NCBI GenBank assembly: GCA_030639305.1 | Contig: DAOWCY010000012.1 | Span: 954-64,953, forward strand | DNA: 64,000 nt | From: Candidatus Aminicenantes bacterium | GTDB lineage: Bacteria > Acidobacteriota > Aminicenantia > UBA2199 | Direction of reading: 5' to 3' | Shown: piece by piece, positions 1 through 64,000 of the stretch | How positions within the stretch are numbered: the stretch's first letter is position 1 | How the letters are laid out: each line of letters starts with the position of its first letter | Program-made: the position numbers and the translations under genes | Notes under the pieces: model-generated | Databases searched by the model: none | Told to the model about the DNA's origin: nothing | What the model saw: only the letters and a program-made list of their open reading frames with translations

Positions 1-774
1 CATCATTTTTATAACTTCTTTGACGATAGGGGTTACCTGTACCGGGCCTTTCTGCTTTTCACCGCGGCGGCTGAAAGTAAGAATTTGCTGCACTAAGTCT
101 TTGGCCCGGTGTGAGGCTTTGAGCGCCTGCTGTAAATTCTGCCTCATTATCATTTCATCGGTGCGGGAGTCTAAGGAGAGTTCCAAATACCCCATGATAA
201 TGCTGAGAATATTATTAAAATCATGAGCAATACCGCTGGCTAAAGTACCGATGACTTCCATTTTCTGGGCCTGGCGCAGTTGTTTTTCCAACTGCCGCAC
301 TTTGGAAAGATCGCGCAGCACACCCTGTACAGCCGGTTGTTCACAGTATGTGATAGGGCCGGCAAGAATCTCCACTTCGAATTCGACCCCGTTTTTGCGC
401 CAGGCCAGGAAGTTGTTATATCCCCGCAGTATTTCATCAACCGGGCCCGTGGTTTCGATATAGACCAGTTTTTTTATTTCCCTGCCGGTGATATCCGCCG
501 GGGCTTTAAAACCGAAAATTTCGGCAAAACGCCGGCTGCAAAATTTCAGCACTCCGTCCCGGCATATAAAAATACCGTCAAAGGAGTTTTCGATCAAGGA
601 TCTCAGGTTCTCGCTTTTATCGGGCAATATTTCTTCCACTGTTCCCGGTGCAATCCTTTCCCCCTGGTTTTGCTGCGTTTCCGGCAGTTTCTTTTCCGGG
701 ACAGGGTTATGTTCCAGCCGCGATTCGTCTCCAACTACCGTTTGTTCTGCTTTAGTCTTTAGTTTATCAACCAT
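1..774 (-). CDS. PAS-domain sensor histidine kinase, probably hybrid type; C-terminus runs off the window
   Basis: Not in the ORF track; translated by hand from ATG 774: MVDKLKTK...RSLIENSFDGIFICRDG (PAS)...QLRQAQKMEVIGTLASGIAHDFNNILSIIMGY (HisKA H-box); open to base 1. Confidence 0.9.
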   Translation of the reverse strand, partial: MVDKLKTKAEQTVVGDESRLEHNPVPEKKLPETQQNQGERIAPGTVEEILPDKSENLRSLIENSFDGIFICRDGVLKFCSRRFAEIFGFKAPADITGREIKKLVYIETTGPVDEILRGYNNFLAWRKNGVEFEVEILAGPITYCEQPAVQGVLRDLSKVRQLEKQLRQAQKMEVIGTLASGIAHDFNNILSIIMGYLELSLDSRTDEMIMRQNLQQALKASHRAKDLVQQILTFSRRGEKQKGPVQVTPIVKEVIKMM

Positions 775-910
775 GATGCGTAGAATATAGTACGTATAAA
801 AAAATAAATTAGTTTTAAAAAAACATTATAGCATTTTTTTTGTTTTTTTTCCGCAAAATTTTTGTTGCCGGAGAAAATTTTCCAAAATTTTGATTTCCCG
901 GACAGCCTGA

Positions 911-991
911 CAGGACTTGACCCCCGTTATGACTCTATCAGCGTCCCTTAAAAATGTTGCAAAACAAGACTTGACCCCGTTAGGCCGTTAG
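911..991 (+). repeat. Repeat family A (core AAAATGTTGCAAAACAAGACTTGACCCCG(T/A)TAG), one full and one partial copy
   Basis: Direct match to copies at 2801-2892, 4207-4372, 14121-14246 and 18060-18127. Confidence 0.9.
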
Positions 992-996
992 GCTGA

Positions 997-1191
997 AAAA
1001 TTGCCCTGCGAGCGTTTGAGTTGATCGAGGCGATTATGAGGAATCCTTTTTCCGGTATTGGAAAACCGGAACCCCTTAAATTCATGCTTTCCGGCGCCAG
1101 GTCACGCCGCTTAACCCAGGAACACCGGATTGTTTATGTAGTAGGCAGTGATCGAATTGATTTCTTACAATGTCGTTACCATTATAAGTGA
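997..1191 (+). pseudogene. yoeB: 5'-truncated Txe/YoeB toxin copy
   Basis: KIALRAFELIEAIMRNPFSGIGKPEPLKFMLSGARSRRLTQEHRIVY...FLQCRYHYK* aligns with intact 20186-20485; no start codon; W>R change. Confidence 0.9.
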
Positions 1192-1232
1192 GTCCCCACA
1201 AAATGCTGTAAAACAAGACTTAACTCCATTAG
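1192..1232 (+). repeat. Repeat family A, degenerate copy
   Basis: AAATGCTGTAAAACAAGACTTAACTCCATTAG. Confidence 0.75.
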
Positions 1233-1244
1233 GTTCTTAGTCGT

Positions 1245-2381
1245 TTAGGTGAAGACGCGCTGTTTTAAGTATATGGGAAAAAAAGGATCGCTGAATTGAT
1301 ATTTATCATCCATTTTCTCGATGATACCGTTTTCGGTCAGGCTGTTCAGCGCTCTCTGGGTACTGGAACTGGAAGAAAGGTTAAATTTTCTCGCATACTC
1401 CCTGGAGAAGATGTTTTCCCGTTCATGCAGAAGGGCGTGGATTACTTTACGTTGATAATGGGTTAGTTTGTCGAATAGTGTGTGGTAATAATCGTCCTGG
1501 TTATCCAGGATCACGGAAACTGCTTTTTTGACAGTTTCTTCATCTATCGGTTTATCTTCTTCTTGTGCCGCCTGCCAGGTTTGCGAGGCTAAATACTGGT
1601 TATAATAGGGGATATTGCCGGTGTACCGTAATAAAACATCAAATACCCCTTTCTTAAAACGCAGGCTCCCTTTGTTGAACTCCTCCTCCATATGTTCGAT
1701 CATTTCCCCGGGAGAGATTTTATCCAACTTTACCAGTTTCCCGATATTATAGAAAGCCCTTTTTTTATCGGCAAACATGTTTAGCATCAAATGGGTTTTG
1801 CTGCCCATGAATACGTAACCGATGTCCTGGTGAAATTGCAGCACCGAACGGAACTGTTTTTCGATGGTGCTGCCGTTTAAGCTGTTGATTTCCTGGAACT
1901 CATCGAAAACAATGACCCATTTCTCATCCTTTTTTTTGATTTTATCCGGTAGGTCCAGGACGTCCAACAGGGAGTTTTCTTTGGGTATGCTGCTGCCGTA
2001 TGAAAACGAAATTACCGGTTTGCCGTTTTCGTCGATGGTTACGGAGGGTATAATTCCTCGTATATAGTTTTTCAAATTTTTGATCGTTTTTTTTATGGGG
2101 CTGCCGTGGGCTGCCATTATTTTTGCTGCATACAGGTTAATGAAATTTTCCACGGAATAGACCTGGAAAAAATCGAGATATACGGTTTTCACCCCTTCTT
2201 TTTTTAATTCTTCGAGAATTTTTATGACCAGGGAAGTCTTACCGTATCTCCTGGGCGCGTAGAGAATGATATTGTTCCCGTTAAGCAGGTCTTTCCCGGT
2301 TTGCGATATTTCCTGTTTGCGGTTAATAAAATAGCTGCCGCCGACTATCGAACCATATTTAAAAGGATTCATCATATTCAT
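1245..2381 (-). CDS. AAA+/archaeal-type ATPase (ATPase_2-like) with probable C-terminal wHTH
   Basis: Walker A YAPRRYGKTS, Walker B VIVFDEFQEI; 378 aa. Confidence 0.85.
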   Translation of the reverse strand: MNMMNPFKYGSIVGGSYFINRKQEISQTGKDLLNGNNIILYAPRRYGKTSLVIKILEELKKEGVKTVYLDFFQVYSVENFINLYAAKIMAAHGSPIKKTIKNLKNYIRGIIPSVTIDENGKPVISFSYGSSIPKENSLLDVLDLPDKIKKKDEKWVIVFDEFQEINSLNGSTIEKQFRSVLQFHQDIGYVFMGSKTHLMLNMFADKKRAFYNIGKLVKLDKISPGEMIEHMEEEFNKGSLRFKKGVFDVLLRYTGNIPYYNQYLASQTWQAAQEEDKPIDEETVKKAVSVILDNQDDYYHTLFDKLTHYQRKVIHALLHERENIFSREYARKFNLSSSSSTQRALNSLTENGIIEKMDDKYQFSDPFFPIYLKQRVFT

Positions 2382-2595
2382 ACACTTACTGCGTACTTTG
2401 TATCGAGAAAAGATTATGCCATTACATGGCGGTAATGAACAACATGTTGTAGATATTTCAAGTTCCCACCGCCAGGTGGTATTTTTTCAAACTCAGTCTT
2501 GAAAAAACATTATACCATTAAAACACGCCGGTTGACAACCCGGGGTAAGATTTTTCCCACGGCGGATGAGGCGCAAGTATAACCGGTAAAAAAAC

Positions 2596-2634
2596 CCATT
2601 ACGCATTGCTGCGTAACGCACCACTGCGTAATGG
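2596..2634. repeat. Perfect 10-bp inverted repeat enclosing a second palindrome (REP-like hairpin)
   Basis: CCATTACGCA...TGCGTAATGG with internal TGCGTAACGCA. Confidence 0.7.
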
Positions 2635-2682
2635 AAATTTTAGGCGAACAGTCAAAAATATGACCCCGTTAGCTCAATAGCT

Positions 2683-2736
2683 GTAGTAAGTAGTGATCGA
2701 ATTGATTTCTTACAATGTCGTTACCATTATAAATGA
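2683..2736 (+). pseudogene. yoeB: 3'-terminal yoeB fragment
   Basis: VVSSDRIDFLQCRYHYK*, near-identical to 1138-1191; downstream DNA matches 20490-20600. Confidence 0.85.
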
Positions 2737-2800
2737 TTCCCCTAAAAATGGTAGTAGGCGGCATGACCGCTGCATAATGCCCGCGGCCATGCGACGCTCT

Positions 2801-2892
2801 GCTAATCCGGGTCACTGGATCACGCTTTCCGGGATGTCAAGTTCTCATTGCGTTCCTCAAAAATGTTGCAAAACAAGACTTGACCCCGTTAG
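2801..2892 (+). repeat. Repeat family A, long form (CTAATCCGGGTCA...GATGTCAAGTTCT...CAAGACTTGACCCCGTTAG)
   Basis: Imperfect palindrome; homologous to 4207-4290 and 20555-20650. Confidence 0.85.
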
Positions 2893-2986
2893 AAACAAAA
2901 AGCGTCCGGCGTCCGCGCCGCGGGCTTGTTTAAGACTTGACCCTGTTAATATTAATAGGAAAATTACAAAATCTTGTAAAATTGCA

Positions 2987-3014
2987 TTGCATTTTTACAA
3001 CATAAGTGTATAAT
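2987..3014 (+). promoter_or_regulatory. Candidate sigma70 promoter, probably leaderless
   Basis: TTGCAT-N16-TATAAT; ATG 3021 lies 6 nt after the -10 box. Confidence 0.55.
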
Positions 3015-3020
3015 TGCATT

Positions 3021-4202
3021 ATGAAAAACAATTACATACCCCGGCTGCTTCGTGTACCGGGCCGGTCTTTTTTTCTTTTCGGACCAAGAGGTGTCGGGAA
3101 AAGTACATGGCTAAAAAAAAACATGCCGGATGCTTTTTTCTTTGATCTGCTCGATTCTTCGCTTTACCTGGAATTTTCGCGCAATCCGGCGAGCCTCGAG
3201 GCCATGATCGGGAATATTCCCGAAGATTCCTGGATTGTGATCGACGAAATCCAAAAAATTCCTACCCTGTTAGATGAAGTGCATCGCTTGATAGAAAAAA
3301 AAAACTGGCGCTTTGCGTTATGTGGGTCATCTGCCAGGAAGTTACGCCGCGGTGGAGTTAACCTGCTGGGTGGCCGGGCCCTCACCCGCAATCTCGATGC
3401 TTTTTCCTATGCGGAGCTCGGGGCTGCCTTCGATTTGGACTTTTCGCTCCAATGGGGGTTATTACCCTGGGTGCAATTGGAAAAAGAAAACGCGGCGGAT
3501 ATCCTGGATTCCTATGTAAACACCTACATCAAAGAGGAAATAAAGGAAGAAGGCATTATCAGGCGTATACCGCCATTTTTGCGTTTTTTAAAAATTGCCG
3601 GACAAATCAACGGACAATTATTAAATGCTCAAAATATTTCCCGCGAGGCCATGGTGCCGCGAGCCAGCGTAGATGTGTATTTTTCTATCCTGGAAGATAC
3701 GCTTTTAGGTCATTTTCTCCCGGCCTATCGTCCCGGTGCGAAAATTCGGGAGCAAACTCATCCAAAATTTTATTGGTTCGATCCCGGCGCTGCCAGGAGC
3801 GCTGCCGGTTTGCTTTTTGAGCCTATCGACAGGACCTGGAAAGGCACGGCGCTGGAGACGATGATTTACCATGAACTGAGAGTTTTTAATCATACCCGGA
3901 ACAGGAATCGCGATATCTTTTTCTATCGAACAGCAAGTGGTACGGAAATCGATTTTGTAATCGAGACACGGAAACGGCAGCCATCATCCGTCCCTCATTT
4001 AGTCTGCATCGAGGTAAAGCTGGCTGAAAAATGGAAATCTTCATGGGAACGCGCCATGCGTTCTTTGCAGAGCAGTGATAGAATCCAGGTCGATCGCATG
4101 ATAGGGGTTTATACCGGTGCAAGAACATATCACGTCAACGGCCTGGATGTACTGCCGGTGGAGGAGTTTCTTAAAAGACTTTACCGGGGGGATGTTTTTT
4201 AG
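3021..4202 (+). CDS. AAA_14 ATPase with DUF4143 / PD-(D/E)XK C-terminus
   Basis: FGPRGVGKST, IVIDEIQK, FFYRTASGTEIDFVIE...CIEVK; ORF track starts at GTG 3006. Confidence 0.9.
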   Translation: MKNNYIPRLLRVPGRSFFLFGPRGVGKSTWLKKNMPDAFFFDLLDSSLYLEFSRNPASLEAMIGNIPEDSWIVIDEIQKIPTLLDEVHRLIEKKNWRFALCGSSARKLRRGGVNLLGGRALTRNLDAFSYAELGAAFDLDFSLQWGLLPWVQLEKENAADILDSYVNTYIKEEIKEEGIIRRIPPFLRFLKIAGQINGQLLNAQNISREAMVPRASVDVYFSILEDTLLGHFLPAYRPGAKIREQTHPKFYWFDPGAARSAAGLLFEPIDRTWKGTALETMIYHELRVFNHTRNRNRDIFFYRTASGTEIDFVIETRKRQPSSVPHLVCIEVKLAEKWKSSWERAMRSLQSSDRIQVDRMIGVYTGARTYHVNGLDVLPVEEFLKRLYRGDVF

Positions 4203-4206
4203 CCCG

Positions 4207-4372
4207 GTTAATCCGGGTCGCGCCTTCCGGGATGTCAAGTTCTATCAGCGTCCCTTAAAAATGCTGCAAAACAAGACTTGACCCCGATAGCATTCTTAAA
4301 AATGTTGCAAAACAAGACTTGACCCCGATAGCATTCTTAAAAATGTTGCAAAACAAGACTTGACCCCGATAG
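4207..4372 (+). repeat. Repeat family A: long form plus three tandem 41-bp units
   Basis: CATTCTTAAAAATGTTGCAAAACAAGACTTGACCCCGATAG-type units ending at 4290, 4331 and 4372; no spacers. Confidence 0.95.
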
Positions 4373-4412
4373 CATTATAGCATTTTTTTTCCAATTTTTG
4401 ATAGATTTTATG

Positions 4413-4441
4413 TTGCATTTTCTTTCATGGTGATGTATTAT
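4413..4441 (+). promoter_or_regulatory. Candidate sigma70 promoter of the kinase/regulator pair
   Basis: TTGCAT-N17-TATTAT. Confidence 0.5.
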
Positions 4442-4460
4442 TTATTTTTAAGAAGGAAAA

Positions 4461-6839
4461 ATGACTCAAAAAAAGAGGGCTGCAAATAGAACAAAAGACG
4501 AACTCTTGCAGGACGTCACCGAACGCAAGAGGGCTGACGAGGCGTTGCGTACAGGACAGAGTAATGCTCAAAAATACTTAGATATAGTTGAAGTTATGTT
4601 AGCTGCCGTAAATGAAAAAGGGGAGATTACCCTCATCAACCGCAAAGGCTGTAGGGTGCTGGGTTATAAAGAAAGCGAACTATTGGGTAAGAATTGGTTC
4701 GCCGTCTGCCTGCCGGAGCAAATCAGCGCGAATGTGGAGGCTGTTTTCCATGAGTTGTTGGCCGGGAATATCGAGCCGTTGGAATACTCTGAGAACCCGG
4801 TGCTGACGAAGTCCGGTGAAGAAAGAGTCATCGCCTGGCATAATAGTGTGTTGAAGGATGAGACCGGCAGGATCGTAGGTGTCCTGAGTTCGGGTGAGGA
4901 CATCACCGAACGCAGGGAAATGGAAGAAAAACTGCGGGAAAGTGAACAGCGCTATCGTTTGTTGGTAGACAGCGCCGGCGAGGGCATCGGGGTCATCCAG
5001 GGTACCCAGTTTTGCTTTGCCAACCCGAAGCTGTTGGAAATATCCGGCTTCAGCGAAGAAGAGATAATGTCCCGGTCGATTTTTGATTTCGCTTTGCCCG
5101 AAGACCGAGAGATGTTGGCGGAACGCCTTAATAAAAAGTTGGCGGGCGAGGCGTTAGATACCGATTATGTATTCAGGATTATTGCCAAAGATAAAAGTGT
5201 CAGGTGGGTGAGATCCAATTCGGTGACGATAGAGTGGGAAGGCAGACCGGCGACGTTAAACTTCTTTGCCGATGTTAGCGACCGGGTAGCCATGGAAGAG
5301 AAAATCAAGACCGCGGCCCGGGAATGGCATACCACTTTCGATGCCATCAATGACGCCATTTCACTTCTCGACGCCGATAGGAGGGTGCTGCGGGCCAATA
5401 AAACCCTGGCAAGACTCTTAGGAAAATCTTTTGCAGAGATCATCGGTTTTCGCTGTTATGAACTTTTGCAATGTGAACGTGAATCCAGCGGGCCCTGTCC
5501 TTTTGAGCGCATGTTAAAAAGCCGGCGCCGGGAAACTGAGGAACTGCTCCTGCGTGAATGCCGGTGCGAAGGAATCGTAGACCCGATCTTCGCTGAATCG
5601 GGGCACTTGAAGGGAGCCGTCTATATTGTCAAAGATATCGGCGAACGCAGGCGCAGCGAAGAACAGATCAGGCGGCAGAACGAGTTCTTGAACACCGTTA
5701 TGGAATCTTTGACTCACCCCTTTTACATCGTGGACGTCCGGGATTACAGCATCGTAATGGCCAACCCGGCGGCCCGGAAAAGTCTTTCAACAAGAGGCTC
5801 CACCTGTTACCAAATCACCCACGGCCGCGATGAACCCTGTACCGGGTCCCGGCACCCCTGCCCCATCCAGGAGGTGAAAGAGAGCAAGAAACCGGCCAGG
5901 GTAGAACATATCCATACCGGCCGGCAAGGGGGAAAGAGGAATCTTGAGATTCATGCGTATCCAATTTTCGATGAGGCGGGAGAAGTGAAACAGATCATCG
6001 AATATACCATAGATATTAGCGAACGCCGCAAAGCCGAAAAGATGGCCGGGTTACAGCAGGAACAATTACTCCAGGCCGATAAGATGATCAGCCTGGGTAT
6101 CCTGGTATCCGGTGTGGCCCATGAGATCAATAATCCCAACAACTCCATCGCGTTGAATGCCCAGTTTTTGGATAAGGCCTGCCGCAGTGTGCTGCCCATT
6201 TTAGATGAATACTACAGGGAGAACGAATCGCTGCAGGTGGGCGGAATAGAGTACGGGAAATTCCGTGAAAAGGCGCCTTTTTTGTTTTCCGGTATCTTAG
6301 ACAGTTCCAGGCGCATCCAGCATATTGTCCGGGAGTTGAAGTCTTTTTCCCGTAAAGACGCGGCTGATACGCAGGCGCCGGTGGATTTGAATGCGGTGGT
6401 CAAATCCGCCGTCGGTTTGATGAGCAACATTATAAAAAAATCCACCCGCAATTTCCAGGCTACTTACGGCAGGGGACTGCCCCGGGTGCTGGGGGATTTT
6501 CGGAAATTGGAGCAGGTGATTATTAATTTAGTTCAGAATGCCTGCCAGGCCCTTGCCGCCCCGGGGAAAGGGATTTCCTTGTCTACCTGTTATGACCGGG
6601 AGAACCGGCAGGTGGTGGTAATAGTTGAAGATGAAGGCGTGGGCATACCTAAAGAAGACTTGAAGCATATCGCGGATCCCTTTTTTACGACTAAACGCAG
6701 TTCCGGCGGCACCGGCTTAGGGCTGTCGGTGTCGCAGCGCATCGTAAACGACCACAGCGGTACGCTTCATTTTTCTTCTACCCCCGGAGAGGGCACCACG
6801 GTGGAGGTTCGTTTCCCCCTCCTGGAGAAGAAACCATGA
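4461..6839 (+). CDS. Multi-PAS sensor histidine kinase (about 4 PAS/PAC domains, HisKA, HATPase)
   Basis: GVAHEINNPN H-box, NLVQNA N-box, DEGVG, FFTTK, GTGLGL; ATGA overlap with the regulator. Confidence 0.95.
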   Translation: MTQKKRAANRTKDELLQDVTERKRADEALRTGQSNAQKYLDIVEVMLAAVNEKGEITLINRKGCRVLGYKESELLGKNWFAVCLPEQISANVEAVFHELLAGNIEPLEYSENPVLTKSGEERVIAWHNSVLKDETGRIVGVLSSGEDITERREMEEKLRESEQRYRLLVDSAGEGIGVIQGTQFCFANPKLLEISGFSEEEIMSRSIFDFALPEDREMLAERLNKKLAGEALDTDYVFRIIAKDKSVRWVRSNSVTIEWEGRPATLNFFADVSDRVAMEEKIKTAAREWHTTFDAINDAISLLDADRRVLRANKTLARLLGKSFAEIIGFRCYELLQCERESSGPCPFERMLKSRRRETEELLLRECRCEGIVDPIFAESGHLKGAVYIVKDIGERRRSEEQIRRQNEFLNTVMESLTHPFYIVDVRDYSIVMANPAARKSLSTRGSTCYQITHGRDEPCTGSRHPCPIQEVKESKKPARVEHIHTGRQGGKRNLEIHAYPIFDEAGEVKQIIEYTIDISERRKAEKMAGLQQEQLLQADKMISLGILVSGVAHEINNPNNSIALNAQFLDKACRSVLPILDEYYRENESLQVGGIEYGKFREKAPFLFSGILDSSRRIQHIVRELKSFSRKDAADTQAPVDLNAVVKSAVGLMSNIIKKSTRNFQATYGRGLPRVLGDFRKLEQVIINLVQNACQALAAPGKGISLSTCYDRENRQVVVIVEDEGVGIPKEDLKHIADPFFTTKRSSGGTGLGLSVSQRIVNDHSGTLHFSSTPGEGTTVEVRFPLLEKKP

Positions 6840-8251
6840 CTGAATTAAAATTTCCCGGTTGCCCGGTTTTGATCGTGGACGATGAGGAGAATACCCTGCG
6901 CAGTTTCGAGATCACTTTGAACTCCGCAAAGATCGACAATATCGTGCTCTGCCGGGACAGCCGCCGCGTACTGCCTCTTTTGCAAGAACAGGAATTCGAG
7001 CTGCTGCTGTTGGACCTGACCATGCCCCATATCGGCGGTGAAGAACTGCTGCCCCGGGTAGTCCATGATTTTCCCCACATCCCGGTGATTATCATTACCG
7101 GCAATATGGAGATCGACATCGCGGTGAAATGCATGCAGGCCGGGGCTTTCGACTACATGGTCAAACCGGTGGAAGAGAAACGGCTGATCTCCGGCGTGAG
7201 CCGGGCCATCGAACGCAACCGCCTGCAGCGGGAAAACCTGACCTTGAGAAAACAACTGCTCGGCGGCGAATTGTCCCATCCCGAAACCTTTGCCCCTATC
7301 GTTACCTGCAGCCCGGCCATGATTTCTATATTCAAATACATCGAAGTGATTGCCGCCAGTCCCGAACCGGTGCTTTTAACCGGCGAGACCGGGGTAGGCA
7401 AAGAGTTGATAGCCCGGGCCATCCACGAAGCCGGAGGCCGGAAAGGGAAACTGGTTTCCACAAATGTGGCCGGGCTGGACGACACCATGTTTTCCGATAC
7501 CCTGTTCGGCCATAAAAAAGGGGCCTTTACCGATGCCCGCGAATCCCGCGGCGGTTTGATCGAACAGGCTTCCGGCGGCACCCTGTTTTTAGATGAGATC
7601 GGGGATTTGAGTCCCGCCTCCCAGGTAAAATTGCTCAGGCTGCTCCAGGAGCGGGAATACTTCCCCTTAGGTTCCGATATCGCCCGCCACAGCGACGCCC
7701 GCATCGTGGCCGCCACCAACCGGGAATTAGCGGCATCTTTAGAAGCAGGAAAGTTTCGCAAGGACCTATATTACCGGCTGGAAGTCCATCATATCTATAT
7801 CCCGCCCCTGCGCCGCCGCCGGGAAGATATCGTGCCTTTAGTTGCTCATTTCTTAGAAGAGGCGGGCAAAGCCCTTAATAAAAAAAAGCCTACCCCTCCG
7901 AAAGAGCTTTTTGTTTTGTTGGACAGCTATCCTTTTCCCGGCAATGTGCGTGAAATCCGCGCCATGGTATTCGATGCGGTAAGCACCCATACTGCCGGGA
8001 TACTTTCCATGGCAAGCTTTAAAAAGACCATCGCACAAAAAAGGAAAACCCTGTGCCCGGTGATAGAGCCGGCGGCAGGGCAGCCTGGAGAACCTATCGT
8101 TTTGCAATTTTCCAGGCCGCTGCCTACGCTGGCTAAGGCTGAGGGGATGCTGGTTAAGGAAGCGTTGAAACAGGCAAAAGACAACCGGTCGATAGCGGCC
8201 CAACTGTTGGGTATTTCGCGCCAGACCCTGATCCGCAAGCTCAAAAAGTAA
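6836..8251 (+). CDS. Sigma54-dependent response regulator (NtrC family)
   Basis: Receiver LLDLTMP, GETGVGKE, GAFTDA loop, LFLDEIG, RKDLYYRL, FPGNVRE, Fis-type HTH. Confidence 0.97.
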   Translation: MTELKFPGCPVLIVDDEENTLRSFEITLNSAKIDNIVLCRDSRRVLPLLQEQEFELLLLDLTMPHIGGEELLPRVVHDFPHIPVIIITGNMEIDIAVKCMQAGAFDYMVKPVEEKRLISGVSRAIERNRLQRENLTLRKQLLGGELSHPETFAPIVTCSPAMISIFKYIEVIAASPEPVLLTGETGVGKELIARAIHEAGGRKGKLVSTNVAGLDDTMFSDTLFGHKKGAFTDARESRGGLIEQASGGTLFLDEIGDLSPASQVKLLRLLQEREYFPLGSDIARHSDARIVAATNRELAASLEAGKFRKDLYYRLEVHHIYIPPLRRRREDIVPLVAHFLEEAGKALNKKKPTPPKELFVLLDSYPFPGNVREIRAMVFDAVSTHTAGILSMASFKKTIAQKRKTLCPVIEPAAGQPGEPIVLQFSRPLPTLAKAEGMLVKEALKQAKDNRSIAAQLLGISRQTLIRKLKK

Positions 8252-8288
8252 TTTCCCCTATTCTCATACCTGTTGCATTTCGGTACAC

Positions 8289-8305
8289 TGTCACAATTTG
8301 ATACA
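8289..8305. promoter_or_regulatory. Candidate enhancer (UAS) site 1
   Basis: TGTCACAATTTGATACA = TGT-N11-ACA. Confidence 0.45.
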
Positions 8306-8325
8306 ATGCCCCGCAGTGTCCACAC

Positions 8326-8345
8326 GGGGGGCTTTCCCCCTTTTT
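8326..8345 (+). terminator. Rho-independent terminator after the regulator
   Basis: GGGGG(G)-CTTT-CCCCC followed by TTTTT. Confidence 0.65.
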
Positions 8346-8366
8346 AACGAAAGATAAAAGGAAAGG

Positions 8367-8383
8367 TGTTGTAAAATGTAACA
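8367..8383. promoter_or_regulatory. Candidate enhancer (UAS) site 2
   Basis: TGTTGTAAAATGTAACA = TGT-N11-ACA inside a GGTGTT..AACACC inverted repeat. Confidence 0.5.
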
Positions 8384-8484
8384 CCCTTTTCGATTTCTCT
8401 CTTTACTTGAAAAATCACTCCCGAAAAATCGAAGCAACGCACTGCTGCTGCTTTCCAGGGTTATCCCGGCGTCTTTTAGTTTAC

Positions 8485-8501
8485 CCGGCAAGAGAATTGC
8501 T
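8485..8501 (+). promoter_or_regulatory. Sigma54 -24/-12 promoter
   Basis: CCGGCAAGAGAATTGCT: GG at 8487-88, exactly 10 nt, then GC at 8499-8500. Confidence 0.7.
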
Positions 8502-8514
8502 AATATAAAGCGAT

Positions 8515-8904
8515 ATGAAAAGACAACGTATACTCCTGACCGGTGAAAAAAAAGAAAACGCGCTGCCCCTGAGCCTTTTCCTGGAAGGTCAGGATTTCCG
8601 CGTTACGGTGGAAGAAAACAGCAGCCGTTTCGTGAAACAAGTTCGCGGCGGTGAAAACGCCGCGTCCTCCTTCGACCTGCTGGTTGCCGGAACGCAGATG
8701 CCGGAAAAATTATTAATCGAACTGCTGTTGAAATTGGAAATTTCAAAAGTGAAGGTTCCCCTTATTTTGATCTCCGATAACGGCAGGCGACCCTGGTTCG
8801 AGCTCCTTAAAAGCAGTTATCCCGGTTTACGTTTATACGCAGTCAAACCTACCGAACCCCAGGAACTGGTTAAGGTAGTAAAAAAAATTTTCGAGGAACA
8901 ATGA
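8515..8904 (+). CDS. Degenerate (pseudo-)receiver domain protein
   Basis: CheY-like pattern DLLVAGTQMP has Gly at the phospho-Asp position; AVKP Lys retained. Confidence 0.65.
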   Translation: MKRQRILLTGEKKENALPLSLFLEGQDFRVTVEENSSRFVKQVRGGENAASSFDLLVAGTQMPEKLLIELLLKLEISKVKVPLILISDNGRRPWFELLKSSYPGLRLYAVKPTEPQELVKVVKKIFEEQ

Positions 8905-10025
8905 GCAATAAAATTTTATTGGTAGACGACGAAAAATTGTTTTTACAGAGCTTAAAACAGGGCCTGGATCATCTTAACGATACGGTGGAAACGGATATTT
9001 GTTTTTCTGTAGCCGAGGCCATCAAACGTTTAAAAAAGGCCGATTATGAGCTAATCATAACCGATATCCGTATGCCCGGCAAATCGGGGATAGACCTGCT
9101 GCTCTATCTAAAGATGAATGATTTTTCCGGCGCTGTCAAAGTGATGTCCGCTTATACCACAGACGATACCCTGAAAAAAATCAATTCCCTGGGCATTCTC
9201 GACGTGATTAGCAAACCTTTCGATTTCGAGTGGTTCGAAGGCATGATCGTCGATTTTTTCAAAAAAAGGAAAGAAACCGCGGTGACTTTCGAATCCATCG
9301 ATTTGTTGAGCGTCATGCAGGTCATCAACTTAGACAAGAATACCTCGGCCTTAGAAATAGAGATCGAAGATAAAAAAGGGATGATATATTTCGAGGATGG
9401 CGAGATGACAGATGCGGAATACCTGGGTTTAAGGGGAAAAGAAGCGGTCTTAAAATTGATTGCCCAACGTAAAGGAAATATATTAGTAAAAAAGATCAAA
9501 AATAAAATCGAAAGAACCATAAATGTGCCCTTCGTCGAATTTATGCTGGACATGATGAAGCAGATAGATGAATACAGGAACGGAGGGGCAGCGGAACCGG
9601 GAACAGCACCCGAAGAAGATGAAATTTTGGTTTTATTAAAAAATAACAACATCGAGGAGGATAATATGATGTATGGTAAAGAAGTCTTGACCGTCCTCAA
9701 ACGGGACGTCGAAGGACTGATGGTCGCTTCGATTTTCGGTAGGGACGGTCTCCCCGTCGTGGTTGAGAACCCGGAAAATCTTGACATCGATGCTTTTTCA
9801 GCCAAGTTCGCCATGGTGAACGCCCTGGTATCGAAAAGTGTGAAAGACCTTTCCGGCGGCAAGGTGTCGGAAATCCTGGTGGAAGAAGAGAATGGCTGGA
9901 TCCTGGTACGGCCTATAACGGGTACGGATATGATGTTGATCGTGGCCGTTTCCTCTAATGCCACTTTAGGCAATGTGCGTTTTGTCGCCAAGAAGCTGGT
10001 GGCCGACCTGGAAAAAATGAGCTAA
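8901..10025 (+). CDS. Receiver - DUF4388 - Roadblock/LC7 (MglB-like) fusion
   Basis: LLVDDE/IITDIRMPG/SKPF receiver; DLLSVMQVINLDK...GMIYFEDGEMTDA DUF4388; VEGLMVASIFGRDGL...ATLGNVRF Roadblock. Confidence 0.85.
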   Translation: MSNKILLVDDEKLFLQSLKQGLDHLNDTVETDICFSVAEAIKRLKKADYELIITDIRMPGKSGIDLLLYLKMNDFSGAVKVMSAYTTDDTLKKINSLGILDVISKPFDFEWFEGMIVDFFKKRKETAVTFESIDLLSVMQVINLDKNTSALEIEIEDKKGMIYFEDGEMTDAEYLGLRGKEAVLKLIAQRKGNILVKKIKNKIERTINVPFVEFMLDMMKQIDEYRNGGAAEPGTAPEEDEILVLLKNNNIEEDNMMYGKEVLTVLKRDVEGLMVASIFGRDGLPVVVENPENLDIDAFSAKFAMVNALVSKSVKDLSGGKVSEILVEEENGWILVRPITGTDMMLIVAVSSNATLGNVRFVAKKLVADLEKMS

Positions 10026-10051
10026 GTTTTTAGAAATTTAGGAGGATTAAC

Positions 10052-10522
10052 ATGGCTACAGAAGAACAAAAAAAGAAACAATTGGTCAGGGTTTTCTCCC
10101 TTATGATCGGGGGCTTGGCCAAAGGTATTTACGATTTATTTGAAGATTCCGCTTATGCATTAATGAAGTCGGTAGGCGAGAATTTATTGGATGTGATGCA
10201 GAAAGAAATGGGACTGGAAATAGAAGGCGAAGACCCCGCCGATATGTTAAACGAACTGCTGCGCATCTGGGTGGATGAAATCGGTTTCATCGAGGAAGCC
10301 AAAGTGGAAGAAACCGAAAACGGTTGGGTCGTAACCGGCAGTGGCTGCAAAGGCTGGAACCTGACGCAAAAATTATTGGCCAGCGGGATTAAAGAACCCT
10401 TTACCTGTCCCATCATGAATTCCATGAACGCGGGCCTCGGTAAAATGGGCGTAAAAACCCATATACACATCGAACCCCTACCGAAAGTCAGGGGTACTAA
10501 GTTTACCCTGACAAAGGCGTAG
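10052..10522 (+). CDS. Hypothetical protein, V4R / small-ligand-binding-like
   Basis: Helical N-terminus, then GC...CPI cysteines and a terminal beta strand; strong AGGAGGA RBS; fold call is by pattern only. Confidence 0.5.
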   Translation: MATEEQKKKQLVRVFSLMIGGLAKGIYDLFEDSAYALMKSVGENLLDVMQKEMGLEIEGEDPADMLNELLRIWVDEIGFIEEAKVEETENGWVVTGSGCKGWNLTQKLLASGIKEPFTCPIMNSMNAGLGKMGVKTHIHIEPLPKVRGTKFTLTKA

Positions 10523-10531
10523 AGAATGCAC

Positions 10532-10598
10532 GTAGGGGTTTGATCCAGCAAACCCGGAGAACCGCGGCGGCGTAAAATTGTGCGTCGCCGCAGTTCTC
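10532..10598. repeat. GTAG-type REP hairpin plus a second GC-rich hairpin inside the operon
   Basis: GTAG-GGGTTTG..CAAACCC; GAGAACCGCGGCGGCG..CGTCGCCGCAGTTCTC. Confidence 0.65.
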
Positions 10599-10625
10599 GG
10601 CGGGTAGTTAACATTTGATTTTAAA

Positions 10626-11951
10626 ATGTACCGGGAAGATAACATGGATGTGAAACGATTAGAAACAGCGGAAGAAATCCTATTCTTTAAAAGAAACGAT
10701 ACCCTGACCCACCAGCAGGACCAGTATTACCAGGACCTTTTTTACCGGGTGCTGAAAATCGGCACCGAATTAGAATTCGCCAGACCGAGAAAAGTAGACG
10801 TCAACGAACTGCGCGGCGATATCATAAAATTAATGAAACCTTCCCGCGACCTGCAAAACTTAGGCGAATTAGGCGTCTTCGATGTGGTGAAAGACCACTG
10901 CGGCGTAGAAGTGCAGGTGATAGGCAGGCATCCTCACTGGAATGCCCTGCTGGACCAGTACTACCGCATCGTCTCCATCCTGCTGGAAAGGAATGTCAGG
11001 ATAAGACCCACCTGCGGTTTGCACTTCCATCTTATTGCCGTGGGCCTGTCCGAATCCATCCCCGATATCATCCTGGCCAACCTGTGGAACCTCTTCCGCC
11101 GTCATGCCCCGGGTTTAAAGTTCATGTTCAGCGGCGGCAGCGACCCCATGGGCATCTGCCGCCGCCGCCAGCACAATCCCCACCAGGAGGTCATGGCCCT
11201 GTCGCCCAACGACTTCCCCATGGCCCAAATCAAAGAAAAACTCACAAACAGCCTGCTGGTGCCGGAACACCAGAATGTGTTTAACCTGGAACATTTGTTT
11301 TTTAACGGTAATGGACACCTGGGCAACTTCCACATCGAAATGCGTTTCCCCGACGGCGACCTGGCCCCCACCTCCATTGTTGCCAAAACCTTCCTCTTCT
11401 TTGCCTTAGTGCTGAAAGCCGTGGAAATATCCAAATACGGCCTGATCCGCACCGGGGCAGAAGCCGACTGGCAGCGCAAAAAACAACTGCTGAACGCCTT
11501 GAGCAATAACGAAGGCAACCTGGCTATGAGCGACACTTCCGGCATCGGCCCAGCCGAAATTAGCGAACTGCAAGATAATGCCTTAGACCTGTTGATTTTT
11601 CTCAAATCCATATTTAATAAGTTCACCAACCCCGCTTATACGGTTCTCAAAAGCCTGGCTCTCAACCCCATCTCTTTGCGGAGAATCGAAAAAGATGATT
11701 GGATCGTCATCGAGAACGACCTGAGCAGCAAAGCCAGGTATCCCCAATTTCTCGATAAAACCGACGCGAATATTATCAAAATCATCGAATTGGGCTTAGA
11801 AAGGAATAAAACCTCGGCAGCGGAATGGCTGGCTCATACGTCAATTAGGATCAATCTCCCCGAACAGGAACTCAAACAAAGAATCGACCGCTATATCGAA
11901 AAGTATCCTATCTGGGACAATGAATCGGGCTCTTTTGCCTTTCTAAGGTAG
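10626..11951 (+). CDS. Putative amidoligase (Amidoligase_2; COOH-NH2 ligase of the glutamine synthetase/gamma-GCS fold)
   Basis: KIGTELEF, GVEVQV, PTCGLHFHL, HIEMRFPD motifs; alternative start 10644. Confidence 0.8.
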   Translation: MYREDNMDVKRLETAEEILFFKRNDTLTHQQDQYYQDLFYRVLKIGTELEFARPRKVDVNELRGDIIKLMKPSRDLQNLGELGVFDVVKDHCGVEVQVIGRHPHWNALLDQYYRIVSILLERNVRIRPTCGLHFHLIAVGLSESIPDIILANLWNLFRRHAPGLKFMFSGGSDPMGICRRRQHNPHQEVMALSPNDFPMAQIKEKLTNSLLVPEHQNVFNLEHLFFNGNGHLGNFHIEMRFPDGDLAPTSIVAKTFLFFALVLKAVEISKYGLIRTGAEADWQRKKQLLNALSNNEGNLAMSDTSGIGPAEISELQDNALDLLIFLKSIFNKFTNPAYTVLKSLALNPISLRRIEKDDWIVIENDLSSKARYPQFLDKTDANIIKIIELGLERNKTSAAEWLAHTSIRINLPEQELKQRIDRYIEKYPIWDNESGSFAFLR

Positions 11952-11959
11952 GCAGCGTC

Positions 11960-12766
11960 ATGTGTGGATTAACCGGCATTCTCATCGGCAAAACCTACTC
12001 GGAAAAGGAACTGCTGCAGGTAAAAGAACTCTTTACCCGCACCCTGCTGGCCCACGAAGAAAGGGGCCGGGAAGCCACCGGGGCAATAGCTCTCCGCCCC
12101 GACGGCAGTTACACCATGATCAAAGAACCGCAGCCGGCCTGCGAGTTCATCGAAACCGGCAAGTACCGGGATTTTCTCGACACCTGGGATAGTAGTGTCT
12201 GCACCATCTTAGGACATACCCGCAAACCCACCAAAGGGAGCCGCTGGAACCCCCTCAACAACCACCCCGTCATCGTAGGGGAGACAGTAGGCATTCATAA
12301 CGGCACCATCAGCAACGACGACTCCATTTTTGAAAAGGAAGAATTCCACCGGAACGGCGAAGTGGACAGCGAAGTGATATTCTCCCTGCTCAACAGTATC
12401 CCCGGGAACAAGAAAAACGACCGCGCCGGGTTCGCAGCGGCAATACAAACCTGCACCGCCAAACTAACCGGTTCATTTACCACTATTTCTCTTAGTTTCA
12501 AAGAACCGCGCAAACTGCTGCTGCTGAAATACAACCAGCCCCTCTCCTACCATTACTCCAAAAACCTGGACACCTTTTTTTTTACCTCCCGCTACATTTT
12601 CCTGCGCAAAGCTTTCGGCCGCTCCGTGGTGACAGAGGCTATGCCCGGCAGGACAGCTTTTATCTTCGACCTCTCCAACGTCTCCCTGCCCCGGGGCGGC
12701 CCCATTTCCCAGTTTTCCATCTCCGCGGCGGAAGAAAAAACCGCCGCCGGCGAGGTGAAAAAATAA
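11960..12766 (+). CDS. Class II (Ntn) glutamine amidotransferase, standalone
   Basis: MCGLTG N-terminal Cys, LGHTR, NHP, HNGTI, DSEVI. Confidence 0.9.
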   Translation: MCGLTGILIGKTYSEKELLQVKELFTRTLLAHEERGREATGAIALRPDGSYTMIKEPQPACEFIETGKYRDFLDTWDSSVCTILGHTRKPTKGSRWNPLNNHPVIVGETVGIHNGTISNDDSIFEKEEFHRNGEVDSEVIFSLLNSIPGNKKNDRAGFAAAIQTCTAKLTGSFTTISLSFKEPRKLLLLKYNQPLSYHYSKNLDTFFFTSRYIFLRKAFGRSVVTEAMPGRTAFIFDLSNVSLPRGGPISQFSISAAEEKTAAGEVKK

Positions 12767-12795
12767 GGAAAACCATTACAAATAGGAGGTTTGAT

Positions 12796-13833
12796 ATGGA
12801 ATTATCGAAAGAAGAGCAAAAGAAAGAAGAAAACCACCCACTAAGCATTTATAACATTTGCGGAAAAATCGATCTCGGTATTTTAATACTGGATTCTAAA
12901 AAAAAGGAAATTATTTTTTCAAACCACTATTATAAAAAACTGGCCGGCGATTCCCAGCGGTTGATATTGGATAATATTTTTAAATGTTTGCAGTCGAAAA
13001 ATATCCGTATGCACCGGGAAGTCGATATCCCCGGTGTTTTAATCGGTTACTCGGTCTATCGAGCAGCGCCGGAAGAATATTTAATTTTAATGAGCGACAT
13101 TTCCAACCGCAAGATTTTTTTAGAAACCAGGGAGGAAAACCTCTACTATTCCAAATTAGCGAACTTTATGGCGGAAATATCCCATGAAATCGGCAACCCG
13201 CTCACCTCTGTTATCACTACTCTCCAGGTGCTTTTGAAGAATATCCCGGCCTGGAACAGCGAACAAAAAGGAGACTATATCAACCAATCCATCGATGAAC
13301 TTAAGCGCTTATCGAAGTTTCTAAGCAAAGTACGCCATCTCTCCGAAGAAGATAAAATCGAAAAAAAGAAAATCTTTTTGGAACCGGTGTTAGAACGGCT
13401 TTATTTGCAAAACAGGGCTTTGTTGGCAGCCGGCAGCGTATCCTTTACTTATGATATAGATAAAAAAATTGCCGTGGTGGCTGACGAAGACGCTCTATAC
13501 CGGGTGTTTTTTAATCTTTTGCAAAATTCCTTAGACAGCCTGCCGGGCACGGGCACAGAGGCGATGATTTCCGTACACATCGAAAAAGCGGACGATTTTT
13601 TTGTCAAGCTGGTTTATGAAAACAACGGCCCCCCCATCTCTTATGATAAGTTAGAGAAAATATTTTTGCCTTTTGTCACTACCAGGGAAGCAGGCAGGGG
13701 CATGGGTTTGAATATTTCGCGAAAATTGATGACCCGCATGGGCGGCGCCATTAAAGCGGAAATGCCCGCCGGGGAAGGCAGCCTCGGAGTTAGGTTTGTC
13801 TTATATATCCCTATACAGGAGGAGGGTTCATGA
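12796..13833 (+). CDS. Cytoplasmic histidine kinase with degenerate PAS-like N-terminus
   Basis: EISHEIGNPL, NLLQNS, FLPFVTT, GRGMGL; atypical G1 box ENNGPP. Confidence 0.9.
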   Translation: MELSKEEQKKEENHPLSIYNICGKIDLGILILDSKKKEIIFSNHYYKKLAGDSQRLILDNIFKCLQSKNIRMHREVDIPGVLIGYSVYRAAPEEYLILMSDISNRKIFLETREENLYYSKLANFMAEISHEIGNPLTSVITTLQVLLKNIPAWNSEQKGDYINQSIDELKRLSKFLSKVRHLSEEDKIEKKKIFLEPVLERLYLQNRALLAAGSVSFTYDIDKKIAVVADEDALYRVFFNLLQNSLDSLPGTGTEAMISVHIEKADDFFVKLVYENNGPPISYDKLEKIFLPFVTTREAGRGMGLNISRKLMTRMGGAIKAEMPAGEGSLGVRFVLYIPIQEEGS

Positions 13834-14102
13834 AAGGGCAGTCGGTCGAGGGGCCGCAGCCGATAAAAGAGGAAGAAATGATTTCTTCGCCATCGAAAAA
13901 TCTCCACAGGGAAGAAAGGTTTTGCCTCGTGGCTCATGAGTTGATCGATATTTTCACTATTATCTGCGGGTATAGCGAATTATCCCTGGAAACGCTAACC
14001 GAAGGCACAAAAGAGAAGAAGAATTTGAAAAAGGTCCTGGCCGCGGCGGACCGTGGCATAGAGATGATCGGGAATTATTTTAGCGCATCCGAACGTTGTT
14101 AA
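13830..14102 (+). CDS. Standalone HisKA-like (phosphoacceptor/dimerisation) mini-protein
   Basis: VAHELIDIFTIICGYSELSLE...LKKVLAAADRG resembles an H-box helix pair; no ATPase domain; ATGA overlap with the kinase. Confidence 0.6.
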   Translation: MKGQSVEGPQPIKEEEMISSPSKNLHREERFCLVAHELIDIFTIICGYSELSLETLTEGTKEKKNLKKVLAAADRGIEMIGNYFSASERC

Positions 14103-14120
14103 TATGAGTGCCTTCTAATT

Positions 14121-14246
14121 CAAAAAATGCTGCAAAACAAGACTTGACCCCGATAGTTTTTTAAAAATGTTGCAAAACAAGACTTGACCCCGTTAATTTT
14201 TTAACATTCCTCAAAAATGTTGCAAAACAAGACTTGACCCCGTTAA
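14121..14246 (+). repeat. Repeat family A, three near-tandem copies
   Basis: GACTTGACCC at 14141, 14181 and 14231. Confidence 0.95.
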
Positions 14247-14354
14247 TTTTACCGCCTATGTTAAAAAAAATGAAGCCTCATGAAGAGTGGCTTCCAGACT
14301 GGATGTTGGAGATGGCGGCATGAAAAAAAATGGGGTGACGACAGTTAAAAATCC

Positions 14355-14383
14355 TTGACTCTTTTTCCTGGCAGTGCTATAAT
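14355..14383 (+). promoter_or_regulatory. Strong sigma70 promoter with extended -10
   Basis: TTGACT-N17-TATAAT preceded by TGC. Confidence 0.75.
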
Positions 14384-14447
14384 GAGTTCGTTAAACATAA
14401 AAAATTATACCTTTATTATTTGTTAATAAAATAGTTAAGGAAAGGAT

Positions 14448-15377
14448 GTGAATTTGAACCGTAGAAATTATGAACTTATAACTACAGCAGTACTCCTTGC
14501 AGCCGGTACGGGGAGTCGCCTGTATCCTTTGACGAAGAACATGCCTAAATGTCTTACAATGGTTAACGGGACGTCCATACTTGAACGACTTGTCATCTGT
14601 TTGAATCAGCAAGGCTTCAAGCGCCTTGTTGTGGTCACAGGGTACCTGGAAAATAGTATTCGGGAGTATCTAAAAACGCGGGCTGGCGGTATGACAATCG
14701 ATTATATTTTCAGTCCGCTTTATAAGACGACCAATAACATATATTCACTATGGATGGCCCGTGAAATTATTAATGAGCCGTTTTTGTTGGTCGAAAGCGA
14801 TCTTGTTTTTGACGAATCCCTGTTGGATGACATGCGTGATCCTGACAGAATTGCCATTGCAAGCATGGAGGCGTGGATGAACGGTTCCACCGTAACAGTC
14901 AATCAATCTCAACAGGTTAAGAGATTCCAAATCGGTATTACCGGGCCTTTGGATGAGATCAGGTACAAGACTGTTAATATTTACAGTTTTTCGCTCTCTT
15001 CATGGCATGCTATTGTAGAAAGACTTGACGAGTACATTTCAGACGGCAGAGTAAACTGCTATTATGAAACCGTATTTGAGGAAATGGTGGCTGACGGCAG
15101 CCTCTGTCTTCAAACAGTCTCTTTTGATGCTAACCCCTGGTATGAAATAGACACAATTGCGGATCTGGAAGAAGCTGAGAGACTATTTCCAGCAGATAAA
15201 CTTGAAACAATAATTCCTTACTCGGAAACGGAAACGGTTACTCGTTCACTTCCCGGTTTAAGAGCATCCCCTCAGTCCAATTTTTTATTTATGAAGCCGA
15301 TTCATGATCCTAATATTAAAGAAAATAAAGTATCACCAAAAGAAAAATCAAAAAGAAGTGGATATGGCGCATTATAA
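14448..15377 (+). CDS. Phosphocholine/phosphoethanolamine cytidylyltransferase family (LicC-like NTP transferase)
   Basis: LAAGTGSRLYPLTKNMPKCL, YKTTNNIYSLW, LVESDLVF, WYEIDTIADL; GTG start. Confidence 0.85.
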   Translation: MNLNRRNYELITTAVLLAAGTGSRLYPLTKNMPKCLTMVNGTSILERLVICLNQQGFKRLVVVTGYLENSIREYLKTRAGGMTIDYIFSPLYKTTNNIYSLWMAREIINEPFLLVESDLVFDESLLDDMRDPDRIAIASMEAWMNGSTVTVNQSQQVKRFQIGITGPLDEIRYKTVNIYSFSLSSWHAIVERLDEYISDGRVNCYYETVFEEMVADGSLCLQTVSFDANPWYEIDTIADLEEAERLFPADKLETIIPYSETETVTRSLPGLRASPQSNFLFMKPIHDPNIKENKVSPKEKSKRSGYGAL

Positions 15378-16485
15378 TTATAAGACTCAAACGGAAAAAT
15401 ACGAATTCATCTCCGGGCAGCATGGTGGTTACTATCGTCATGGTTTTATAGACCATGCTTATCTTTATAATCTCTATTTCCCTCCGGAGGCGATTTTTAC
15501 AAGATTTAAAAATCAAATCCATGACATTGTCCTGAACTACCCGGTTGCACAGGATGCTCTTGCCGCTCTTATCGGTAATCTAATCCATCAACCTGCTGAA
15601 AGAATAGTTGTAGGAAACGGCGCTTCCGAACTCATCAAAATATTATGCGGTCACATATCCGGCAAGTTAATCGTTCCGGTGCCTTCTTTTAATGAATATG
15701 CGAATGCAGCGGCGATAGGCCGGGTCGTTGAATTTCCTCTTGAATTTCCATCCTTCCATCTTGATGTGGATAAGTTCGCTGCCGAAGCGATCAGGGTTGA
15801 AGCTGATGTGGCTGTTGTGGTAACGCCTAATAATCCAACATCTATGCTGGTCCCCAGGTCCGCCCTAATATGTCTTGCACAAAAACTTGCAAATCATGAC
15901 TGTATGCTGATCGTCGATGAATCCTTCATGGATTTTGTGCAAAACCCGGAGCAGACAACCCTGGAACATGAAATCGAACGTTACCCCAATATGGCAATCT
16001 TTAAAAGCATGAGCAAAGCCTATGGTATCTGCGGTCTCAGGATCGGCTATATGCTTACAGCAAATTCAGCATTTGCCGAAACTGTACGAAAAGGCGTGCA
16101 TATCTGGAATATTAACGGATTTGCCGAAGAGTTTTTGCGGCTTTTGCCCGGTTACAGACAGGAGTTTGCCGAAAGCTGTAAACAGGTACTGATCGATAGG
16201 GACAATCTGTATGAAAACCTGTGCTCTGTCCAGGGGATGACCGTTTACAAACCCGATGCAAACTTTGTTTTCTGCCGCCTTCCCGATTATGCACAAAGTG
16301 CCCCTGAAGTAACGCGGCGATTGTTTATTGAGCATAACATGTATATAAAACACTGCCGAGACAAAACTCTCCCGGATTCCGATCGTTATATTCGTATTGC
16401 CAGCCGTACCGAAACAGAGAATTGCAATTTAGTTGAAGCATTGACAAATATCATTGACTTGAAAAAAGTGGAAATAAAAAAATAA
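15364..16485 (+). CDS. PLP-dependent class I/II enzyme (CobD/HisC-like; possible phospho-amino-acid decarboxylase)
   Basis: GNGASELI, TPNNPT, VDESFMDF, KSMSKAYGICGLRIGY. Confidence 0.85.
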   Translation: MAHYNYKTQTEKYEFISGQHGGYYRHGFIDHAYLYNLYFPPEAIFTRFKNQIHDIVLNYPVAQDALAALIGNLIHQPAERIVVGNGASELIKILCGHISGKLIVPVPSFNEYANAAAIGRVVEFPLEFPSFHLDVDKFAAEAIRVEADVAVVVTPNNPTSMLVPRSALICLAQKLANHDCMLIVDESFMDFVQNPEQTTLEHEIERYPNMAIFKSMSKAYGICGLRIGYMLTANSAFAETVRKGVHIWNINGFAEEFLRLLPGYRQEFAESCKQVLIDRDNLYENLCSVQGMTVYKPDANFVFCRLPDYAQSAPEVTRRLFIEHNMYIKHCRDKTLPDSDRYIRIASRTETENCNLVEALTNIIDLKKVEIKK

Positions 16486-17141
16486 TGAAAGATTCACAAT
16501 CTCAACAATCACAGCAGACCGGAATGCTTACTTTTGCCGGAGATCTTCCAAATATCTGTTCGCTTGCAGGGCTGTTATGTGCGCTCCTTGGTATATACTA
16601 CGCTATTCTGGGCAACTTTCCTGCTGCAATAATCGGAATGATCTGGGCTGTATTTTTTGACTGGGGTGACGGAATCATTGCCCGTCGGATGAAGGGGCGA
16701 ACTGAAGAATATCGTGCTTTCGGGGGACAGCTTGACTCGTTGATAGATATTGTAAGTTTTGGAATTCTTCCTGCTGTTCTTCTCTTGAGCTATGGAGAAT
16801 TCAGTCCCTGGTTCCTGCCGGGAGCGTTCGTGATAGTCGCGGTCAGTGCAATACGGTTGAGTTATTTCAATGTATTCGGCCTGATCGATGATTCGACTTA
16901 CATGGGATTGGCGCTTGATAATAATGTCATCATTCTTGCTTTTGTTTTCCTGTTTGACGGCTTTCTCAGTAAGACGATTTTTTCAGTCATTATATATTCG
17001 ATGTGTATGGTTATGGCTGCCTTTAATTTAGCACCGGTTCGAACACCCAAGTTTACGGGAAGGTGGTTTTATGTTCTTTTGTTTTATACCCTGGGATTGA
17101 CAGCTATCTATGGCTGGATACTGTGGAACAAATATCAATAA
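16485..17141 (+). CDS. CDP-alcohol phosphatidyltransferase
   Basis: DWGDGIIARR...GGQLDSLID signature; multiple TM segments. Confidence 0.9.
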   Translation: MKDSQSQQSQQTGMLTFAGDLPNICSLAGLLCALLGIYYAILGNFPAAIIGMIWAVFFDWGDGIIARRMKGRTEEYRAFGGQLDSLIDIVSFGILPAVLLLSYGEFSPWFLPGAFVIVAVSAIRLSYFNVFGLIDDSTYMGLALDNNVIILAFVFLFDGFLSKTIFSVIIYSMCMVMAAFNLAPVRTPKFTGRWFYVLLFYTLGLTAIYGWILWNKYQ

Positions 17142-17160
17142 AATTGAAGCAATTATTAAT

Positions 17161-18048
17161 ATGAAAAAAGGGAAAAAGTATATACCTGGCTATCAACCGG
17201 TGAATCACCACGACCCCACCGGACAACAGATCGACGATGCAGCCGTCAAGCGCTATTTTGATAGTGCAAGGATTGGCTCAGGAGCCAATGTCAGTATTCT
17301 AGCCCATGAGCACAATCTCCCGGCCAGTGCGGCCAGATATCGGCTGCACAAAGAGATACGAACTATCAGTGATTGGCTCAACGCGGTGTATGACTCGGGG
17401 CGAGTGCTTGATGTTGGCTGTGGTGCAGGGACCTGGACAGAGATATTCGCCAGGCGCTATAAGACTGTCATAGGAATCGAGCAAAGTAGCCTGATGTTGA
17501 AGGCTGCCAGGGAAAGGGTGGCTCGTCTGCCCAATGTTAAGATACTCGAAGGTGACGGTCGACATGACCTTCCGGAAGGCGCCTTCGACATGATCTTCCT
17601 GGGTGGCCTGTGTATGTATCTGAATGACCTCGACGTTATGGCGCTGCTCCACTCTTTGAAAAACCGTCTTATTGAAGGGGGGTCGATTATCCTCCGCGAA
17701 TCGACTGTACATCAGGGTGTATCCCTATCACGGGGTGAGTATCAGGCAGTCTACCGAAGTGTAAACCTGTACCGTCAATTGTTCGATGGCGCGGGTTCCT
17801 TTCGTGTGGAAGTGCGGCGGAACTTCGGTTACACCAATTTGGTGACTGCAGAGGAGTTGGTTAATCTGCGTCGCAGGTGGCTGCCATTCTTACCCGGGGA
17901 TTCTACCACGCTTGGCTCCTTGACGTGGTGGGTGCTCAGAGGGACCGCGCCGATAAGCTTCTGGGCTCTGCCGCGGCTGCTCTCCCAACTCAACATCCCG
18001 TGGCCCGGATTACAAAATCACTTCTTCAGGCTGCGCCTTGTTGATTAA
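17161..18048 (+). CDS. Class I SAM-dependent methyltransferase
   Basis: VLDVGCGAG motif I, GIEQS, FDMIFLGGLCMYL. Confidence 0.9.
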   Translation: MKKGKKYIPGYQPVNHHDPTGQQIDDAAVKRYFDSARIGSGANVSILAHEHNLPASAARYRLHKEIRTISDWLNAVYDSGRVLDVGCGAGTWTEIFARRYKTVIGIEQSSLMLKAARERVARLPNVKILEGDGRHDLPEGAFDMIFLGGLCMYLNDLDVMALLHSLKNRLIEGGSIILRESTVHQGVSLSRGEYQAVYRSVNLYRQLFDGAGSFRVEVRRNFGYTNLVTAEELVNLRRRWLPFLPGDSTTLGSLTWWVLRGTAPISFWALPRLLSQLNIPWPGLQNHFFRLRLVD

Positions 18049-18059
18049 TAAGTACCTGT

Positions 18060-18127
18060 GGGGTCAAGTCTTGTTTTAACACATTTTGGTAACTCAAATG
18101 TTGCAAAACAAGACTTGACCCCGATAG
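18060..18127. repeat. Repeat family A, inverted doublet
   Basis: GGGGTCAAGTCTTGTTTTAACACATTT...AAATGTTGCAAAACAAGACTTGACCCC. Confidence 0.9.
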
Positions 18128-18137
18128 GTATATTAAT

Positions 18138-18166
18138 TTTACTTTTGCCCCCTTTTGGTATATAAT
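18138..18166 (+). promoter_or_regulatory. Candidate sigma70 promoter
   Basis: TTTACT-N17-TATAAT. Confidence 0.55.
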
Positions 18167-18176
18167 CGACAATAAT

Positions 18177-19778
18177 ATGAAAGAGGATAAAATGGAACGC
18201 TTTTTTAATACAGCAGGGCCGGTAAACCGCAAGGACCATTACTGCATAGAGCCTTTAACCCGGTTCGACCTGGACGAAATCCTATCCCTGATCAACCAAA
18301 AAAAATATTTCGTGCTCCACGCTCCCAGGCAAACGGGTAAGACTTCCTATATGCTGGCCCTGATGGATTATATCAATAAACGGGGCGCCTATAAATGCCT
18401 GTATGTCAACGTAGAGTCCGCCCAGGCTGCCAGGGGAAATGTGGAAAAAGGCATACGCGCTATCCTGGATGTAACCGCGGGTATGGCCGCCGACTATCTC
18501 GACGACACTTACCTGCTGGATAACTGGGAACAAATTTTCAATAAAAGCGGTGAATATTCGGCCTTTTTTACCGCACTAAAAAATTGGTCGAAACAAAGCT
18601 CCAAACCCCAGGTGCTGTTTATCGACGAGATCGATGCCCTGGTAGGAGATACCTTGATCTCCGTACTGCGGCAATTGCGCAGCGGTTATACTATGCGCCC
18701 GGAATTGTTTCCCCAGAGTGTCGTTTTATGCGGCGTTCGAGATGTGCGGGACTACCGTATCTATTCGGAAAAAGACAAAGACATCATAACCGGCGGCAGC
18801 GCTTTTAACGTCAAGGCCGAATCTTTGCGAATGGGTAGTTTTACCGCCGCGGAAATAAATACGCTGTATAACCAACATACAAAGGAAACAGGCCAGGAGT
18901 TTGATGATGCTGTATTTCCCCTGGTCTGGGAGTTGACCGAAGGACAGCCCTGGTTGGTCAACGCCCTGGGATATGAAGTTTGCTTTAAAATGAAAGAGGG
19001 ACGTGACCGGGCCAAAACCGTTACCGCGGATAAAATCGAACAGGCCAAAGAGAATCTCATCATGCGGCGGGAAACCCACTTAGACCAACTTGCCGATAAG
19101 TTAAAAGAAAAACGGGTGATCCGGGTACTGGAACCCATCCTTTCCGGCTTCGGGGATGTGGAAAAAATCCCCACCGACGATATCGATTATGCCGTAGATT
19201 TAGGATTGATAAAAAAAGAACGCCAGATCAGGATTTCCAACAAGATATACAAAGAAGTAATACCCAGGGAATTGACCTACAGCGCCCAGTTGACCATTCT
19301 ACAGGAAGCCCCCTGGTATATGAATGAAGACGGCAGCCTGGATATGGATAAGCTTTTGACATCGTACCAGGATTTTTTCCGGAAACACTTCGAAAGTTGG
19401 GTGGACGGTTTCGATTATGCGGAAGCGGGGCCGCAATTGCTGCTGCAAGCTTTTTTACAGCGTATCGTCAACAGCGGCGGCCGGGTGGAAAGGGAGTACG
19501 GCCTGGGCAGGCAGCGTACCGATTTGCTGTTGACCTGGCCCCACCGGGAGGGCGTTCAACAAGTCGTGCTGGAATTGAAAATCCGCCACCTGCATTACGG
19601 CCTGGATACGGTTATCGAAGAGGGCCTGGAACAAACCTGGGGATATATGGATAAATGCGGCGCCCATGAGGGCTGCCTACTGGTTTTCGATAGATCTGAT
19701 ACGTTAACCTGGGAGGAGAAAATATTCAAAAAAGAAGAGATATATAATAATGTAAAGATCGGTGTTTACGGTATGTAA
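18177..19778 (+). CDS. AAA-like ATPase with C-terminal PD-(D/E)XK domain
   Basis: FFNTAGP, HAPRQTGKT, LFIDEIDAL, REYGLGRQRTDLL...VLELK; alternative start 18192. Confidence 0.85.
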   Translation: MKEDKMERFFNTAGPVNRKDHYCIEPLTRFDLDEILSLINQKKYFVLHAPRQTGKTSYMLALMDYINKRGAYKCLYVNVESAQAARGNVEKGIRAILDVTAGMAADYLDDTYLLDNWEQIFNKSGEYSAFFTALKNWSKQSSKPQVLFIDEIDALVGDTLISVLRQLRSGYTMRPELFPQSVVLCGVRDVRDYRIYSEKDKDIITGGSAFNVKAESLRMGSFTAAEINTLYNQHTKETGQEFDDAVFPLVWELTEGQPWLVNALGYEVCFKMKEGRDRAKTVTADKIEQAKENLIMRRETHLDQLADKLKEKRVIRVLEPILSGFGDVEKIPTDDIDYAVDLGLIKKERQIRISNKIYKEVIPRELTYSAQLTILQEAPWYMNEDGSLDMDKLLTSYQDFFRKHFESWVDGFDYAEAGPQLLLQAFLQRIVNSGGRVEREYGLGRQRTDLLLTWPHREGVQQVVLELKIRHLHYGLDTVIEEGLEQTWGYMDKCGAHEGCLLVFDRSDTLTWEEKIFKKEEIYNNVKIGVYGM

Positions 19779-19846
19779 CACTACTTGCCTGGGGAGGTAG
19801 TAAGGGGCGACCCCCTTAGGTTCTAAAGAAAAAAAATTTAGAATTG

Positions 19847-19886
19847 TTGACGAAACAGTCTAAAACATGTACAATATTCCTGTACG
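19847..19886 (+). promoter_or_regulatory. Promoter and probable operator of yefM-yoeB
   Basis: TTGACG-N17-TACAAT; TGTACA/TGTACG hexamers overlap the -10, as in known yefM operators. Confidence 0.65.
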
Positions 19887-19914
19887 TGATTCGCAATTAT
19901 AAAAGGAGGCGCCG

Positions 19915-20193
19915 ATGTTGATACAAACAACTTACACCGATGCAAGGGCACAGTTTGCCAAACTTTGGGATGAAGTGACCAACAACCGGGAAGTGGTTAT
20001 TATAAAAAGAAGGGGAGCCGAAGATGTAGCGCTTATTTCAGCTTCTGAATTAACCGGGCTGCTGGAAACCAGTCATTTATTAAGGTCACCCAAAAATGCG
20101 GAACGTCTATTGGCAGCCTTTGAGCGAGCCGCGAAAAAAAAAGGAATGCCCCAAACGATAGAAGAGTTGAAAAAAGAGGTCGGGGTTGAGTAA
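19915..20193 (+). CDS. yefM: Phd/YefM antitoxin
   Basis: TYTDARAQFAKLWDEV...LETSHLLRSPKNAERL. Confidence 0.95.
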   Translation: MLIQTTYTDARAQFAKLWDEVTNNREVVIIKRRGAEDVALISASELTGLLETSHLLRSPKNAERLLAAFERAAKKKGMPQTIEELKKEVGVE

Positions 20194-20485
20194 AAAAAAG
20201 GCAAAAGATGCTGTAAAACAAAATATCGGGAAAGAGGCGGTATTCCAACCGGAATTCCGGGAAGACCTGCGCTATTGGGTGAAAACCAACCGGAAAGTCG
20301 CCCTTCGAGTCTTTGAGTTGATCGAGGCGATAATGAGGAATCCTTTTACCGGCATCGGCAAACCGGAACCTCTTAAATTCATGCTTTCCGGCGCCTGGTC
20401 GCGCCGCTTAACCCAGGAGCACCGGATTGTTTATGTGGTAAGTAAAAATCGAATCGATTTCTTACAATGCCGTTATCATTATTAA
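20186..20485 (+). CDS. yoeB: Txe/YoeB toxin
   Basis: GIGKPEPLK...WSRRLTQEHRIVY...QCRYHY; TTG start. Confidence 0.95.
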   Translation: MSKKKAKDAVKQNIGKEAVFQPEFREDLRYWVKTNRKVALRVFELIEAIMRNPFTGIGKPEPLKFMLSGAWSRRLTQEHRIVYVVSKNRIDFLQCRYHY

Positions 20486-20554
20486 TAATAATTCCCCACA
20501 AAATGGTTGGCGGCGCATGACTGCTGCATCCTGCCCGCAGCCATGTACCGCCCT

Positions 20555-20717
20555 GCTAATCCGGGTCGCCGGATCACGCCTTTCGGGTTGTCAGATTTCC
20601 GTCACCATTACTGGAAAATGTTAACATGCAAGACCTGACCCCCGGGGTTCGTTCTAACCCGGGTTACCGGACCGCGCCTTACCGAATGTCAAATGTTGAG
20701 ACGCGGCCCCGTTAGAT
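20555..20717 (+). repeat. Repeat family A variants (two diverged long forms)
   Basis: GCTAATCCGGGTC...CAAGACCTGACCCC, then TTCTAACCCGGG...GGCCCCGTTAGAT. Confidence 0.75.
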
Positions 20718-20851
20718 TCGGGGGGATGTTTTTTAGCTCTATTTTGTTTTTTCAGCAAACTTTCACGAATTATTATTAAAAAGGCATTGACAAATACACA
20801 ATTTTATATTATTAAATAAGCGAAGCGAAGATAAAGAAACGAGGTAAAAAT

Positions 20852-21112
20852 ATGTCTAAATCGGTAACAGTAAGCGCGAGGATCGACGTAAGGCTGAAAG
20901 ATGAGGTAGATTCTATTTTTAAATCCATGGGATTATCGGCATCCGAAGCTATCACCATGTTTTATAATATGGTCAGATCTAAAAAAGGGCTTCCTTTCGA
21001 CGAGAGGGTTCCCAACAAAGAAACCGTCCAGGTTTTTAATGATACCGATGCAGGCAAAAACTTGAATTATTGCGAGAGTTTTGACCAGATGTTCGAGGAA
21101 CTGGATATTTAA
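20852..21112 (+). CDS. dinJ: RelB/DinJ antitoxin
   Basis: VSARIDVRLKDEVDSIFKSMGLSASEAITMF...GLPF...PNKET. Confidence 0.92.
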   Translation: MSKSVTVSARIDVRLKDEVDSIFKSMGLSASEAITMFYNMVRSKKGLPFDERVPNKETVQVFNDTDAGKNLNYCESFDQMFEELDI

Positions 21113-21378
21113 TGCTGGAGCCGGTTTATACAAACAGGTTCAAAAAGGACTTGAAAAGAGTGAAAAGGCGAAAAAAAGATACCGGGAAGTTAAAAGCAGT
21201 TATGCTCGAATTAGGAAGGGATATGGGTTTGGATCCTCAATATCAAGATCACAAATTAGGAGGCCGGTGGGCAGGCAGAAGGGAGTGTCACATTGAACCG
21301 GATTGGCTGTTGATCTATAAAATAGATGTTCAGTATATTATCTTCGAAAGAACCGGTTCGCATGCCGATCTTTTTTAG
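21112..21378 (+). CDS. yafQ: YafQ-family mRNA interferase
   Basis: DHKLGG...RECHIEPDWLLIY...RTGSHADLF. Confidence 0.95.
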   Translation: MLEPVYTNRFKKDLKRVKRRKKDTGKLKAVMLELGRDMGLDPQYQDHKLGGRWAGRRECHIEPDWLLIYKIDVQYIIFERTGSHADLF

Positions 21379-21437
21379 AGTGCGCTGGATGGTGAGAAAC
21401 AATACCGGGAAATAAATTAGTCTATCCTATTTTCTTC

Positions 21438-21471
21438 CACAAATTTGCACATTCCAACGCACCGGGGCCGG
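21438..21471 (-). repeat. Repeat family C (CCGGTGCGTTGGAATGTGCAAATTTGTG)
   Basis: Exact reverse complement of 42723-42756. Confidence 0.9.
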
Positions 21472-21476
21472 TCGGC

Positions 21477-21504
21477 AAAATGTTAACAAACAAGACCTGA
21501 CCCC
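21477..21504 (+). repeat. Repeat family A variant
   Basis: AAAATGTTAACAAACAAGACCTGACCCC. Confidence 0.8.
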
Positions 21505-21552
21505 AGCAGCATGTGAGGTTTTCGATTTTTCTCAATAATGTCGATAATGTGT

Positions 21553-21581
21553 TTGAAAATTTGTGTGATTCAGTATATAAT
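21553..21581 (+). promoter_or_regulatory. Sigma70 promoter, probably leaderless
   Basis: TTGAAA-N17-TATAAT; ATG 21588 lies 6 nt downstream. Confidence 0.65.
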
Positions 21582-21587
21582 TGTTAT

Positions 21588-21956
21588 ATGGAATTGATGA
21601 GACAAAAAAAACCGCATGGGCCAGGAACACGCGGCACTCCTCTAAATGTCGCCATAAAAAATAAAATATCAACGGTACTCCGGCAAAGAGGAATTGCGGT
21701 TAAAGAAATCATTCTTTTCGGCTCCAGGGCCAGGGGTGATTTCGATAGGCACAGCGATTACGATATCCTGGTCATCATAAAAGAACAGATCGATACCGGG
21801 AAGAAGATCGAAATAACCGAACTTATTCGCACGGAATTGGCAGCGCTTATGATTTCAAGCGATATCGTTTTAAAGTCTCTAAAGGAAGCGGAATACTATA
21901 AAGACAAGATCGGCAGCGTGGTCAGGGAAGCTTTTAAAGAAGGGGTGCCGTTGTGA
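21588..21956 (+). CDS. Minimal nucleotidyltransferase (MNT antitoxin)
   Basis: ILFGSRARGDFDRHSDYDILVII; GTGA overlap with the HEPN remnant. Confidence 0.9.
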   Translation: MELMRQKKPHGPGTRGTPLNVAIKNKISTVLRQRGIAVKEIILFGSRARGDFDRHSDYDILVIIKEQIDTGKKIEITELIRTELAALMISSDIVLKSLKEAEYYKDKIGSVVREAFKEGVPL

Positions 21957-22024
21957 TTGACGCTTATTTAAAAAAGTGGCTGGTTAAAGCCCTGGAAGAT
22001 ATAACCCTGGTTGAGCATGAATAG
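21953..22024 (+). pseudogene. HEPN toxin remnant (first 23 codons)
   Basis: MIDAYLKKWLVKALEDITLVEHE* resembles an HEPN N-terminus and occupies the HEPN position after MNT. Confidence 0.7.
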
Positions 22025-22142
22025 TGAAATACAACTCTCTTTCGATTAATTCTTCTATATTCTTTAGGCGTTTTAAAGGGTCTACCATATAGTGCTTTTC
22101 CGGGAAACATAATCCCGCGGTATTGAAAAATTTGTTTTTCAT
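22011..22142 (-). pseudogene. N-terminal remnant of an AAA-like ATPase (paralog of 18177-19778)
   Basis: MKNKFFNTAGLCFPEKHYMVDPL...ELYFTIHA; homology ends at the start of the HAPRQTGKT Walker A region. Confidence 0.8.
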
Positions 22143-22285
22143 AGTCTTATTTTAAAATAAATCGGTATTCAATTCAATAGCCGGACAGATAAAATACGCA
22201 GTATTTCGTGAAAGTTTTCCAAATTCAGCCCCTTATAGGCTCCCCGCGCCGCAGGGATCATCATTCATCATTCATAACTCATCAT

Positions 22286-23056
22286 TCAGCCCTTCTCACT
22301 CTTCGCCTGCTGCCACAACTCCTCCATCTCATCCAAACCGGCTTTCTCGATATCCCTGCCCTGCTCTTTTAAGCGCTCCTCGATGTAACGGAAACGCTGT
22401 GAAAATTTCTTGTTGGCGCTGCGCAGCGCAAATTCCGGGTTGACACCGGCGAGGCGGGCTACATTGGCAGTGGCAAAAAGAATATCTCCTACCTCTTCGG
22501 AAATTTTCTCCCGGCTGCCTTTCGCGAGCTCCTGCTTGAGCTCTTCCACCTCTTCTTCTATTTTTTCCAAAGCCGCCGGGGGATTATCCCAATCGAACCC
22601 TACACTGGACGCCTGTTCACCCAGCCTTTTGGCAGTAGAAAGGGCCGGCATGGCATCCGGGTAATCGGAAAGAATACTGTCTCTCTTCTTTTCGCTCTTT
22701 TTTATTTTTTCCCAGTTCTGTTTGACCTCCTCCGCGGAGGACACCGTCGCAGTGCCGAAAATGTGCGGATGGCGGTTGATTAATTTTTTGCTGATGGTCT
22801 CGATCACATCCCTGATATCGAAATTATTTTTCTCCTGGTGGATGCGCGATAAAAACACGATCTGCAGCAGCAGGTCGCCTAACTCTTCTTTTTGTTGCGG
22901 CGGCGATTTTTTTTCGATGGCCTCTACCAGCTCGTAAGCCTCCTCGAGCACATACTCTTTCAAAGAACCGGGAGTCTGTTTCCTGTCCCAGGGGCACCCT
23001 TTTACCGGGTTTCTCAACTGTTTCATAATTTTTATTAGATTATTGAATTCTTTCAT
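22286..23056 (-). CDS. mazG: Nucleoside triphosphate pyrophosphohydrolase MazG
   Basis: GCPWDRKQT, EEAYELVEAI, EELGDLLLQIVF, second EEVGD domain; ORF extends to 23101. Confidence 0.95.
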   Translation of the reverse strand: MKEFNNLIKIMKQLRNPVKGCPWDRKQTPGSLKEYVLEEAYELVEAIEKKSPPQQKEELGDLLLQIVFLSRIHQEKNNFDIRDVIETISKKLINRHPHIFGTATVSSAEEVKQNWEKIKKSEKKRDSILSDYPDAMPALSTAKRLGEQASSVGFDWDNPPAALEKIEEEVEELKQELAKGSREKISEEVGDILFATANVARLAGVNPEFALRSANKKFSQRFRYIEERLKEQGRDIEKAGLDEMEELWQQAKSEKG

Positions 23057-23146
23057 CTTGTTTTTTTTTGATTTTTTTGTTATATTATAAGCGTTTCTCA
23101 ATAATAATACTTTTTTGACAGGAGTGCAAGCAGCAGGCGCAGAAAA

Positions 23147-23401
23147 ATGGAGAAAGATATTAAAGCTATCATAGTGATGCTGGCTACCCAGGCGATGATA
23201 AACCTGGGAGAAATTCAGGACCCTATGTCCGGTGAACTTAACGATAATCTCCCGGGCGCCGAAACCTTTATGGACCTACTGGCAGTAGTTGAAGAAAAAA
23301 CCAGGGGAAATCTAACCGCTGAAGAAGAGAAGTTCCTATTCGAGGTCAAGGCGAACCTGGCTAAAGTCTACAAAAAAAAAGTAAATTTAAATACAGGATG
23401 A
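23147..23401 (+). CDS. DUF1844-domain protein
   Basis: LATQAMINLGEIQDP...EEKTRGNLTAEEEKFL. Confidence 0.85.
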   Translation: MEKDIKAIIVMLATQAMINLGEIQDPMSGELNDNLPGAETFMDLLAVVEEKTRGNLTAEEEKFLFEVKANLAKVYKKKVNLNTG

Positions 23402-23405
23402 AACA

Positions 23406-25160
23406 ATGAAGAATAAGGCATTATTAGTTTTTTTAATTTTTTTCTGTACGGTCGCGGTTTTCTCCCGGGGCAATCCCTGGGGCAGCCTGAAGAAGATATA
23501 TTTTTACGACTCTACCCAAAAATACAGCAAAGTGGCCGAGGAATTACAGGCCATTAATTTTGCCGAGATTAACAGGGGTGACCGGAAAGAAATTGCGCAG
23601 CACCTGATAAAATTTGGGGATTACTATTTTTCTAAGAAAAAAAAGGACCTGGCCGAAGCATTTTATAAGAAAGTAGTTAATCTCTCCCCTGAGTACTGGT
23701 ACATCTACAACAAATTGGAGAAGTCCAACCGTTCTAAAGGAAATTCTTTTCCCGATTCTAATAATATTTTCCGGCAGTTGGCAATGACCTTTAAAGATTT
23801 CAGGTCGGCTTTTTTGATGTTGAACGGTTTTATTAATACCTTCTTTTTTTCCGGGATTTTCGTGTTTTTTATATTTTCCATCACTTTGTTTACCAGGTAT
23901 TTTAGATTGGCCGGGAATGACCTTTTGATCGATGACAGCGGAAGACTGGATCTTAAAAAGACAATAATTATGGCCCTGGCGTTATTATGGCCTGTTTTTA
24001 TTTTGTCCGGTTGGTTGGTTTATCCCTTTCTAATAACCGGTTTTTTGTGGAACTATCTAAGTAGTAATGAGAAAAGAACCATAAAATTTGTTTTAGGGTC
24101 GATAATTTTCCTGTCGCTTGTTTACAGCTTGAATCTCTCCTTTGAAAGAACTATCCAGGGCAGGGGTTTCAAAATAATGCAGCAGGTTCAAGACGGCAGT
24201 TTGTTCGATAGGAATGAATATGAAAGATTCGATGATGAATTAAAAGTTCTCCAGGCCTTTAACTATTACGATAATAAACAGTTCGATACGGCTCTCGATA
24301 TTTTAGCAGCCACCGGGGAAAATTATAGGAGCGTGTTAAAGTTCGATCTGCTGGGAAATCTTAATTTCAAGTCCGGGGATATCGATCAAAGTATCAAATA
24401 TTACAAAGATTCTTTGAACCTCGATGAAAAAAATGAGATTGCATTGAACAATTTTGCCCTGGGTCTATCGAGAAACGAAAACCCCGAAGCTTTCGATTCC
24501 TGGGCCAAAAGGTACCCCGGCATTAACGCCTACAAAGATCGGGCGCTGGAACTGCTGGATGTTAAAGAGATACCGGTTATTCTCTGGAAGAGGCTCTTTA
24601 ATTACCCGGGGGAAAAGTATAGTTTGCCCTTGTTTCTAAAAAAGATATTCGCTGAATTTTTTTTATTACCGGTTTTTTATTGTATTTTGTTTTTTGCTGC
24701 CTATATCATGTTGTTAAAGAGGTTCTATGCCAATGTAGGCGATAGTACCTATTGCTCCAAATGTTCGCGGATCATTAAGAAAGCTTCGATACACAAATCC
24801 TATAGATACTGTGATGAGTGTCACCAGTTATTCTTCATTAAAGATGTAATCTTTCTCGAAGCGAAAGTATTAAAGGAAAAAGAGTTAAATAGGAAATTCA
24901 GGAAAAAATATGCTCTTATATTGTTATTGTCGCTTTTCATACCGGGTTTAAACCTGAACTACAGGAATAAGAAATGGTTATTTGTTTTCCTGACATCGGC
25001 GGTTTATTTTTTACTCGGTTTTGCGATTGTGAGTATGATTGTTTTTGATAGGGTATTTGCCGCGGTGCCGATGTTTTTTAATTTTATTGCCGCGGCCGGT
25101 GTCATTTTATATTTTCTCGTTAACCTATTTTCCGTCTTAGGAGTAGAAGATGGCGTTTAA
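23406..25160 (+). CDS. TPR-containing membrane protein with a CxxC...CxxC zinc ribbon
   Basis: Signal peptide, TPR-like helices, TM segments, CSKC...CDEC. Confidence 0.7.
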   Translation: MKNKALLVFLIFFCTVAVFSRGNPWGSLKKIYFYDSTQKYSKVAEELQAINFAEINRGDRKEIAQHLIKFGDYYFSKKKKDLAEAFYKKVVNLSPEYWYIYNKLEKSNRSKGNSFPDSNNIFRQLAMTFKDFRSAFLMLNGFINTFFFSGIFVFFIFSITLFTRYFRLAGNDLLIDDSGRLDLKKTIIMALALLWPVFILSGWLVYPFLITGFLWNYLSSNEKRTIKFVLGSIIFLSLVYSLNLSFERTIQGRGFKIMQQVQDGSLFDRNEYERFDDELKVLQAFNYYDNKQFDTALDILAATGENYRSVLKFDLLGNLNFKSGDIDQSIKYYKDSLNLDEKNEIALNNFALGLSRNENPEAFDSWAKRYPGINAYKDRALELLDVKEIPVILWKRLFNYPGEKYSLPLFLKKIFAEFFLLPVFYCILFFAAYIMLLKRFYANVGDSTYCSKCSRIIKKASIHKSYRYCDECHQLFFIKDVIFLEAKVLKEKELNRKFRKKYALILLLSLFIPGLNLNYRNKKWLFVFLTSAVYFLLGFAIVSMIVFDRVFAAVPMFFNFIAAAGVILYFLVNLFSVLGVEDGV

Positions 25161-26145
25161 AGGTACATTAAAAGAATTTAAAGTCCCCGATATCCTGCAG
25201 TGGTTCTCCCTGCAGGGAAAAACCGGCATATTGACCTTTACCAAAGATGATGGTTTCATTACTTTGATTTTCGAGTTAGGTTTGATTGTAGGCGTTGATT
25301 CCTTTCCCAGGAAATTGGAAATGAGAGTCGGCAGCGTACTGGTAAAACAGGACATTGTCGGTGAAGAGATGCTGCAGCGGGCCCTAACTATCCAGAAAAG
25401 GACGAAGCAGAAGATCGGTGAAGTTTTAATCGGTATGGGTTTAGTGGAAGAGCGAACGGTAAAAGAAGCGTTAAAGACCCAGGCCGTGGAGATTGTGCTG
25501 TCGCTTTTTAAATGGAAAAAAGGCAGTTATGATTTCAAAGTAATGGAGACTTTAGACCCCTCTATGAAAGTCATCGATCCCATGCCCATGGACAATATGA
25601 TCATGGAAGGGGTCCAGATGCTCGATGAGTGGCCCCTGATCATGCAGCATGTTCCTAACGGGGATGTAATTTTCCAACCTGCCCCCATCGAAACCGATAA
25701 TATCAAGATTATCGACGAAGATGAAGATGAAAAACCCAAGGGTAATGGGATTTTCTTAAGCCAGACTGAAGCCGGGTTATTGAAGTATATAGATGGGAAA
25801 AACAGGGTGAAGGACCTGGTGGACTTAGGGATATTTACCGAGTATAAGGTGTATAAAGGGCTTTTCAACCTGGTAAGAAAATCGGTGATAGTGGCCAAAG
25901 AGAAGAGTAAAACCGATATGGTGCGCCAGGAGAAGTTGGTTGATGAATTGAGAGCGGTTTCCAGGGAAAGAATCAATAAAATGTTTTTTGTTTTCCTCGT
26001 GCTCATCTTGGTGATGTTTATTATCGGTTTTTTCAAGCCCCTGCGTCCCTTGAATAGTGATAATGTGTTGTTAAAGGGTGATTTGTATGAGCGGGCGTTT
26101 ACCGGTCTCGATAAGCCCCGCGGCGAGCAAAAAAAAGCTGAATAA
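25150..26145 (+). CDS. DUF4388 protein with MshEN-like repeat and C-terminal TM anchor
   Basis: MAFKGTLKEFKVPDILQ...KTG; RVGSVLV...ALTIQ...KIGEVLIGMGLV. Confidence 0.8.
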   Translation: MAFKGTLKEFKVPDILQWFSLQGKTGILTFTKDDGFITLIFELGLIVGVDSFPRKLEMRVGSVLVKQDIVGEEMLQRALTIQKRTKQKIGEVLIGMGLVEERTVKEALKTQAVEIVLSLFKWKKGSYDFKVMETLDPSMKVIDPMPMDNMIMEGVQMLDEWPLIMQHVPNGDVIFQPAPIETDNIKIIDEDEDEKPKGNGIFLSQTEAGLLKYIDGKNRVKDLVDLGIFTEYKVYKGLFNLVRKSVIVAKEKSKTDMVRQEKLVDELRAVSRERINKMFFVFLVLILVMFIIGFFKPLRPLNSDNVLLKGDLYERAFTGLDKPRGEQKKAE

Positions 26146-26149
26146 TATA

Positions 26150-26218
26150 AGTGCGCTCAACAAAAGTTTTGTTCAAACTTTTTCAAAAGTTTGGCCCCCG
26201 GCAGGGCCGCCGGAGGCA
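26150..26218 (+). repeat. Repeat family B (AAAAGTTTTGTTCAAACTTTT...TGGCCCCCGGCAGGGCCGCCGGAGGC)
   Basis: Matches copies at 39150-39205, 43078-43135, 54705-54924 and others. Confidence 0.9.
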
Positions 26219-26369
26219 AGTCATCCGGATTTCTCGAATGCTCGTTTGCTGAAAGCTGAAAGCTGCTGTCCGGTGGTTGCTAAAACCTATACTTTCATGG
26301 TATAATAAGCCGATATAAAAAACGATAAGTAAATAAACTTAGAAATTCCAGGAAGTGGGATGAAATAAA

Positions 26370-27248
26370 ATGATCGTGAATAACAAATATAAAGAAAGTG
26401 CCGCTGCTGTAGGTAATTTTGACGGTTTCCACTTAGGGCACAAAAAAATCATCGAAACCCTGCAAGCTGCTGCTGAAAGGGAGAATCTCACTTCTATAAT
26501 CCTCACTTTCACCCCCAACCCCAAGCAGTACTTTGACAAAGAGTTAAACCTCATTAGTACGGATGAGCAAAAAAGAAAAATATTGGAAGCGCAAAATGTC
26601 GACCGGGTTATTTTTCTAAATTTTACGGAAATCTCGAATGTACCGGCGCAGGATTTTGTAAAAGAGATATTAGTCGATAAATTTAAAATGAAATATATCG
26701 TAGTGGGAGAAAATTTTAAATTCGGCAGGGATAGGGGAGGTGATATCGAGTCGCTGCGAGAGATGGCCGGGAAATTCGGGTTTAAACCGCAGTTAGTGAC
26801 GCCGGTGAAAATAGCCGGAACCCGGGTATCCAGCACCTTAACCAGGGAAAATTTGGCCGCTGGAAACATAGAAATGGCAAACCGTATGCTGGGCAGGTCC
26901 TATTATATCGAAGGTCTTATAGCAGAAGGAGATAAAATGGGCAGGGAATTGGGATTTCCTACGATAAACATAAAAACCGCCAATTTATTGTTACCGGAAG
27001 GTGTGTTTAAGAGTAAGGTCGAAATTGACTGCCAGGTATTCGATGCCATTACCAATGTCGGTTTCAGGCCCACCTTTTGGGGCAAAGAGAAGAGAATCGA
27101 GTCCCATATATTTAAATTCGATAGAATCGTTTATGGTAAAATGGCGAAAGTTTCTTTTGAAAGGAAGCTCAGGGATGAGATGAAATTTTCATCGAAGACG
27201 AACCTGATCGAACAGATAAAGAAAGATATCGAAAATATCAGGGTATAA
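26370..27248 (+). CDS. ribF: Bifunctional riboflavin kinase/FAD synthetase
   Basis: GNFDGFHLGH, VGENFKFG, SSTLTR, GRELGFPT, NVGFRPT. Confidence 0.97.
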   Translation: MIVNNKYKESAAAVGNFDGFHLGHKKIIETLQAAAERENLTSIILTFTPNPKQYFDKELNLISTDEQKRKILEAQNVDRVIFLNFTEISNVPAQDFVKEILVDKFKMKYIVVGENFKFGRDRGGDIESLREMAGKFGFKPQLVTPVKIAGTRVSSTLTRENLAAGNIEMANRMLGRSYYIEGLIAEGDKMGRELGFPTINIKTANLLLPEGVFKSKVEIDCQVFDAITNVGFRPTFWGKEKRIESHIFKFDRIVYGKMAKVSFERKLRDEMKFSSKTNLIEQIKKDIENIRV

Positions 27249-27320
27249 AAAATAAATGAACTTGACAAAGGAGTATTTTTTTGGTAATGATAGTTGTTAA
27301 TTTTGAACAGGAGATTTTAG

Positions 27321-28805
27321 ATGACTGAGTTGAAAGAAGAACAAGAAAAATCGAAAACCGAACCGGCTGAGGAAACACCGGAGAATGTTAAAGAAGAGCC
27401 TGCTGTAAAGGCCGCCCCCCCGGAAAACGCAAAGGCTGAAGATAAAGCCGGTAAAAAACAGCGTAAAACGAAGGATAAGAGTAAAACAAAAGTGAAGGAA
27501 GAGAAAGATAAGGAAAAAACGGAGCCGGCGGATAAAGAGAAAGCCGAAGAGGAAGACGAGGAATTAATAGCCAGGTTTTCCATCGCAATTCCGAAAGAAG
27601 AGATCGAAGCAGGCTTCGAAGCAGCGGCAGCCAAATATGCCGGTGAAGTAAAGCTGCCCGGGTTCAGGAAAGGGAAAGTACCCATAGATGTGGTTAAGAG
27701 CCGTTTTAAGGAGTCCATTAACAGCGAAGTGGTGGACGAGATGGTGCAGCAGGCCGTCATGGCAAAGATAAAAGAAGAGAAGATCAATGCCGCCTCTTCC
27801 CCGGTAATGGAGAAACTCGATTTCGAAGCCGGTAAAGACCTGAAAGCAGACATTAAAGTCGAAATTTTCCCCGAAGTTCCTTTACCCGAATATTTTGAGA
27901 AGATGGAGATCGAGATACCCGGCAAAGAATTAGAGATGAAGGAATTTAATGAGCAGGAACAGGTAGACGTTTTGCTCGAAAACAATAAGCAGAAAACGCC
28001 GGTAAGCGGCCGGGAAATTAAAGCCGCTGACCTGGTGGAGATTACCTACCAGTCGAAGCTGTTGGATACGAAGCGGCTGACCCCTAAGAAAAGCGCCGAA
28101 TACACGGTAAGTGAAAAAGAGGAGTTCGAGATCCTCGATCTTTATAAAGATATCACCGGGAAAAAGGCGCAAGAAAAAATCACCGTCAGGAGGACATATC
28201 CCACCGATTACAAAAAGAAAATCTGGGCCGGCAAAGAGATCGAGCACTATATAGAGATAAATGCCGTTTCCGAGATGGTGAAACCCCAATTGGATGAAAA
28301 ATTCCTGCAGCGCTTCGGTTATAATGACGAAGCGACTTTTAAGAAAAAGTTAAAAGAAGAACATGAAAAATACAAAGAACAGCACCGGGACGAGACGATT
28401 ACTAACCATATCGTGGAGCATTTAATTAAGACTATAAAATTTCCCATCCCCGGCTCCCTATTGGACCAGGAAGTAATGGCCCGCTACGGCCAGAGCATAA
28501 AAGGTTTGAAATTTAAGGATGAAACGGAAGCGAAGTCATACCTGAAACCCTTCAGGGAACAGGTAAAAAAACCGGTGCAATTTTCCCTGATAACCGACGC
28601 CATAAAAGAGAAATTTAAAATCGAAGCAGACAACGATGAGTTGGAGCAGGAGTATAAACGCATCGCGGAAAGAACCGGCGCCCCCATGAAAGAGATCAGG
28701 AAGTATTACATGAAACCTGAACAGAAGAAGGACTTGAAGGACACCGTGACCAGGGTGAAAATAATGAATTTCCTGAAAGAAAAAATTAAAATCAAAGAGG
28801 TTTAA
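27321..28805 (+). CDS. tig: Trigger factor with charged N-terminal extension
   Basis: [10 protein letters not shown] signature; position before clpP. Confidence 0.93.
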
Positions 28806-28806
28806 A

Positions 28807-29418
28807 ATGTCTTTAATACCGATGGTAGTTGAACAAAGCGGAAATGTCGAGCGGGCCTATGATATTTATTCCCGGCTGTTGAAAGATGGAATTATATTCC
28901 TCGGCTCCCCTATAGACGATAATGCAGCCAATGTAGTCATTGCCCAACTCCTTTTCTTAGAAGCCGATGACCCGGAGAAAGATATCTCCCTTTACATCAA
29001 TTCTCCCGGCGGAATGATCACATCCGGCATGGCAATTTACGACACCATGAAATTTATTAAAAACGATATCGTTACCATATGTATCGGCCAGGCATCTTCC
29101 ATGGCCGCGGTGCTGCTGACAGCCGGGACAACAGGGAAGAGATATGCCCTACCCAATTCGAAAGTGCTGCTGCATCAGCCCTTAGGCGGTTTCCAGGGCC
29201 AGGCCACCGATGTCTTGATACATGCCGAAGAGATAAAGAAAGTAAAAGAGAAGTTAATAGATATATTGGTCTTTCATACCGGCCTCAAAAAAGCGAAGAT
29301 TGCCGCCGATATCGAAAGGGACTTTATAATGAACGCCGAAGAAGCGCTGGAATATGGTATAATAGACCAGGTTATTAGCGAAAGAAAAAAAATAGGAGTT
29401 GAGAAAACGAAAAAATGA
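28807..29418 (+). CDS. clpP: ATP-dependent Clp protease proteolytic subunit
   Basis: [25 protein letters not shown]. Confidence 0.99.
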
Positions 29419-30629
29419 GCGAAGAAAGTAAACATAACACCAGGTGCAGTTTTTGCAACATAACCCAGGCCGACGCCCTGAAATTGATAGCCGGGCCCGG
29501 CGTTTTTATTTGTGATGAATGTGCGCGGATAGCCTATCATCTCGTTTATTCATCCGGGCCCTTCAAAGCCGGTTTTAAAGATACCGAGAAGATATTGAAT
29601 CCTAAGGAGATCAAGGCCAAACTGGACCAATACATCATCTCCCAGGACATAGCCAAGAAGAAACTGGCGGTTGCCGTTTACAATCATTACAAACGGATCG
29701 TCAATATGCAAACCATCTCCGACGTAGAGATCAAGAAAAGCAATGTTTTGTTGATAGGCCCCACCGGAACCGGGAAAACCTTACTTGCCGAAACCCTGGC
29801 CAAAATTTTAGACGTCCCCTTTGCCATTGCTGACGCCACCACGCTGACCGAAGCCGGGTATGTGGGCGAAGATGTTGAAAATATCCTTTTGAAATTGTAC
29901 CATGCGGCCGGCGAGAATAAGGACCTGGCGGAACGGGGCATCATATACATCGACGAAATAGATAAGATTTCCCGCAAAAGCGAAAACGCCTCCATAACCA
30001 GGGATGTCTCCGGTGAAGGAGTGCAGCAGGCCTTATTAAAAATCATCGAAGGCACGGAAGCCAGTGTGCCGCCCTCAGGAGGCAGGAAACATCCCCACCA
30101 GGAATTCATCAAAATCGACACCAAGAATATTCTCTTTATAGCCGGCGGCGCTTTTGTCGGGCTGGACCGCATCATCAAGAGCCGCCTGAAAAAGAATGTC
30201 ATCGGTTTCAACAGGACGAACCGGAAAACCGACCTCGACGATGAAAATATCTTCGCCCGGGTTCTGCCCGAAGATTTAGTCAAATTCGGTTTAATCCCCG
30301 AATTGGTAGGCAGGTTCCCCATAGTAGGGGTTTTAAATGAGTTAGAACAGGAACACCTTTTAAAGATCCTTACCGAACCGCGTAATTCTCTTACCCGGCA
30401 GTATAAAGCCCTATTCGAAATAGATGGCATAGAGCTTGATTTTTTAATAGAAGTATTGGAAGAGATATCGGCAGAGGCGAAAAAAAGAGGTGTAGGCGCC
30501 CGGGGGCTGCGATCCATATTCGAGGAATTAATGCTTGAATTAATGTTCGAATTACCCTCGCGGAAAGATAAAGTCGAAAAAGTAATCGTCGACAATAATT
30601 ATTTAAAGAAGAAAAAATGGATAGCGTGA
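29415..30629 (+). CDS. clpX: Clp protease ATP-binding subunit ClpX
   Basis: CSFC...CDEC zinc finger, [25 protein letters not shown] loop. Confidence 0.99.
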
Positions 30630-32947
30630 AGAAAAAAGAGTTAGTTTTGCCCTTAATTCCATTAAGGGAATTGGCAGCCCTACCGGCAACGATTATCCCC
30701 ATCCTGGTAGGCAGGGAGAGGTCAATTAATGCCCTGAAGAGCGCCCGGGAAAAGCATAACAATTTTATTTTCCTATCGGTGCAGACCAACCAGGTGACGG
30801 AAGCGCCTTCACCTTATGAAGTCGCCCGGATGGGCGTTATCGCCCGCATAGAGAAATCCGCCGAACAAAACAACGGCAGTTTCCGGGTTATCATACACGG
30901 CTTAGAGCGGGGTGAAGTGCAGGAGTTTATCAACCAGGATGAATACTATTCCGTCCGCGTTAAAACCATAGAAGATGTCATCGAGAAAGGCCGCAACTAT
31001 TTTGAATTGTCAAGGAACCTGATCACCCTCTTCGAAGAGTATATCAACATCAAAAAAGTAAAAATGCACGGCATCATCGCCAAATTGGAATCGAACCAGG
31101 TCTCTGAAATTACCGATATCATCATCTCCATGATCAACATCCCCTTAAAATTGAAACAATCCCTCCTGGAAGAGTTGAATGTCTATACCCGCGGCGTCAA
31201 AGTATTCAACATCCTCAAGAAAGAACTCTTTAAATTAAAAGCCAACCGGGAAGAACCCAGGAAAGGCAAAGAAGACTCCCAGCTCAATGAAATCGATGAA
31301 TACAGGAAAAAAATGGAGGCCGCCAAGCTGCCCGAATACGTACAGAAGCGGGCGGAAGAAGAACTCGAAAGGTTGGAAATGATGCCCCCCTATTCAGCCG
31401 AGAGTACCGTTTCGCGTTATTATCTCGACTGGCTCATCGCTATTCCCTGGGAAAAGGTAAAAGAGGAGAACAAAGACATTGTCGCAGCCGCTGAAATCTT
31501 AGATGAAGACCATTACGGGCTGCGCAAAGTCAAAGACAGGATCCTCGATTACCTGGCCGTCAGGCAGTTGGTCAAAAAGCCCGAAGGGGAGATCATATGT
31601 TTTGTCGGCCCCCCCGGCGTAGGTAAGAGTTCGCTCTCTAAATCCATTGCCAGGGCCCTGGACCGCTCTTTTGTCAGGGTCTCTTTAGGCGGAGTCAGGG
31701 ATGAAGCGGAAATCAGGGGGCACAGGCGCACCTATATCGGCTCTTACCCCGGGCAAATCATCAAGGGCCTGAAAAAAGCCAAATATAAGAACCCTGTTTT
31801 TCTTTTAGATGAAATAGACAAGTTAAATTCCGATTTCAGGGGCGACCCCGCCTCCGCGCTGCTGGAAGCTTTAGACCCCGATCAGAATTCCGAATTCGTG
31901 GATCACTACTTAGACTTAGAAATAGATTTATCCCAGATATTTTTTATTACCACCGCCAATTTCATCGACCCCATTCCCCCGGCCCTGATGGACCGCATGG
32001 AAGTCATCGAAATCCCCGGCTATACCGAAAGGGAAAAATTGCAAATCGCTAAGGAATTCCTGGTTAAGAAACAGGCCGGAAAGAACGGCCTAAAAGCCCA
32101 GGATTTTGAAATAAGCGAAAACCTGATGCTGGAAATTATCAATCATTATACCCGTGAAGCGGGCGTCAGGAATTTAGAGAGGCAGATCGCCGTAGTGATG
32201 AGGAAGATCGCCCGGCGATTCGTAGAAAGAGGCGAAATAACTGAAGAACACAGGGCAAAATTCGTTTTAGATAAAGAGTATTTACATAAATTTCTCGGCA
32301 TCCCCAAGTTCAACAAACTGAAAATACTGCACCAGGGAGAAATCGGGGTTTCGGTAGGTCTGGCCTGGACTGCCTCCGGCGGCGACATACTGGTCATCGA
32401 ATCGCGTTTCGTAAAAGGCAAAGGTAATTTGATCTTAACCGGCAGGTTGGGGGAAATCATGAAAGAATCCTCCTCCACAGCCTTCAGTTATGCCAAGATA
32501 AAGCTTACCGAGCTCGATTTCGACACCGATGAGATCGAAAAGTATAATATCCACCTGCACATACCCGAAGGCGCCGTGCCCAAAGAAGGCCCCTCAGCCG
32601 GTATTACCCTGGCGGTTTGTATACTTTCTCTTTTAACCGGCATCCCCATAAAAGCCAATTACGCCATGACCGGCGAGATCACCTTAAGAGGCAAAGTGCT
32701 GCCTGTAGGCGGGATAAAGGAGAAAATTATCGCCGCTCACCGTTATGGAATAAAAAACGTGCTGATCCCCTCTGAGAACGAGAAAGATTTTAAAGAAGAC
32801 ATCCCCGAAGACATCCGGGACAGCATGAAAGTTTACTTAATCGATAATATGGATGAGTTATTGGACATCGTTTTGGAAAAACCCTTGAAAATAAAAAATA
32901 TCGACAGTAAAGTGATCAGGCCTTTTTTAAATGCCAATATCCAGTAG
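30617..32947 (+). CDS. lon: Endopeptidase La
   Basis: [29 protein letters not shown]. Confidence 0.99.
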
Positions 32948-33226
32948 CGGGGCGGACGGCGTCCGCACCCTATAGGGGCCTGAAGATTTTTTACCCGGCC
33001 CAGGGTGCCCCAAAAGCTTGTTTTGTCAAACTTCTGGGATTTGGATATCCCGGTTCCTGCTGTTCCTGTCGCGCAGCGACTTATAGGCTGGGTGCGCACA
33101 TGTCCGTCCACGTTAACCGGGAAGTTTTTTTTATCATACCGCGGGTTTTGGATTCCCCGGTCTTCGCTGTTTTTGCCGCGCAGCGGCTTATAGACTGGGT
33201 GCGCCGCACCCCCGCACCCCCGTGTA
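32943..33226. repeat. REP-like / family B palindromic cluster
   Basis: GTAGCGGGGCGGACGGCGTCCGCACCC; two GCGCAGCG..TTATAG..TGGGTGCGC units. Confidence 0.7.
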
Positions 33227-33272
33227 ACGGCATGTAGTCATATGGGAGATATGAATTTTTAGGAATAAAAAA

Positions 33273-33848
33273 ATGAAAATTAAAGAAAGCAAACTGGAGC
33301 GCACCTCTTTTAACGAAAAAGAGCTGATTAACGATGATATGAGTAAAATTGCCTTTATCGGTCGCTCCAACGTGGGGAAATCCTCCTTTATCAACAAGAT
33401 TCTCCACCGCAAGAATCTGGCCAGGACCAGTTCAAAACCCGGTAAAACCATCAGCATCAATTATTATCTCATCAATGAAGAATTTTATTTCGTCGATCTG
33501 CCCGGTTACGGTTACGCCAAAATACCGAAGCAGGAAAGGCTTAGGGTTCGTTCTTTGATGACGGTTTTTTTTGAAAATGTAAAAAACCTTAAGCTGATCG
33601 TCCTTTTAATAGATTCGCGCCGTGGTTTTACTGCCCCGGACCTGGAAATTTTGCCGCAATTGCTGGATAAAAAATTTAAAATGTTGACAGTGCTCACTAA
33701 AAGTGATAAAATAGGTTCTACCGAATTAACAAACCGTAAAACAAACCTAAAAAAAAAATTTGGTTTACGGGCCATTTCCTTCTCAATCAAATCAGACAGT
33801 AATAAGCAGGAAATATTAAACAATATAAATGAAGCTTTAATGGAGTAA
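33273..33848 (+). CDS. engB: Ribosome biogenesis GTPase EngB (YihA/YsxC)
   Basis: [21 protein letters not shown]. Confidence 0.97.
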
Positions 33849-33850
33849 AA

Positions 33851-35116
33851 ATGTACACCTTAAAAGAATTACAATCTATGAAAGTAGCCGACTTAAAAAA
33901 AGTAGTCGCTCAATTTGATCTGGACGCACAGAACATAAAAGATAAGAACTCTCTCTATTTCAATATCCTGAATGCCCAGGCAAGCGCAAATGGGAAACTA
34001 TTTGCCGAAGGAGTTATCGAAGTGCTCAGCGAGGGGTATGGTTTCCTGAGATTCCAGGAATATTCTTACTTATCCAGTTCGGAGGATATATACGTTTCTC
34101 CTTCCCAGGTGCATAAGTTCGATCTGCGCACCGGCGATACAATTTCCGGTTCCGTAAGACCGCCCAAAGGTGGGGAAAAATATTTTGCCCTTTTAACCGT
34201 GGAAGCAGTCAATTCCACGGACCCTGAGGAAGTTTGCACCATCAGGAAAAGCAAAAGATTCGAAAAATTAACTCCCCTTTACCCTGACCAGAGGATCCTT
34301 CAGGAAACAGAGTCCGGGAATGTCACCGGCAGGGTGATGGACCTGCTCACACCTATCGGCAAAGGGCAGAGAGGGTTGATCGTCGCAGCGCCCAGGACCG
34401 GTAAAACTATGATTTTGCAGAGTATCGCAAAGTCCATCGAAGTCAACCACCCTGAAATCAACCTGATCGTGCTGCTCATCGACGAAAGGCCTGAAGAAGT
34501 GACAGACATGGCCAGGAACGTTAACGGTGAAGTGATCTCCTCTACCTTTGATGAAGTGCCCATCAGGCACACAAAAGTAGCGGAAATCGTGCTGGAAAAA
34601 GCAAAACGGTTAGTGGAGATGGATAAAGACGTAGTTATTTTGCTCGACTCCATCACCCGTTTGGCCCGGGCCCACAACGCCGTCACCCCACCTTCCGGGA
34701 AGGTGCTCTCCGGTGGTGTGGACGCCAACGCCCTTAACAAACCCAAAAAGTTCTTCGGTTCCGCCAGGAATATCGAAAACGGCGGCAGCCTGACCATCCT
34801 GGCCACTGCTTTGGTGGATACCGGCAGCAGGATGGATGAAGTTATCTTCGAAGAGTTTAAAGGCACGGGAAACATGGAAATCAACCTGGACAGGCGTCTT
34901 GTTGACAAGAGGGTTTTCCCTGCTATCGACCTGTTCCGTTCCGGCACCAGGAAAGAGGAACTCTTGATCGAGCAGGATGAACTGAATAAAATCTGGATCT
35001 TAAGAAAAGTTCTCTCCCAGATGAGTGAAGTAGAAGCCATGGAATTGTTAGTGGATAAGCTGTCCAAAACCAAAACCAACGCCGATTTCATGAAGATGAT
35101 GTCCCAGGGCATGTAG
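33851..35116 (+). CDS. rho: Transcription termination factor Rho
   Basis: [35 protein letters not shown]. Confidence 0.99.
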
Positions 35117-35251
35117 AGACCGGGAGACCTCCCCAAACCCCGGCAATTCTAATTTTAGTCTATTTTTCTATAAATTGGTGTAAATCTGTGGGCCGATTCC
35201 CCTGTTGCTAATTTCCCCATGTTGCGGTATAATAGATTCTTGTAGGTAAAA

Positions 35252-35869
35252 ATGAATAGAAAAAAATTAATTCCGCTGCTGCTCTTTTTTTTGGGGTTGT
35301 CATGGCTACAGGGAGGTGCCCAAACCGCGAAAACGTCTCTTTCGTTGATAACCGAAGTTAGAAATTCCATTGCCGCCATAAAACCCTTTAAAGTTAATTT
35401 TGTGCAGCAAGTTTTCGACGAGGATCAATTGGAGATCGAAGAGACGGGAGAAATCTTGTTTAAAGACCATAATACATTAAAATGGACCTATTTAGACCCT
35501 GATTACAAAGTGTTCCTGCTGCAGGGTGAAAATTACAAATTCTATGACCGGGACAACGAGCAGTTAACCGTGGGCAAGATAAAAGATAAAAACCGGCAGT
35601 GGCTCTGGCAATTGCTCTTTTCGCAAGAAATCTCCCCATATATAAAAACCGACAGGAAAAATAAAAAGATATATATAAAAGATGAACCTGGAGCTTTAGA
35701 CGTGGAAATCCTTGTCAACAGCGATTTTCTCCCTGTAAAAGCGATCCGGGAGGACCCTACCGGGGTCAAAATGGTCTATCATTTCAAGGAATACAAAAAG
35801 AGAATTAACCTGAGTGCGGACACCTTTACATTAGCAGTCCCCCCGGGCGTGGAAGTTGTAACCGAATAA
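35252..35869 (+). CDS. lolA: Outer-membrane lipoprotein carrier LolA family
   Basis: Signal peptide, FVQQV...GEILFK...LKWTY...P. Confidence 0.75.
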   Translation: MNRKKLIPLLLFFLGLSWLQGGAQTAKTSLSLITEVRNSIAAIKPFKVNFVQQVFDEDQLEIEETGEILFKDHNTLKWTYLDPDYKVFLLQGENYKFYDRDNEQLTVGKIKDKNRQWLWQLLFSQEISPYIKTDRKNKKIYIKDEPGALDVEILVNSDFLPVKAIREDPTGVKMVYHFKEYKKRINLSADTFTLAVPPGVEVVTE

Positions 35870-35914
35870 TGTTTGTTATAGGAAAGAAAACCTTTTTGCC
35901 GGAAAAATCGTAAA

Positions 35915-36493
35915 ATGATGTTGGATGATGATCAAGTATTGATAAAGAAGATACTTGCGGGCAGTAAAGCATCCTTTGAGGAACTTATGAAAAAGTATAA
36001 TAAAAAAATTTTCGGTTTCATCTACCGCATGGTAAGAGATGAAGAAGTTGCCGTCGAGTTGACCCAGGATTTTTTTATTAAGATTTATAATGTTTTGCAT
36101 AAATACAATTTCGAATATAAATTTTCCACCTGGGCTTACCGGATTTGCTACAACCTTGTCATAGACTATGTCAGGAAGCACCGGGCCTATGTCGATTCTT
36201 TAGATGACGACAGTGTTTCCCAGAGACAAATGCTGGAATCGCAAAACTATGTAAACGAAGATGGTTTCGAGATACTGGCCAGGGAAGAATTAAGAGATTA
36301 TGTCTGGAATGTAGTGGACTCTATTCCCATGAAATACCGGGAACTTATCCTGCTGCGTTATTTGCAGGGTCTGAAATACGATGAGATCGCCGGTGTCACC
36401 GAACTACCCGTCGGCACAGTAAAAAACAGGATATTTAAAGCCAAAGAAATTCTAAAGAAGGAGATCGAAAAAGATGGCATGCTTGAACAGTGA
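35915..36493 (+). CDS. ECF sigma-70 factor (RpoE/SigW-like)
   Basis: ELTQDFFIK, FSTWAYRI, LKYDEIAGVTELPVGTVKNRIFKAK. Confidence 0.95.
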   Translation: MMLDDDQVLIKKILAGSKASFEELMKKYNKKIFGFIYRMVRDEEVAVELTQDFFIKIYNVLHKYNFEYKFSTWAYRICYNLVIDYVRKHRAYVDSLDDDSVSQRQMLESQNYVNEDGFEILAREELRDYVWNVVDSIPMKYRELILLRYLQGLKYDEIAGVTELPVGTVKNRIFKAKEILKKEIEKDGMLEQ

Positions 36494-37034
36494 AACAATA
36501 CAAGAATATATAGACGGTGAACTCACCAATGTAGAGAATGCAATGGTGAGAGACCATTTGATCGTATGTGAGAAGTGCCGGATGGAGTATGATTATTACG
36601 AACGGCTGGAGAAGTATTTGGCCGAACCCGTCTATATCACTCCCCCCCCAGCCATAGAGAGAAATGTATTGAATGCGCTTTTTCCCCGCATACCCGCATT
36701 GTCTTCCGTGTTATCCCTAATTGCCGCCAGTTTCATCCTGGTGGTTACCTGGATATATATCTATTTCGATTTTGCCAACAACAGCATTATCCAGGCTTTG
36801 CAGTTAACTACGGATAAAACCTCGAACTGGATTGCCTCGGTAATACAAATGATTTCCGCCGTTTTTTCTACGGTGTACGCTGTATTCAAGGTGATAAATG
36901 CATTTGTGGACGCGGTCTTTAAGATCAACATCGGGGTAGAGATAATCGGTATATTTACCCTATTGATATGCACCGCATTTTTCTATTTAGGTTCCCGCCT
37001 GGTATTTAAAAAAATAAAGGGGACAAATGCATGA
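36474..37034 (+). CDS. Zinc-finger (zf-HC2) transmembrane anti-sigma factor
   Basis: HLIVCEKC (HxxxCxxC) plus TM helices. Confidence 0.9.
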   Translation: MACLNSETIQEYIDGELTNVENAMVRDHLIVCEKCRMEYDYYERLEKYLAEPVYITPPPAIERNVLNALFPRIPALSSVLSLIAASFILVVTWIYIYFDFANNSIIQALQLTTDKTSNWIASVIQMISAVFSTVYAVFKVINAFVDAVFKINIGVEIIGIFTLLICTAFFYLGSRLVFKKIKGTNA

Positions 37035-37912
37035 AGAAGTTAATGCTGGCTGTCCTGCTTTGCCCGGCGCTGCTTTTTTCCTCGTCTAATTTTAAATTTG
37101 AGAAGGAACTGGTTGTCCCCCCGGACGGTGTTTATAAGGACAATGTGATCTCTTTTGGCGGCAGTATCGAAATAAAGGGTAAATTAGAGCACACCCTTAT
37201 TCTTATCAACGGTACTTTAAAATTAAGCGGTGAAGTAGGAGAAGATATTATCTGCTTTTTCTCGCAGGTAGAAATCGCAGAAAATGCCCGCGTAAAGGGT
37301 GATTTGTTTGTAATCGGGGGCAAGATGACCAAAGCGGCCGGTGTCAAAATCGGCGGTGATTCTACTTATTTCAGGTTTGACATGAAGAAGATCGAGAGCA
37401 CCCTGATCCCTTTTTTAGCCGACGCCCGTTCTTTTACATTTTTCAAAACTTTAAAAATTATCCTCTGGTTTATCATCACGCTAATCGTCTTCGCTGTTAT
37501 ACCGCACCGGATCAACAGCGCCGAAGAGATAGTCGAAAAATATAAGCTCAAGATAGTGGCATTAGGGTTAGTTGCATTCGTTTCTTTTTTGGTTTTACTG
37601 ATCCTTTTTGTCGTCATGTTTTTTATACTGATCGGCATTCCCCTTCTTTTCGGTTTATTTTTAATTTACTTTGCCGCGTTTATATTCGGCAGGACCGTTA
37701 TCTTTTTTTATATCGGCAATAAGATAGCCGCCCTTTTGAAATTGAAAAACCTTATGCCCTCGTTGTTTATCTTGTTGGGGGCGGTTTTTTATGCCCTGCT
37801 GCAATTTATCCCCATAGCCGGGCCCGTGGTATTATTAGTGATCAATTTATTTGAAGTAGGCATCGGCGTAGGATATATTTTCAGGAAGAAGTTAGGGGTC
37901 GCGGTCAGTTAG
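37031..37912 (+). CDS. Membrane protein with bactofilin-like N-terminal repeats
   Basis: GGSIEIKGK...GDLFVIGG beta-repeats followed by about 5 TM segments. Confidence 0.65.
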   Translation: MKKLMLAVLLCPALLFSSSNFKFEKELVVPPDGVYKDNVISFGGSIEIKGKLEHTLILINGTLKLSGEVGEDIICFFSQVEIAENARVKGDLFVIGGKMTKAAGVKIGGDSTYFRFDMKKIESTLIPFLADARSFTFFKTLKIILWFIITLIVFAVIPHRINSAEEIVEKYKLKIVALGLVAFVSFLVLLILFVVMFFILIGIPLLFGLFLIYFAAFIFGRTVIFFYIGNKIAALLKLKNLMPSLFILLGAVFYALLQFIPIAGPVVLLVINLFEVGIGVGYIFRKKLGVAVS

Positions 37913-37974
37913 CTAGTATATTTCCCCGGGATCAGGACAGCCTTTGACGACCGGGAAAAATCGTGCGGCACGTG

Positions 37975-38270
37975 GAGCGAGTTGTTCGGTTAAACAGAAG
38001 TTTTGGGAGGTCCGCGGCGCGGGCGGCTATATTGAAGAAGCCCCATGCCATGCCGCGTAGCGGCTCATCGGTTGGGTGTGCCGCACCCCCGGATTGCCCG
38101 GTTAAACAGAAGTTTTGGGAGTCCAAAAGGGGACTGCGTCCCCGCCCTATGAGCCGCTTTGCGGCAGGAGCCAACGATGTCCGTTTTTTGTGTAGATAAA
38201 CGTACCGCTCATCAAAAGTTTTGGGAGTCCAGAACCCTTTTTCAAAAGGGTTTTGGCCGCCGGAGGCAAA
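37975..38270 (+). repeat. Repeat family B cluster including AAAAGTTTTGGGAGTCCAGAACCCTTTTCAAAAGGGTTTTGGCCGCCGGAGGC
   Basis: 38145-38270 recurs inverted at 49755-49875. Confidence 0.85.
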
Positions 38271-38299
38271 AAGTCTGGATTTAATGGGTTTGAATAAGA

Positions 38300-38911
38300 G
38301 TGAAAAAAACGATTAAGTACCTTATTTTCCTATTGTTGTTGATCTGCATACTGTTTTTGTTTACGGATTTCTACGTCGTGTTTTTAGGTCCTCTTGAAGT
38401 AGGCGAGGAGGTCGGCAAAGATTTTGGGGATATGATCCTGGTTTTGGGAGGGGGATTGAAGCGGGGATTCGAGATCGGGTACAGCACCGAGGAGCGGTTA
38501 AACTTGGCCGTCGAGCTGTATAAACAGAGGAAGCGGGTGATTGTCGTATCCGACGGCAGTTTATACAAGAGGAGTCCCGCAATAAAAAAGATTGTCGGTT
38601 ATCTTTTGGAAAGGGGAGTAGACAGGGCGCATATCCGGTATGAAGGCGAGAGTCAGACCACCTATGACAATTTATCGTATGCCAAGAAGTTGGTGGAAGA
38701 GAGGGAATTTGAGCAAGTGATCGTATGCACATCGCCTTATCACCAGAGGCGGTCTAAGATGATTATGGCTCACTTAGGCTTAAAGAATTTCAAGATTGCC
38801 CGGATGGCGCGGTCTGAGGTGTTCCGGCCTGTTAATTTGGGCAAGAGGCTGCGGAACATGAAATTGATATTGCGTGAATATTTTGCCATAATAAAGTTCA
38901 AGCTTTTGTAA
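38300..38911 (+). CDS. YdcF / DUF218 family protein
   Basis: ILVLGGG, EGESQTTYDN, VCTSPYHQRRS; N-terminal TM. Confidence 0.92.
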   Translation: MKKTIKYLIFLLLLICILFLFTDFYVVFLGPLEVGEEVGKDFGDMILVLGGGLKRGFEIGYSTEERLNLAVELYKQRKRVIVVSDGSLYKRSPAIKKIVGYLLERGVDRAHIRYEGESQTTYDNLSYAKKLVEEREFEQVIVCTSPYHQRRSKMIMAHLGLKNFKIARMARSEVFRPVNLGKRLRNMKLILREYFAIIKFKLL

Positions 38912-39205
38912 GCCCACGGCGCGGGCGGGCAATGAGCTGCTTCGCAGCAGAGGCAGCGTGTGAGCGCCTTTGATTTTAAATAAACAAAAGTTTTGCTCAA
39001 ACTTTTTTGAAGGTGCGGTATGCCGCTGACCCCCGACAACAAATTCAATGGGGGTGGCCCCCGGCAGGGCCTGCGGAGCTAATAGGCTGGGTGCACCGAT
39101 ACAGCGGAGGAACGCAGCGTGTGAGCGTCTTTGATTTTAAATAAACAAAAGTTTTGATCAAACTTTTTTAAAAGTTTGGCCCCCGGCAGGGGCCGCCGGA
39201 GGCAA
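38912..39205 (+). repeat. Repeat family B cluster
   Basis: Two GCAGCGTGTGAGCG..TTTGATTTTAAATAAACAAAAGTTTTG units ending CCGGAGGC. Confidence 0.85.
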
Positions 39206-39375
39206 GGTGCCTTTAGAGAACCGGACGACGCGAGAAAAAAATCCTGGTTATTGAAAACTTCCTATATTTGGTGTAATATTTAATGGCCATGAACAATGAA
39301 TTTTTTTATAATTTTTTTTACCTGGGTGTTAAGTGTGAAAGAAGGTGTTATATAGTAGAGAAGGAGATTTAGGCC

Positions 39376-40845
39376 ATGAGCAGCGAAAAAAAAGAAGCGA
39401 ATTACTTAGATTTTGAATTAAAAATCGACCCGGGCGCGGGACGAGATTATCCTATCTGTGTCATCAATTCGCCTGCCGGACAGGCAAGTGAAACCATGCG
39501 TTTCCCTTTTGATGAATTGGTGTTGGAAAACCGCCTTAAGGATTTACAGATCGCCCTTCTGCGTTCAGGAGGAAAACACCGCCGGGTAAAATTGCCGGAA
39601 GAACAAGCAGTGCAGAATTTTGGCAAGGCGTTGTTTGCCGCCCTTTTTTGCGGTGAAGTGCGCAGCCGATATGACGTCGGTTTAACGAAGGCGGCCCAAC
39701 AGGGCAAAGGGCTGCGAATAAAACTCCGTGTGCAATCACCGGAGCTGGCTGCGCTGCCCTGGGAATTTATGTTCGATGAACGGCAGGGTGAATTCCTCTG
39801 CCTTTCCCGCAGGACGCCTATCGTCAGGTATGTCGAGCTGCCTCAGCCCATCCAGCCGGTCTCAGTCGAGCTTCCCCTGCGCATTTTAGGTATGATTGCT
39901 GCCCCGGATGATCTGCCCGATCTGGATATCCAGCGGGAAAAGCAGCGCATAGAGAAAGCGGTTAAAGACCTGGAAAAAAAGGGTCTGGTGGAACTAACCT
40001 GGCTGCCCGGGCAAACCTGGCGGGATTTGCAAAAGGCCATGCGGGGCGGCCCCTGGCATATTTTTCATTTTATCGGCCACGGCGGTTTTGACGATCATAG
40101 AGACGAAGGGCTTATTTGTTTAGCGAATGAAGAAGGTAAAAGACACCTGTTGAGCGCCACCCAGTTAGGCAGGCTGCTGGCCGATCATGAACCTCTCCGT
40201 TTGGTGCTGTTGAATGCCTGTGAAGGAGCGCGAGGGGGCGGTGGGGACATTTTTTCCAGCAGTGCGTCTATTTTGGTGCAGCGGGGTATTCCTGCCGTGA
40301 TCGCCATGCAGTATGAAATCACCGACCGGGCGGCCATCGAATTTTCCAGGACGTTTTATGAAGTGCTGGCCGAAGGTCAGCCCATAGACGCCTCCACCGC
40401 CGAAGCCCGCAAGTCGATCAGTTTAGCCGTCAACAACACGCTGGAATGGGGCACGCCCGTGTTGTATATGCGATCCCCGGATGGTGTTTTATTTTCGCCG
40501 GAGCAGGCCCCACTTAAAGAAAAGATTATTCCTCCTGTTACGCAGCCAGCCCCGGAAAAGCAGCCCGGTTTTGCGAAGATTGAGCGCCTCATGCCTGCAC
40601 TGCTCGAAGAGATGAGAGAGGATATTCGAAACAACCCAACAAAACGGGAGTTCGTCATCCTCAAACGCGGCTGGCAATACAACAGTAGTGAGCGTTATTT
40701 GGCGTACTACCTCGATGAACACGACGACCTGGAGGGTAAACTGGAAGTGCTTGTCAACCTTGGATTCCTCCGAGAGATTACTTACAACAATGTGCGTCGC
40801 TTCATCTTCCAGGAAGAATTCGTGGATTACTTGACGGCGACATGA
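39376..40845 (+). CDS. CHAT (caspase-like) domain protein with unknown C-terminal domain
   Basis: LPWEF, HFIGHGG (His), LNACEG (Cys), VIAMQ, WGTPVLY. Confidence 0.93.
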   Translation: MSSEKKEANYLDFELKIDPGAGRDYPICVINSPAGQASETMRFPFDELVLENRLKDLQIALLRSGGKHRRVKLPEEQAVQNFGKALFAALFCGEVRSRYDVGLTKAAQQGKGLRIKLRVQSPELAALPWEFMFDERQGEFLCLSRRTPIVRYVELPQPIQPVSVELPLRILGMIAAPDDLPDLDIQREKQRIEKAVKDLEKKGLVELTWLPGQTWRDLQKAMRGGPWHIFHFIGHGGFDDHRDEGLICLANEEGKRHLLSATQLGRLLADHEPLRLVLLNACEGARGGGGDIFSSSASILVQRGIPAVIAMQYEITDRAAIEFSRTFYEVLAEGQPIDASTAEARKSISLAVNNTLEWGTPVLYMRSPDGVLFSPEQAPLKEKIIPPVTQPAPEKQPGFAKIERLMPALLEEMREDIRNNPTKREFVILKRGWQYNSSERYLAYYLDEHDDLEGKLEVLVNLGFLREITYNNVRRFIFQEEFVDYLTAT

Positions 40846-40864
40846 GTGTCAAAATTGAAAATTG

Positions 40865-40895
40865 GGGCCGGTGCGTTGGAGTGCGCAAATTTGTG
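40865..40895 (+). repeat. Repeat family C
   Basis: GGGGCCGGTGCGTTGGAGTGCGCAAATTTGTG. Confidence 0.85.
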
Positions 40896-40973
40896 AAACC
40901 GTTATTTATCTCGAGGAATTTTGTTGACTTTTAGACCAAATCGAACTACTATAAACTATATACAGGAGGCAAT

Positions 40974-41129
40974 ATGCGAAATGAATATACAGCAGTGATA
41001 AAACAAGATGGCGATTGGTGGATCGGCTGGGTGGAAGAAATTTCCGGGGTAAATTGCCAGGAATATACCCGTGAAGAATTATTGGAGACACTGCGAATAA
41101 CCCTGAAAGAAGCTCTTGAATACCCGTAG
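40974..41129 (+). pseudogene. hicB: HicB-like antitoxin truncated by REP insertion
   Basis: MRNEYTAVIKQDGDWWIGWVEEISGVNCQEYTREELLETLRITLKEALEYP*; CAGGAGG RBS; the stop is the TAG of the REP GTAG. Confidence 0.8.
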
Positions 41130-41200
41130 GGGACGCACATGTGCGCCCCGTTTTCGTTTTTTCGTCCCGCATCTTTAGGGCGCATATATGCGGCCCCTAC
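41126..41200. mobile_element. GTAG-type REP doublet (REPIN-like)
   Basis: GTAGGGGACGCACATGTGCGCCC...GGGCGCATATATGCGGCCCCTAC; arms differ at 3 of 23 nt. Confidence 0.8.
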
Positions 41201-41302
41201 AGGTATGGATGGTCGAATTGTTTGAAATTTGGATTTTGTGATTTGGAATTTACCCGACTTGCGGGTTTTGTGGAGAAAAGGGATAGGCTATCCAAGAAAA
41301 CC

Positions 41303-41399
41303 TGGGGCCGGTGCGTTGGAGTGTGCAAGTTTGTGGGGAAAAAAGACAGGTTAAATTTAGCCCCAGTGGAGCTTGAAATTTATAAAATTCAAGGAAAAG
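41303..41399 (+). repeat. Repeat family C plus downstream segment duplicated at 42723-42825
   Basis: Near-identical sequence. Confidence 0.85.
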
Positions 41400-41428
41400 T
41401 TGACAAATAGGGTTTTTTCTAATAATAT
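41400..41428 (+). promoter_or_regulatory. Sigma70 promoter of the antitoxin-PIN pair
   Basis: TTGACA-N17-TAATAT. Confidence 0.65.
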
Positions 41429-41444
41429 AGAGTTGGAGGCAATC

Positions 41445-41672
41445 ATGTTAGTAGAGAAGATACTGCAAGACCGGGATGAATTGATCGCCATTGTTAATAA
41501 ATGGTCTGATGAAGATGAGAGGCTGTTGGTTTTTGAAAAAGACGATACGCTGGTACTGAAAAAAATGAAATGGAATTTGTCCGGTTTTGCCGACGATTCA
41601 TACAATGATGAAATGAGTATGGAAGAGATAGTAGCGGAAGTTCATCGAAATAGGCATCCGGGTAGTAAATGA
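41445..41672 (+). CDS. Putative antitoxin (AbrB/MazE-like C-terminus)
   Basis: GGAGG RBS; DTLVLKK...MSMEEIVAEVHR; ATGA overlap with PIN toxin. Confidence 0.65.
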   Translation: MLVEKILQDRDELIAIVNKWSDEDERLLVFEKDDTLVLKKMKWNLSGFADDSYNDEMSMEEIVAEVHRNRHPGSK

Positions 41673-42106
41673 GAGTTGTTTTAGACACCAACGTCGTCAT
41701 ATCGGGGATATTTTGGCGGGGAGTCCCCAATGAAATATTAAAGTTAATCGAGAAGAAAAAAGGGATTGATTTTATTCAGAGTATCGAGATTTTTGGTGAA
41801 TTGTCCCGGGTCATTCAAAGAGGGAAATTCGCTAAAATTGCGGCAAGAAGAGAGTTAAGCATAGACACCATCCTGGAATCGTTACTTACAGCTTGTAAAT
41901 TTTATCAAATTTCGAGGGTAAGCAGGGATGAAGTGAAAAAAGAAATAGTAATAGACGATGCCGATGATGTAATATTCATCGAACTGGCGGTAGAGGCTGG
42001 GGCGGATTATATTATAAGCGGTGATCCTCATCTTTTAGACCTCAAAGAATACAAAAAAATCAAGATCGTGAAACCGGCTGAATTCTTAAGAGCTATTTCG
42101 GTTTAA
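41669..42106 (+). CDS. PIN-domain toxin
   Basis: MRVVLDTNVVISG...DDVIFIELAV...IISGDPHLL. Confidence 0.93.
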   Translation: MRVVLDTNVVISGIFWRGVPNEILKLIEKKKGIDFIQSIEIFGELSRVIQRGKFAKIAARRELSIDTILESLLTACKFYQISRVSRDEVKKEIVIDDADDVIFIELAVEAGADYIISGDPHLLDLKEYKKIKIVKPAEFLRAISV

Positions 42107-42228
42107 CATTTCCGATAGGGACTTGATTCACAACCCGGTTTCCACTATAATAGCCCTTTGATTAAAGAATACCCGGCTGCCGGTTGTGAGGGCTTCCGGG
42201 ATAATTTAATTTGATCGGAGATAAATAA

Positions 42229-42714
42229 ATGGGTTATCAATCATTATATGAATTATTTCCCGCTATTGCGGAACGCGAAACCCGCAATATAATCATCGGG
42301 GAGCAAACGGAATACGCTCTACCACCCGCGACTTACACTTTTATCGAACAGTTCTGCAATGATCGCGGTTGTGATTGCAGACGTGTTTTTTTTTATGTCA
42401 AAAGTTCCCTGCGCGAGGGACCGGAAGCTGTCATCGCCTACGGCTGGGAATCCGAGGATTACTACATAGAGTGGATGGGCGATGATGATCCACTCTCTAT
42501 CGAACAACTCAAGGGGCCTATGTTGAATCTCGCCAGCCCAAGAACTGAGTTGGCTAATGAACTCGTAACATTTTTCATCGACGTTTTGTTGAATGATAAA
42601 GAGTACATCGAACGTGTCAAAAGACACTACCGCTTGTTTCGCGGCAAGATCGACGGTAAGCCGACGTTGAAAATTCCCTCGAAGAAACGAAAAAAGAAAA
42701 AACGGAAAGCATAA
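42229..42714 (+). CDS. Hypothetical protein with Cx4CxC motif and Lys-rich tail
   Basis: FCNDRGCDCRRVFF; plausible RBS; 161 aa. Confidence 0.75.
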   Translation: MGYQSLYELFPAIAERETRNIIIGEQTEYALPPATYTFIEQFCNDRGCDCRRVFFYVKSSLREGPEAVIAYGWESEDYYIEWMGDDDPLSIEQLKGPMLNLASPRTELANELVTFFIDVLLNDKEYIERVKRHYRLFRGKIDGKPTLKIPSKKRKKKKRKA

Positions 42715-42722
42715 TAGGTAAT

Positions 42723-43135
42723 CCGGCCCCGGTGCGTTGGAATGTGCAAATTTGTGGAGAAAAAAGACAGGTTAAATTTAGTCCCGGTGGAGCTTAAAAT
42801 TTATAAAATTCAAGGAAAAGTTGACAAATAGGTTTTTTTCAATAATATAGAGTTGGAGGTATTCATGTTAGTAGAGAAGATATTGCAAGACCGGGATGAA
42901 GTGATCGCCATTGTTAATAAATGGTCTGATGAAGATGAGAGGCTGCGGAACATGAAATTGATATTGCGGGAGTATTTTGCCATCCTGAAGTTCAAGCTTT
43001 TGTAAGCCCACGGCGCGGGCGGGCAATGAGCTGCTTCGCAGCAGAGGCAGCGTGTGAGCGCCTTTGATTTTAAATAAACAAAAGTTTTGATCAAACTTTT
43101 ACAAAAGTTTGGCCCCCGGCAGGGCCTGCGGAGCT
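42723..43135 (+). pseudogene. Chimeric duplicate: antitoxin 5' end fused to ydcF 3' end plus flanking repeats
   Basis: 42723-42945 copies 41303-41525 and 42938-43090 copies 38844-38995; joined at AGAGGCTG; 46-codon ORF 42865-43005. Confidence 0.9.
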
Positions 43136-43313
43136 AATAGGTTGGGTGCGCCGCACCCCCGGAGGGAAAGTGATTTTATGGCAGCAGTGATGTTACCCAA
43201 TTCATTACCCAATTATATAGGTATTACCCAATTAAGATAACCCGGTTTTTTCCCAGCGAGCCTTTGGACCTCTCCCTGAACAATGGAGTTTCCCCTGCTT
43301 TCGCATAAAACTG

Positions 43314-43345
43314 GAGCCGGTGCGCTGGGATGTGCAAATTTGTGA
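43314..43345 (+). repeat. Repeat family C
   Basis: GGAGCCGGTGCGCTGGGATGTGCAAATTTGTG. Confidence 0.8.
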
Positions 43346-43384
43346 AAAAAAAGGGGATAGGCCAAATTCTATAGAGGGATGGGA

Positions 43385-44734
43385 TTACAGGCAGCGAATC
43401 CGCAGGCACTGCCGATCTTCAGGATTAACTTTAAAGGTATCGGCTAACGGGGAACCTACCGACCAAATAAGACGGCCATCGCCATTCGATACAAGCGGAC
43501 ATAAATTCCTCAGTTCGGCGGGGAAACCGGCTTCCCGGATCATCTCGAAAACACGCAGGTTCAAAGTAGAATTCAACTTGATATACCTGTCCCCTTTTCG
43601 GGGCGACCTGATCGTTAAAGGAAATTTCACCGTGGATAAGGGGAGCAGCGCTTCGAAATTCGTCCCGGGTTTCCCGGGGCAGGGGGTCTCTTTCTCGATC
43701 ATTATTTTTTTCCCGGTTTCGCCGATTTCTAAAATACAAGCTGATTCTACCATATAGTTGTAGTCCGGGATAGTGAGGCTCTTCGGGTAGATATAACCTT
43801 TGTGAAATTTTAGTTCTAAACCGGGAATGGCAATGCCCTTAGATGTCGAGATACCGGACAGGATGTTCTCCACATGGGCGAAGTCGATATCCAGCAGGTC
43901 GCCTTTCAAGCGGCGGATATATTCTCTCAAAACAAAACGCTGCACAGCAGGGTGATTCTTTTTTATAACTTCTACCGGCAAAATTTTATTTACGATCAAG
44001 TTCTCCGCAAGGATCTTCTCCGCCAACTTTTTGAAATAATCATACTCTTCCTGGATCATATAGACGGTCCTGGCAACATGATCGTCGATATGAGGCTCGA
44101 TTTTTTCTATCTCCGGCATCAACACATGGCGAATCCTGTTTCTTAGAAAAACCTGCTGTTTGTTGGTATAGTCCCGGTAATATTGGATATTATTTCTTTC
44201 TAAAAAAGAGAGAATATCTTTCTGCGTAAAAATGAGCAGCGGCCTGATCATTTCTTCGCCCACTTTGCTGTAGATGCCGCTCAATCCCCGGCTGCCGCTG
44301 CCCCGGAAAAGCTTTATAAAAAAAGTCTCGGTCAGGTCCGATTTGGTATGGGCAGTGGCGATTTTGGCGTTCGGGCGCTTAGACGCCACCTTTTTTAAAA
44401 AGCGGGTGCGTAAAATAGAAGCTGCGTTTTCTAAGTTTAGTTTGTGTTTGTTTTTATACTCGATTACATCGCCTTCGCCTACCTCTAATTCTACTTCTTT
44501 AGAGGCGCAGAGGTTCTTGACCCACTGTTCTTCTGCTTCTGCGTCTGCCCGGATGCGATGGTTAAAATAAGCGGCCAGCAATTTAAAACCTACATCTTTT
44601 TGTAGTTCTTTCAGTAGGAGCAGTAGGGTTAGCGAGTCCTTTCCCCCGGAAAAAGCGATGATTACAGTGCTATCTTTTTCGATTTGGTGGGAATTTTTTA
44701 TATTCTTTAGAAAATCAGGGTATAGATATTTCAT
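43385..44734 (-). CDS. tilS: tRNA(Ile)-lysidine synthetase
   Basis: AFSGGKDS PP-loop, TAHTKSDLTETF, RPLL, DYTN...RNRIR. Confidence 0.97.
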   Translation of the reverse strand: MKYLYPDFLKNIKNSHQIEKDSTVIIAFSGGKDSLTLLLLLKELQKDVGFKLLAAYFNHRIRADAEAEEQWVKNLCASKEVELEVGEGDVIEYKNKHKLNLENAASILRTRFLKKVASKRPNAKIATAHTKSDLTETFFIKLFRGSGSRGLSGIYSKVGEEMIRPLLIFTQKDILSFLERNNIQYYRDYTNKQQVFLRNRIRHVLMPEIEKIEPHIDDHVARTVYMIQEEYDYFKKLAEKILAENLIVNKILPVEVIKKNHPAVQRFVLREYIRRLKGDLLDIDFAHVENILSGISTSKGIAIPGLELKFHKGYIYPKSLTIPDYNYMVESACILEIGETGKKIMIEKETPCPGKPGTNFEALLPLSTVKFPLTIRSPRKGDRYIKLNSTLNLRVFEMIREAGFPAELRNLCPLVSNGDGRLIWSVGSPLADTFKVNPEDRQCLRIRCL

Positions 44735-44743
44735 TTGTAAAAA

Positions 44744-44816
44744 TAGCGGCGGAGGGACTTGAACCCACGACGTATCGGATATGAGCCGACTGCTCTGCCG
44801 ACTGAGCTACGCCGCC
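44744..44816 (-). tRNA. tRNA with CAU anticodon, most likely elongator tRNA-Met; no encoded CCA
   Basis: GGCGGCG/CGCCGCT acceptor stem with A73; D-arm GCTC/GAGC; anticodon arm GTCGG-CTCATAT-CCGAT; T-loop TTCAAGT. Confidence 0.95.
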
Positions 44817-44902
44817 ATCAAAAGCTTATTATACCCTATTTTGGCGAATTTAGCAAGTTTTTTGGAAGTAACTGTTCAGTTCCAGAAAAATCTAAAACAG
44901 TC

Positions 44903-45092
44903 TTGCCTCCGGCGGCCCTGCAATACTGTTGCCTTAAGGCTTGGTGTGTTTTGCGAAGCAATAATGGGGGTTAGGGGAGCCTCCCCCCTGGCCCTCGGAG
45001 AGCCACCGGAGGCATCTTTTCTCCTTAAAGCAACAGTATTGGGCGGCCCTGCCGGGGGCCAAACTTTTGTAAAAGTTTGAACAAAACTTTTG
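44903..45092 (-). repeat. Repeat family B, inverted, with internal long inverted repeat
   Basis: GCCTCCGGCGGCCCTG...CAATACTGTTGCCTTAAGG / CCTTAAAGCAACAGTATTG...GGGGGCCAAACTTTT. Confidence 0.85.
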
Positions 45093-45168
45093 TTTAAGAA
45101 AGATTCAGGTGCATGTTCTTTGTTTTTATATTTGCTTCAGGAGCTGGTTCGGTATTTTTGACGGATAT

Positions 45169-46035
45169 TTAGATTACTTCGCGGTCTTCGGCCAAAGCCC
45201 ACTGTTTGGTAGTACCTGGACGCAAAGGTCCAAGGGTAACGATTTTGTCGAGGAAACCTCCGCGCACTCCCGAATAATACATCCGCCGTAAACGATGCCG
45301 GTCGCCGCCCATTTCTAATTTCCAGGTTTTCGGTTCGGGTTTGTACAACCTGAGATAGGTGCGCATCATCACCGTGGAATGGGGGATGTCGTATTTCTTG
45401 AACTCCGGGCTGCCCTGTACGTCCCATTCGCCGGGAGCATATTCGTAGCTCATTTTGCCCCAGGCTATTTCCAGGTCTTTTCCCCTGGCAAAACGCAGCA
45501 AAGATTCCAGGTGGTCCAATTCCCAGACGTCGTCGTCGTCCACATGGGCCAGCCACAGCCCCCGGGCCAGGGAGTGGGCTTTGGTATTGGGTATCGCCCC
45601 GGCCGACATGTGACGATGATGTTTATCCTGGGGGTATTCGGCCCGTTTATCCAGGTTCAAAAAACGAATCCTGGTATCATTTAAGGCGGCAATTCGCTCC
45701 GCTGTGTCGTCGGTGCAGTGATCGCCCACGATGACCACTTCGATGTTTTGATAGGTTTGCGCCAGGACCCTGGGCAGCACTTTTTCGGTCAGCAGTTTGC
45801 CCCGGTTCCAGGTAGGGATAGTGACACTGACCAGAGGGTTATCGTCTTTTTTGTAAAGGTGGCCGTATTTTCCCCGGGCTGTTAGGAGCTGCCTTTTCTC
45901 TTTTAAAGCCCGTGTCCTTAATACGAAGAAGCGCCGCGTATGAAGCGGCAATTTCAAAATATACTCCTTCCAGTAACGTTCAGCCCGCCAGGTAATCCCG
46001 CCGGGGATTTTTTTTATTTTTTCGATTAAGTTCAT
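45169..46035 (-). CDS. Glycosyltransferase family 2
   Basis: VSVTIPTWNR, VVIVGDHCTD, LAHVDDDD; ORF track starts at 46083. Confidence 0.92.
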   Translation of the reverse strand: MNLIEKIKKIPGGITWRAERYWKEYILKLPLHTRRFFVLRTRALKEKRQLLTARGKYGHLYKKDDNPLVSVTIPTWNRGKLLTEKVLPRVLAQTYQNIEVVIVGDHCTDDTAERIAALNDTRIRFLNLDKRAEYPQDKHHRHMSAGAIPNTKAHSLARGLWLAHVDDDDVWELDHLESLLRFARGKDLEIAWGKMSYEYAPGEWDVQGSPEFKKYDIPHSTVMMRTYLRLYKPEPKTWKLEMGGDRHRLRRMYYSGVRGGFLDKIVTLGPLRPGTTKQWALAEDREVI

Positions 46036-46130
46036 GATTTTACCGCTCCCGGTTGTTATTTTCAGAAAAAAAACCATAATCAAAAGTTTTGTGGATGATA
46101 AGTCTTTGTTCAGCGCTCATTGGACTTCGA

Positions 46131-46313
46131 TCAGCGATTAGCGCTGATTGGGCGCAGTTTTTTTTTAATTTCACCGCTGCCGTCATTTATAAAAGCAAAA
46201 AACCCGGTTATTTCGTCGATGGTTTTTTTGTCTACCGTCCTGCCTGTGGGCAGGGTCTTTTCAAACAGCGGAACGCCGGAAAAAATAGCTAAGTTGTCTA
46301 TGTTTTTTTTCAT
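46131..46313 (-). pseudogene. Probable DegT/DnrJ/EryC1/StrS aminotransferase remnant with a large in-frame internal deletion
   Basis: MKKNIDNLAIFSGVPLF (N-terminus-like) directly joined to TLPTGRTVDKKTIDEI...EIKKKL (C-terminus-like); from recalled family pattern. Confidence 0.55.
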
Positions 46314-46328
46314 GATAATATACACCAC

Positions 46329-47330
46329 TTATGCAGGGCCGGGAAATTTTTTGCCGGCGGCGATTATTTTTTCGACCCTGGCCTGGGGGAATTTATTTCG
46401 ATTGGTGGATTCAAAAGACCGCGGCCCCTTATAGTCCCAGCCTACTTCGTATCCCTGCCGGGAAAATTTCTCCTTGATCTGGGAAAACAAGCGCCCGGGG
46501 GCAGTACAAAATTCCTCGTAGGATGTTTCGATCCATTTCGAGGAGTCTACCCGGCGCAAACCTTCCCTGATGGCCCGGTTGGTATAGTGCACCTGACCGC
46601 ATACCTGCTCTACAGCGGGGAGGTCTTGCAATTCTGAGTACTCGGGCGGTTTGAAAGAGTACCAGCTCTCTTCGGTGCCGAAAAATTTTACCCTGGCCTG
46701 CAGCAGGGACTGCGCATTATGCTGCGGTTCCCGGTACACATATATAAACAAGACTTTTTTCAGTATTTCCGCCACGAAGGGGATATTCCAGTTGATAATC
46801 ATCCCTTTCATGGCGAAGGGTTTTTCAAATGCTGCTTCCAGGGCTGCCAGTTCCGCTAAAAAAGACTTGCTGTTCACCTGCGCCCGGCGCTGCTTATCTA
46901 AATACTGGATCTCTCCAAAAGAAAAGAAACGGCGCCAGAAATACCAGAATTCATTGGGCGACAGGATACCCTGCGTCTTTCCTAAATTGGACGAAAAATC
47001 GATCTTACCGCCAAAATCACTAAACTCATCGTTAAAATTGAATTTGGGATCCAGCAGCAGGCGTTGGATTTTAGCCCCGATATAGGGGCAGCCGTAAAAC
47101 CGCGACAGCAGGTTGCTGGGATAAGCAAAATAGTTTAACCCGGCCAGCCACTGCATCAACAGGGTGGTTCCCGACCGGGGAGCGCCGACTATCAATACTA
47201 CCGGGTAGGCGGGTTTTGTTTTTGTTGCGATGATTTCCTGTTCCACCGGGGCCAGCAGGCCGTTCAACTCTGCCAGCAGCGTTTCCAGGTCGGTGTTGCG
47301 CCGGAATTCTTTTTGTCTTCCTGTGTTCAT
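46329..47330 (-). CDS. Sulfotransferase
   Basis: IVGAPRSGTTLL PAPS-binding loop, IYVYREP; AAGGAG RBS before ATG 47330. Confidence 0.9.
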   Translation of the reverse strand: MNTGRQKEFRRNTDLETLLAELNGLLAPVEQEIIATKTKPAYPVVLIVGAPRSGTTLLMQWLAGLNYFAYPSNLLSRFYGCPYIGAKIQRLLLDPKFNFNDEFSDFGGKIDFSSNLGKTQGILSPNEFWYFWRRFFSFGEIQYLDKQRRAQVNSKSFLAELAALEAAFEKPFAMKGMIINWNIPFVAEILKKVLFIYVYREPQHNAQSLLQARVKFFGTEESWYSFKPPEYSELQDLPAVEQVCGQVHYTNRAIREGLRRVDSSKWIETSYEEFCTAPGRLFSQIKEKFSRQGYEVGWDYKGPRSFESTNRNKFPQARVEKIIAAGKKFPGPA

Positions 47331-47331
47331 G

Positions 47332-48291
47332 TCAACCGAAATCTCCTTCACGATAGGCGGGAAAATACCGGCTGCCCGATAATTTACGCTTCTCCGCGAT
47401 TTCCCTGTATTTTTCTTTGTCGAATATTTTACCGCAAAAATAGGTGCTCCGGGTGCTGTTGGACCAGCCCTTTTTAAACCGCGCCAGCCCATCGCCGGGA
47501 TTCTCTGCGACGCCTGCTCCGCCGCCTAAATTGAGCCTTTCCAGGCCCATTTCCTTAAAATAGCCGATGGCATAATCGAAAAGCTTAAAAGACAGGTTCA
47601 TTTCATAGCCTATAGGACTGAAAGCGCCGAGATGATAATAAGCGGCTGCTCCCTGCCTGTACCATAATAACATGCCGTCTATCTCATTTCCAACGCTGCC
47701 CTGGAAAACATGTATCCCCGGTACGCGGAGCTGCTTCGCGAATGCCGCTTCGGAAAAAGTTAATATCCCCTCGATACGGTGCCGTTTGGCCAGGTTTTCA
47801 TAGAGCCGGTTCCATTGGTCGAGACAAGAGAGGGGTTTGGCTACCGTCCCTATCGTTACTTTATCGCGGTTTTTTTTGATGTTTCTTTTATGATTGGCAG
47901 GCAGTAAATCCCGGTCATATTTTGCCAATTCGATCACATAGTGGGTTTTGAAAGGCTGAAACTTATCGCTGAATATTTTTTCCAGCCGGTTCGCATCGTA
48001 ATTGCCTAAAGGATCGCTGACAAAAGAGAAACTAATGAGTTCTTTTTGCAGGCGCTCCAGGTCGCGTTCCAACTCGGTCCAATATGTACAGCACAAAAAA
48101 GGATATACCCCCATGCCGTCGAATAAGCCGCTGTCGAATACGGGACGTTTTAATATCCGGCCTTTCGAGAATTCCAAATCCAGAGGCTGCCCGATGGAGG
48201 CAAAAGAAGCGGCGTACAGGGGATGAAGATACCCGCTTAAGGGGGTATGCTCTAACTCCGTATAATTGTGTTTGGTGCTGACTTTGTTCAT
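47332..48291 (-). CDS. GNAT/FemAB-like acyltransferase
   Basis: LPANHKRNIKK, AYYHLGAFS, LNLGGGAG...GLARFKKGW. Confidence 0.8.
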   Translation of the reverse strand: MNKVSTKHNYTELEHTPLSGYLHPLYAASFASIGQPLDLEFSKGRILKRPVFDSGLFDGMGVYPFLCCTYWTELERDLERLQKELISFSFVSDPLGNYDANRLEKIFSDKFQPFKTHYVIELAKYDRDLLPANHKRNIKKNRDKVTIGTVAKPLSCLDQWNRLYENLAKRHRIEGILTFSEAAFAKQLRVPGIHVFQGSVGNEIDGMLLWYRQGAAAYYHLGAFSPIGYEMNLSFKLFDYAIGYFKEMGLERLNLGGGAGVAENPGDGLARFKKGWSNSTRSTYFCGKIFDKEKYREIAEKRKLSGSRYFPAYREGDFG

Positions 48292-48599
48292 TTTCGCTAT
48301 CCGGCAGCACTGTCCTGGAAACCCAAAAATTGTTGATAATAGAGGGTTTCCCCACAATGTGCTGTAAATTTTATTATACCACAAAGAGGAAGACGTCCGC
48401 AACCCCGTGCGAACGGGGAGGCGATAAGCTGCATCGCAGCAGGGTAATGTTTCTCGGTTTTTTTAACAAAAGTTTTTGAGAATCCATCTATGATGTATGT
48501 CAAGCCCTTAAAGGAGTTTTTTTAGGTTCTCTACAGCGCCTTTTTTCATAGTAGAATTCGCGTTCAAAGTTTTTTGCCTGCGGCGTCTCTGCAAAAAGG

Positions 48600-48792
48600 T
48601 TATTTTTTTATAGATGGTATATCGAGGTCTCTACAAATTTTAACTGCAAGCCTATCCGTAAATTTCATTGTGCCTGGGGATAGTCGAGATATTCCGCTTT
48701 TCAGGGTTCCAAAAAATCGTATGTTTCCCGCCTTCCCGGAATAATTTACACTTATTCTTTCTTAAATGTTTTATTAAGGCGCTCCGTTTCAT
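48600..48792 (-). pseudogene. hicA: HicA toxin with a +1 frameshift near 48660-48662
   Basis: MKRSALIKHLRKNKCKLFREGGKHTIF...TIPRHNEI, then TDRLAVKICRDLDIPSIKK* in the next frame. Confidence 0.85.
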
Positions 48793-49010
48793 TAAACAGC
48801 GCCTAACAATTCCTCTCTTATGACGTTTCTGTCGATAACTTCGCGGCGGGCCAATTCTCTATCGGCTTCGATAATAAGCTGAACAGCTTCTTTTAAATTC
48901 TCCTTAACCTCATCCCTGGTTTTCCCCTGGGTGTTTGCGCCGGATAATTCTTCTACATATCCGATCCAGCCATCGTTCATTTTTTCATAAACAGCAGTAA
49001 ATTTTTCCAT
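48792..49010 (-). CDS. hicB: HicB-like antitoxin (short form)
   Basis: FTAVYEK...WIGYVEELSGANTQGKTRDEVKENLKEAV; TAATG coupling to hicA. Confidence 0.9.
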   Translation of the reverse strand: MEKFTAVYEKMNDGWIGYVEELSGANTQGKTRDEVKENLKEAVQLIIEADRELARREVIDRNVIREELLGAV

Positions 49011-49107
49011 GATAACTTCTAATCTTAAGATAACATCTTTTAATAATTCTGTCAACAAATTTTGACGAAACGACTCATTATCTTTCCATGGATTTTTGAG
49101 CAAAGTA

Positions 49108-49138
49108 AAAAAATGCGGCAAGACAAGACCTGAAACCC
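49108..49138 (+). repeat. Repeat family A, degenerate
   Basis: AAAATGCGGCAAGACAAGACCTGAAACCC. Confidence 0.6.
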
Positions 49139-49170
49139 ATTGATTCTTTATCGAGAAAGAAGGAAAAGTG

Positions 49171-49199
49171 TTGACAAAAAGGGGCTAATATTGCATACT
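49171..49199 (+). promoter_or_regulatory. Sigma70 promoter
   Basis: TTGACA-N17-CATACT. Confidence 0.65.
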
Positions 49200-49215
49200 A
49201 AGAGCGGAGGTAAAC

Positions 49216-49455
49216 ATGGAAATTATTTTTAGATTGGATATAGAAAAACTGCCCGAGGGTGTTTACCTCGGTACCAGTGAAGATGTTCCCGGGCTTGTGG
49301 CCCAGGGCAGGACCATCGACGAAACAGTTGATATTGCGAAAGATGTCGCCCGTAAGCTTTATGATTCTTATTTAGAAGATGGTTTCGAGTCTCCGTTTCG
49401 GTCTGTTAAAGAAAAAAGATTTAAGGTCGATGTAGCTATCCCTGTGGGGACTTAA
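49216..49455 (+). CDS. hicB: HicB-like antitoxin
   Basis: IEKLPEGVYLGTSEDVPGLVAQGRTIDE. Confidence 0.88.
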   Translation: MEIIFRLDIEKLPEGVYLGTSEDVPGLVAQGRTIDETVDIAKDVARKLYDSYLEDGFESPFRSVKEKRFKVDVAIPVGT

Positions 49456-49457
49456 GG

Positions 49458-49682
49458 TTGGGCAGGCTTTACGGCTTTAACTACCGGGCTGCCGTTAAAA
49501 AGCTGAGGAAGGCCGGATTTGAGTTTGATCGTTATGCAAAAGGCAGTCATGAAATCTGGAAAAATACTGAAACCGGCAAACGTACTACGATTCCCAATCA
49601 TCCGGGATCTATCCCCGAAGGGACGTTAAGGGCTATAATAAGGCAAGCGGGAATAGATGTAGATACGTTTTTAAAACTTTAA
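49458..49682 (+). CDS. hicA: HicA toxin
   Basis: KGSHEIW...TTIPNHPG.IPEGTLRAIIRQAG; TTG start. Confidence 0.92.
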   Translation: MGRLYGFNYRAAVKKLRKAGFEFDRYAKGSHEIWKNTETGKRTTIPNHPGSIPEGTLRAIIRQAGIDVDTFLKL

Positions 49683-49754
49683 TAATAAGAAAAGTGGACA
49701 GTCCAAAACAATTCTTACGACTATTGCCCCTAAACGCTCCCTCACGCATGTGGG

Positions 49755-49872
49755 ATTGCCTCCGGCGGCCAAAACCCTTTTGAAAAAGGGTTCTGGACTC
49801 CCAAAACTTTTCATGAGCGATACGTTTTTCTACCTGCGAAACGTTCATCATTGGCTTCTGCTGCGAAGCGGC
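49755..49872 (-). repeat. Repeat family B, inverted copy of 38145-38270
   Basis: TGCCTCCGGCGGCCAAAACCCTTTTGAAAAAGGGTTCTGGACTCCCAAAACTTTT. Confidence 0.85.
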
Positions 49873-52554
49873 TCATTGACTCCCTGTGGGGCCTACAGGG
49901 AAGATGAGGCGCGGCTTTAAGATGCCTTTCTTGATGATCTCTCTTTTTCCCCACTTGAGAATAAAACGGTAAGTGCCCGGCTGCTTCTTAGGAGAATTCC
50001 AGGTGATCCTGTGAATTCCCGGTTCGTTTTTTGTTTTTAGAGTAGCGATCTCTTTTCCATCCATATCATGGACGAAAAGCCGCGGCGCTTCGGCGCTTTT
50101 TTTCTTTATATAGTAAAAAATATGCAGCCCGTTTCTTTCATTGGGCGTACGCAAATGAGCGTCCCCGGTCATATCGTAATTACCCCAGTCGGACCTCTGC
50201 GACCGGTTGTTCACCGGTTTCGCCACTATATCGAAAAGAAAAAAATCTTTTTGTAAAATATCTTCGTTCAACTGCTGTAAAGGCGATATGTTCGTGACCC
50301 AGAGACCGCGGCCATAAGTGCCTACCACTAAGTCTTTTTCCCGCGGATGCACCAACAGGTCCCTGACCGGCACCGGCGGCATGTTGTTCTTCAACGCCAG
50401 CCACTCCCCACCGCCGTTCAACGTAAAATAAACGCCTTTGTCGGTGCCTACAAACAGGAGATCAGGATTCACCCGGTCTTCAAAAATCACCGAAACCGGT
50501 GTATCAGGCAAGTTCCCGGCAATGTCTTGCCAGCTTTTACCGAAATCTTTCGTCCGGTAAATAAAAGGTTTAAACACATCTTCCCGGTAGCCCGTTTTGG
50601 TCACATAGGCCGTGCCGGTATTATAGTTGGAAGCTAACACCCGGCTTACCCAGGTGTGCGCCGGCCCCCCGACTGCGGCGATCCGGGCGGTTTGCTCTTC
50701 CCAATGAGCGCCGTGATCTTTAGTCAGGTGAACCCGGCCATCATCGGTGCCTACCCAGATCACCCCCGGTTTTTTAGGTGATTCGCAAATGGTAACGATG
50801 GTACAGAACATGATATGTCCTTTACCGGCGATTTTCTCCGGGTCGTTATAACTCAAATCCGGGCTGATCTCTTCCCAGGTGTCGCCCCGGTCTAAAGAAC
50901 GCAGCAGCATCTGCCCGGCGGTGTAAACGATATCGCCGTTGTGGGGAGATAAGACGATAGGGGTGTTCCAGGTATAACGGTAAGGAGGCTGGCCCGCGGG
51001 CGCTTCAGGCATGATCTCCACCCGCTCGCCTTTCGACTGGTCCACCCGGTGGTGTTTACCGAACTGGGTGGTAAAATAGTACCAGCGGTTGTTTTCCGGG
51101 TTGACTGCCGAGTACATACCGTCCCACATGCCCACGATCACCCAATCTTCTAAACCCACGCTGCCGGACCAACTGTTGACCGGCCCTTTCCAGACTTCGT
51201 GATCCTGGAGACCGGCGTAAATATTATAGGGGTCCTGGTTGTCTACGGCGATGGCATAGATTTCGCCCATGGGGATATTGTAATAATGGAAAGTGGTTTT
51301 ACCCTCGTCCCAGGAACTATACAAACCGCCGTCGCTGCCCAACATCATGTGCTGCGGGTCTGCCGGGTCGATCCAGAAAGTGCGCACGTCGCCGAAATTA
51401 TTGCGGAACAACTTCCTTTCCCGCCAATCTTTCCAGCCCGGCCAGGTTTTGCCGCCGTCGTGGGAATACAACTGTTCTACCGCCACGATATAGACCTTAT
51501 CGGGGTCCTTGGGATCGACATTGATCTCGTTAAAAGAGTAGGCTGCTTTGCCGCTGACGTCGATGCCCGGCCCGCTCACTTTGCGCCAGTTGTCGCCGCC
51601 GTTGTCGGAACGGTAAACTTCGCCGCCGATCAAGTCGTCGTAGGAATGGTCGGTAAAAGCGTCGAATTTTTTGTCTGTTTTCTTTTTTAAACCGGGTTTG
51701 GGGTTCAGGTTCTGGATGACCGCGTAAAGAATATCCGGGTTGGCGCGGTGAATATCCACCCCGATGCGCCCGATATTACCGCCCGGCAAACCTTCTGTCA
51801 GCATTTGCCAATTTTCGCCGCCGTCGGTAGTGCGATAGATGCGGCTTTTTTCGCCACCGGCTTCGAAATGCCAGGGATAGCGGTGTTTATCGTAGGCAGC
51901 AGCGTAGAGTACGTCCGGATTTTTGAAATTCATACACAGGTCTACCACGCCTACTTTTTCATTTATGTAGAGAACTTTTTTCCAGGTTTTGCCGCCATCC
52001 GTGGTTTTAAAAACTCCCCGTTCTTCGTTGTAGGAGAAGAGGTGTCCCATCACCGCCGCGTAAACGATGTCGGGATTTTGCGGGTGGATTAAGATTTTGC
52101 CGATGTGGTGGGAATCTTTTAGTCCCATATTTTGGAAACTCTTACCGCCGTCGGTAGATTTATAGATGCCGTTACCGTAGTAGGCTGAGCGGGCGTTGGA
52201 GTCTTCGCCGGTTCCCACCCAGACTATATCCGGGTTAGAAGGCGCTATTTCTACGGCCCCGACAGCATTGACCCCGTAATTATCGAAAATAGAAGTGAAA
52301 GTAGTGCCGTTGTTAACGGTTTTCCACAGGCCGCCGTTTCGTGAAGCCGCATAGAACGTGTATTTATGTGTCGGCCCCGGGTTTTCCGGCACGGCTATGT
52401 CTGAGATCCAGGCCCCGGCCCGGAAAGGGCCTAAATTGCGATAAGTAAATTCTTTGAACAGGTTTTCGTCTATTTTAGTTTGGCTTTTTAGACAAAAACC
52501 GCTCGATAATAAAACCGTTAGAATCGTTACGAAAATAAAATTTTTAAAATTCAT
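49873..52554 (-). CDS. Secreted VPS10/BNR-repeat beta-propeller glycoside hydrolase-like protein
   Basis: Signal peptide; many S/T-x-D-G-G-x-T/S-W Asp-boxes. Confidence 0.88.
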   Translation of the reverse strand: MNFKNFIFVTILTVLLSSGFCLKSQTKIDENLFKEFTYRNLGPFRAGAWISDIAVPENPGPTHKYTFYAASRNGGLWKTVNNGTTFTSIFDNYGVNAVGAVEIAPSNPDIVWVGTGEDSNARSAYYGNGIYKSTDGGKSFQNMGLKDSHHIGKILIHPQNPDIVYAAVMGHLFSYNEERGVFKTTDGGKTWKKVLYINEKVGVVDLCMNFKNPDVLYAAAYDKHRYPWHFEAGGEKSRIYRTTDGGENWQMLTEGLPGGNIGRIGVDIHRANPDILYAVIQNLNPKPGLKKKTDKKFDAFTDHSYDDLIGGEVYRSDNGGDNWRKVSGPGIDVSGKAAYSFNEINVDPKDPDKVYIVAVEQLYSHDGGKTWPGWKDWRERKLFRNNFGDVRTFWIDPADPQHMMLGSDGGLYSSWDEGKTTFHYYNIPMGEIYAIAVDNQDPYNIYAGLQDHEVWKGPVNSWSGSVGLEDWVIVGMWDGMYSAVNPENNRWYYFTTQFGKHHRVDQSKGERVEIMPEAPAGQPPYRYTWNTPIVLSPHNGDIVYTAGQMLLRSLDRGDTWEEISPDLSYNDPEKIAGKGHIMFCTIVTICESPKKPGVIWVGTDDGRVHLTKDHGAHWEEQTARIAAVGGPAHTWVSRVLASNYNTGTAYVTKTGYREDVFKPFIYRTKDFGKSWQDIAGNLPDTPVSVIFEDRVNPDLLFVGTDKGVYFTLNGGGEWLALKNNMPPVPVRDLLVHPREKDLVVGTYGRGLWVTNISPLQQLNEDILQKDFFLFDIVAKPVNNRSQRSDWGNYDMTGDAHLRTPNERNGLHIFYYIKKKSAEAPRLFVHDMDGKEIATLKTKNEPGIHRITWNSPKKQPGTYRFILKWGKREIIKKGILKPRLIFPVGPTGSQ

Positions 52555-52619
52555 AAGTAACCTCCAGGTTGTTATTTTAAAAGAAAATCGTGTTTATTGC
52601 AAGCCCGCGGCGAAACAGC

Positions 52620-52896
52620 TTTTTGCCTCCGGCGGCCCTGCCGGGGGCCAAACTTTTGAAAAAGTTTGATCAAAACTTTTGATTATTTAGAATCAAAAGC
52701 GCTCACACGCTGCCCCTTGCGGCGGAGCCGCTCATCGCCCCCCCACGCGAGTGGGGTTTAGAAGCAAAAGCGCTCACACGCTGCCTCTTGCGGCGAAGCC
52801 GCTCATCGCCCCCCCACGCGAGTGGGGTTTAGAAGCAAAGGCGCTCACTCGCTCCCCCTGCCGCGAAGCGGCTTATCGCCTCCCCGTGCGCACGGG
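52620..52896 (-). repeat. Repeat family B with three tandem 71-bp units
   Basis: Units start at 52689, 52760 and 52831. Confidence 0.9.
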
Positions 52897-52897
52897 C

Positions 52898-52926
52898 TTG
52901 CCGATTTGTGAAAAAAGTAGTAAAAT
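52898..52926 (+). promoter_or_regulatory. Sigma70 promoter of queCDE, probably leaderless
   Basis: TTGCCG-N17-TAAAAT; ATG 52933 lies 6 nt downstream; no SD. Confidence 0.6.
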
Positions 52927-52932
52927 CAAGTA

Positions 52933-53634
52933 ATGAAAGAAAAAAACGCGGTCATTTTGTTTTCCGGCGGACTGGATTCCACCACTGCCCTGTATTGGGC
53001 AAAAAAGAATTTTGATAAGGTCTATGCCTTAATTTTCGATTACGCCCAGAAGCACAACATCGAAGTAGAAATGGCAAAAAAAACCGCCGCCAAAGTAGGC
53101 GTAGAATTCCAGGTTATCGACTTTCCTCTTAAAAGTATCGTCTATTCGGCTTTGATAGACGAAGAAAAAGAAATCCCTGAGTCCCTGGCAGAATCCAAAA
53201 ACGAAGCCGGCGTACCTTTTACCTATGTACCTTTTCGGAACGGGATTTTCCTCGCACTGGCTGCTGCTTTTGCCGAATCCAGGGGCATCTTCGACCTGAT
53301 AACCGGGTTTAACCTGATCGACACACCCGACTATCCCGACACCACCGAAGCTTTTACAGCCAAAATGGAAGCGGCTATCAACCAGGGCACCTCCGCCTCG
53401 ATCACCGGGAAAAATTTTAAAGTTCATACGCCCCTGATTAGGAAAAGCAAAAAAGAGATCATCGAATTCGGCTTAGAACTACAGGCCGATTATTCTTATT
53501 CCGTATCCTGCTACCGCGGCCAGGAGCAGCCCTGTTTAAAATGCCCCTCCTGCGATATCAGGGCCCGGGCTTTCGGCCAATTAGATATGGCAGACCCTCT
53601 AATAATCAGGCTAAAAAAGGAAGGTAAAATATGA
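52933..53634 (+). CDS. queC: 7-cyano-7-deazaguanine synthase
   Basis: LFSGGLDST, YVPFRNGIF, SCY...CLKCPSC. Confidence 0.97.
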   Translation: MKEKNAVILFSGGLDSTTALYWAKKNFDKVYALIFDYAQKHNIEVEMAKKTAAKVGVEFQVIDFPLKSIVYSALIDEEKEIPESLAESKNEAGVPFTYVPFRNGIFLALAAAFAESRGIFDLITGFNLIDTPDYPDTTEAFTAKMEAAINQGTSASITGKNFKVHTPLIRKSKKEIIEFGLELQADYSYSVSCYRGQEQPCLKCPSCDIRARAFGQLDMADPLIIRLKKEGKI

Positions 53635-53975
53635 GTTGGGAATTAATCGTCAAAGAGAAGTTTTCTTCCGCCCATTTTTTAGAGAATTACAAGGGGAAAT
53701 GCGAGCATATGCACGGGCACACGTTCCGCATCGAAGCTTATTTCAGGGTGGAGCAGTTGGATGAATCTGGAATCGGCATAGACTTTACCGAACTAAAAGC
53801 CTATTTGCGCTCCATACTACCGGATCACCAGGTGTTGAACGAAGTGTTCGATTTTTCACCTTCCGCGGAAAACCTGTCGAAGTACCTCTATTATAAAATC
53901 AAAGAAAAATACAACGTGACAAAAGTCGTCATCTGGGAATCTGAGAATGCAGGCGCAGTCTACTCTCAAGATTAA
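53631..53975 (+). CDS. queD: 6-carboxytetrahydropterin synthase
   Basis: FSSAH, CEHMHGH, PSAENL, WES. Confidence 0.95.
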   Translation: MSWELIVKEKFSSAHFLENYKGKCEHMHGHTFRIEAYFRVEQLDESGIGIDFTELKAYLRSILPDHQVLNEVFDFSPSAENLSKYLYYKIKEKYNVTKVVIWESENAGAVYSQD

Positions 53976-54576
53976 GGAGATTTTTCGTTCTTTCCAGGGT
54001 GAAGGAGTCGCGTTGGGGAGCGCCTCGATTTTTTTGAGGCTGTCGGGCTGTTCCCTGCGCTGTCCTTACTGCGACACTAAAGACTCCTGGGAGGAAGGCA
54101 CTTTGATGACTATCGCGGAGATAATCGCCGAATTGGATAGCTGCCGGGAAAAGTGTACTCACTGCCGGGTAGTGATTACCGGCGGCGAACCTTTGGAACA
54201 GGATTTGTCTCCTCTTGTGGCAGCTTTAAAAAAGAAAAAATATTTTGTAGCCATCGAGACTAACGGCACAATTTTCCAGGAAGTAGACATCGATTGGTGG
54301 ACAGTGTCGCCCAAAGATGTAAAAAAATATTTTATTCATGAGAAGCTTTTTTTCCGCATCTCCGAAGTAAAATTGGTGGTTACGCCGGCCTTGAGTATGG
54401 AAGTTATCCGGCGCATTCGTGGTATCCGGGAGGATTTTTTCATATTTTTGCAGCCGGACTGGTATGATAAAGACAGGTATAAGAACGTTTTTCGGCTTTT
54501 CGAGCAGTGCCGCGAAGCGGGTCTAAGAGACGTCAGGTGCGGCATTCAACTGCACAAAATCTACGCAGTAAAATAG
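53947..54576 (+). CDS. queE: 7-carboxy-7-deazaguanine synthase (radical SAM)
   Basis: EIFRSFQGEG, CSLRCPYCDT, ITGGEP, IETNGT, QLHK; true start may be a few codons downstream. Confidence 0.95.
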   Translation: MQAQSTLKIKEIFRSFQGEGVALGSASIFLRLSGCSLRCPYCDTKDSWEEGTLMTIAEIIAELDSCREKCTHCRVVITGGEPLEQDLSPLVAALKKKKYFVAIETNGTIFQEVDIDWWTVSPKDVKKYFIHEKLFFRISEVKLVVTPALSMEVIRRIRGIREDFFIFLQPDWYDKDRYKNVFRLFEQCREAGLRDVRCGIQLHKIYAVK

Positions 54577-55052
54577 GCCCCACTCGCGTGGGGGGGCGAT
54601 AGCCGCTACGCGGCAGGGTGATGCTTTTGATTCTAAAATTATCAAAAGTTTGGCCCCCGGCAGGGCCGCCGGAGGCGATAAGCCGCTTCGCAGCGGGGTC
54701 GCTCTTTTCGCTTCTAAAATTATCAAAAGTTTTGTTCAAACTTTTTTAAAAGTTTGGCCCCCGGCAGGGCCGCCGGAGGCAACCCCGTACGCACGGGGAG
54801 GGGGGACGGCGTCCCCAGGCGATAAGCCCCTTCGGGGCAGGTCCATGCTTTTCGCTTCTAAAATTATCAAAAGTTTTGTTCAAACTTTTTTAAAAGTTTG
54901 GCCCCCGGCAGGGCCGCCGGAGGCGTTTAGCCCCTCAGGGGCAGGAAGCGCTTTTGATTTTAAATTATCAATAGTTTTAAACTTTTTTAAGAGTGCGGTG
55001 TGCCGCAACCCCCAATTTCAATTTAATGGGGGCGGCCCCCGGCAGGGAATCC
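54577..55052 (+). repeat. Repeat family B, multi-copy cluster (about 144-bp period)
   Basis: TTTTCGCTTCTAAAATTATCAAAAGTTTTG...CCGGAGGC at about 54705 and 54849, plus partial copies. Confidence 0.9.
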
Positions 55053-55081
55053 TTTAGTTCTCCCTGTTGAGCATCCCGTAT

Positions 55082-55639
55082 TTACGCGAAAATCTTCCCG
55101 AAATCGAAACGGATTTGGCAGGGGCCTAAGTCGAAAAACATCAGCCCATCTTTAAAATCTCCAGCCTGACTGTATTTCTCCTCTTGCAGTACAAAAACCG
55201 CGGCGCTGTCTGTTTTCGGGTCTACGATGCAGTAATATTGCACCACCGCGTTTTCGTAGAGTTGATATTTTATGATTTTATCTTTCCGGGAAGTTGCCGG
55301 GGAGAGAATTTCAAACACGATGACAGGGGTTGTTTCCAGTTTTTCTTCGCCGATATTTTCCGGCTCGCCGCAGACCACGATAACATCGGGTTGAACTACT
55401 GTGTCTTCGGTAATTTGCCAATCTACAGGCAGCAGCGCCTCGCATTTTTTACAATCTTTCAGCAATTCTCCCAGGTACTGGATTATTTTGCTGCTCAGGC
55501 GCTGGTGTTTTATCCTCGGCATAGGCACCATGGCAAAAGGTACGCCGCGGATCAATTCCCACCGTCCTTCCCAATGCGTATAATCATCATAGGTGTAATG
55601 TGGTAAGTCTTCTACTCTTAAAGCGACAGCGCTCATCAT
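55082..55639 (-). CDS. Uma2 (DUF820) family endonuclease
   Basis: WELIRG, VVQPDVIVVC, FEILSPAT...DKIIKYQLY. Confidence 0.93.
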   Translation of the reverse strand: MMSAVALRVEDLPHYTYDDYTHWEGRWELIRGVPFAMVPMPRIKHQRLSSKIIQYLGELLKDCKKCEALLPVDWQITEDTVVQPDVIVVCGEPENIGEEKLETTPVIVFEILSPATSRKDKIIKYQLYENAVVQYYCIVDPKTDSAAVFVLQEEKYSQAGDFKDGLMFFDLGPCQIRFDFGKIFA

Positions 55640-55657
55640 TTACTCCTTTTCCAGGTT

Positions 55658-55686
55658 ATTATGCCTGATTTCCTAAAAACTGTCAA
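55658..55686 (-). promoter_or_regulatory. Sigma70 promoter of the Uma2 gene
   Basis: TTGACA-N17-CATAAT, AGGAG RBS. Confidence 0.7.
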
Positions 55687-55892
55687 CCGGACCCCACTCG
55701 CGTGGGGGGGCAATTAGCTGCTTCGCAGCAGGTGGTGCTTTTGATTCTCGCTTCTAAAATTATCAAAAGTTTTGATCAAACTTTTACAAAAGTTTGGCCC
55801 CCGGCAGGGACCTTCCGCGCAACGGCTTACCGCCACCCCACGCGTGTGGGGCCGCCGGAGGCTCATAGGTTGGGTGCACTGCACCCCCCCCC
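55687..55892 (+). repeat. Repeat family B
   Basis: Same core as 54577-54780. Confidence 0.85.
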
Positions 55893-56109
55893 AGCGGTCT
55901 TCAGCGGCATTGTAATAAATAGAAAAAATCTCCCTGTTCCGGCACAAAACCCGGAAATAGTGAATTCTTTCGCGGTTTTGGGTAGACTCTTCGACCCGGC
56001 GTTCCAGTACTTTTTCTACGTGGTATTCTTTGTCCCGGTAACGAAAACTCAGGGGCGTCTCGTTTGCCCGGTATCCCGAATAGCAGGTTACTTCGATCTC
56101 TTGTGTCAT
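55714..56109 (-). CDS. Small conserved hypothetical protein (about 73 aa core) read through into repeat B
   Basis: YSGYRANETPLSF...YNAAEDRW, followed by a repeat-encoded tail. Confidence 0.65.
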   Translation of the reverse strand: MTQEIEVTCYSGYRANETPLSFRYRDKEYHVEKVLERRVEESTQNRERIHYFRVLCRNREIFSIYYNAAEDRWGGVQCTQPMSLRRPHTRGVAVSRCAEGPCRGPNFCKSLIKTFDNFRSENQKHHLLRSS

Positions 56110-56211
56110 GAAATTAACTTTATCTTGCCTCCGGCGGTGGGGGGGCTTTTTTAAAAAATCGCCCCCCTCAACCCCCCAAAAAACTTTTGTTTAATTTCAT
56201 GTGTTTGTGGA

Positions 56212-56517
56212 TCAAGGCAGGTCAAGGTCTTTAGTGATTTCGATATAATTTGCCCAGGGCATGGCCGGCCAGGTCTCCACCGCCAGGGCGCCCGAAGCCC
56301 GGGTAATCATGGAAACCTTTGCCGCCGTCTCATCGCCTGCGGCCTCATAAATATCCATAAAATCATAAGGTCCTAAGAGCCAATAGTGGCTTTTCCATTT
56401 TACATCGGGGCAGAGTTTGCTTACTTTTTTCTTCCACTCTTTGCCGATGGCTTCGCGTCTTTTAAGGTCTCCCGAAATTTCCGGGGTCAATCTTGTCATT
56501 AATACGTATAGTCCCAT
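56212..56517 (-). CDS. GYD-domain protein
   Basis: YWLLGPYDFMDIYEA...ETWPA; GAGG RBS; TTGAAA-N17-TATTAT promoter. Confidence 0.9.
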   Translation of the reverse strand: MGLYVLMTRLTPEISGDLKRREAIGKEWKKKVSKLCPDVKWKSHYWLLGPYDFMDIYEAAGDETAAKVSMITRASGALAVETWPAMPWANYIEITKDLDLP

Positions 56518-56563
56518 ATTTTACCTCGCTGTTTATATAATAGCCTAATTTGCAAAATTTTTC

Positions 56564-56692
56564 AACCCCGCGGCGCGGGGAACCTATAAGGGGCTATTTT
56601 CCGGGACGCGGCAGCCGAGTAGTTTCCATTATCGTCTATCCGGTTGGGAAAGCCGGTCGCTTGTAAGCCACAACCCCGCGGCGCGGGGAGCC
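56564..56692 (+). repeat. Two copies of palindrome CAACCCCGCGGCGCGGGG
   Basis: At about 56564 and 56671. Confidence 0.7.
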
Positions 56693-56840
56693 CAGGAGTG
56701 CGTCATTATCTTTAAACTTTCCTGGATTAATGCGGTTTTTGGGAGATTTGACAGAAATCCCGAAACCCTTGTTAATTCAGCGTTTTAACAAAATAATGAT
56801 GCGGCCCTGAGCGAAAACATCCTGATTTGGAAAAATCAGC

Positions 56841-57248
56841 CTATCCACTCCAATTTTCAATTTTTAGGTTCTCAATTCTTTTAAAATGCCTTTCATTGTT
56901 AGTAACCGATGTAAATTCATTAGAAATCGCTGTAGCCGCAATGAAAAGGTCTGAATCAGAAATAATTTGTTCTTTTGTCTTCAAGGCTGATTTTATTTCA
57001 CCAAAAGTCTTCCCGGTATTTTCATTAAAATCAACCACATTCGCCTCTTTTAGCAAATCGTTGATAAGTGATATATTTTCATCTTTTCGTGCGGAATTAT
57101 AAGCCCCAAAATAAAGTTCCGCGGCGGTGATGGAAGATAAAAAAATACGCTCATCATTAATTTTTTCAATTTTCTGATTAATTTTAGGGAATATATTTTT
57201 TAACCAATAGATAACGATGTCTGTGTCTAAATGATTATTTTTTTTCAT
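56841..57248 (-). CDS. vapC: VapC/PIN toxin
   Basis: LDTDIVI, SSITAAELYFG, DSDLFIAATA, VTNNERHF. Confidence 0.93.
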   Translation of the reverse strand: MKKNNHLDTDIVIYWLKNIFPKINQKIEKINDERIFLSSITAAELYFGAYNSARKDENISLINDLLKEANVVDFNENTGKTFGEIKSALKTKEQIISDSDLFIAATAISNEFTSVTNNERHFKRIENLKIENWSG

Positions 57249-57250
57249 TT

Positions 57251-57511
57251 TTAAAGGCAGACTTTTTCAGAGCGGACGTTTTTCTCTCTATCTGCCCTAA
57301 TTTCAGCGATAATCTCATCTGCATCACGCTCATCTTGCCATTTGCCGCAAAACCGGCTCAGGTGGTGTAGTCGAGGCTCATCAGTTAGGATAATGATCCT
57401 CCTTTTAGTAGGTTTTTTTTTCGATCTGGTTTTTATCTGTTTTATAACCTCCGGAGGCAATACAAGGTGCCCATCCGGCAGCAGTTCAGCTTCACAAGTA
57501 ATGGTTTTCAA
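57251..57511 (-). CDS. Cognate antitoxin of the VapC toxin
   Basis: Directly upstream of vapC; ends WQDERDADEIIAEIRADR. Confidence 0.75.
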   Translation of the reverse strand: MKTITCEAELLPDGHLVLPPEVIKQIKTRSKKKPTKRRIIILTDEPRLHHLSRFCGKWQDERDADEIIAEIRADREKNVRSEKVCL

Positions 57512-57745
57512 TGTAACCTCCTATTGAGCAATACTTAATGCCCTTTCCGGGCATACTCGATGCTCACATACAATTTTATAACAAACATTCTAATATTTCA
57601 ACAAAAAAATTAGAAAAATTAGCCTGCCTCCAAAAATTCCCATATAGGCGAAACGGTTGAGAAATAAGAAATGAGTTGACAGATTCGCTGTTTTCGGTTA
57701 TATTTAATTTGCAGTCGAAGTAAAAGGTTATGCGATAGACATGCT

Positions 57746-58204
57746 TTGAGACAAATGAATTTATTTTATGAATTTTTTAAAATCATCGAGCAGTTTGAAA
57801 AAATAGGATTACAATATGCTGTAGTCGGAGGTATCGCTATGGCATTTCACGATCAACCCAGGTTCACAAGAGACATAGATATTCTCGTGCTGCCGGAGGA
57901 CCTGGAAAAGATATGCAGTGTATTTGAGGATATAGGGTATTTTGAATCATCTGCTCCATGGACTTTTAAAAATACAAAGTTGACGCTGCATAGATTTATG
58001 AAAGTTGAAGGTAAGGATTTCCTGGTTGTAGATATTTTGATCGGTAACGAGGTAAAACATAGAGAGATAGTAAAAAATGCATTGTCTGAAATTCATGAGA
58101 AGGGGGTCGTTAAAATTGCCGCCAAGAACGACTTGATATGGATGAAAAAAATAAGGAATTCAGATCAAGATAAAGTTGACATTAAGAGGTTAGCAAATGA
58201 CTAG
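57746..58204 (+). CDS. Nucleotidyltransferase-family protein
   Basis: YAVVGGIAMAFH..PRFTRDIDIL...DLIWMK...DKVD; TTGACA-N17-TATATT upstream. Confidence 0.85.
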   Translation: MRQMNLFYEFFKIIEQFEKIGLQYAVVGGIAMAFHDQPRFTRDIDILVLPEDLEKICSVFEDIGYFESSAPWTFKNTKLTLHRFMKVEGKDFLVVDILIGNEVKHREIVKNALSEIHEKGVVKIAAKNDLIWMKKIRNSDQDKVDIKRLAND

Positions 58205-58331
58205 AATCGAGAAAGTCGTCAAAGATGTAAGCGATATGTTGGAATTTTATAAAAAAATAAAAAAAACCGGGAAGAAGGAAAAGAAACCTATCACCAAAGT
58301 AGGAAAACAACCGGCAGGGCAAAAATTTTAG
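58197..58331 (+). CDS. Small basic ORF (44 aa) coupled to the nucleotidyltransferase
   Basis: MTRIEKVVKDVSDMLEFYKKIKK...; overlaps the upstream stop; below the ORF-track cut-off. Confidence 0.45.
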   Translation: MTRIEKVVKDVSDMLEFYKKIKKTGKKEKKPITKVGKQPAGQKF

Positions 58332-58656
58332 CCGGTCATGAAATTAGCCACAGAGAACACCGAGGGCACAGAGCGGATGGCATCCGCAACCAAACACACC
58401 CCGTCGCTTCGTGAAAAAACAAGATTTTTCCCGATGAGTAGTACAGAAGGGGGCTTCTCACAGAAGAGAATCGGTACGGTTCCTGCCGCGAAGCGGCTAA
58501 TAGGGTGGGGACGGCGTCCCCCCGCGAAGCGGCTAAACGCACCCCCACACATGTGGGGCCACGAAGGCCGCGAAGTACACGAAGGGGGTAAAAACTTTTC
58601 TTGCCTGTCCCCAGTTTTTCCCTAAAATCATTGAAATGCATTTGCGCATTCCGGTT

Positions 58657-58872
58657 GTTCATGTGAACATTTTGATTTTGCACGTGCACATTTTCATTTT
58701 ACACATGAACATTCTCGAAGTGGACGTGAACATTCTCGATGTGTATATGAACGTTCTCAAGGTGCAGGTGAATATTTCCGATGTGCATCTACTTTTTTGA
58801 TTTGTTCACGTGTATTTTCGATTTATGCGCGTACTATTTGAAATTGTGCTGGTGAACACTGCCGATGTGCAC
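58657..58872. repeat. Degenerate 21-bp tandem repeat (about 10 units)
   Basis: GTGAACATT-like core recurring every 21 nt. Confidence 0.8.
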
Positions 58873-59083
58873 TTATTTTTTGGGGTATGACATTATTTGT
58901 CGTATCCTCTTTGCTATACTGTTATATGTATAAAAATAAATTGCTTCTTTTTTGCTTGTTTCAATTTGTTTTATGTATAGGAGGAAGTTGGCTTTGTAAG
59001 CACAACCTCCGTTTTTGGAGCCGTCTTACATTTAATACGGACAAACTTGATAGTGTTATTGTAAGATATATTTCAGTAAAATG

Positions 59084-59112
59084 TTGACATATAATCTGTT
59101 TTTTGTTAAAAT
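59084..59112 (+). promoter_or_regulatory. Candidate sigma70 promoter of the E2-E1-JAB operon
   Basis: TTGACA-N17-TAAAAT. Confidence 0.6.
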
Positions 59113-59249
59113 TTATTTGATGTTAAATAAAGAGCTAAATTATAAAAGAGAATGTTGGCGAGAGTTAAGGGTAGGTTTTTTTAATTGTTGGTACGAATAT
59201 CCAACAACCCCTAAAAAAGTTTGGATAGTGCGCGGAGGGGGAAATAAAG

Positions 59250-59963
59250 ATGAATGTTTTGAAAATTTTTAATGAATATGAGATAAAAGCGAGATACTTT
59301 CCTGCTATGTTGATTTCTATTCCTTTCTTGCTGAGTTTCGGTATGTTAAAAGGGACTGCATGGGTTCCCCTGATCGAGTCCACAAAAATTTTTCCGATAG
59401 CAGAATATGCAGGTTTTTCAGTCATTTTAGTTTTCTTTTTAGTTCAGGTGCAACGATTCATTGCAAAATTTTTTTTAGAGAAAAGAATTTTTGATAAAGA
59501 AGAACTGTTTCCTACTACTCAAATGCTTCTCTGGCAAGACAATAGATTATCAAAAGAAATGAAAGTGAAGATTAGAAAGAAAATTTTCGATGATTTCGAT
59601 ATATCTCTGTATAGCGAAAAAAAGGAGAGTAAGAATTTGAAAGAAGCAAGGCGATTAATAAAGGATATTATCCCTCTTATTAGACAGAAAATTGAAAAAG
59701 GACGACTTGTTCATCAGCATAACATTCAGTATGGATTTGCTCGAAACTTACTCGCTGGTACTTTAATAGCTATACCTGTTTCTCTGTTCAATATCTATCT
59801 TTCGTTGAAATCAAATGCAACGTTTGGCTTAATAATTTCAATAATAATTGTCGTTTTCTGTTTTGTTTTTTTTCTGGCGAGAAAACCAATTCTTAAAAAC
59901 CTTGCAGAAAACTACGCAGAATTTTTGTTGCGTGAATATTGTTATATAGGAGGTAAAAAATGA
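59250..59963 (+). CDS. Membrane protein (2+2 TM flanking a soluble helical core), candidate effector
   Basis: ARYFPA...PTTQML...NIQYGFARNL; ATGA coupling to the next gene. Confidence 0.75.
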   Translation: MNVLKIFNEYEIKARYFPAMLISIPFLLSFGMLKGTAWVPLIESTKIFPIAEYAGFSVILVFFLVQVQRFIAKFFLEKRIFDKEELFPTTQMLLWQDNRLSKEMKVKIRKKIFDDFDISLYSEKKESKNLKEARRLIKDIIPLIRQKIEKGRLVHQHNIQYGFARNLLAGTLIAIPVSLFNIYLSLKSNATFGLIISIIIVVFCFVFFLARKPILKNLAENYAEFLLREYCYIGGKK

Positions 59964-61132
59964 GTACATCAAAAATAATATTCTATCCGGTCAATAATGG
60001 TGCTATGGCTCTCTTGAAGCTAAATGATGATAAAGAGACAACAATAATGGTTGATATGAATATCCGTGAGGCAGCAGACGATGATGATGAGGATGAATAC
60101 GATGTGGCAAATCATCTTAGAAGTCAATTAAAAGAGGATGATTATGGTCGTCCCTATTTAGATGCTTTTGTTTTGTCACACAATGATGACGATCACATTA
60201 AAGGAATTCAGAATCACTTCCATTTGGGCAGTCTTGATGGCTATAAGGAACCGGAAGAGGGTGAAAAACCGAAAATTATTATCAATGAGATTTGGGCTAC
60301 TTCGAGATTTTGGAAACGGGCAAGTGATAGCAATAAGCTTTGTGATGATGCAAAAGCATTCAACCGGGAAATGAAAAGAAGGGTAAAAATTTTTGAAAAT
60401 ACAAAAAAAATACCAAATGCAAGTGATAGAGCATTGATTATCGGAGAAGACCCGGATGGCAAAACAGATGATCTAGATGATATTGTAATGGAAGTCGGAA
60501 GTTCATTTTCCGAAGTTAACCGACAGAATCTTTCAAAGAAAATACAAATAAAGATTTTAGGCCCACTATCTCAACAAAAAAATGAAGCTGATGAAGATTT
60601 CAATAAAAAAAATAGAGGCAGCGTAATCCTCCTTATTAAAATCAAAGAAAGTGGTTATGAAAATAAATTATTACTTCCAGGCGATGCGGAAGTTTTAGTT
60701 TGGGAATGTCTATGGGGAAAATATAAGAACAACATATCTAATCTTGAGTATGATATTCTATTAGCGCCTCACCATTGTTCATGGCATTCACTCTCATATG
60801 ATAGTCAGAGCCAATGCGATAATCCCGAAGTTTCCGAAGATGCAGAATCCGCACTAAGCCAGGCTAAAGAAGGAGCATATATTATTTCCAGCAGCAAACC
60901 AATCAAAAATAATGATGATGACCCCCCTTCATTTGCCGCGAAAAAGGAGTATTTAGTTATTGTTAAAAAAAAGCACTTCCTCTGCACTGAAGAATATCCA
61001 AAAGAAGGTGATGTCGAACCGATTGTATTGAAGCTTACTTCATTTGGCCCACAACTAAAAGGACAAAAGTCCAAATCAAGAATATCGCAGGCATCATCTG
61101 GCCCTGTTGGACAGGCGTTTGGACATGGTTGA
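59960..61132 (+). CDS. ComEC/Rec2-like metallo-beta-lactamase-fold hydrolase with C-terminal Gly
   Basis: MVDMN, LSHNDDDHIKG, PGDAE, APHHCS; tail ...SSGPVGQAFGHG*. Confidence 0.88.
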   Translation: MSTSKIIFYPVNNGAMALLKLNDDKETTIMVDMNIREAADDDDEDEYDVANHLRSQLKEDDYGRPYLDAFVLSHNDDDHIKGIQNHFHLGSLDGYKEPEEGEKPKIIINEIWATSRFWKRASDSNKLCDDAKAFNREMKRRVKIFENTKKIPNASDRALIIGEDPDGKTDDLDDIVMEVGSSFSEVNRQNLSKKIQIKILGPLSQQKNEADEDFNKKNRGSVILLIKIKESGYENKLLLPGDAEVLVWECLWGKYKNNISNLEYDILLAPHHCSWHSLSYDSQSQCDNPEVSEDAESALSQAKEGAYIISSSKPIKNNDDDPPSFAAKKEYLVIVKKKHFLCTEEYPKEGDVEPIVLKLTSFGPQLKGQKSKSRISQASSGPVGQAFGHG

Positions 61133-63200
61133 TGTTCCATATTGGATTTTTCTGGCAAATAGGTATGCGAATGAACATCCAGCTATTTTATCCGTTTCTG
61201 AAATTAAACATTTAGGGGACGAACACTACACCTTTACTGCTGAATTCAGGGTAAATCTCCCCGGTAAGTTTGATATTATAGGTCAAACGGAGAGAGGGGT
61301 TCGAAAAAAAGAACCAGTCAAATTTATTTTCCCCCCCTCTTTTCCCTATAAAGCACCTTTTATATATTTGAGAGATGACTTTTGTCGCAACTTTGCTCAC
61401 ATTAATCCATCTAAGGAAAAAGTTACCCCCTGTATTTTCTATGGGAATCTCAATGAGTTGTTACAGCAGCCGAAATGGTTTGATCATATATTGGATCAGA
61501 TGGCTGATTGGTTGGAAAAAGCAGCAGGAAATAATTTGATTGACTATAAACAGGGTTGGGAACCGATGAGGTCAGATGAATTAAAGGGAGAAATATTTTA
61601 TGATAAGGGTCTAATAGATAAAGAATCTGAAGCTCCCCCAGTTTTCTATAATAACTTCCCTGTATTTGCCTATGTCTTTCCGGTTCATTCCAAACTAAAA
61701 GAATTCGATAGTAATAAACATTCAACAATCTTAATTTTTAAGATGCCTATTGATAAAATATCTGATAATTATATTCCCAACTACATCAGTAAATTTAGCG
61801 ATTTATGTGAATTTGCCGAGCAAAACCATATCAATCATTTTAGAGACAGAGTGAACAGGGTGATAAAAAAACTAAAAAAATTGTTTGTTATTTTAGTGAT
61901 TCGACGACCTTCTCGGCTGATTAATTCGTCGTCTTGCCTGGAGGCTTTAAATTTTGGCATTAGAATAAAGAGGAATAGTAAAACTTCTAAGATTAAATCA
62001 AATTCAGAAGTCTACTTTTTATCTCATAGAGACGTTTGTAATCTGGAACTTTTAAATCGATTTTCCGGTAATCTAAAGAAACAACGATTTGATTGGATAT
62101 TTCAAATAGGATGTGGGAGTTTGGGATCGAAAATTTGTGTGCATTTAGCCCGAAACGGTAATAACAATTTTGTGGCTGTCGATAAGTCTAAGTTTTCTCC
62201 ACATAACAACGCCAGACATTCTCTTATCAATCGTGATATCAGAAATATAAACAAAGCATTTCTGTTAAAACATGAAATTGATAAAATGGGAATAAATGTA
62301 CGGAGATGCTCAAAGGATGTTCAATTCTTGGATTTTAGCAAATTCCCTCAATCTATTATTATCGACTCAACTGCAAATCTTGCTGTTAGAAACTATTTAT
62401 CGAGAAAGAGTATTCCATACCCAATTGTTCATACTTCACTTTACAATCATGGTAAACTTGCTATCTTGCTCGCAGAATCGTCTGAACGTAACCCAAGGCT
62501 TGATGACTTAATAGTATTCATTTTTTCAGAATGCTTGAGAAATAAATGTTTAAGGGAAAGTCTGCTGACTGAACAAGCCGTAAGAATGAGCACCGGTCAA
62601 GGTTGTGGTTCATTTACCACTGTTGTCCCCGATTCAAGAATATCTCTCGCAGCAGCCGGAATGTCAGCGAAGATTCAAACCTATATCAGCAGTGGAGTTC
62701 CAGAAAACGGGGAAGTGTTATATGGTGTTGTTGGTGACGATGATATGGGAATAAGATGGAATAAAATTAAGAATGGTAAAGTATTAGTGGTTGAACCCAA
62801 AGATAGTGAGTATGAAATCAGAGTGTTTCCAAAAATCGCTGAAATAATGGATAGCGAAGCCAAAAAACACTCTCCCAATGAAACCGGCGGAGTTTTAGTT
62901 GGCCATATTTCTTTGATAAATAAATGTATTACAATATCTGATTTAATACTAGCCCCAGAGGATAGCATAGAAACTCCAAACTATTTTGAATTAGGAACCA
63001 GTAATTTACTGAATAAAATAAAAGAGATAGAAAAAAAATCAAATACTCTGCTTACGTACCTGGGGACATGGCATAGTCACCCTCACGGAGGCGATGCGTC
63101 TAATTTAGATAAAGAAACAAAAAAGAAGATCAAAGAATTAAGGAATTATATGCCGACAGTTTGTCTGATTTGGACACAAAATGGATTATTGAGTGTATAG
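61125..63200 (+). CDS. Prokaryotic E2 - E1 (ThiF) - JAB triple fusion (Cap2/Cap3-like)
   Basis: E2: FPPSFPYKAP...HINP...TPC; E1: IGCGSLGS, VDK..FSPHNNARH, GQGCGS; JAB: ETGGVLVG, GTWHSHP...SNLD; 8-nt overlap with the MBL gene. Confidence 0.92.
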   Translation: MVDVPYWIFLANRYANEHPAILSVSEIKHLGDEHYTFTAEFRVNLPGKFDIIGQTERGVRKKEPVKFIFPPSFPYKAPFIYLRDDFCRNFAHINPSKEKVTPCIFYGNLNELLQQPKWFDHILDQMADWLEKAAGNNLIDYKQGWEPMRSDELKGEIFYDKGLIDKESEAPPVFYNNFPVFAYVFPVHSKLKEFDSNKHSTILIFKMPIDKISDNYIPNYISKFSDLCEFAEQNHINHFRDRVNRVIKKLKKLFVILVIRRPSRLINSSSCLEALNFGIRIKRNSKTSKIKSNSEVYFLSHRDVCNLELLNRFSGNLKKQRFDWIFQIGCGSLGSKICVHLARNGNNNFVAVDKSKFSPHNNARHSLINRDIRNINKAFLLKHEIDKMGINVRRCSKDVQFLDFSKFPQSIIIDSTANLAVRNYLSRKSIPYPIVHTSLYNHGKLAILLAESSERNPRLDDLIVFIFSECLRNKCLRESLLTEQAVRMSTGQGCGSFTTVVPDSRISLAAAGMSAKIQTYISSGVPENGEVLYGVVGDDDMGIRWNKIKNGKVLVVEPKDSEYEIRVFPKIAEIMDSEAKKHSPNETGGVLVGHISLINKCITISDLILAPEDSIETPNYFELGTSNLLNKIKEIEKKSNTLLTYLGTWHSHPHGGDASNLDKETKKKIKELRNYMPTVCLIWTQNGLLSV

Positions 63201-63366
63201 GGTGGCGTAGATAACAGAGTTGAGAGAAATTGCTTTGAAATTTGGATTTTCCTTAAAATGTTTCGGGTACGGCGGCCCATTTTTATCTATATTGTATATA
63301 ATTATATCACTAAAGAATATGTACACAGAATACTTGACACTACCTATAAAAATCGGGGACAACACT

Positions 63367-63512
63367 CGATCTTCGGAGCATCAAAATCGGTCTTCTGAGC
63401 ATCGACGAAGGGCTTCTGATCAACGACAATCTTCCGACCATCGTCGTCGATCTTCCAACCATCAGCACCGATCTTAAAACCTTCAAACACGATCTTCTGA
63501 GCATCGACAACA
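63367..63512. repeat. Degenerate 21-bp tandem repeat (7 units, one of 18 bp)
   Basis: GATCTTC-like core at 63368, 63389, 63410, 63428, 63449, 63470 and 63491. Confidence 0.8.
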
Positions 63513-63885
63513 GGAAAAGAGGGACGGTGGAAGGAAAAGAAGAAGTGTTGGGGGCTCGGGGGCAATGGGGGGAGGTAAATCTCGAAATTCGACTCCGGCT
63601 GGGGCAGCAATCTTCGAAAGATTTGAGATTTGGGAACGGTGTATGTAAGTGTGTAAATGGTTCATCGGGTAGTGCCGGAAAGGGGACAGGCCAGGAACGT
63701 TTTTTTCATTTGTTTGTAATGTGGGATTTGTAATTTGTTATTTCCCGGCAAGCCGGGCTCTTTTTGGTTCCGGCTTGACCGGGTTGTGGGGCCGGTTTTT
63801 TTTATTCGCTATTGTTGGCAGGATTATTTTTTTATGTATAATATTAATGGGCTACAATGTGGCCACACAAAGCAGGAGGTGAACT

Positions 63886-64000
63886 ATGGCCGACAGTATA
63901 GTTCGTTCCAGGATCGATCCTGTAGTTAAGGACGAAGCGAACCGGATTCTGAAAAGTATGGGACTGACTTTAAGTGAAGGGATAAGACTTTTTTTACACC
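63886..64000 (+). CDS. dinJ: RelB/DinJ antitoxin, truncated by the window edge
   Basis: CAGGAGG RBS; MADSIVRSRIDPVVKDEANRILKSMGLTLSEGIRLFL. Confidence 0.88.
   Translation, partial: MADSIVRSRIDPVVKDEANRILKSMGLTLSEGIRLFLH

Follow-up and report, generated by a model that had tools for sequence, protein, structure and literature searches.

TIRtrons, with their TIR-associated tyrosine transposases (TIRYTs), were described by Di Nocera, De Gregorio & Rocco (2013; PMC3733652); the part of that paper used here gives GGGGWSAS as the consensus of their terminal inverted repeats (TIRs), and reports TIR families as singles, dimers and groups, notably in Acidobacteria. Most TIRYTs were placed in TnpA-Y1 subclass 2.1, with tails resembling HTH or DnaA-C domains, in the corresponding part of Quentin et al. 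(2018; PMC6006769). In this work, we focused on a repeat, family A, in a stretch of 64,000 nucleotides from a Candidatus Aminicenantes genome, hereafter the window. This repeat is very probably the 28-nt TIR of a TIRtron encoding a RAYT-like Y1/HUH TIRYT, and the copies in the window gene-less derivatives of its ends. We regard the element as a good addition to a known type rather than a gene-cassette system.

The conserved unit is 28 nt long, AAAATGTTGCAAAACAAGACYTGACCCC, and its information content drops off sharply past CCCC. The 64-kb window was searched with the 19-mer CAAGACTTGACCCCGWTAG (at most 2 mismatches), which gave nine matches, all on the + strand (expected 0.00 from 100 shuffles). 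A scan with the 14-nt core (at most 3 substitutions) located 15 copies in 8 clusters within 897-21504, 14 of them on the + strand, and none at 22-38 kb (Table 1). They occur as singles, two triple tandem arrays and one 63-bp inverted doublet, and all are intergenic. An earlier, sequence-only reading had thus recognised a real repeat, its strand bias, its three layouts and its absence from the 22-38 kb core block; its counts (more than 15 copies in about 9 clusters) did not hold, nor did its motif ending in (T/A)TAG, since the unit extends further 5' and ends at CCCC, G(T/A)TAG following CCCC in one subfamily only.

Table 1. Copies of the repeat unit located in the window
Feature	Coordinates	Strand	Basis or remark
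TIR copy with variant inner half, CCCGGACAGCCTGA + CAGGACTTGACCCC	897..924	+	core scan
Canonical 28-nt TIR unit, AAAATGTTGCAAAACAAGACTTGACCCC	951..978	+	19-mer and core scans
Decayed TIR unit, AAAATGCTGTAAAACAAGACTTAACTCC	1200..1227	+	core scan
Canonical TIR unit in a divergent-promoter spacer; truncated inverted arm GGGATGTCAAGTTCT 5' of unit	2860..2887	+	
Decayed copy, outer core only, TAAGACTTGACCCT	2917..2944	+	core scan
Triple TIR tandem array, units 4258-4285, 4299-4326, 4340-4367	4258..4367	+	period 41 nt, 98% identical
Triple TIR tandem array, units 14124-14151, 14164-14191, 14214-14241	14124..14241	+	spacing 40 and 50 nt
63-bp inverted doublet, units 18060-18087 (-) and 18095-18122 (+)	18060..18122	both	
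TIR unit, variant AAAATGTTAACATGCAAGACCTGACCCC	20615..20642	+	identical to ends of contig C6 transposase element
TIR unit AAAATGTTAACAAACAAGACCTGACCCC, between YafQ toxin gene and nucleotidyltransferase gene	21477..21504	+	
Decayed relic AAAATGCGGCAAGACAAGACCTGAAACC, beyond the span first reported	49110..49137	+	core scan

At least six subfamilies with differing inner halves were distinguished, the outer 14 nt CAAGACYTGACCCC being the only part they share. The inner half AAAATGTTGCAAAA is the most frequent in the window, and the variant of the copy at 897-924 is also present on contigs C45, C273, C297, C349, C408 and C411. The CAAGNCTTG core is a 9-bp dyad that can be read directly off the sequence. 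Tandem Repeats Finder retrieved both arrays, at 4254-4376 (period 41, 3.0 copies, 98% matches) and at 14123-14216 (period 40), and the array at 14124-14241 is 87% identical to that at 4257-4371. The doublet consists of two 28-nt units around a 7-nt spacer with GGGG/CCCC outward; it folds as single-stranded DNA at -23.6 kcal/mol (z -7.6), and the fold computation gave no hairpin for a solo unit (-1.8 kcal/mol, z +0.27). This doublet is a gene-less miniature form of the element.

Inverted copies of the unit bracket two transposase genes in this genome. A Y1 gene at C6:3183-3858 is framed by perfect inverted 28-nt units (3183-3210 and 3831-3858) and matches Pfam Y1_Tnp (E 8e-15) and NCBIfam REP_Tyr_transpos (77.2 bits); its score against the curated RAYT model NCBIfam NF047646, 77.2 bits, lies under the cutoff of 80, and this copy lacks the C-terminal tail. 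The second element is multi-copy and breaks the assembly, with at least three left ends and at least six right ends in addition to the C6 copy. Left ends encoding the N-terminus MARQLRIEFPGALYHVTHRGNEKK are on C380, C277 and C155; on C155, an N-terminal transposase stump of about 32 aa adjoins the TIR. The right ends, with the C-terminus ...ISRIIKRQEMNQKKS*, are on C182, C401, C95 (twice), C330 and C45, more of the C-terminal region being found at the end of C35. Residues 32-197 of this element are missing from the contigs, and the assembly contains no intact full-length TIRYT. The remaining 12 Y1 genes of the genome have no flanking copies of the 28-nt unit. Right-end fragments of varied length all stop exactly at CCCC, i.e. 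76 nt (C95:27845), 67 nt (C45) and 110 nt (C330). The element is flanked by ..CCT on the left and ATT.. on the right, and no target-site duplication was found at its ends. The TIR inner halves of the two transposase elements, AAAATGTTAACATG and AAAAAGTCATAAAA, are not identical to the one prevailing in the window. The window contains no transposase gene, and a search of contig C112 found no transposase-derived sequence beside the window copies. At the right end of the autonomous element, the ORF frame reads ...EMNQKKS*, its TAA being CAA in the window copies; KMLQNKT*, which the sequence-only reading had likened to the 3' end of a transposase gene, is indeed the frame used by the transposase ORF where it runs on into the right end.

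The unit is paired with one transposase clade across genera. An element of about 0.7-0.95 kb, both inverted ends of which are formed by the unit and whose sole gene encodes a RAYT-like Y1/HUH transposase, is present here and in relatives belonging to other genera; at least five other genomes have orthologs enclosed by inverted copies. A same-genus genome has an intact ortholog of 295 aa in a 944-bp motif-bounded unit, with the stop codon within the TIR. These pairings support the initial assignment of the repeats to the ends of an HUH element. Inverted units are located at 1092-1119 and 2008-2035 in L005, orthologs in G016, G003 and UBA6072 are flanked likewise, and so is a 40%-identical protein in L068, where a same-strand array is also present. 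Doublets of the 63-bp type (28+7+28) were also found in G001 and G016. Related TIRs (GGTGTCAGGTCTTAC, GTGTCAGGTCTTGAC and TGGGGTCACACCTTG) were found in less close relatives from Acidobacteria, Nitrospirota and Brocadia, and same-strand arrays were also seen at the 3' side of transposase genes in distant genomes. Across related genomes, copies are distributed patchily and in step with the transposase: a TIRYT match at E ~2e-57 or better was present in 6 of 6 genomes with at least five copies and in 2 of 35 others (Fisher p = 6e-6).

Among 12 homologs, the HUH motif (H62-Y63-H64) is invariant and the Y-x3-NP tyrosine nearly so; homologs also keep a C-terminal tail, ...KEIGEYLGxHYxxISR. The G001 ortholog matches Pfam Y1_Tnp (E 9e-12), and its residues 252-287 gave sub-threshold HTH matches (HTH_38, E 0.0018; Sigma70_r4, E 0.0032). 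The transposase profile grazes sigma-factor region 4 at E 0.12, the domain search returned no match to Bac_DnaA_C, and the best relative of solved structure is E. coli TnpA-REP (4ER8, E 0.012).

These features agree with TIRtrons in that long inverted repeats beginning GGGGTCAG/GGGGTCAA enclose a Y1/HUH gene whose product has about 290-300 aa and a putative HTH-like tail at its C-terminus, the ends being such repeats rather than REP hairpins (solo units are unfolded, z ~0). With respect to the part of PMC3733652 used here, the repeats are likewise moderately abundant, dispersed and single, dimeric or grouped, the overlap of the transposase stop codon with the repeat corresponds to the '3'ov' layout, and GGGGTCAG (the C variant) fits the published consensus exactly, whereas GGGGTCAA (the T variant, commonest in the window) has A instead of S at position 8. 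The host lineage, Aminicenantes, is new, and the present element differs in being multi-copy, in the prominence of same-strand tandem arrays and in having subfamilies with only the outer 14 nt in common. REP/REPIN-RAYT systems (Nunvar 2010, PMC2817692; Bertels & Rainey 2011, PMC3116915) resemble it in the pairing of extragenic repeats with one specific HUH transposase gene, which they flank in inverted orientation, and in the occurrence of singles, clusters and doublets, the latter forming long hairpins. However, a REP unit is an imperfect palindrome of 20-40 nt with a GTAG or CGTC tag, whereas the single unit here is not palindromic, starts with GGGG and has neither tag; moreover, the transposase falls just below the NCBIfam RAYT cutoff, is twice as long as RAYTs, and is multi-copy and patchy among family members, while RAYTs are single-copy, domesticated and vertically inherited. 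IS200/IS605 elements (IS608, ISDra2) share the Y1/HUH fold family (Pfam Y1_Tnp) and the absence of target duplication, but their ends are differing subterminal hairpins instead of perfect 28-nt inverted repeats, and they are not known to have an HTH tail or dispersed families made up of ends alone. IS608 and ISDra2 insert into the lagging-strand template, with which the orientation bias reported below is consistent.

A scan of the 7.6-Mb genome with the 14-nt core (at most 1 substitution) found 87 copies, whereas the reversed control gave 1. ORF proxies cover 83% of the contigs concerned, though only 12 of the 87 copies lie inside them (86% outside). The copies form 71 clusters (57 solo, 6 tandem and 8 inverted), and their density in the non-syntenic region of the window is enriched about 50-fold. 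Besides the doublet of the window, there are six of 63 bp (C25, C87, C143, C196, C252 and C415) and two related ones of 70 bp (C163 and C370). Copy orientation showed no bias with respect to neighbouring genes (23:27 and 33:26) or regional gene strand (30/56), and no distance to genes is favoured. Of 59 non-inverted clusters, 43 have ...CCCC-3' on the G-rich strand (p = 6e-4), clusters sharing a contig not being independent; counted per contig, the ratio is 29/41 (p = 0.012), GC skew taken locally over 15-20 kb being in both cases a noisy proxy for replication direction. That orientation tracks GC skew rather than gene direction hints at single-strand, replication-coupled insertion. The parts of PMC3733652 and PMC6006769 used here do not mention such a bias.

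The region from 22.2 to 38 kb is collinear in five related genomes, and 2.3-22.2 kb has scattered matches only, to single genes or paralogs, in keeping with the contrast between accessory region and core block first drawn. The sequence-only reading had also seen the copies at the edges of accessory units and regarded them as cassette boundaries at which genes are captured, shuffled or deleted. They do lie in gene spacers, but any extragenic repeat shows such a position, and we consider it very improbable that an HUH enzyme captures, excises or shuffles genes between units in the manner of integron cassettes or ISCR. As in attC arrays, co-oriented genes are separated by repeats that share a strand, and the 'cassettes' include toxin-antitoxin genes; a 9.7-kb signalling block has one triple array on either side, in direct orientation, the 50-fold enrichment coincides with the non-syntenic region, and on other contigs direct repeats of the 'flank + TIR' type, 49-80 nt long, enclose one gene or toxin-antitoxin pair (C73:3985/5030, a HEPN-nucleotidyltransferase pair; C95:27845/28795; C415:15924/16789). 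In addition, a 5'-truncated YoeB toxin pseudogene (997..1190, +) begins 19 nt past the 951-978 copy and runs into that at 1200-1227 (997-1205 shares 86% identity with 20294-20505; YoeB is intact at 20186-20485). However, homology with the same-genus genome ends near copies and not at them, at ~14340 and ~22300, i.e. 95 and 800 nt off the nearest one, and a third end at ~8.8 kb has no copy; the same-genus counterpart of 5.2-8.8 kb, which includes histidine kinase and sigma-54 regulator genes, is devoid of units. The ATPase gene at 18177-19778 has four paralogs with a promoter in common and other repeat families where the doublet sits. No segment between repeats recurs elsewhere bounded by units, and no recombinase gene was found among the ORFs of 1-22 kb. 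Integrons further differ in their integrase and attI, neither of which is present here, and in their attC fold, which the 28-nt units lack, whereas blocks between units reach 9.7 kb with several operons and the repeats are genome-wide.

That the copies are debris, i.e. full-length TIRtrons that inserted and were deleted internally, slippage then making the arrays, is rather unlikely as a general account, though it probably explains some copies. It fits the right-end fragments stopping at CCCC, the transposase stump on C155, the decayed YoeB genes of the same region and the 98% identity of the array at 4254-4376, as slippage predicts. It does not fit the seven 63-bp doublets of fixed 28+7+28 design at unrelated sites, with more in G001 and G016, the unequal spacers of the array at 14124-14241, an inner-half variant matching neither transposase element, or the lack of transposase-derived sequence beside the window copies. 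Host sites, either operators of HTH regulators or transcription or RNA signals with an incidental transposase link, would also be intergenic, and the 9-bp dyad could in principle be bound by a dimeric HTH protein, a putative tail of that type being carried by TIRYT itself; nevertheless, the indifference to gene orientation and distance, the patchy distribution tracking the transposase, and tandem arrays and decayed copies typical of selfish repeats make this explanation highly improbable, and solo units, having no hairpin, are not terminators. Inverted ends of 28 bp starting with GGGG, as Tn3-family ends likewise do, and MITE-like doublets would suit a classical DDE-type insertion sequence with its MITEs, but all complete units found between inverted copies, in five genomes, encode a Y1/HUH protein as their only product, and element ends show no target-site duplication, which leaves this origin barely credible.

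Under the TIRtron interpretation, we infer a small IS-like element whose only gene would encode a TIRYT of TnpA-Y1 subclass 2.1, a Y1/HUH enzyme with a C-terminal HTH tail. TIRYT copies elsewhere in the genome would act in trans on the window ends, the HUH domain presumably recognising and cutting the outer 14 nt, with the break directly 3' of CCCC, and the HTH tail may read the variable inner 14 nt. Insertion would use single-stranded DNA at replication forks and leave the target unduplicated. Single units, same-strand arrays, decayed relics and doublets joining two ends back to back would be the resulting derivatives, piled up between the genes of a rapidly evolving, non-syntenic region in which toxin-antitoxin and orphan-ATPase genes abound; on this reading, gene units look punctuated as a side effect of which sites tolerate insertion. 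Points against the interpretation are the absence of an intact TIRYT from the assembly and the mismatch between the prevailing inner half of the window and those of both transposase elements; in addition, neither insertion polymorphism nor a circular junction was seen, and scans of metagenomes for the site in its empty and its filled state gave no match.

Classical two-ended cut-and-paste cannot move a single TIR, so one-ended movement or decay has to be invoked for solo copies and same-strand arrays. The active unit could be a single TIR and not a pair, TIRYT nicking past CCCC on the lagging-strand template, with one-ended, replication-coupled copy-in beside an existing end; we regard this as quite doubtful. 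If true, it would account for the same-strand arrays and the GC-skew orientation bias, for end fragments of variable length stopping exactly at CCCC and for the 'flank + TIR' direct repeats that now and then enclose one gene or toxin-antitoxin pair, and the family would sometimes carry adjacent DNA along, as IS91/ISCR do. Finally, the orientation of copies following GC skew adds one modest new point to a known type of element.

Repeat family A was recovered from the window at two levels of stringency. The 19-mer of the sequence-only reading matched nine times when up to two mismatches were allowed, always on the + strand and with none expected from 100 dinucleotide-preserving shuffles, so the repeat is real. 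A scan with the 14-nt core gave 15 copies in eight clusters between 897 and 21504, 14 of them on +, which upheld the strand preference noticed earlier. The earlier count of more than 15 copies in about nine clusters was slightly too high; its forms were recovered as single units, two triple tandem arrays and one inverted doublet (see table). As had been observed, the 22-38 kb core block was free of copies in the core scan. Alignment of all genomic copies defined a conserved unit of 28 nt, AAAATGTtgcAAaaCAAGACYTGACCCC, with information content falling to background level directly 3' of CCCC; the G(T/A)TAG previously included in the motif is restricted to one subfamily.

Coordinates of family A forms, YoeB genes and ATPase paralogs (positions in the window unless a contig, C, of the same genome is given)
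Feature	Position	Strand	Remarks
Triple tandem array	4254-4376	+	period 41, 98% matches
Triple tandem array	14123-14246	+	spacing 40 and 50 nt
Inverted doublet	18060-18122	both	63 bp
Decayed relic of unit	49110-49137	+	14-nt core scan
Decayed YoeB toxin gene, 5'-truncated	997-1190		86% identical to 20294-20505
Decayed YoeB toxin gene	2682-2735		last ~50 nt left
Intact Phd-YoeB pair	19915-20485		
ATPase paralog	C28:9456-11128		vs window 18128-19778
ATPase paralog	C419:6541-8077		vs window 18128-19778
ATPase paralog	C376:1081-2675		vs window 18128-19778
ATPase paralog	C310:13669-15273		vs window 18128-19778

Across the whole genome (7.59 Mb in 427 contigs), the core was found 87 times with at most one substitution, against once for the reversed control, and 13 of these copies lie on C112, the contig of the window, a roughly 50-fold local enrichment. 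Only 12 of the 87 fall within ORF proxies, which make up 83% of the contigs concerned, indicating an extragenic repeat; 30 random ORFs flanking units, judged by eye, formed an apparent mix of housekeeping, defence-like and toxin-antitoxin genes. The copies group into 71 clusters, of which 57 consist of a solo unit, 6 are tandem and 8 inverted, the inverted ones mostly sharing a fixed 63-bp layout (28 + 7 + 28 nt) with GGGG/CCCC pointing outward. The doublet has a predicted fold of -23.6 kcal/mol as single-stranded DNA (z -7.6), and neither solo units nor arrays showed folding above shuffled controls. At least six subfamilies were distinguished, which have the outer 14 nt alone in common and diverge in the inner 14 nt.

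The enzyme associated with these units was identified on contig C6, where a perfect inverted pair of 28-nt units encloses a 676-bp segment whose sole gene encodes a Y1/HUH transposase (Pfam Y1_Tnp, E 8e-15; NCBIfam REP_Tyr_transpos, 77.2 bits for a cutoff of 80). Several units stand on the 3' side at C6:3183-3300, likewise in L026 and L068. A second element, whose core is the T variant, exists in several copies and interrupts the assembly: three left ends with the gene start MARQLRIEFPGALYHVTHRGNEKK (C380, C277, C155) and six right ends with the last codons ...ISRIIKRQEMNQKKS and a stop (C182, C401, C95 twice, C330, C45) were found, together with a further part of the C-terminal coding region at the end of C35, and only such terminal pieces of the multi-copy gene were recovered from the contigs of this assembly. 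Its ortholog in the same-genus genome G001 is intact, encoding 295 aa in a 944-bp motif-bounded unit with the stop codon within the right terminal inverted repeat (TIR), i.e. a Y1 transposase ending in the motif. The KMLQNKT-stop frame, likened in the sequence-only reading to the 3' end of an HUH transposase gene, was borne out in this way, the window frame AAA ATG TTG CAA AAC AAG ACT TGA corresponding to the element frame AAA AAG TCA TAA AAC AAG ACT TGA at the right end of the gene. The proposed HUH link is further specific, Y1 genes lying between inverted units on C6 and in relatives, whereas family A flanks are absent from the genome's 12 other Y1 genes.

This pairing is conserved across relatives. 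The same core flanks the orthologs of G016 (as doublets), G003 and UBA6072 as well as a 40%-identical protein in L068, where a same-strand array stands on the 3' side of the transposase gene; distant homologs from Acidobacteria, Nitrospirota and Brocadia have the related inverted repeats GGTGTCAGGTCTTAC, GTGTCAGGTCTTGAC and TGGGGTCACACCTTG. Among 41 related genomes, a match to the transposase (E ~2e-57 or better) was present in all six with at least five copies versus 2 of the 35 others (Fisher p = 6e-6). One scan of species-representative genomes confirmed 395 relatives. The HUH motif does not vary among 12 homologs, in which the Y-x3-NP tyrosine is also nearly invariant; with a 12-sequence profile the closest solved structure was E. 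coli TnpA-REP (4ER8, E 0.012), and the single protein gave no match to the PDB by phmmer.

Family A and its transposase belong to an already known, little studied class. Di Nocera et al. 2013 named TIRtrons and TIRYTs for RAYT-like genes with flanking TIRs in place of REP hairpins; GGGGWSAS is common to many of these TIRs, some occur as moderately abundant families with single, dimeric or grouped copies, and one sharply defined group comes from Acidobacteria (PMC3733652). Most TIRYTs were placed by Quentin et al. 2018 in TnpA-Y1 subclass 2.1, with HTH/DnaA-C-like C-terminal tails (PMC6006769), and in these two papers no TIRYT had undergone a biochemical test. The present elements likewise combine a Y1/HUH gene, a TIR pair bracketing it and a TIR family dispersed through the genome; GGGGWSAS fits GGGGTCAG, whereas GGGGTCAA deviates at position 8, and the putative HTH tail is conserved in sequence, with only sub-threshold matches in Pfam. 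A classical REP/RAYT system was ruled out: the unit is non-palindromic and lacks the GTAG tag, the protein narrowly misses the cutoff of the RAYT model, and the element is present in several copies. The arrays have no unique spacers, attC fold or integrase, which ruled out a CRISPR-like or integron-like array; a dif/Xer-type 28-bp site, considered for the size and the ATGTTAA stretch, was rejected as no two-arm binding dyad could be seen by eye. Rfam at gathering threshold returned one tRNA only in the window.

The units show no target duplication, left flanks running ..CCT into GGGG and right flanks CCCC into ATT.., with an outer edge sharp at CCCC. With GC skew over 15-20 kb as a noisy proxy for replication direction, the strand reading ...CCCC-3' is the locally G-rich one for 43 of the 59 non-inverted clusters (p = 6e-4); counted by contig, the figure is 29 of 41 (p = 0.012). 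Orientation showed no preference with respect to neighbouring genes (23:27 and 33:26) or regional gene strand (30/56), and in discordant cases it tracked skew 11:0. The + strand of the window is G-rich over the whole 1-44 kb, which fits the location of all seven non-inverted window clusters on +. This orientation bias points to single-strand, replication-linked insertion. TIRYT copies would act in trans on the units, the HUH domain probably cleaving single-stranded DNA at the replication fork just 3' of CCCC and the putative HTH tail possibly recognising the inner half of the unit. Empty-site and filled-site patterns of the window doublet both gave zero matches in metagenome contigs.

The sequence-only reading had seen in family A the boundaries of cassettes that a trans-acting HUH enzyme captures, shuffles or deletes. 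Its contrast between accessory and core regions was confirmed, 22.2-38 kb being collinear in five related genomes and 2.3-22.2 kb not, and some arrangements are at most suggestive of capture: the two arrays are direct repeats on either side of a 9.7-kb signalling block, 49-80 nt 'flank + TIR' direct repeats surround a single gene or toxin-antitoxin pair on C73, C95 and C415, and a 5'-truncated YoeB copy begins 19 nt past a unit. However, homology breakpoints do not coincide with copies, in a comparison of little power, G001 being fragmented and only ~70% identical in DNA: homology ends at ~14340, 95 nt past the array at a conserved promoter, at ~22300, 800 nt and one gene past the last copy, and at ~8.8 kb, where no copy is present. 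In G001, the counterpart of 5.2-8.8 kb, with its histidine kinase and sigma-54 regulator genes, is devoid of units.

The gene at 18177-19778, encoding a 533-aa AAA_35-type ATPase, belongs to a five-member family (74-83% nt identity) with a common conserved ~45-nt promoter, TTTTAC...N..TATAAT, and the four paralogs each bear another repeat family just upstream, at the place of the doublet in the window. No inter-repeat block was found elsewhere in the genome between units, only paralogs of single genes, and no recombinase gene was found in 1-22 kb. We consider it very improbable that the units are gene-capture boundaries as originally stated, and a weaker, one-ended form of capture unlikely. 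We read the 'punctuation' as the usual outcome when extragenic repeats, in a region of rapid gene turnover, persist in the spacers only.

Other repeats and relics were recorded. A ~110-nt segment with AAAATG at both edges separates the YoeB 3' flank from a TIR unit at 2751-2860 and ~20506-20614; it starts with a GC-rich hairpin tagged GTAG at 2751, the tag being GTTG at 20506. The third YoeB relic (1190-1227) has no such segment, ...CCCCACAAAATG being joined straight to the remaining TIR. Either the segment is an insertion into the TIR inner edge or it was lost from the relic by microhomology deletion; the genome has only three copies. At L105 (G001:C69, ~500-600) another GC-rich repeat replaces the TIR array upstream of a conserved nucleotidyltransferase promoter (homolog of window 14448), and further short repeat families, in hundreds of copies, occupy many contig ends (e.g. 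the first 60-80 nt of C78 and C281). A 71-nt GC-rich, hairpin-prone tandem unit (52686-52885; 2.8 copies, 90% matches) lies between AAACTTTTGATA-type short repeats (52650-52683 and 55760-55795). Iteron-like 21-nt repeats (GTGAACATTTTCATTTTACAC, ~6 copies) at 58663-58787 open an AT-rich stretch, GC being 36-39% from 58 to 64 kb and ~45% elsewhere.

The original observation was confirmed, and the HUH half of its interpretation is supported while the cassette half is not. Because the repeat is now tied to its enzyme, family A copies call for annotation as TIRtron ends in place of cassette sites or unknown motifs. The finding opens no new kind of system. TIRYTs are widespread, and the subfamilies, doublets, same-strand arrays and orientation bias of this genome represent a rich natural data set, with substrates for a first biochemical test.

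Follow-up and report, generated by a model that had tools for sequence, protein, structure and literature searches.

The seven closely packed, co-oriented open reading frames (ORFs) at positions 8515–14102 of the forward strand (Table 1) are an example of a conserved cellular signalling cassette. The cassette is a PATAN-Roadblock/Bet3-like module, which in most other phyla also contains an MglA-like small GTPase, and its strictly linked unit consists of the Bet3-like protein, a predicted ligase and a class II glutamine amidotransferase (GATase). The window (the whole 64 kb stretch of DNA that was analysed) belongs to a chromosome and has tig, clpX, lon and rho close by, and DNA runs matching the sequence were found in cold-seep metagenomes only. 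The original prediction of seven mostly coupled genes, preceded by PAS kinase and sigma54 activator genes, agrees with the ORF coordinates (gaps of 8–103 nt and two 4-nt overlaps) and with the Pfam matches of the two upstream genes. No published description of the cassette was found.

Table 1. Features of the cassette and of the region upstream.
Feature	Position	Strand	Basis and spacing
Cytoplasmic PAS x4 HisKA-HATPase histidine kinase	4461..6839	+	Pfam PAS_4, PAS_9, PAS_3, HisKA, HATPase_c
Sigma54-dependent response regulator, REC - AAA+ (Sigma54_activat) - HTH_8	6836..8251	+	Pfam; NCBIfam NtrC/AtoC-like
Terminator-like hairpin GGGGGGCTTTCCCCC then T run, 3' of activator gene	8326..8340	+	Consensus scan and sequence
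Candidate sigma54 -24/-12 promoter CGGCAAGAGAATTGCT	8486..8501	+	GG-N10-GC with TTGCT
Pseudo-receiver, 129 aa	8515..8904	+	Sequence read; no acidic pocket, no phospho-acceptor Asp
Receiver - PATAN (DUF4388/PatA_N) - Roadblock/LC7 protein	8901..10025	+	Pfam; 4-nt overlap with 8515..8904
Bet3/TRAPPC3/V4R/H-NOX-fold protein, 156 aa	10052..10522	+	AF2 and Foldseek; 26-nt gap after 8901..10025
Glutamine-synthetase-fold ATP-dependent carboxylate-amine ligase (predicted), 441 aa	10626..11951	+	Fold; 103-nt gap after 10052..10522
Stand-alone class II (Ntn) GATase domain, 268 aa	11960..12766	+	GATase_6; 8-nt gap after ligase
Cytoplasmic histidine kinase	12796..13833	+	HisKA and HATPase_c; 29-nt gap after GATase
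Doubtful 90-aa ORF, lineage-specific	13830..14102	+	H-box-like stretch; 4-nt overlap with 12796..13833

Species genomes from about ten phyla show strong conservation of the cassette core. The Bet3-like gene is located directly 5' of the ligase gene in 70 of 73 loci, and the ligase is followed by the GATase gene in 60 of 69. The ligase and GATase genes often overlap, and the gap between them has a median of 10 nt. An adjacent GATase is missing from 7–8 of the 69 genomes (about 10%) and is thus not indispensable. PATAN, Roadblock and receiver domains are encoded in 43/45, 44/45 and 40/45 related loci respectively; an MglA-like GTPase (TVPGQ and NKxD motifs) is found in 25/45, but is absent from this window. 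In a reverse test starting at the Bet3-like gene, the ligase came next in 36 of 37 metagenome loci, and independent gene calls combined with Pfam gave the same gene order in L081–L083. In about 95% of the informative loci, which span about ten phyla, the ligase and GATase co-occur with the signalling genes (PATAN, Roadblock, receiver) and a V4R/Bet3-like gene; the association is therefore not peculiar to this window, and the pair does not part from signalling genes elsewhere.

The ligase represents a family outside Pfam and NCBIfam: searches for Pfam, NCBIfam, PHROG or PDB sequence matches were negative, even at E≤10 for the families. The AlphaFold (AF2) model has a pLDDT of 87, and all 26 PDB matches with E≤1e-3 in a Foldseek search are glutamine synthetase (GS)-fold ligases (YbdK, 1r8g/1tt4; GS; and Dop). 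Dop structures match at E 7e-5 to 5e-4 and are surpassed by YbdK and phage amidoligases, the latter heading the structure matches in a viral library. The family has invariant E-x-E (E48/E50), H-x-H (H133/H135) and E-x-R (E238/R240) motifs, and the C-terminal half of the model is large and helical. The predicted "amidoligase" is therefore correct as to the fold, which is shared with GS, YbdK, Dop and phage amidoligases, but not as to membership in Pfam Amidoligase_2, for which neither HMM nor hhalign gave a signal. The family comprises 305 homologues, is absent from IMG/VR and is cellular only. An ordinary glutamate-cysteine ligase is ruled out, since no GCS2, GshA or Gln-synt HMM matched and the ligase profile retrieved only 259 representative clusters from 1.84 billion proteins.

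The class II assignment of the GATase is borne out by a GATase_6 match (E 3.5e-11, 43.7 bits against a cutoff of 27) and by an MCG start that provides the Cys2 nucleophile. The best NCBIfam match is the N-terminal domain of GlmS (1e-14), with EgtC reaching only 1e-3, and the PHROG match is "glutamine amidotransferase" (7e-17). Judged by sequence, the domain appears closer to the glutaminase domains of true amidotransferases than to EgtC, which fits a role as ammonia donor. The MCG, R..PTKG, HNG and VDSE motifs are conserved in 57 orthologues; the protein keeps the Cys nucleophile and the oxyanion Asn-Gly, as well as an Arg/Asp pair for holding a free α-carboxylate and α-amine.

The 156-aa protein preceding the ligase has no match in the Pfam library searched; a newer Pfam release labels its relatives PF27323 RdxA_C. 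Its AF2 model (pLDDT 94) matches Bet3, TPC6, H-NOX and PoxR-V4R in Foldseek, so that its description as V4R-like holds at the level of fold, without Pfam support. In a 53-sequence alignment, the N-terminus (MATxxxKK) is nearly invariant, with M1, A2 and K7 invariant across phyla and T3 and K8 nearly so, whereas the C-termini vary; a Cys99/Cys119 pair is also conserved. The protein is a candidate carrier or sensor of an amide. The conserved N-terminus may also be no more than a dimer or partner interface.

The first gene of the cassette gave a weak Response_reg match under the Pfam cutoff (E 5e-4), and the label "pseudo-receiver" is right because its product has neither the acidic pair nor the phospho-Asp (ILLTGEK, DLLVAG); its L002 and L085 orthologues share 31% identity across 125 aa. 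The expected receiver-DUF4388-Roadblock architecture of the second product was recovered by Pfam (Response_reg, 4e-19; DUF4388, 1e-11; Robl_LC7, 2.6e-6), and this receiver is canonical (DD, D54 and K105). Its probable partner is the histidine kinase encoded in the cassette, whose identity was confirmed by both Pfam kinase domains; the kinase has the H-box EISHEIGNPLT and same-position orthologues in L001 and L003 (37–44% identity). The last ORF, described earlier as a free HisKA, fared poorly: it contains an H-box-like stretch (VAHELIDIF...) that matches a VirA-like kinase in its DHp region (NCBIfam, E 7e-4), and has neither a Pfam match nor an orthologue in any related locus compared.

Upstream of the cassette, the PAS x4 kinase and the sigma54 activator (Sigma54_activat, 4e-57; Response_reg, 9e-24; plus HTH_8) are probably partners. 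The stop of the kinase gene overlaps the activator start by 4 nt, and orthologous pairs are present in L001–L004. The element CGGCAAGAGAATTGCT has two mismatches to TGGCAC-N5-TTGCW, is one of four such sites on the + strand of the 64 kb, and ends just ~13 nt 5' of the ATG. Among 13 relatives having a sigma54 activator, 8 carry a site with at most one mismatch directly 5' of the cassette. Thus, the predicted -24/-12 element exists and has counterparts in relatives, but because of its two mismatches and its distance from the ATG, its function as a promoter is plausible, not proven.

We tentatively propose, at somewhat short of even confidence, that the ligase and GATase make and break a γ-glutamyl-type amide, which has the Bet3-like protein as its carrier or sensor and modulates the Roadblock/PATAN platform. 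Characterised GS-fold ligases (GS, γ-glutamylcysteine ligases, PuuA, GmaS and PafA) use ATP to activate the γ-carboxylate of glutamate, to which an amine is joined. By analogy, the cassette ligase probably activates the same carboxylate and produces a γ-glutamyl amide; this rule is extrapolated from enzymes with about 12% identity to the ligase. The GATase would cleave the bond type that the ligase makes, like EgtC and MgsA of the N-methylglutamate (NMG) pathway, so that the two enzymes together would write and erase a γ-glutamyl-type amide.

The GATase could instead act as the glutaminase of a two-subunit glutamine-dependent amidotransferase, delivering ammonia from free glutamine to the ligase, which would amidate an ATP-activated non-glutamate carboxylate. 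Possible targets are a small acid or a Glu/Asp side chain close to the Bet3-like N-terminus, where at least one Asp/Glu is present at positions 4–6 in every alignment row read (by eye, untallied), and the mark or product would be essentially one-way. The fixed order and tight spacing of the two genes suggest a stoichiometric complex, the GATase comes closest to the GlmS and PurF glutaminase domains, and its occasional loss is expected if free ammonium substitutes. However, if the ligase activates glutamate like other GS-fold enzymes, ammonia transfer would only regenerate glutamine, and the lack of an encoded eraser would be unusual in a signalling mark. Moreover, known class II amidotransferases have the glutaminase fused to the synthase, whereas characterised stand-alone enzymes of this type, such as EgtC and MgsA, cleave γ-glutamyl amides. 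An amidotransferase is thus rather unlikely.

The chemical logic proposed here is that of EgtA/EgtC (ergothioneine) and GmaS/MgsA (NMG pathway), in which a GS/GCS-fold ligase makes a γ-glutamyl amide and a stand-alone class II GATase-type enzyme later cleaves it. As ligase-hydrolase pairs of this kind occur in ergothioneine synthesis and in amine catabolism, the cassette might serve small-molecule metabolism (glutathione/ergothioneine-type, or amine catabolism by γ-glutamylation) beside signalling genes. Those pathways contain further enzymes, whereas the cassette lacks EgtB/D or Mgs partners, and no transporter, oxidoreductase, metabolic partner or other pathway gene is conserved around it in related loci. 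Phage pairs could point to an anti-phage or conflict system: in LUZ24, gp18 (Amidoligase_2, PF12224) is followed by gp19 (GATase_6), with a GGACT gene nearby (PMC3890496), and such pairs are a precedent for the gene order of the cassette, with GATase_6 starting within ~10 nt of a GS-fold ligase. The phage amidoligases, although the top viral fold matches, have no detectable sequence-level relation to the cassette ligase; the phage GATase is a 510-aa protein with an extra domain; and ATP-grasp, COOH-NH2_lig and GGACT genes surround the phage pair, while signalling genes are found only around the cassette pair. No conserved defence signature was detected, and none of the ligase, GATase and Bet3-like proteins had a match in PADLOC. 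Together with the chromosomal location, the cellular distribution of the ligase and the linkage to signalling genes, these results make a metabolic or conflict role very unlikely. PafA and Dop are GS-fold enzymes that write and erase a protein isopeptide through the phosphorylated γ-carboxylate of glutamate, and a PafA-like ligase linking a small protein by its C-terminal glutamate to target lysines would be consistent with the Dop fold matches and with a helical C-terminal half that could bind protein. Such Pup-like tagging is scarcely credible, since YbdK and phage amidoligases fit the fold better, the cassette has only one GS-fold enzyme, the Bet3-like C-termini are variable, no conserved small protein besides Roadblock and Bet3-like was found in 80 loci, and no proteasome or Mpa genes occur among the window genes scanned. 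The cassette's eraser candidate is, in addition, an Ntn hydrolase that could not remove peptide-linked glutamate because its pocket keeps the Asp binding a free α-amine.

Domain composition relates the cassette to MglA/MglB-type GTPase-Roadblock modules with PATAN neighbours (Myxococcus, Thermus; PMC4316618), with which it has Roadblock/LC7, PATAN and receivers in common and, in the loci that encode one, a one-operon MglA-like GTPase. The cassette adds an enzymatic core (GS-fold ligase and Ntn GATase) and the Bet3-like protein; term searches turned up no ligase in either the same Roadblock/GTPase survey or a 2024 Asgard paper. TRAPP/Ragulator and Asgard TRAPPC3/V4R likewise combine Bet3-fold and Roadblock/longin-fold proteins with a small GTPase, and Asgard TRAPPC3 binds Zn (PMC10933270, PMC2253512), to be compared with the Cys pair of the Bet3-like protein. 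In contrast to these systems, the cassette is bacterial, forms a single operon and is joined to two enzymes, and the likeness is one of folds and genes, which need not extend to GEF activity or membrane traffic.

The preferred reading, plausible by analogy, is thus still γ-glutamyl writing and erasing, or sensing of an amide by the V4R-like protein, as originally predicted. The strictly linked Bet3-like protein would carry the amide or act as its receptor, with a covalent mark on its invariant, exposed N-terminal segment (the Ala2 α-amine or Lys7) slightly favoured over a small γ-glutamyl amide or amine in its ligand pocket. The amide state would alter engagement of this protein with the Roadblock/PATAN platform, which in other phyla would act on the MglA-like GTPase, and which here would be gated by receiver phosphorylation through the kinase encoded in the operon itself. 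Transcription of the whole cassette in this lineage apparently starts from the candidate sigma54 promoter, under the PAS kinase and sigma54 activator upstream. The composition of the cassette suggests an amide bond serving as a signal.

The original prediction described seven co-oriented, mostly coupled genes in which an amidoligase and a glutamine amidotransferase (GATase) lie among signalling proteins. This operon was confirmed by its ORFs and Pfam domains, with intergenic gaps of -4, 26, 103, 8, 29 and -4 nt. The residue losses in the first ORF agree with its description as a pseudo-receiver. The last ORF, called a free HisKA, does carry an H-box-like stretch, but it lacks both a Pfam match and orthologues in related loci, and its status as a gene is doubtful. 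The presence of tig, clpX, lon and rho in the window indicates a chromosomal setting. The sequence of the region was present in four DNA runs, all of them cold-seep metagenomes, whereas no RNA sequencing run holding it was found. The observation is confirmed overall, and its interpretation as a peptide-tag or amide-messenger system is supported in part.

Features of the cassette and of the surrounding window
Feature	Position	Strand	Basis or remark
Three stand-alone ATPase genes	1245-4202 and 18177-19778		ATPase_2 / AAA_14-DUF4143 / AAA_35; flank the signalling region
Four-PAS histidine kinase	4461-6839		Pfam; upstream of the cassette
REC - Sigma54_activat - HTH_8 activator	6836-8251		Pfam; upstream of the cassette
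GC-rich hairpin and T run	8326-8340		3' of the activator gene
Candidate -24/-12 element CGGCAAGAGAATTGCT	8486-8501		two mismatches; ends ~13 nt before the ATG
Cassette, seven ORFs	8515-14102	+
Weak receiver-like ORF	8515-8904	+	E 5e-4; acidic pair and phospho-acceptor Asp lost (ILLTGEK, DLLVAG)
Response_reg - DUF4388 (PATAN) - Robl_LC7 protein	8901-10025	+	Pfam; canonical receiver by sequence; Robl_LC7 at residues 264-341, 27.5 bits against a cutoff of 23
Bet3-like protein, 156 aa	10052-10522	+	fold comparison
Ligase, 441 aa	10626-11951	+	fold comparison
GATase, 268 aa	11960-12766	+	GATase_6 (Pfam), 43.7 bits against a cutoff of 27
HisKA + HATPase_c kinase	12796-13833	+	Pfam
ORF with H-box-like stretch	13830-14102	+	no Pfam match; no orthologue in any related locus
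Sigma70-like promoter, good	14355-14383		precedes the separate downstream operon
Separate downstream operon	14448-18048		nucleotidyltransferase, class I/II aminotransferase, CDP-alcohol phosphatidyltransferase, SAM methyltransferase
Nucleotidyltransferase	21513-21956		near the signalling region
MazG gene	22286-23101		near the signalling region
TPR protein, 584 aa	23406-25160		translationally coupled to the next gene
Second PATAN (DUF4388) protein, 331 aa	25150-26145		2e-28
CHAT-domain (caspase-like) protein, 489 aa	39376-40845
Coupled ORFs	59250-59963, 59960-61132		precede the next gene
Prok-E2_A + ThiF (E1-like) + Prok-JAB fusion, 697 aa	61107-63200

Several other features of the window are listed in the table. 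The separate operon downstream, which is preceded by a sigma70-like promoter sequence and is not conserved alongside the cassette, looks like a pathway for an unusual lipid head group or a CDP-activated compound. The second PATAN protein could be a further partner in the signalling network of the cassette. The Prok-E2_A/ThiF/Prok-JAB fusion, preceded by two coupled ORFs, represents a prokaryotic module for ubiquitin-like conjugation or deconjugation that may be related to defence.

A plausible -24/-12 promoter lies in the gap that separates the cassette from the activator gene. The candidate element keeps the GG, GC and TTGCT positions, and chance alone would place about 0.02 such sites in those 175 nt. 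Of 13 relatives that carry a sigma54 activator, 8 have a correspondingly placed site with no more than one mismatch, and six activator-bearing loci (L004, L007, L011, L021, L026 and L070) have the canonical TGGCAC-N5-TTGCT at the same position. The relaxed pattern with up to two mismatches occurs at 0.14 per kb and turned up in 31 of 67 activator-less loci, so it does not discriminate, and weight is given only to correctly positioned sites with at most one mismatch. Because the window element ends so close to the start codon, the promoter is unproven.

The ligase could be placed by fold comparison alone, since sequence and profile searches against known families came back empty. It had no match in Pfam (even at E≤10), NCBIfam, PHROGs or PDB sequences. 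The Pfam Amidoligase_2 model (PF12224) gave nothing at E≤10, so its gathering score was not reached; nor did the GCS2, GshA or Gln-synt_C models (Pfam, NCBIfam) or a PDB profile search return a match. None of 30-31 homologues matched Amidoligase_2 at E≤1, and hhalign comparison of the family profile with LUZ24 gp18 gave a probability of 0.1%. An exhaustive profile search of 1.84 billion representatives retrieved only 259 clusters, all belonging to the ligase family or to a longer Cys-insert paralogue, and reached neither Amidoligase_2 nor GS. The AlphaFold model, built from a 31-sequence alignment, has a pLDDT of 87 and a pTM of 0.83. In Foldseek searches, all 26 PDB matches at E≤1e-3 are GS-fold ligases (YbdK, 1r8g and 1tt4; GS; depupylase Dop), each with a probability of at least 0.98 and with a best target-normalised TM-score of ~0.5, and in a viral structure library the list of matches is led by phage proteins annotated as 'amidoligase enzyme' (E 4e-7 to 1e-4). 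Three motifs are invariant in the family, E48-x-E50, H133-x-H135 and E238-x-R240, which by analogy with GS would be metal and ATP ligands. The protein is thus probably an active ATP-dependent carboxylate-amine ligase. The 'amidoligase' call holds for the GS-like fold and its motifs, but not for any PF12224 HMM or hhalign signal, and on the model the kinship to Pfam Amidoligase_2 is at fold level only.

No ligase-GATase fusion is present among the 150 clusters listed of the 259, the longest of which is 597 aa. Six paralogues of 520-597 aa (P0269, P0274, P0278, P0288, P0328 and P0334) were considered as Bet3-ligase fusions and rejected; their added length is a Cys-rich insert of ~100 residues, without a Pfam match, directly after the first catalytic strand (KVGIEFE). 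The ligase family was not found in IMG/VR, and a viral scan with one Cys-insert paralogue sequence found nothing.

The class II assignment of the GATase is upheld by its GATase_6 score, its N-terminal Cys nucleophile and its glutamine/gamma-glutamyl pocket motifs. The mature N-terminus reads MCG in nearly all of 57 orthologues, a few being called with VCG, and LGH.R.PTKG, G.HNG and VDSE are conserved in at least 90% of them. These motifs are predicted to supply the Ntn nucleophile and oxyanion hole, together with the Arg and Asp through which GlmS and PurF bind glutamine by its free alpha-carboxylate and alpha-amine; on motif comparison, we take them to be equivalent to GlmS R73, N98/G99 and D123. 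Similarity among NCBIfam models is highest to the GlmS N-domain (1e-14), followed by PurF (3e-7) and EgtC (1e-3). In contrast to GlmS, PurF, AsnB and GltS, which have a fused synthase domain, the window protein is a stand-alone glutaminase domain without any fused acceptor domain.

The 'V4R-like' call for the 156-aa protein is correct at fold level. Its AlphaFold model (pLDDT 94) matches Bet3/TRAPPC3/TPC6 (TM 0.5-0.6), the V4R sensory domain of PoxR (TM 0.58), H-NOX (E 2e-4) and YslB, while the Pfam V4R and TRAPP_Bet3 models gave no match even at E≤10. Annotations precomputed with a newer Pfam release assign its relatives to PF27323 'RdxA_C', and in them DUF4388 goes by the name 'PatA_N'; no publication on 'RdxA' in the PF27323 sense was found. 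Across 53 orthologues from many phyla, the N-terminus (MATEEQKK) stands out, with M1, A2 and K7 invariant and T3 and K8 almost so; further features are an acidic/Arg cluster (E56, E68, R71, D75, E76) and a Cys99/Cys119 pair that is near-invariant. Tandem duplicates, reminiscent of Bet3-family heterodimers, occur in eight loci (L036, L080, L105, L115, L117, L131, L139 and L149), and in the one inspected, L036, both copies keep the MATxxxKK N-terminus. In about ten loci (L028, L033, L034, L036, L038, L055, L107, L108, L126 and L131), a gene for a left-handed beta-helix protein of ~207 aa separates the Bet3-like gene from the ligase. Judged by eye, the protein sequence resembles a gamma-carbonic-anhydrase or CcmM N-domain protein, and it may hint at chemistry involving bicarbonate, CO2 or acyl transfer.

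The association seen in the window recurs across genomes. Ligase homologues number 305 in a large protein collection, and 127 ligase loci were located in species-representative genomes, 80 of which were surveyed. The cassette is found in more than 120 species genomes from about ten phyla. The loci come from Desulfobacterota (including every cable-bacterium genome sampled), many Chloroflexota, Acidobacteriota, WOR-3, KSB1, Calditrichota, Coatesbacteria and Cyanobacteria, as well as the gammaproteobacterium Thiorhodovibrio; cultured carriers include Thiorhodovibrio frisius and strains of Coleofasciculus and Leptolyngbya. With HMMs built from the loci themselves, and counting loci with enough flanking DNA, the Bet3-like gene is directly 5' of the ligase in 70 of 73 loci and the GATase directly 3' in 60 of 69, with a median ligase-to-GATase gap of 10 nt. 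PATAN (43/45), Roadblock (44/45) and receiver (40/45) genes accompany them, and an MglA-like small GTPase is present in 25 of 45. A reverse scan of metagenome contigs started from Bet3-like proteins bearing the N-terminal motif used as query, in loci with at least 700 nt downstream; the ligase is the next gene in 36 of 37, and slightly further on in the remaining one.

The typical gene order in Chloroflexota, confirmed by independent gene calls, is HisKA - OmpR-type regulator - REC - x - GTPase - Roadblock - PATAN-Roadblock - Roadblock - Bet3-like - ligase - GATase - REC - large PAS/GAF kinase. The window represents a sub-type (PAS kinase - sigma54 activator - cassette - kinase, no GTPase) that recurs in its closest relatives, L001-L003 (ligase identity 67-69%). 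An adjacent GATase is missing in 7-8 species (e.g. L037, L057, L069, L076 and L079), and in L009, from Ca. Electrothrix gigas, it is reduced to a 31-aa remnant (9276-9368 of that locus) beside intact Bet3-like and ligase genes. Locus L039 (5837-10102) contains two ligase-GATase pairs in perfect head-to-head inversion. The pairs score identically and no signalling genes accompany them; this arrangement in a MAG is probably a hairpin chimera produced during assembly. A filamentous and/or gliding way of life is shared by many carriers (cable bacteria, Anaerolineae, Caldilineae, Ardenticatenia, Leptolyngbya, Coleofasciculus, Caldithrix) and may link the cassette to polarity or motility.

These data show a unit of a Bet3-fold protein, a motif-intact GS-fold ligase and a motif-intact Ntn glutaminase within Roadblock/PATAN/receiver operons, with or without an MglA-like GTPase; judged from sequence, the unit looks co-transcribed. 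The cassette is real, widespread and of a signalling-plus-enzyme type. Parts of this picture have precedents: MglA/MglB modules with occasional PATAN neighbours (PMC4316618), V4R/Bet3 homology and Asgard TRAPPC3 proteins (PMC2253512, PMC10933270), and annotated Amidoligase_2 and GATase pairs in LUZ24-like phages (PMC3890496). Term searches of the MglA survey (PMC4316618) and the Asgard TRAPPC3 paper (PMC10933270) found no mention of a ligase. In the collection of papers searched, none combined amidoligase, glutamine amidotransferase and Roadblock, and searches on PF27323 and PATAN/V4R/MglA combinations returned general MglA, PATAN and TRAPPC3 papers only. The window shares a Roadblock/LC7 protein with MglA/MglB-type modules but has no cognate GTPase, as an HMM from 33 cassette GTPases had no match within the 64 kb. 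The phage-type enzyme pair and the switch-type module are each known, and their fixed union with a Bet3-fold protein appears to be undescribed.

As far as is known, characterized GS-fold ligases act by activating a glutamate at its gamma-carboxylate. Class II GATase domains, for their part, cut gamma-glutamyl-N bonds in substrates whose alpha-amine and alpha-carboxylate are free, such as glutamine, the EgtC substrate and gamma-glutamylmethylamide. Given these two chemistries, the simplest reading is that the ligase would write, and the GATase erase, the same gamma-glutamyl-type amide. The Bet3-like protein could be the carrier, with a covalent mark on its invariant, exposed N-terminal segment (the alpha-amine of Ala2, or Lys7), or the receptor of a small amide or amine in a Bet3/V4R/H-NOX-type pocket. 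The Roadblock/PATAN platform would sense the state of the Bet3-like protein and would itself be gated when the receiver in 8901-10025 is phosphorylated, probably by the kinase encoded 3' of the GATase; the PAS kinase and sigma54 activator would govern expression of the whole set. This reading, with the amide made and broken by the pair, the Bet3-like protein as carrier or receptor and a Roadblock/PATAN readout, is held tentatively, its chance of being correct falling just short of even.

The main rival is a glutamine-dependent amidotransferase in which the GATase supplies the ligase with ammonia. The tight coupling of the two genes, the GlmS-like character of the GATase and its dispensability would all suit such an enzyme; however, where a stand-alone class II GATase has a known function, it hydrolyses amides, and ammonia passed to a glutamate-activating ligase would be futile. 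This explanation is considered somewhat unlikely. Pup-like tagging is also unlikely, as no Pup-like small protein with a C-terminal Gln/Glu, accompanied by a proteasome or Mpa, is conserved in the 80 loci or the scanned parts of the window. The enzymes could instead serve ordinary thiol or amine metabolism, again an unlikely role; no conserved metabolic partner genes were found alongside the cassette. A defence role is likewise unlikely, and the ligase had no match in PADLOC.

Within the reading of an amide written and erased by the pair, a more specific version is that reversible gamma-glutamylation (or amidation) of the Bet3-like N-terminal segment is a new signalling modification, with a GS-fold writer and an Ntn eraser, relaying Glu/Gln/ATP status to Roadblock/PATAN proteins and MglA-like GTPases. 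This version is rather improbable as it stands. If true, bacteria would possess, encoded in an operon, an equivalent of the nutrient and polarity switches of TRAPP/Ragulator type, and it would be enriched in lineages that are filamentous and glide, such as cable bacteria, Anaerolineae and filamentous cyanobacteria.

Roadblock/MglB, PATAN and small-GTPase modules control bacterial polarity, motility and development, and are prokaryotic relatives of TRAPP and Ragulator. In this cassette, modules of that kind gain a Bet3-fold protein and two conserved enzymes, an addition that implies a chemical step, the making and breaking of an amide bond, within this class of switch. Knowing the substrate would reveal what a ligase family outside current sequence libraries does, and might shed light on the amidoligase-GATase pairs of phages, which are just as puzzling. 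It would also give a bacterial case in which genes for Bet3-like proteins, Roadblock proteins and GTPases are physically linked, a point relevant to how the trafficking regulators of eukaryotes arose.

What the first reader, a model, noticed from the sequence alone, without database searches (positions are those of the whole stretch)
14355..18048. Four-gene cassette resembling a de novo, eukaryote-like CDP-ethanolamine/CDP-choline head-group pathway
Seen: own strong promoter; cytidylyltransferase, CobD-like PLP enzyme, CDP-alcohol phosphotransferase and SAM methyltransferase, all overlapping or adjacent; codon style looks different from neighbours; repeat A on both sides. Known: CobD-family enzymes decarboxylate Thr-P or Ser-P, LicC activates phosphocholine, CDP-alcohol transferases move head groups to DAG, and plants methylate phosphoethanolamine. 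Inferred route: Ser-P to ethanolamine-P, methylation, CDP activation, then PC/PE or an aminopropanol lipid, without choline uptake. No kinase gene is present.
Basis: partly seen in the sequence, partly recalled or inferred. Interest (0 to 1): 0.65.

Follow-up and report, generated by a model that had tools for sequence, protein, structure and literature searches.

The report
Mobile phosphoserine-to-CDP-ethanolamine head-group cassette
Four tightly packed genes, recently acquired by an Aminicenantes-like sediment bacterium and shared at 85-94% identity with other bacterial phyla and with Methanosarcina archaea, most likely turn the common metabolite phosphoserine into CDP-ethanolamine, attach it to a membrane acceptor and N-methylate it, a route to PE/PC-type lipids that I could not find described for prokaryotes.

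Summary
Four co-directional genes at 14448-18048 have a near-consensus promoter and end in a strong hairpin.

- **g1** is a LicC/PntC-type cytidylyltransferase.
- **g2** is a CobD-family PLP enzyme. Its closest solved relative is the Sulfurospirillum SMUL_1544-type enzyme.
- **g3** is a CDP-alcohol phosphotransferase.
- **g4** is a SAM methyltransferase. Its closest solved relative is the first domain of plant phosphoethanolamine N-methyltransferase.

The same genes travel together in at least six bacterial phyla. g1 and g2 are fused in Planctomycetota and Myxococcota. A g1-g2-g3 core without g4 occurs in Methanosarcinales.

Three details differ:

- The transferase is PssA-type, not eukaryote-type. 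It keeps the serine-pocket residues of PS synthase, so the acceptor is uncertain.
- The cytidylyltransferase pocket is of the primary-amine (PntC) type. Methylation therefore probably follows activation rather than preceding it.
- Repeat A is a host-wide repeat, not a cassette boundary.

Everything rests on sequence and comparative evidence; no expression or chemistry could be tested. I rate it a new variant of a Kennedy-type pathway. My literature searches found no description of it.

The parts
14123..14250 (+). Three direct copies of the host repeat 'AAAATGTTGCAAAACAAGACTTGACCCC' upstream of the operon. This is flanking host sequence, not part of the mobile cassette.
   Evidence: 44 copies in the genome and 11 on this contig. 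Absent from all 32 related loci.
14355..14383 (+). Sigma-70-type promoter TTGACT-17 nt-TATAAT with a TG extension.
   Evidence: 11 of 12 matches, best in 13800-18300. Sequence read.
14448..15377 (+). g1: LicC/PntC-family CTP:phospho-base cytidylyltransferase, 309 aa, with a variable C-terminal tail of about 60 aa. It has the PntC-like Glu116 and Glu207 pocket.
   Evidence: Pfam NTP_transferase. Best PDB matches are 1jyk LicC at 9.4e-18 and 6pd1 PntC at 2.3e-13. The E/E signature is invariant in 21 homologues, read against PMC6697681.
15364..16485 (+). g2: CobD-family PLP enzyme, 373 aa. Predicted O-phospho-L-serine (or CDP-serine) decarboxylase.
   Evidence: Aminotran_1_2. TIGR01140 CobD scores 177 bits against 134 for HisC. 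Best PDB match is 6oux at 6e-42, with the PLP lysine motif aligned. Fused to g1 in L013, L015 and L017.
16485..17141 (+). g3: membrane CDP-alcohol phosphotransferase of PssA type, 218 aa. Motif D59xxD62G63xxA66R67-x12-G80xxxD84xxxD88.
   Evidence: PF01066. pssA model scores 72.7 bits, below the cut-off of 107. AF2 model has pLDDT 85.9. Foldseek best match is MjPSS. A family profile finds only MjPSS in the PDB. Alignment A2.
17161..18048 (+). g4: class I SAM-dependent N-methyltransferase, 295 aa, with a conserved Trp-rich C-terminal helix. It is an optional tailoring gene of the cassette.
   Evidence: best PDB matches are AtPMT1/2 first domain at 1e-15. Alignment A1. AF2 model has pLDDT 79.6. 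The family is small, 27 clusters at 1e-30. Absent from Methanosarcinales cores.
18050..18135 (+). Long hairpin made by an inverted pair of the host repeat, directly after the g4 stop codon. Likely a terminator or mRNA-stabilising element.
   Evidence: I4.: -46.6 kcal/mol, z = -8.5.

Best explanation
The operon is a self-contained, horizontally mobile pathway that makes and attaches a lipid head group.

**Core (g1-g2-g3), all steps inferred.**
- The CobD-like PLP enzyme g2 decarboxylates O-phospho-L-serine, an intermediate of serine biosynthesis, to phosphoethanolamine. This is why no kinase is needed.
- The LicC/PntC-like enzyme g1 couples phosphoethanolamine to CTP, giving CDP-ethanolamine.
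- These two steps may run in the opposite order, through CDP-serine, as in FrbH (recalled from my own knowledge).
- The membrane enzyme g3 transfers phosphoethanolamine from CDP-ethanolamine to a hydroxyl acceptor. The most likely acceptor is a diradylglycerol: diacyl- or ether-glycerol in bacteria and archaeol in Methanosarcina. The product would be a PE-type lipid made independently of the host's PssA/Psd route.

**Tailoring (g4), inferred.** The PMT-like methyltransferase N-methylates the ethanolamine nitrogen, giving N-methyl-PE, N,N-dimethyl-PE or PC-type head groups. It most probably acts on CDP-ethanolamine or on the membrane product rather than on free phosphoethanolamine.

**Shown:** gene anatomy, family assignments, conserved linkage, fusions, modularity and horizontal spread.
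For: **Family assignments.**
- g1 matches LicC at 9.4e-18 and PntC at 2.3e-13.
- g2 matches 6oux at 6e-42, and the CobD model outscores HisC.
- g3 is PF01066 with an intact catalytic Asp motif.
- g4 matches AtPMT1 at 1e-15, including the segments after the Rossmann core. Proteins of about 476-567 aa with two matched stretches, which I take to be di-domain PMT-like proteins, are among the nearest outgroups.

**Linkage.**
- All four genes lie together in Desulfobacterota-type MAGs, Calditrichota, Gemmatimonadales, Bacteroidota, Planctomycetota, Myxococcota and a JGI contig. Gene order and strand vary, and the flanks are unrelated.
- No fifth gene is conserved.
- g1 and g2 are fused into one 632-656 aa ORF in L013, L015 and L017.

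**Modularity.**
- The g1-g2-g3 core occurs without g4 in Methanosarcina (tandemly duplicated in L021), in Methanosarcinaceae and in L023.
- g1-like plus g4-like genes sit next to a different CDP-alcohol transferase subfamily in L031 and L032. The transferase therefore looks like the consumer of the CDP-base.

**Pocket.** Glu116 and Glu207 are invariant in g1 and match PntC Glu104 and Glu196, not LicC Asp105 and Asp192. This suggests a primary-amine substrate.

**Host context.**
- The host has its own PssA (125 bits, above the cut-off), PgsA and four Psd hits.
- It has no LicD-type transferase.

**Membrane hint for g4.** The conserved Trp-rich C-terminal helix has the most favourable membrane-interface propensity in the protein.
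Against: - g3 is PS-synthase-like, not CPT/EPT-like. Foldseek gives TM 0.65-0.71 to MjPSS and 0.35 to CEPT1.
- The MjPSS residues that hold the acceptor serine (D62, S63, D66, F105, plus R101) are invariant in the g3 family as D84, S85, D88, F128 and R124. A small polar acceptor, or CDP-DAG as donor, is therefore not excluded.
- g2 scores below the CobD equivalog cut-off (177 against 290 bits). Decarboxylase and aminotransferase cannot be told apart from sequence here.
- The histidine of g4 that aligns with 'RESCFHQ' of PMT is not invariant in the family. Fold search does not separate PMT from other lid-bearing methyltransferases.
- A second route to PE has no obvious benefit in a host that already has PssA/Psd.
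- There is no expression or lipid data.
- The phosphoserine pathway of the host was not confirmed (inconclusive).
Confidence: 0.5

Rival explanations
1. The CDP-ethanolamine supply is the same, but the acceptor of g3 is a small polar molecule or a non-glycerolipid. The product would be a soluble phosphodiester, for example a serine-phosphoethanolamine-type or glycerophospho-base solute that g4 then N-methylates, or a head group on another envelope molecule. The precedent is the IPCT/DIPPS pair, which makes di-myo-inositol phosphate.
For: - g3 keeps the complete serine pocket of MjPSS.
- Near-identical g2 and g3 (85-87%) work in hosts with ester lipids and in Methanosarcina, which has sn-2,3 ether lipids. 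This is easiest to explain if the acceptor is not a domain-specific lipid.
- g1 also scores against the IPCT-DIPPS model at 6.6e-18.
- The host already has PssA/Psd for PE.
Against: - No such solute is known to me from prokaryotes.
- The C-terminal helices, which form the lipid channel in MjPSS, stay conserved in the g3 family.
- g4 has a conserved helix with membrane-interface character.
- From my own knowledge, PssA-family enzymes accept both CDP-archaeol and CDP-DAG. Use across the two domains does not therefore exclude a lipid substrate.
Confidence: 0.2
2. g3 is simply a second CDP-DAG:serine phosphatidyltransferase (PS synthase). g1, g2 and g4 make CDP-ethanolamine or CDP-choline for an unlinked transferase that decorates a surface polymer.
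For: - Closest families are archaetidylserine synthase (84.5 bits) and pssA (72.7 bits).
- The PSS fold and serine pocket are retained.
Against: - Both scores are below the curated cut-offs.
- A family-wide four-residue insertion in the catalytic motif (x12 instead of x8) sets g3 apart from the host's true PssA.
- g3 is translationally coupled to g2. It travels with g1-g2 in every variant, including g4-less cores.
- The host has no LicD homologue.
- No glycan genes are conserved nearby.
Confidence: 0.08
3. g2 is a threonine-phosphate decarboxylase (true CobD chemistry). The cassette would then make a CDP-aminopropanol and an aminopropanol-type, possibly N-methylated, head group.
For: g2 hits the CobD model best in NCBIfam and matches Salmonella CobD 1lc5 at 2e-26.
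Against: - g2 is closer to 6oux (147 bits) than to CobD (96 bits).
- There is no threonine kinase in or near any version of the cassette.
- A cassette that works after transfer into many phyla and into archaea needs a universal substrate. Phosphoserine is one; phosphothreonine is not.
Confidence: 0.06

Closest known systems
Kennedy CDP-ethanolamine/CDP-choline pathway (eukaryotes), and the Treponema denticola LicCA plus choline phosphotransferase route to PC (recalled from my own knowledge; not retrieved here)
   Same: A phospho-base is activated with CTP by a cytidylyltransferase. A CDP-alcohol phosphotransferase-family membrane enzyme then transfers it.
   Different: - There is no kinase and no uptake of the base. 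The phospho-base would come from decarboxylation of phosphoserine.
- The cytidylyltransferase is LicC/PntC-type, not CCT/ECT-type.
- The transferase is PssA-type in fold and pocket, not CPT/EPT-type.
SMUL_1544-type enzyme of Sulfurospirillum multivorans (PDB 6oux, deposited as 'threonine phosphate decarboxylase-like enzyme'). Its serine-phosphate decarboxylase role in norcobamide synthesis is from my own knowledge; the reference is listed in PMC6461909.
   Same: Best solved relative of g2 (6e-42). The alignment is full length and the PLP-lysine motif is conserved.
   Different: g2 sits in a head-group cassette, not a cobamide locus. It is fused to a cytidylyltransferase in some phyla. Its activity is untested.
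FrbH of FR-900098 biosynthesis, a bifunctional cytidylyltransferase and PLP decarboxylase acting on a phosphonate isostere of phosphoserine
   Same: The same two enzyme classes are combined, and they are fused in some lineages. It shows that decarboxylation can follow CMP attachment.
   Different: FrbH acts in a phosphonate antibiotic pathway with no membrane transferase. No sequence comparison was made here.
PntC and LicC cytidylyltransferases (PDB 6pd1/6pd2 and 1jyk; PMC6697681)
   Same: g1 is full-length homologous to LicC. It shares the 'LLxESD' segment and the Glu/Glu pair of PntC.
   Different: No phosphonate genes (Ppm, Ppd) are nearby. Phosphoethanolamine, not 2-aminoethylphosphonate or phosphocholine, is the expected substrate.
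Phosphatidylserine synthase MjPSS (PDB 7pow/7b1k; PMC8633023)
   Same: Same fold (TM 0.65-0.71), same catalytic aspartates, and the same Ser1-pocket residues and Arg101 equivalent.
   Different: - A four-residue insertion with an invariant Arg72 lies in the motif loop.
- The score is below the pssA cut-off.
- g3 is always linked to a CDP-base-making module.
- The host has a separate true PssA.
Plant, nematode and Plasmodium phosphoethanolamine N-methyltransferases (PDB 5wp4, 5wp5, 4krg, 4iv0, 3uj7)
   Same: Best sequence match of g4 in the PDB, and among the top fold matches.
   Different: - g4 is a single domain with a unique, highly conserved Trp-rich C-terminal extension.
- The aligned His is not invariant.
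- The substrate may be CDP-ethanolamine or a lipid rather than the free phospho-base.

Membership tests
LicC/PntC-type cytidylyltransferase (NTP_transferase, PF00483) | N-terminal nucleotide-binding signature (LLAAGxGxRLxPLTxxxPK) and a full-length match to LicC | tested here: met
   Pfam 2.2e-11. LicC 1jyk aligned over residues 9-247. The signature is nearly invariant in A3.
LicC sensu stricto (phosphocholine-specific) | Small Asp at positions 105 and 192, which make room for the trimethylammonium group (PMC6697681) | tested here: not met
   g1 has Glu116 and Glu207, as PntC has Glu104 and Glu196. These are invariant in 21 homologues. The Glu116 equivalence runs through the direct g1-PntC alignment plus the paper's structural equivalence. 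The aligners place LicC one residue off at this site.
CobD / SMUL_1544 phospho-amino-acid decarboxylases | Fold-type I PLP domain with the Schiff-base lysine in the SxSK motif | tested here: met
   'FKSMSKAYGICGLRIGY' aligns with 'VKSLSKDFGIAGVRLGY' of 6oux and 'LRSLTKFYAIPGLRLGY' of CobD.
CobD / SMUL_1544 phospho-amino-acid decarboxylases | Score above the curated equivalog cut-off (TIGR01140, 290.55 bits) | tested here: not met
   176.9 bits. CobD is still the best-scoring model, ahead of HisC at 134 bits.
CobD / SMUL_1544 phospho-amino-acid decarboxylases | Decarboxylation rather than transamination, and Ser-P against Thr-P preference | not testable with these tools
   Needs an enzyme assay. 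I could not retrieve a validated sequence determinant.
CDP-alcohol phosphotransferase superfamily (PF01066) | Motif DxxDGxxAR(x8)GxxxDxxxD | tested here: met
   All motif Asp, Gly, Ala and Arg residues are present and invariant. The spacer is 12 residues instead of 8 in the whole g3 family.
Phosphatidylserine synthase (PssA, TIGR00473) | Curated cut-off of 107 bits | tested here: not met
   72.7 bits for g3. The host's own PssA on contig C128 scores 125.3 bits.
Phosphatidylserine synthase (PssA/PSS) | Ser1-pocket residues D62, S63, D66, F105 and the conserved R101 of MjPSS | tested here: met
   g3 D84, S85, D88, F128 and R124 are all invariant in A2.
Eukaryote-type choline/ethanolamine phosphotransferase (CPT/EPT, CHPT1/CEPT1) | Detectable sequence or fold similarity beyond the shared motif | tested here: not met
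   No CHPT1 or CEPT1 chain found at E<=1 with the family profile. Foldseek gives CEPT1 8gyw TM 0.35, E 2.7.
Phosphoethanolamine N-methyltransferase (PMT) | Class I SAM fold with PMT-type segments after motif I ('MYLxDxxV', 'RES') | tested here: met
   Alignment to the first domain of AtPMT1, residues 47-187. 'FLGGLCMY' and 'REST' are invariant in A1.
Phosphoethanolamine N-methyltransferase (PMT) | Conserved catalytic residues for phospho-base methylation | tested here: inconclusive
   The His aligned to 'FHQ' of AtPMT1 varies in the family (H, R, P, C, Q). I could not retrieve the residue list for the plant first domain.
Kennedy pathway (as a system) | Base kinase supplying the phospho-base | tested here: not met
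   No kinase in the cassette or conserved beside it in the 17 source sequences clustered (the window plus 16 related loci). The CobD-like enzyme stands in its place.

The most novel reading that the evidence does not exclude
The g1-g2-g3 core is a kinase-free, PssA/Psd-independent way of making an ethanolamine-phosphate head group from phosphoserine. It has been exchanged recently between bacteria of many phyla and Methanosarcinales archaea. Its PssA-derived transferase would accept diradylglycerols of either domain, including the ether lipids typical of seep sulfate reducers and of archaea. With g4 it becomes a further, choline-independent prokaryotic route to N-methyl-PE and PC. This could explain the PME, PDME and PC lipids seen in anoxic marine sediments.
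Probability: 0.3. Interest if true: 0.8.

Novelty: new variant of a known kind. Interest (0 to 1): 0.6.

Why it matters
Textbook prokaryotic PE comes from CDP-DAG through PssA and Psd. The known bacterial PC routes are Pmt, Pcs, the Treponema CDP-choline route and glycerophosphocholine acylation.

A cassette that starts from phosphoserine would add a new entry into aminophospholipid synthesis. It needs neither a kinase nor an exogenous base, and it can be moved between phyla and even between domains.

It would also give a genetic marker for N-methylated phospholipids, which geochemists use as biomarkers in seep and subsurface sediments.

It would supply a natural experiment on how a PS-synthase scaffold changes donor or acceptor.

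It is directly testable by expressing three or four small genes in E. coli.

Tried and rejected
- **Repeat A as cassette ends or a transposon boundary: rejected.** It has 44 genomic copies, 11 on this contig in several intergenic regions, and none in 32 related loci. IS200-type Y1 transposases do sit beside some cassette copies elsewhere, but not in this window.
- **Phosphonate (AEP) pathway: rejected.** It was suggested by the PntC match. There is no Ppm or Ppd, and the PLP enzyme is CobD-type, not an AEP transaminase.
- **Cobamide (norcobamide) role for g2: rejected.** No cobamide genes are linked in any locus.
- **Fold search to pin down the g4 substrate: not discriminating.** PMTs, prenyl-diphosphate methyltransferases, TleD and CFA synthase all give TM 0.5-0.6.
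- **Literature:** ten full-text searches found no paper on this gene combination. The SMUL_1544 and AtPMT structure papers were not held.
- **Phosphoserine supply (long-form SerA model in the host): inconclusive**.
- **PEMT-family search:** hits are uninformative, because the family also matches unrelated membrane methyltransferases in control genomes.

Full report
**Anatomy**

Four ORFs lie head to tail on the + strand:
- g1: 14448-15377.
- g2: 15364-16485. A longer frame opens at 15304, but relatives are 367-374 aa.
- g3: 16485-17141.
- g4: 17161-18048. A longer frame opens at 17110, but most relatives are 279-288 aa.

The junctions are tight. g1 and g2 overlap by 14 nt. The g2 stop and the g3 start share a base (TAATG). 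g4 follows after 19 nt.

The best sigma-70-type promoter of the region lies 65 nt upstream of g1. It reads TTGACT-17-TATAAT with a TG extension, at 14355-14383. Directly after the g4 stop, two inverted copies of a repeat fold into a hairpin of -46.6 kcal/mol, z = -8.5. The unit therefore looks like one operon.

**What the proteins are**

- **g1** is an NTP_transferase. Its best solved relatives are the phosphocholine cytidylyltransferase LicC (1jyk, 9.4e-18, full length) and the phosphonate cytidylyltransferase PntC (6pd1, 2.3e-13).
- **g2** is a fold-type I PLP enzyme. In NCBIfam it scores best against threonine-phosphate decarboxylase CobD (177 bits against 134 for HisC, but below the cut-off of 290). 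In the PDB it scores best against 6oux, the 'threonine phosphate decarboxylase-like enzyme' (6e-42), ahead of Salmonella CobD (2e-26). The PLP-lysine motif aligns. From my own knowledge, 6oux is SMUL_1544, which decarboxylates serine phosphate to ethanolamine phosphate for norcobamides. The paper itself was not held; its reference is listed in PMC6461909.
- **g3** is a CDP-alcohol phosphotransferase (PF01066). Its nearest models are archaetidylserine synthase (84.5 bits) and pssA (72.7 bits), both below cut-off.
- **g4** is a class I SAM methyltransferase. Its best solved relatives are the first domains of Arabidopsis phosphoethanolamine N-methyltransferases (5wp4 at 1e-15, 5wp5). The alignment runs beyond the Rossmann core into 'MYLxDxxV' and 'RES..HQ'.

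**The genes behave as one module**

g4 relatives at 75-92% identity are numerous in metagenomes. I fetched their contigs and scanned species genomes.

The four genes lie together in the following:
- Desulfobulbaceae and 'Deltaproteobacteria' MAGs;
- a Calditrichota MAG, where g4 carries a stop;
- Gemmatimonadales;
- Cyclobacteriaceae and Flammeovirgaceae;
- Planctomycetota;
- Polyangiaceae and Myxococcota;
- a 336-kb JGI contig.

Gene order varies. It is collinear in some loci. In others g4 is on the opposite strand, and in L028 g4 comes first. The flanks are unrelated. Clustering of all flanking ORFs found no fifth conserved gene.

In Planctomycetota and Myxococcota, g1 and g2 are one ORF of 632-656 aa. 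This argues that they catalyse consecutive steps.

**Modularity**

g3 relatives at about 80-86% identity led to a g1-g2-g3 core without g4. It occurs in a Methanosarcina MAG (two tandem copies on a 182-kb contig), in a second Methanosarcina-like assembly with the same flanks, in a Methanosarcinaceae MAG and on a 10-Mb bacterial contig.

Conversely, more distant g1-like and g4-like genes (35% identity for g4) sit next to a different CDP-alcohol transferase subfamily, with no g2, in L031 and L032.

The invariant logic is therefore a cytidylyltransferase plus a CDP-alcohol transferase. The CobD-like enzyme acts as a supply step and the methyltransferase as an optional tailoring step. A CDP-alcohol transferase of a different subfamily thus sits beside the same cytidylyltransferase type, which I read as separate recruitment. 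This is the best evidence that g3 consumes the product of g1.

**Horizontal transfer**

- The host's trigger factor has no relative above 54% identity. The named relatives are Aminicenantes and Acidobacteriota.
- The cassette proteins, by contrast, are 87-94% identical to L024, 65-91% to a 'Deltaproteobacteria' MAG, and 85-87% (g2, g3) to Methanosarcina.
- In an even sample of 401 genomes of the host's phylum, only 7 have a g4 homologue at 1e-30. None of the 11 same-family genomes does.
- g1-g3 have GC3 of 0.40-0.43, against 0.55-0.59 for tig, clpX and lon. g4 has 0.58. This fits a composite origin.
- The g4 family is small: 27 clusters at 1e-30 among 1.84 billion representatives.

**Repeat A**

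The 21-mer core occurs 44 times in the 7.6-Mb genome (up to 3 mismatches). Eleven copies are on this contig, in several intergenic regions. It is absent (up to 4 mismatches) from all 32 related loci. It is a REP-like host repeat, not the end of the cassette.

**Which substrates?**

*The cytidylyltransferase.* The PntC/LicC study attributes choline against primary-amine selectivity mainly to sterics. LicC has Asp105 and Asp192 where PntC has Glu104 and Glu196, which contact the amine (PMC6697681). g1 aligns directly with PntC 'LLLESD' as 'LLVESD' (Glu116), and with LicC 'YWD' as 'YYE' (Glu207). Both Glu are invariant in 21 homologues, whether or not g2 or g4 is present. This favours phosphoethanolamine over phosphocholine. 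Together with the g1-g2 fusions and the g4-less cores, it suggests that methylation comes after CDP activation.

*The decarboxylase.* A kinase-less cassette that functions after transfer into many phyla and into archaea needs a universal substrate. Phosphoserine fits and phosphothreonine does not. The FrbH precedent (my own knowledge) leaves open that CMP is attached first and CDP-serine is then decarboxylated.

*The transferase.* This is where the evidence cuts against a simple Kennedy analogy.
- A family profile finds only M. jannaschii PS synthase in the PDB (1e-12). The AlphaFold model (pLDDT 85.9) matches it at TM 0.65-0.71, against 0.5-0.6 for PIP synthases, 0.48 for DIPPS and 0.35 for human CEPT1.
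- The residues that hold the acceptor serine in MjPSS (Asp62, Ser63, Asp66, Phe105) and the conserved Arg101 (PMC8633023) correspond to Asp84, Ser85, Asp88, Phe128 and Arg124. All are invariant in 15 g3 sequences down to 42% identity.
- g3 differs from true PssA by a family-wide four-residue insertion with an invariant Arg72 in the motif loop (x12 instead of x8), and by its sub-threshold score.
- The host has a genuine PssA (125 bits), PgsA, three PIPS-like paralogues and four Psd hits elsewhere. It has no LicD-type transferase.

I conclude that g3 is a PssA-derived enzyme that uses the CDP-base of g1. Whether its acceptor is a diradylglycerol or a small polar alcohol cannot be decided from sequence.

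*The methyltransferase.* Fold search ranks Plasmodium and plant PMTs at the top. Prenyl-diphosphate methyltransferases, TleD and cyclopropane synthase score alike. The His aligned with the PMT 'FHQ' is not invariant. A strongly conserved Trp-rich C-terminal helix has the most favourable membrane-interface propensity in the protein. This hints at action at the membrane surface.

**Verdict**

The most likely reading (about 0.5) is this sequence:
1. Phosphoserine is converted to phosphoethanolamine and then CDP-ethanolamine by g2 and g1.
2. g3 transfers phosphoethanolamine to a membrane diradylglycerol.
3. g4 N-methylates the head group to PME, PDME or PC-type forms.

The main rival (about 0.2) keeps the supply steps but gives g3 a small or non-glycerolipid acceptor. 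Minor rivals are a plain PS synthase with unlinked use of the CDP-base (about 0.08) and a threonine-phosphate/aminopropanol version (about 0.06).

Ten literature searches found no description of this gene combination. Earlier AI notes of this scan describe the same cassette in other genomes and reach similar readings. They are not independent evidence.

Noticed in passing
window 958-4367, 14123-14250, 18060-18131: REP-like host repeat (core TGCAAAACAAGACTTGACCCC). There are 44 copies in the genome and 11 on this contig. Triple tandem arrays at 40-50 nt spacing lie upstream of the PAS histidine-kinase/sigma-54 activator operon (4265-4367) and upstream of the cassette. An inverted pair forms a -46.6 kcal/mol hairpin. 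The genome has 11 Y1-transposase hits. The function (REP/BIME, terminator or regulator site) is unknown.
   Followed up: partly
window 27321-28805 (trigger factor) and the whole genome: The host appears to be an Aminicenantes/Acidobacteriota-like bacterium with no close relative. Its trigger factor is at most 54% identical to anything in 5.8 billion proteins. Its 7.6-Mb assembly is more than twice the size of the 11 same-family genomes (2.5-3.5 Mb).
   Followed up: partly
L007:5559-6888 (ANME-2 archaeon MAG contig): A g4-type methyltransferase (85% identical) stands alone next to an IS200-like Y1 transposase, among archaeal housekeeping genes. Y1 transposases also abut the cassette in L001 and L004/L005. 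IS200/IS605-type elements may move pieces of the cassette.
   Followed up: no
L021:4904-11226 (Methanosarcina sp. MAG): The three-gene core is tandemly duplicated, and the two copies are about equally similar to the window's genes. A histidine phosphatase and an HD-domain gene lie downstream in two independent assemblies (L021, L026).
   Followed up: no
L008:3957-4823 and L001:5161-7949: Decaying copies. g4 has an in-frame stop in the Calditrichota MAG. In L001 a Y1 transposase gene sits where g1 lies in other loci, and g3 has a late stop.
   Followed up: no
G000:C368:5172-8631: A second LicC-like nucleotidyltransferase (31% identical to g1) and another NTP-transferase-like ORF lie elsewhere in the host genome. 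Three PIPS/DIPPS-like CDP-alcohol transferases are on C90, C384 and C195. These may be further head-group or solute pathways.
   Followed up: no
window 18177-19778 and 1245-2381: Two AAA_35/ATPase_2-type ATPase genes are each bordered by the host repeat. The one at 18177 follows the cassette directly but is not conserved next to it elsewhere.
   Followed up: no
window 61107-63200 and 39376-40845: A fused Prok-E2/ThiF/JAB protein (a ubiquitin-like conjugation system in one polypeptide) and a CHAT-domain protease gene.
   Followed up: no
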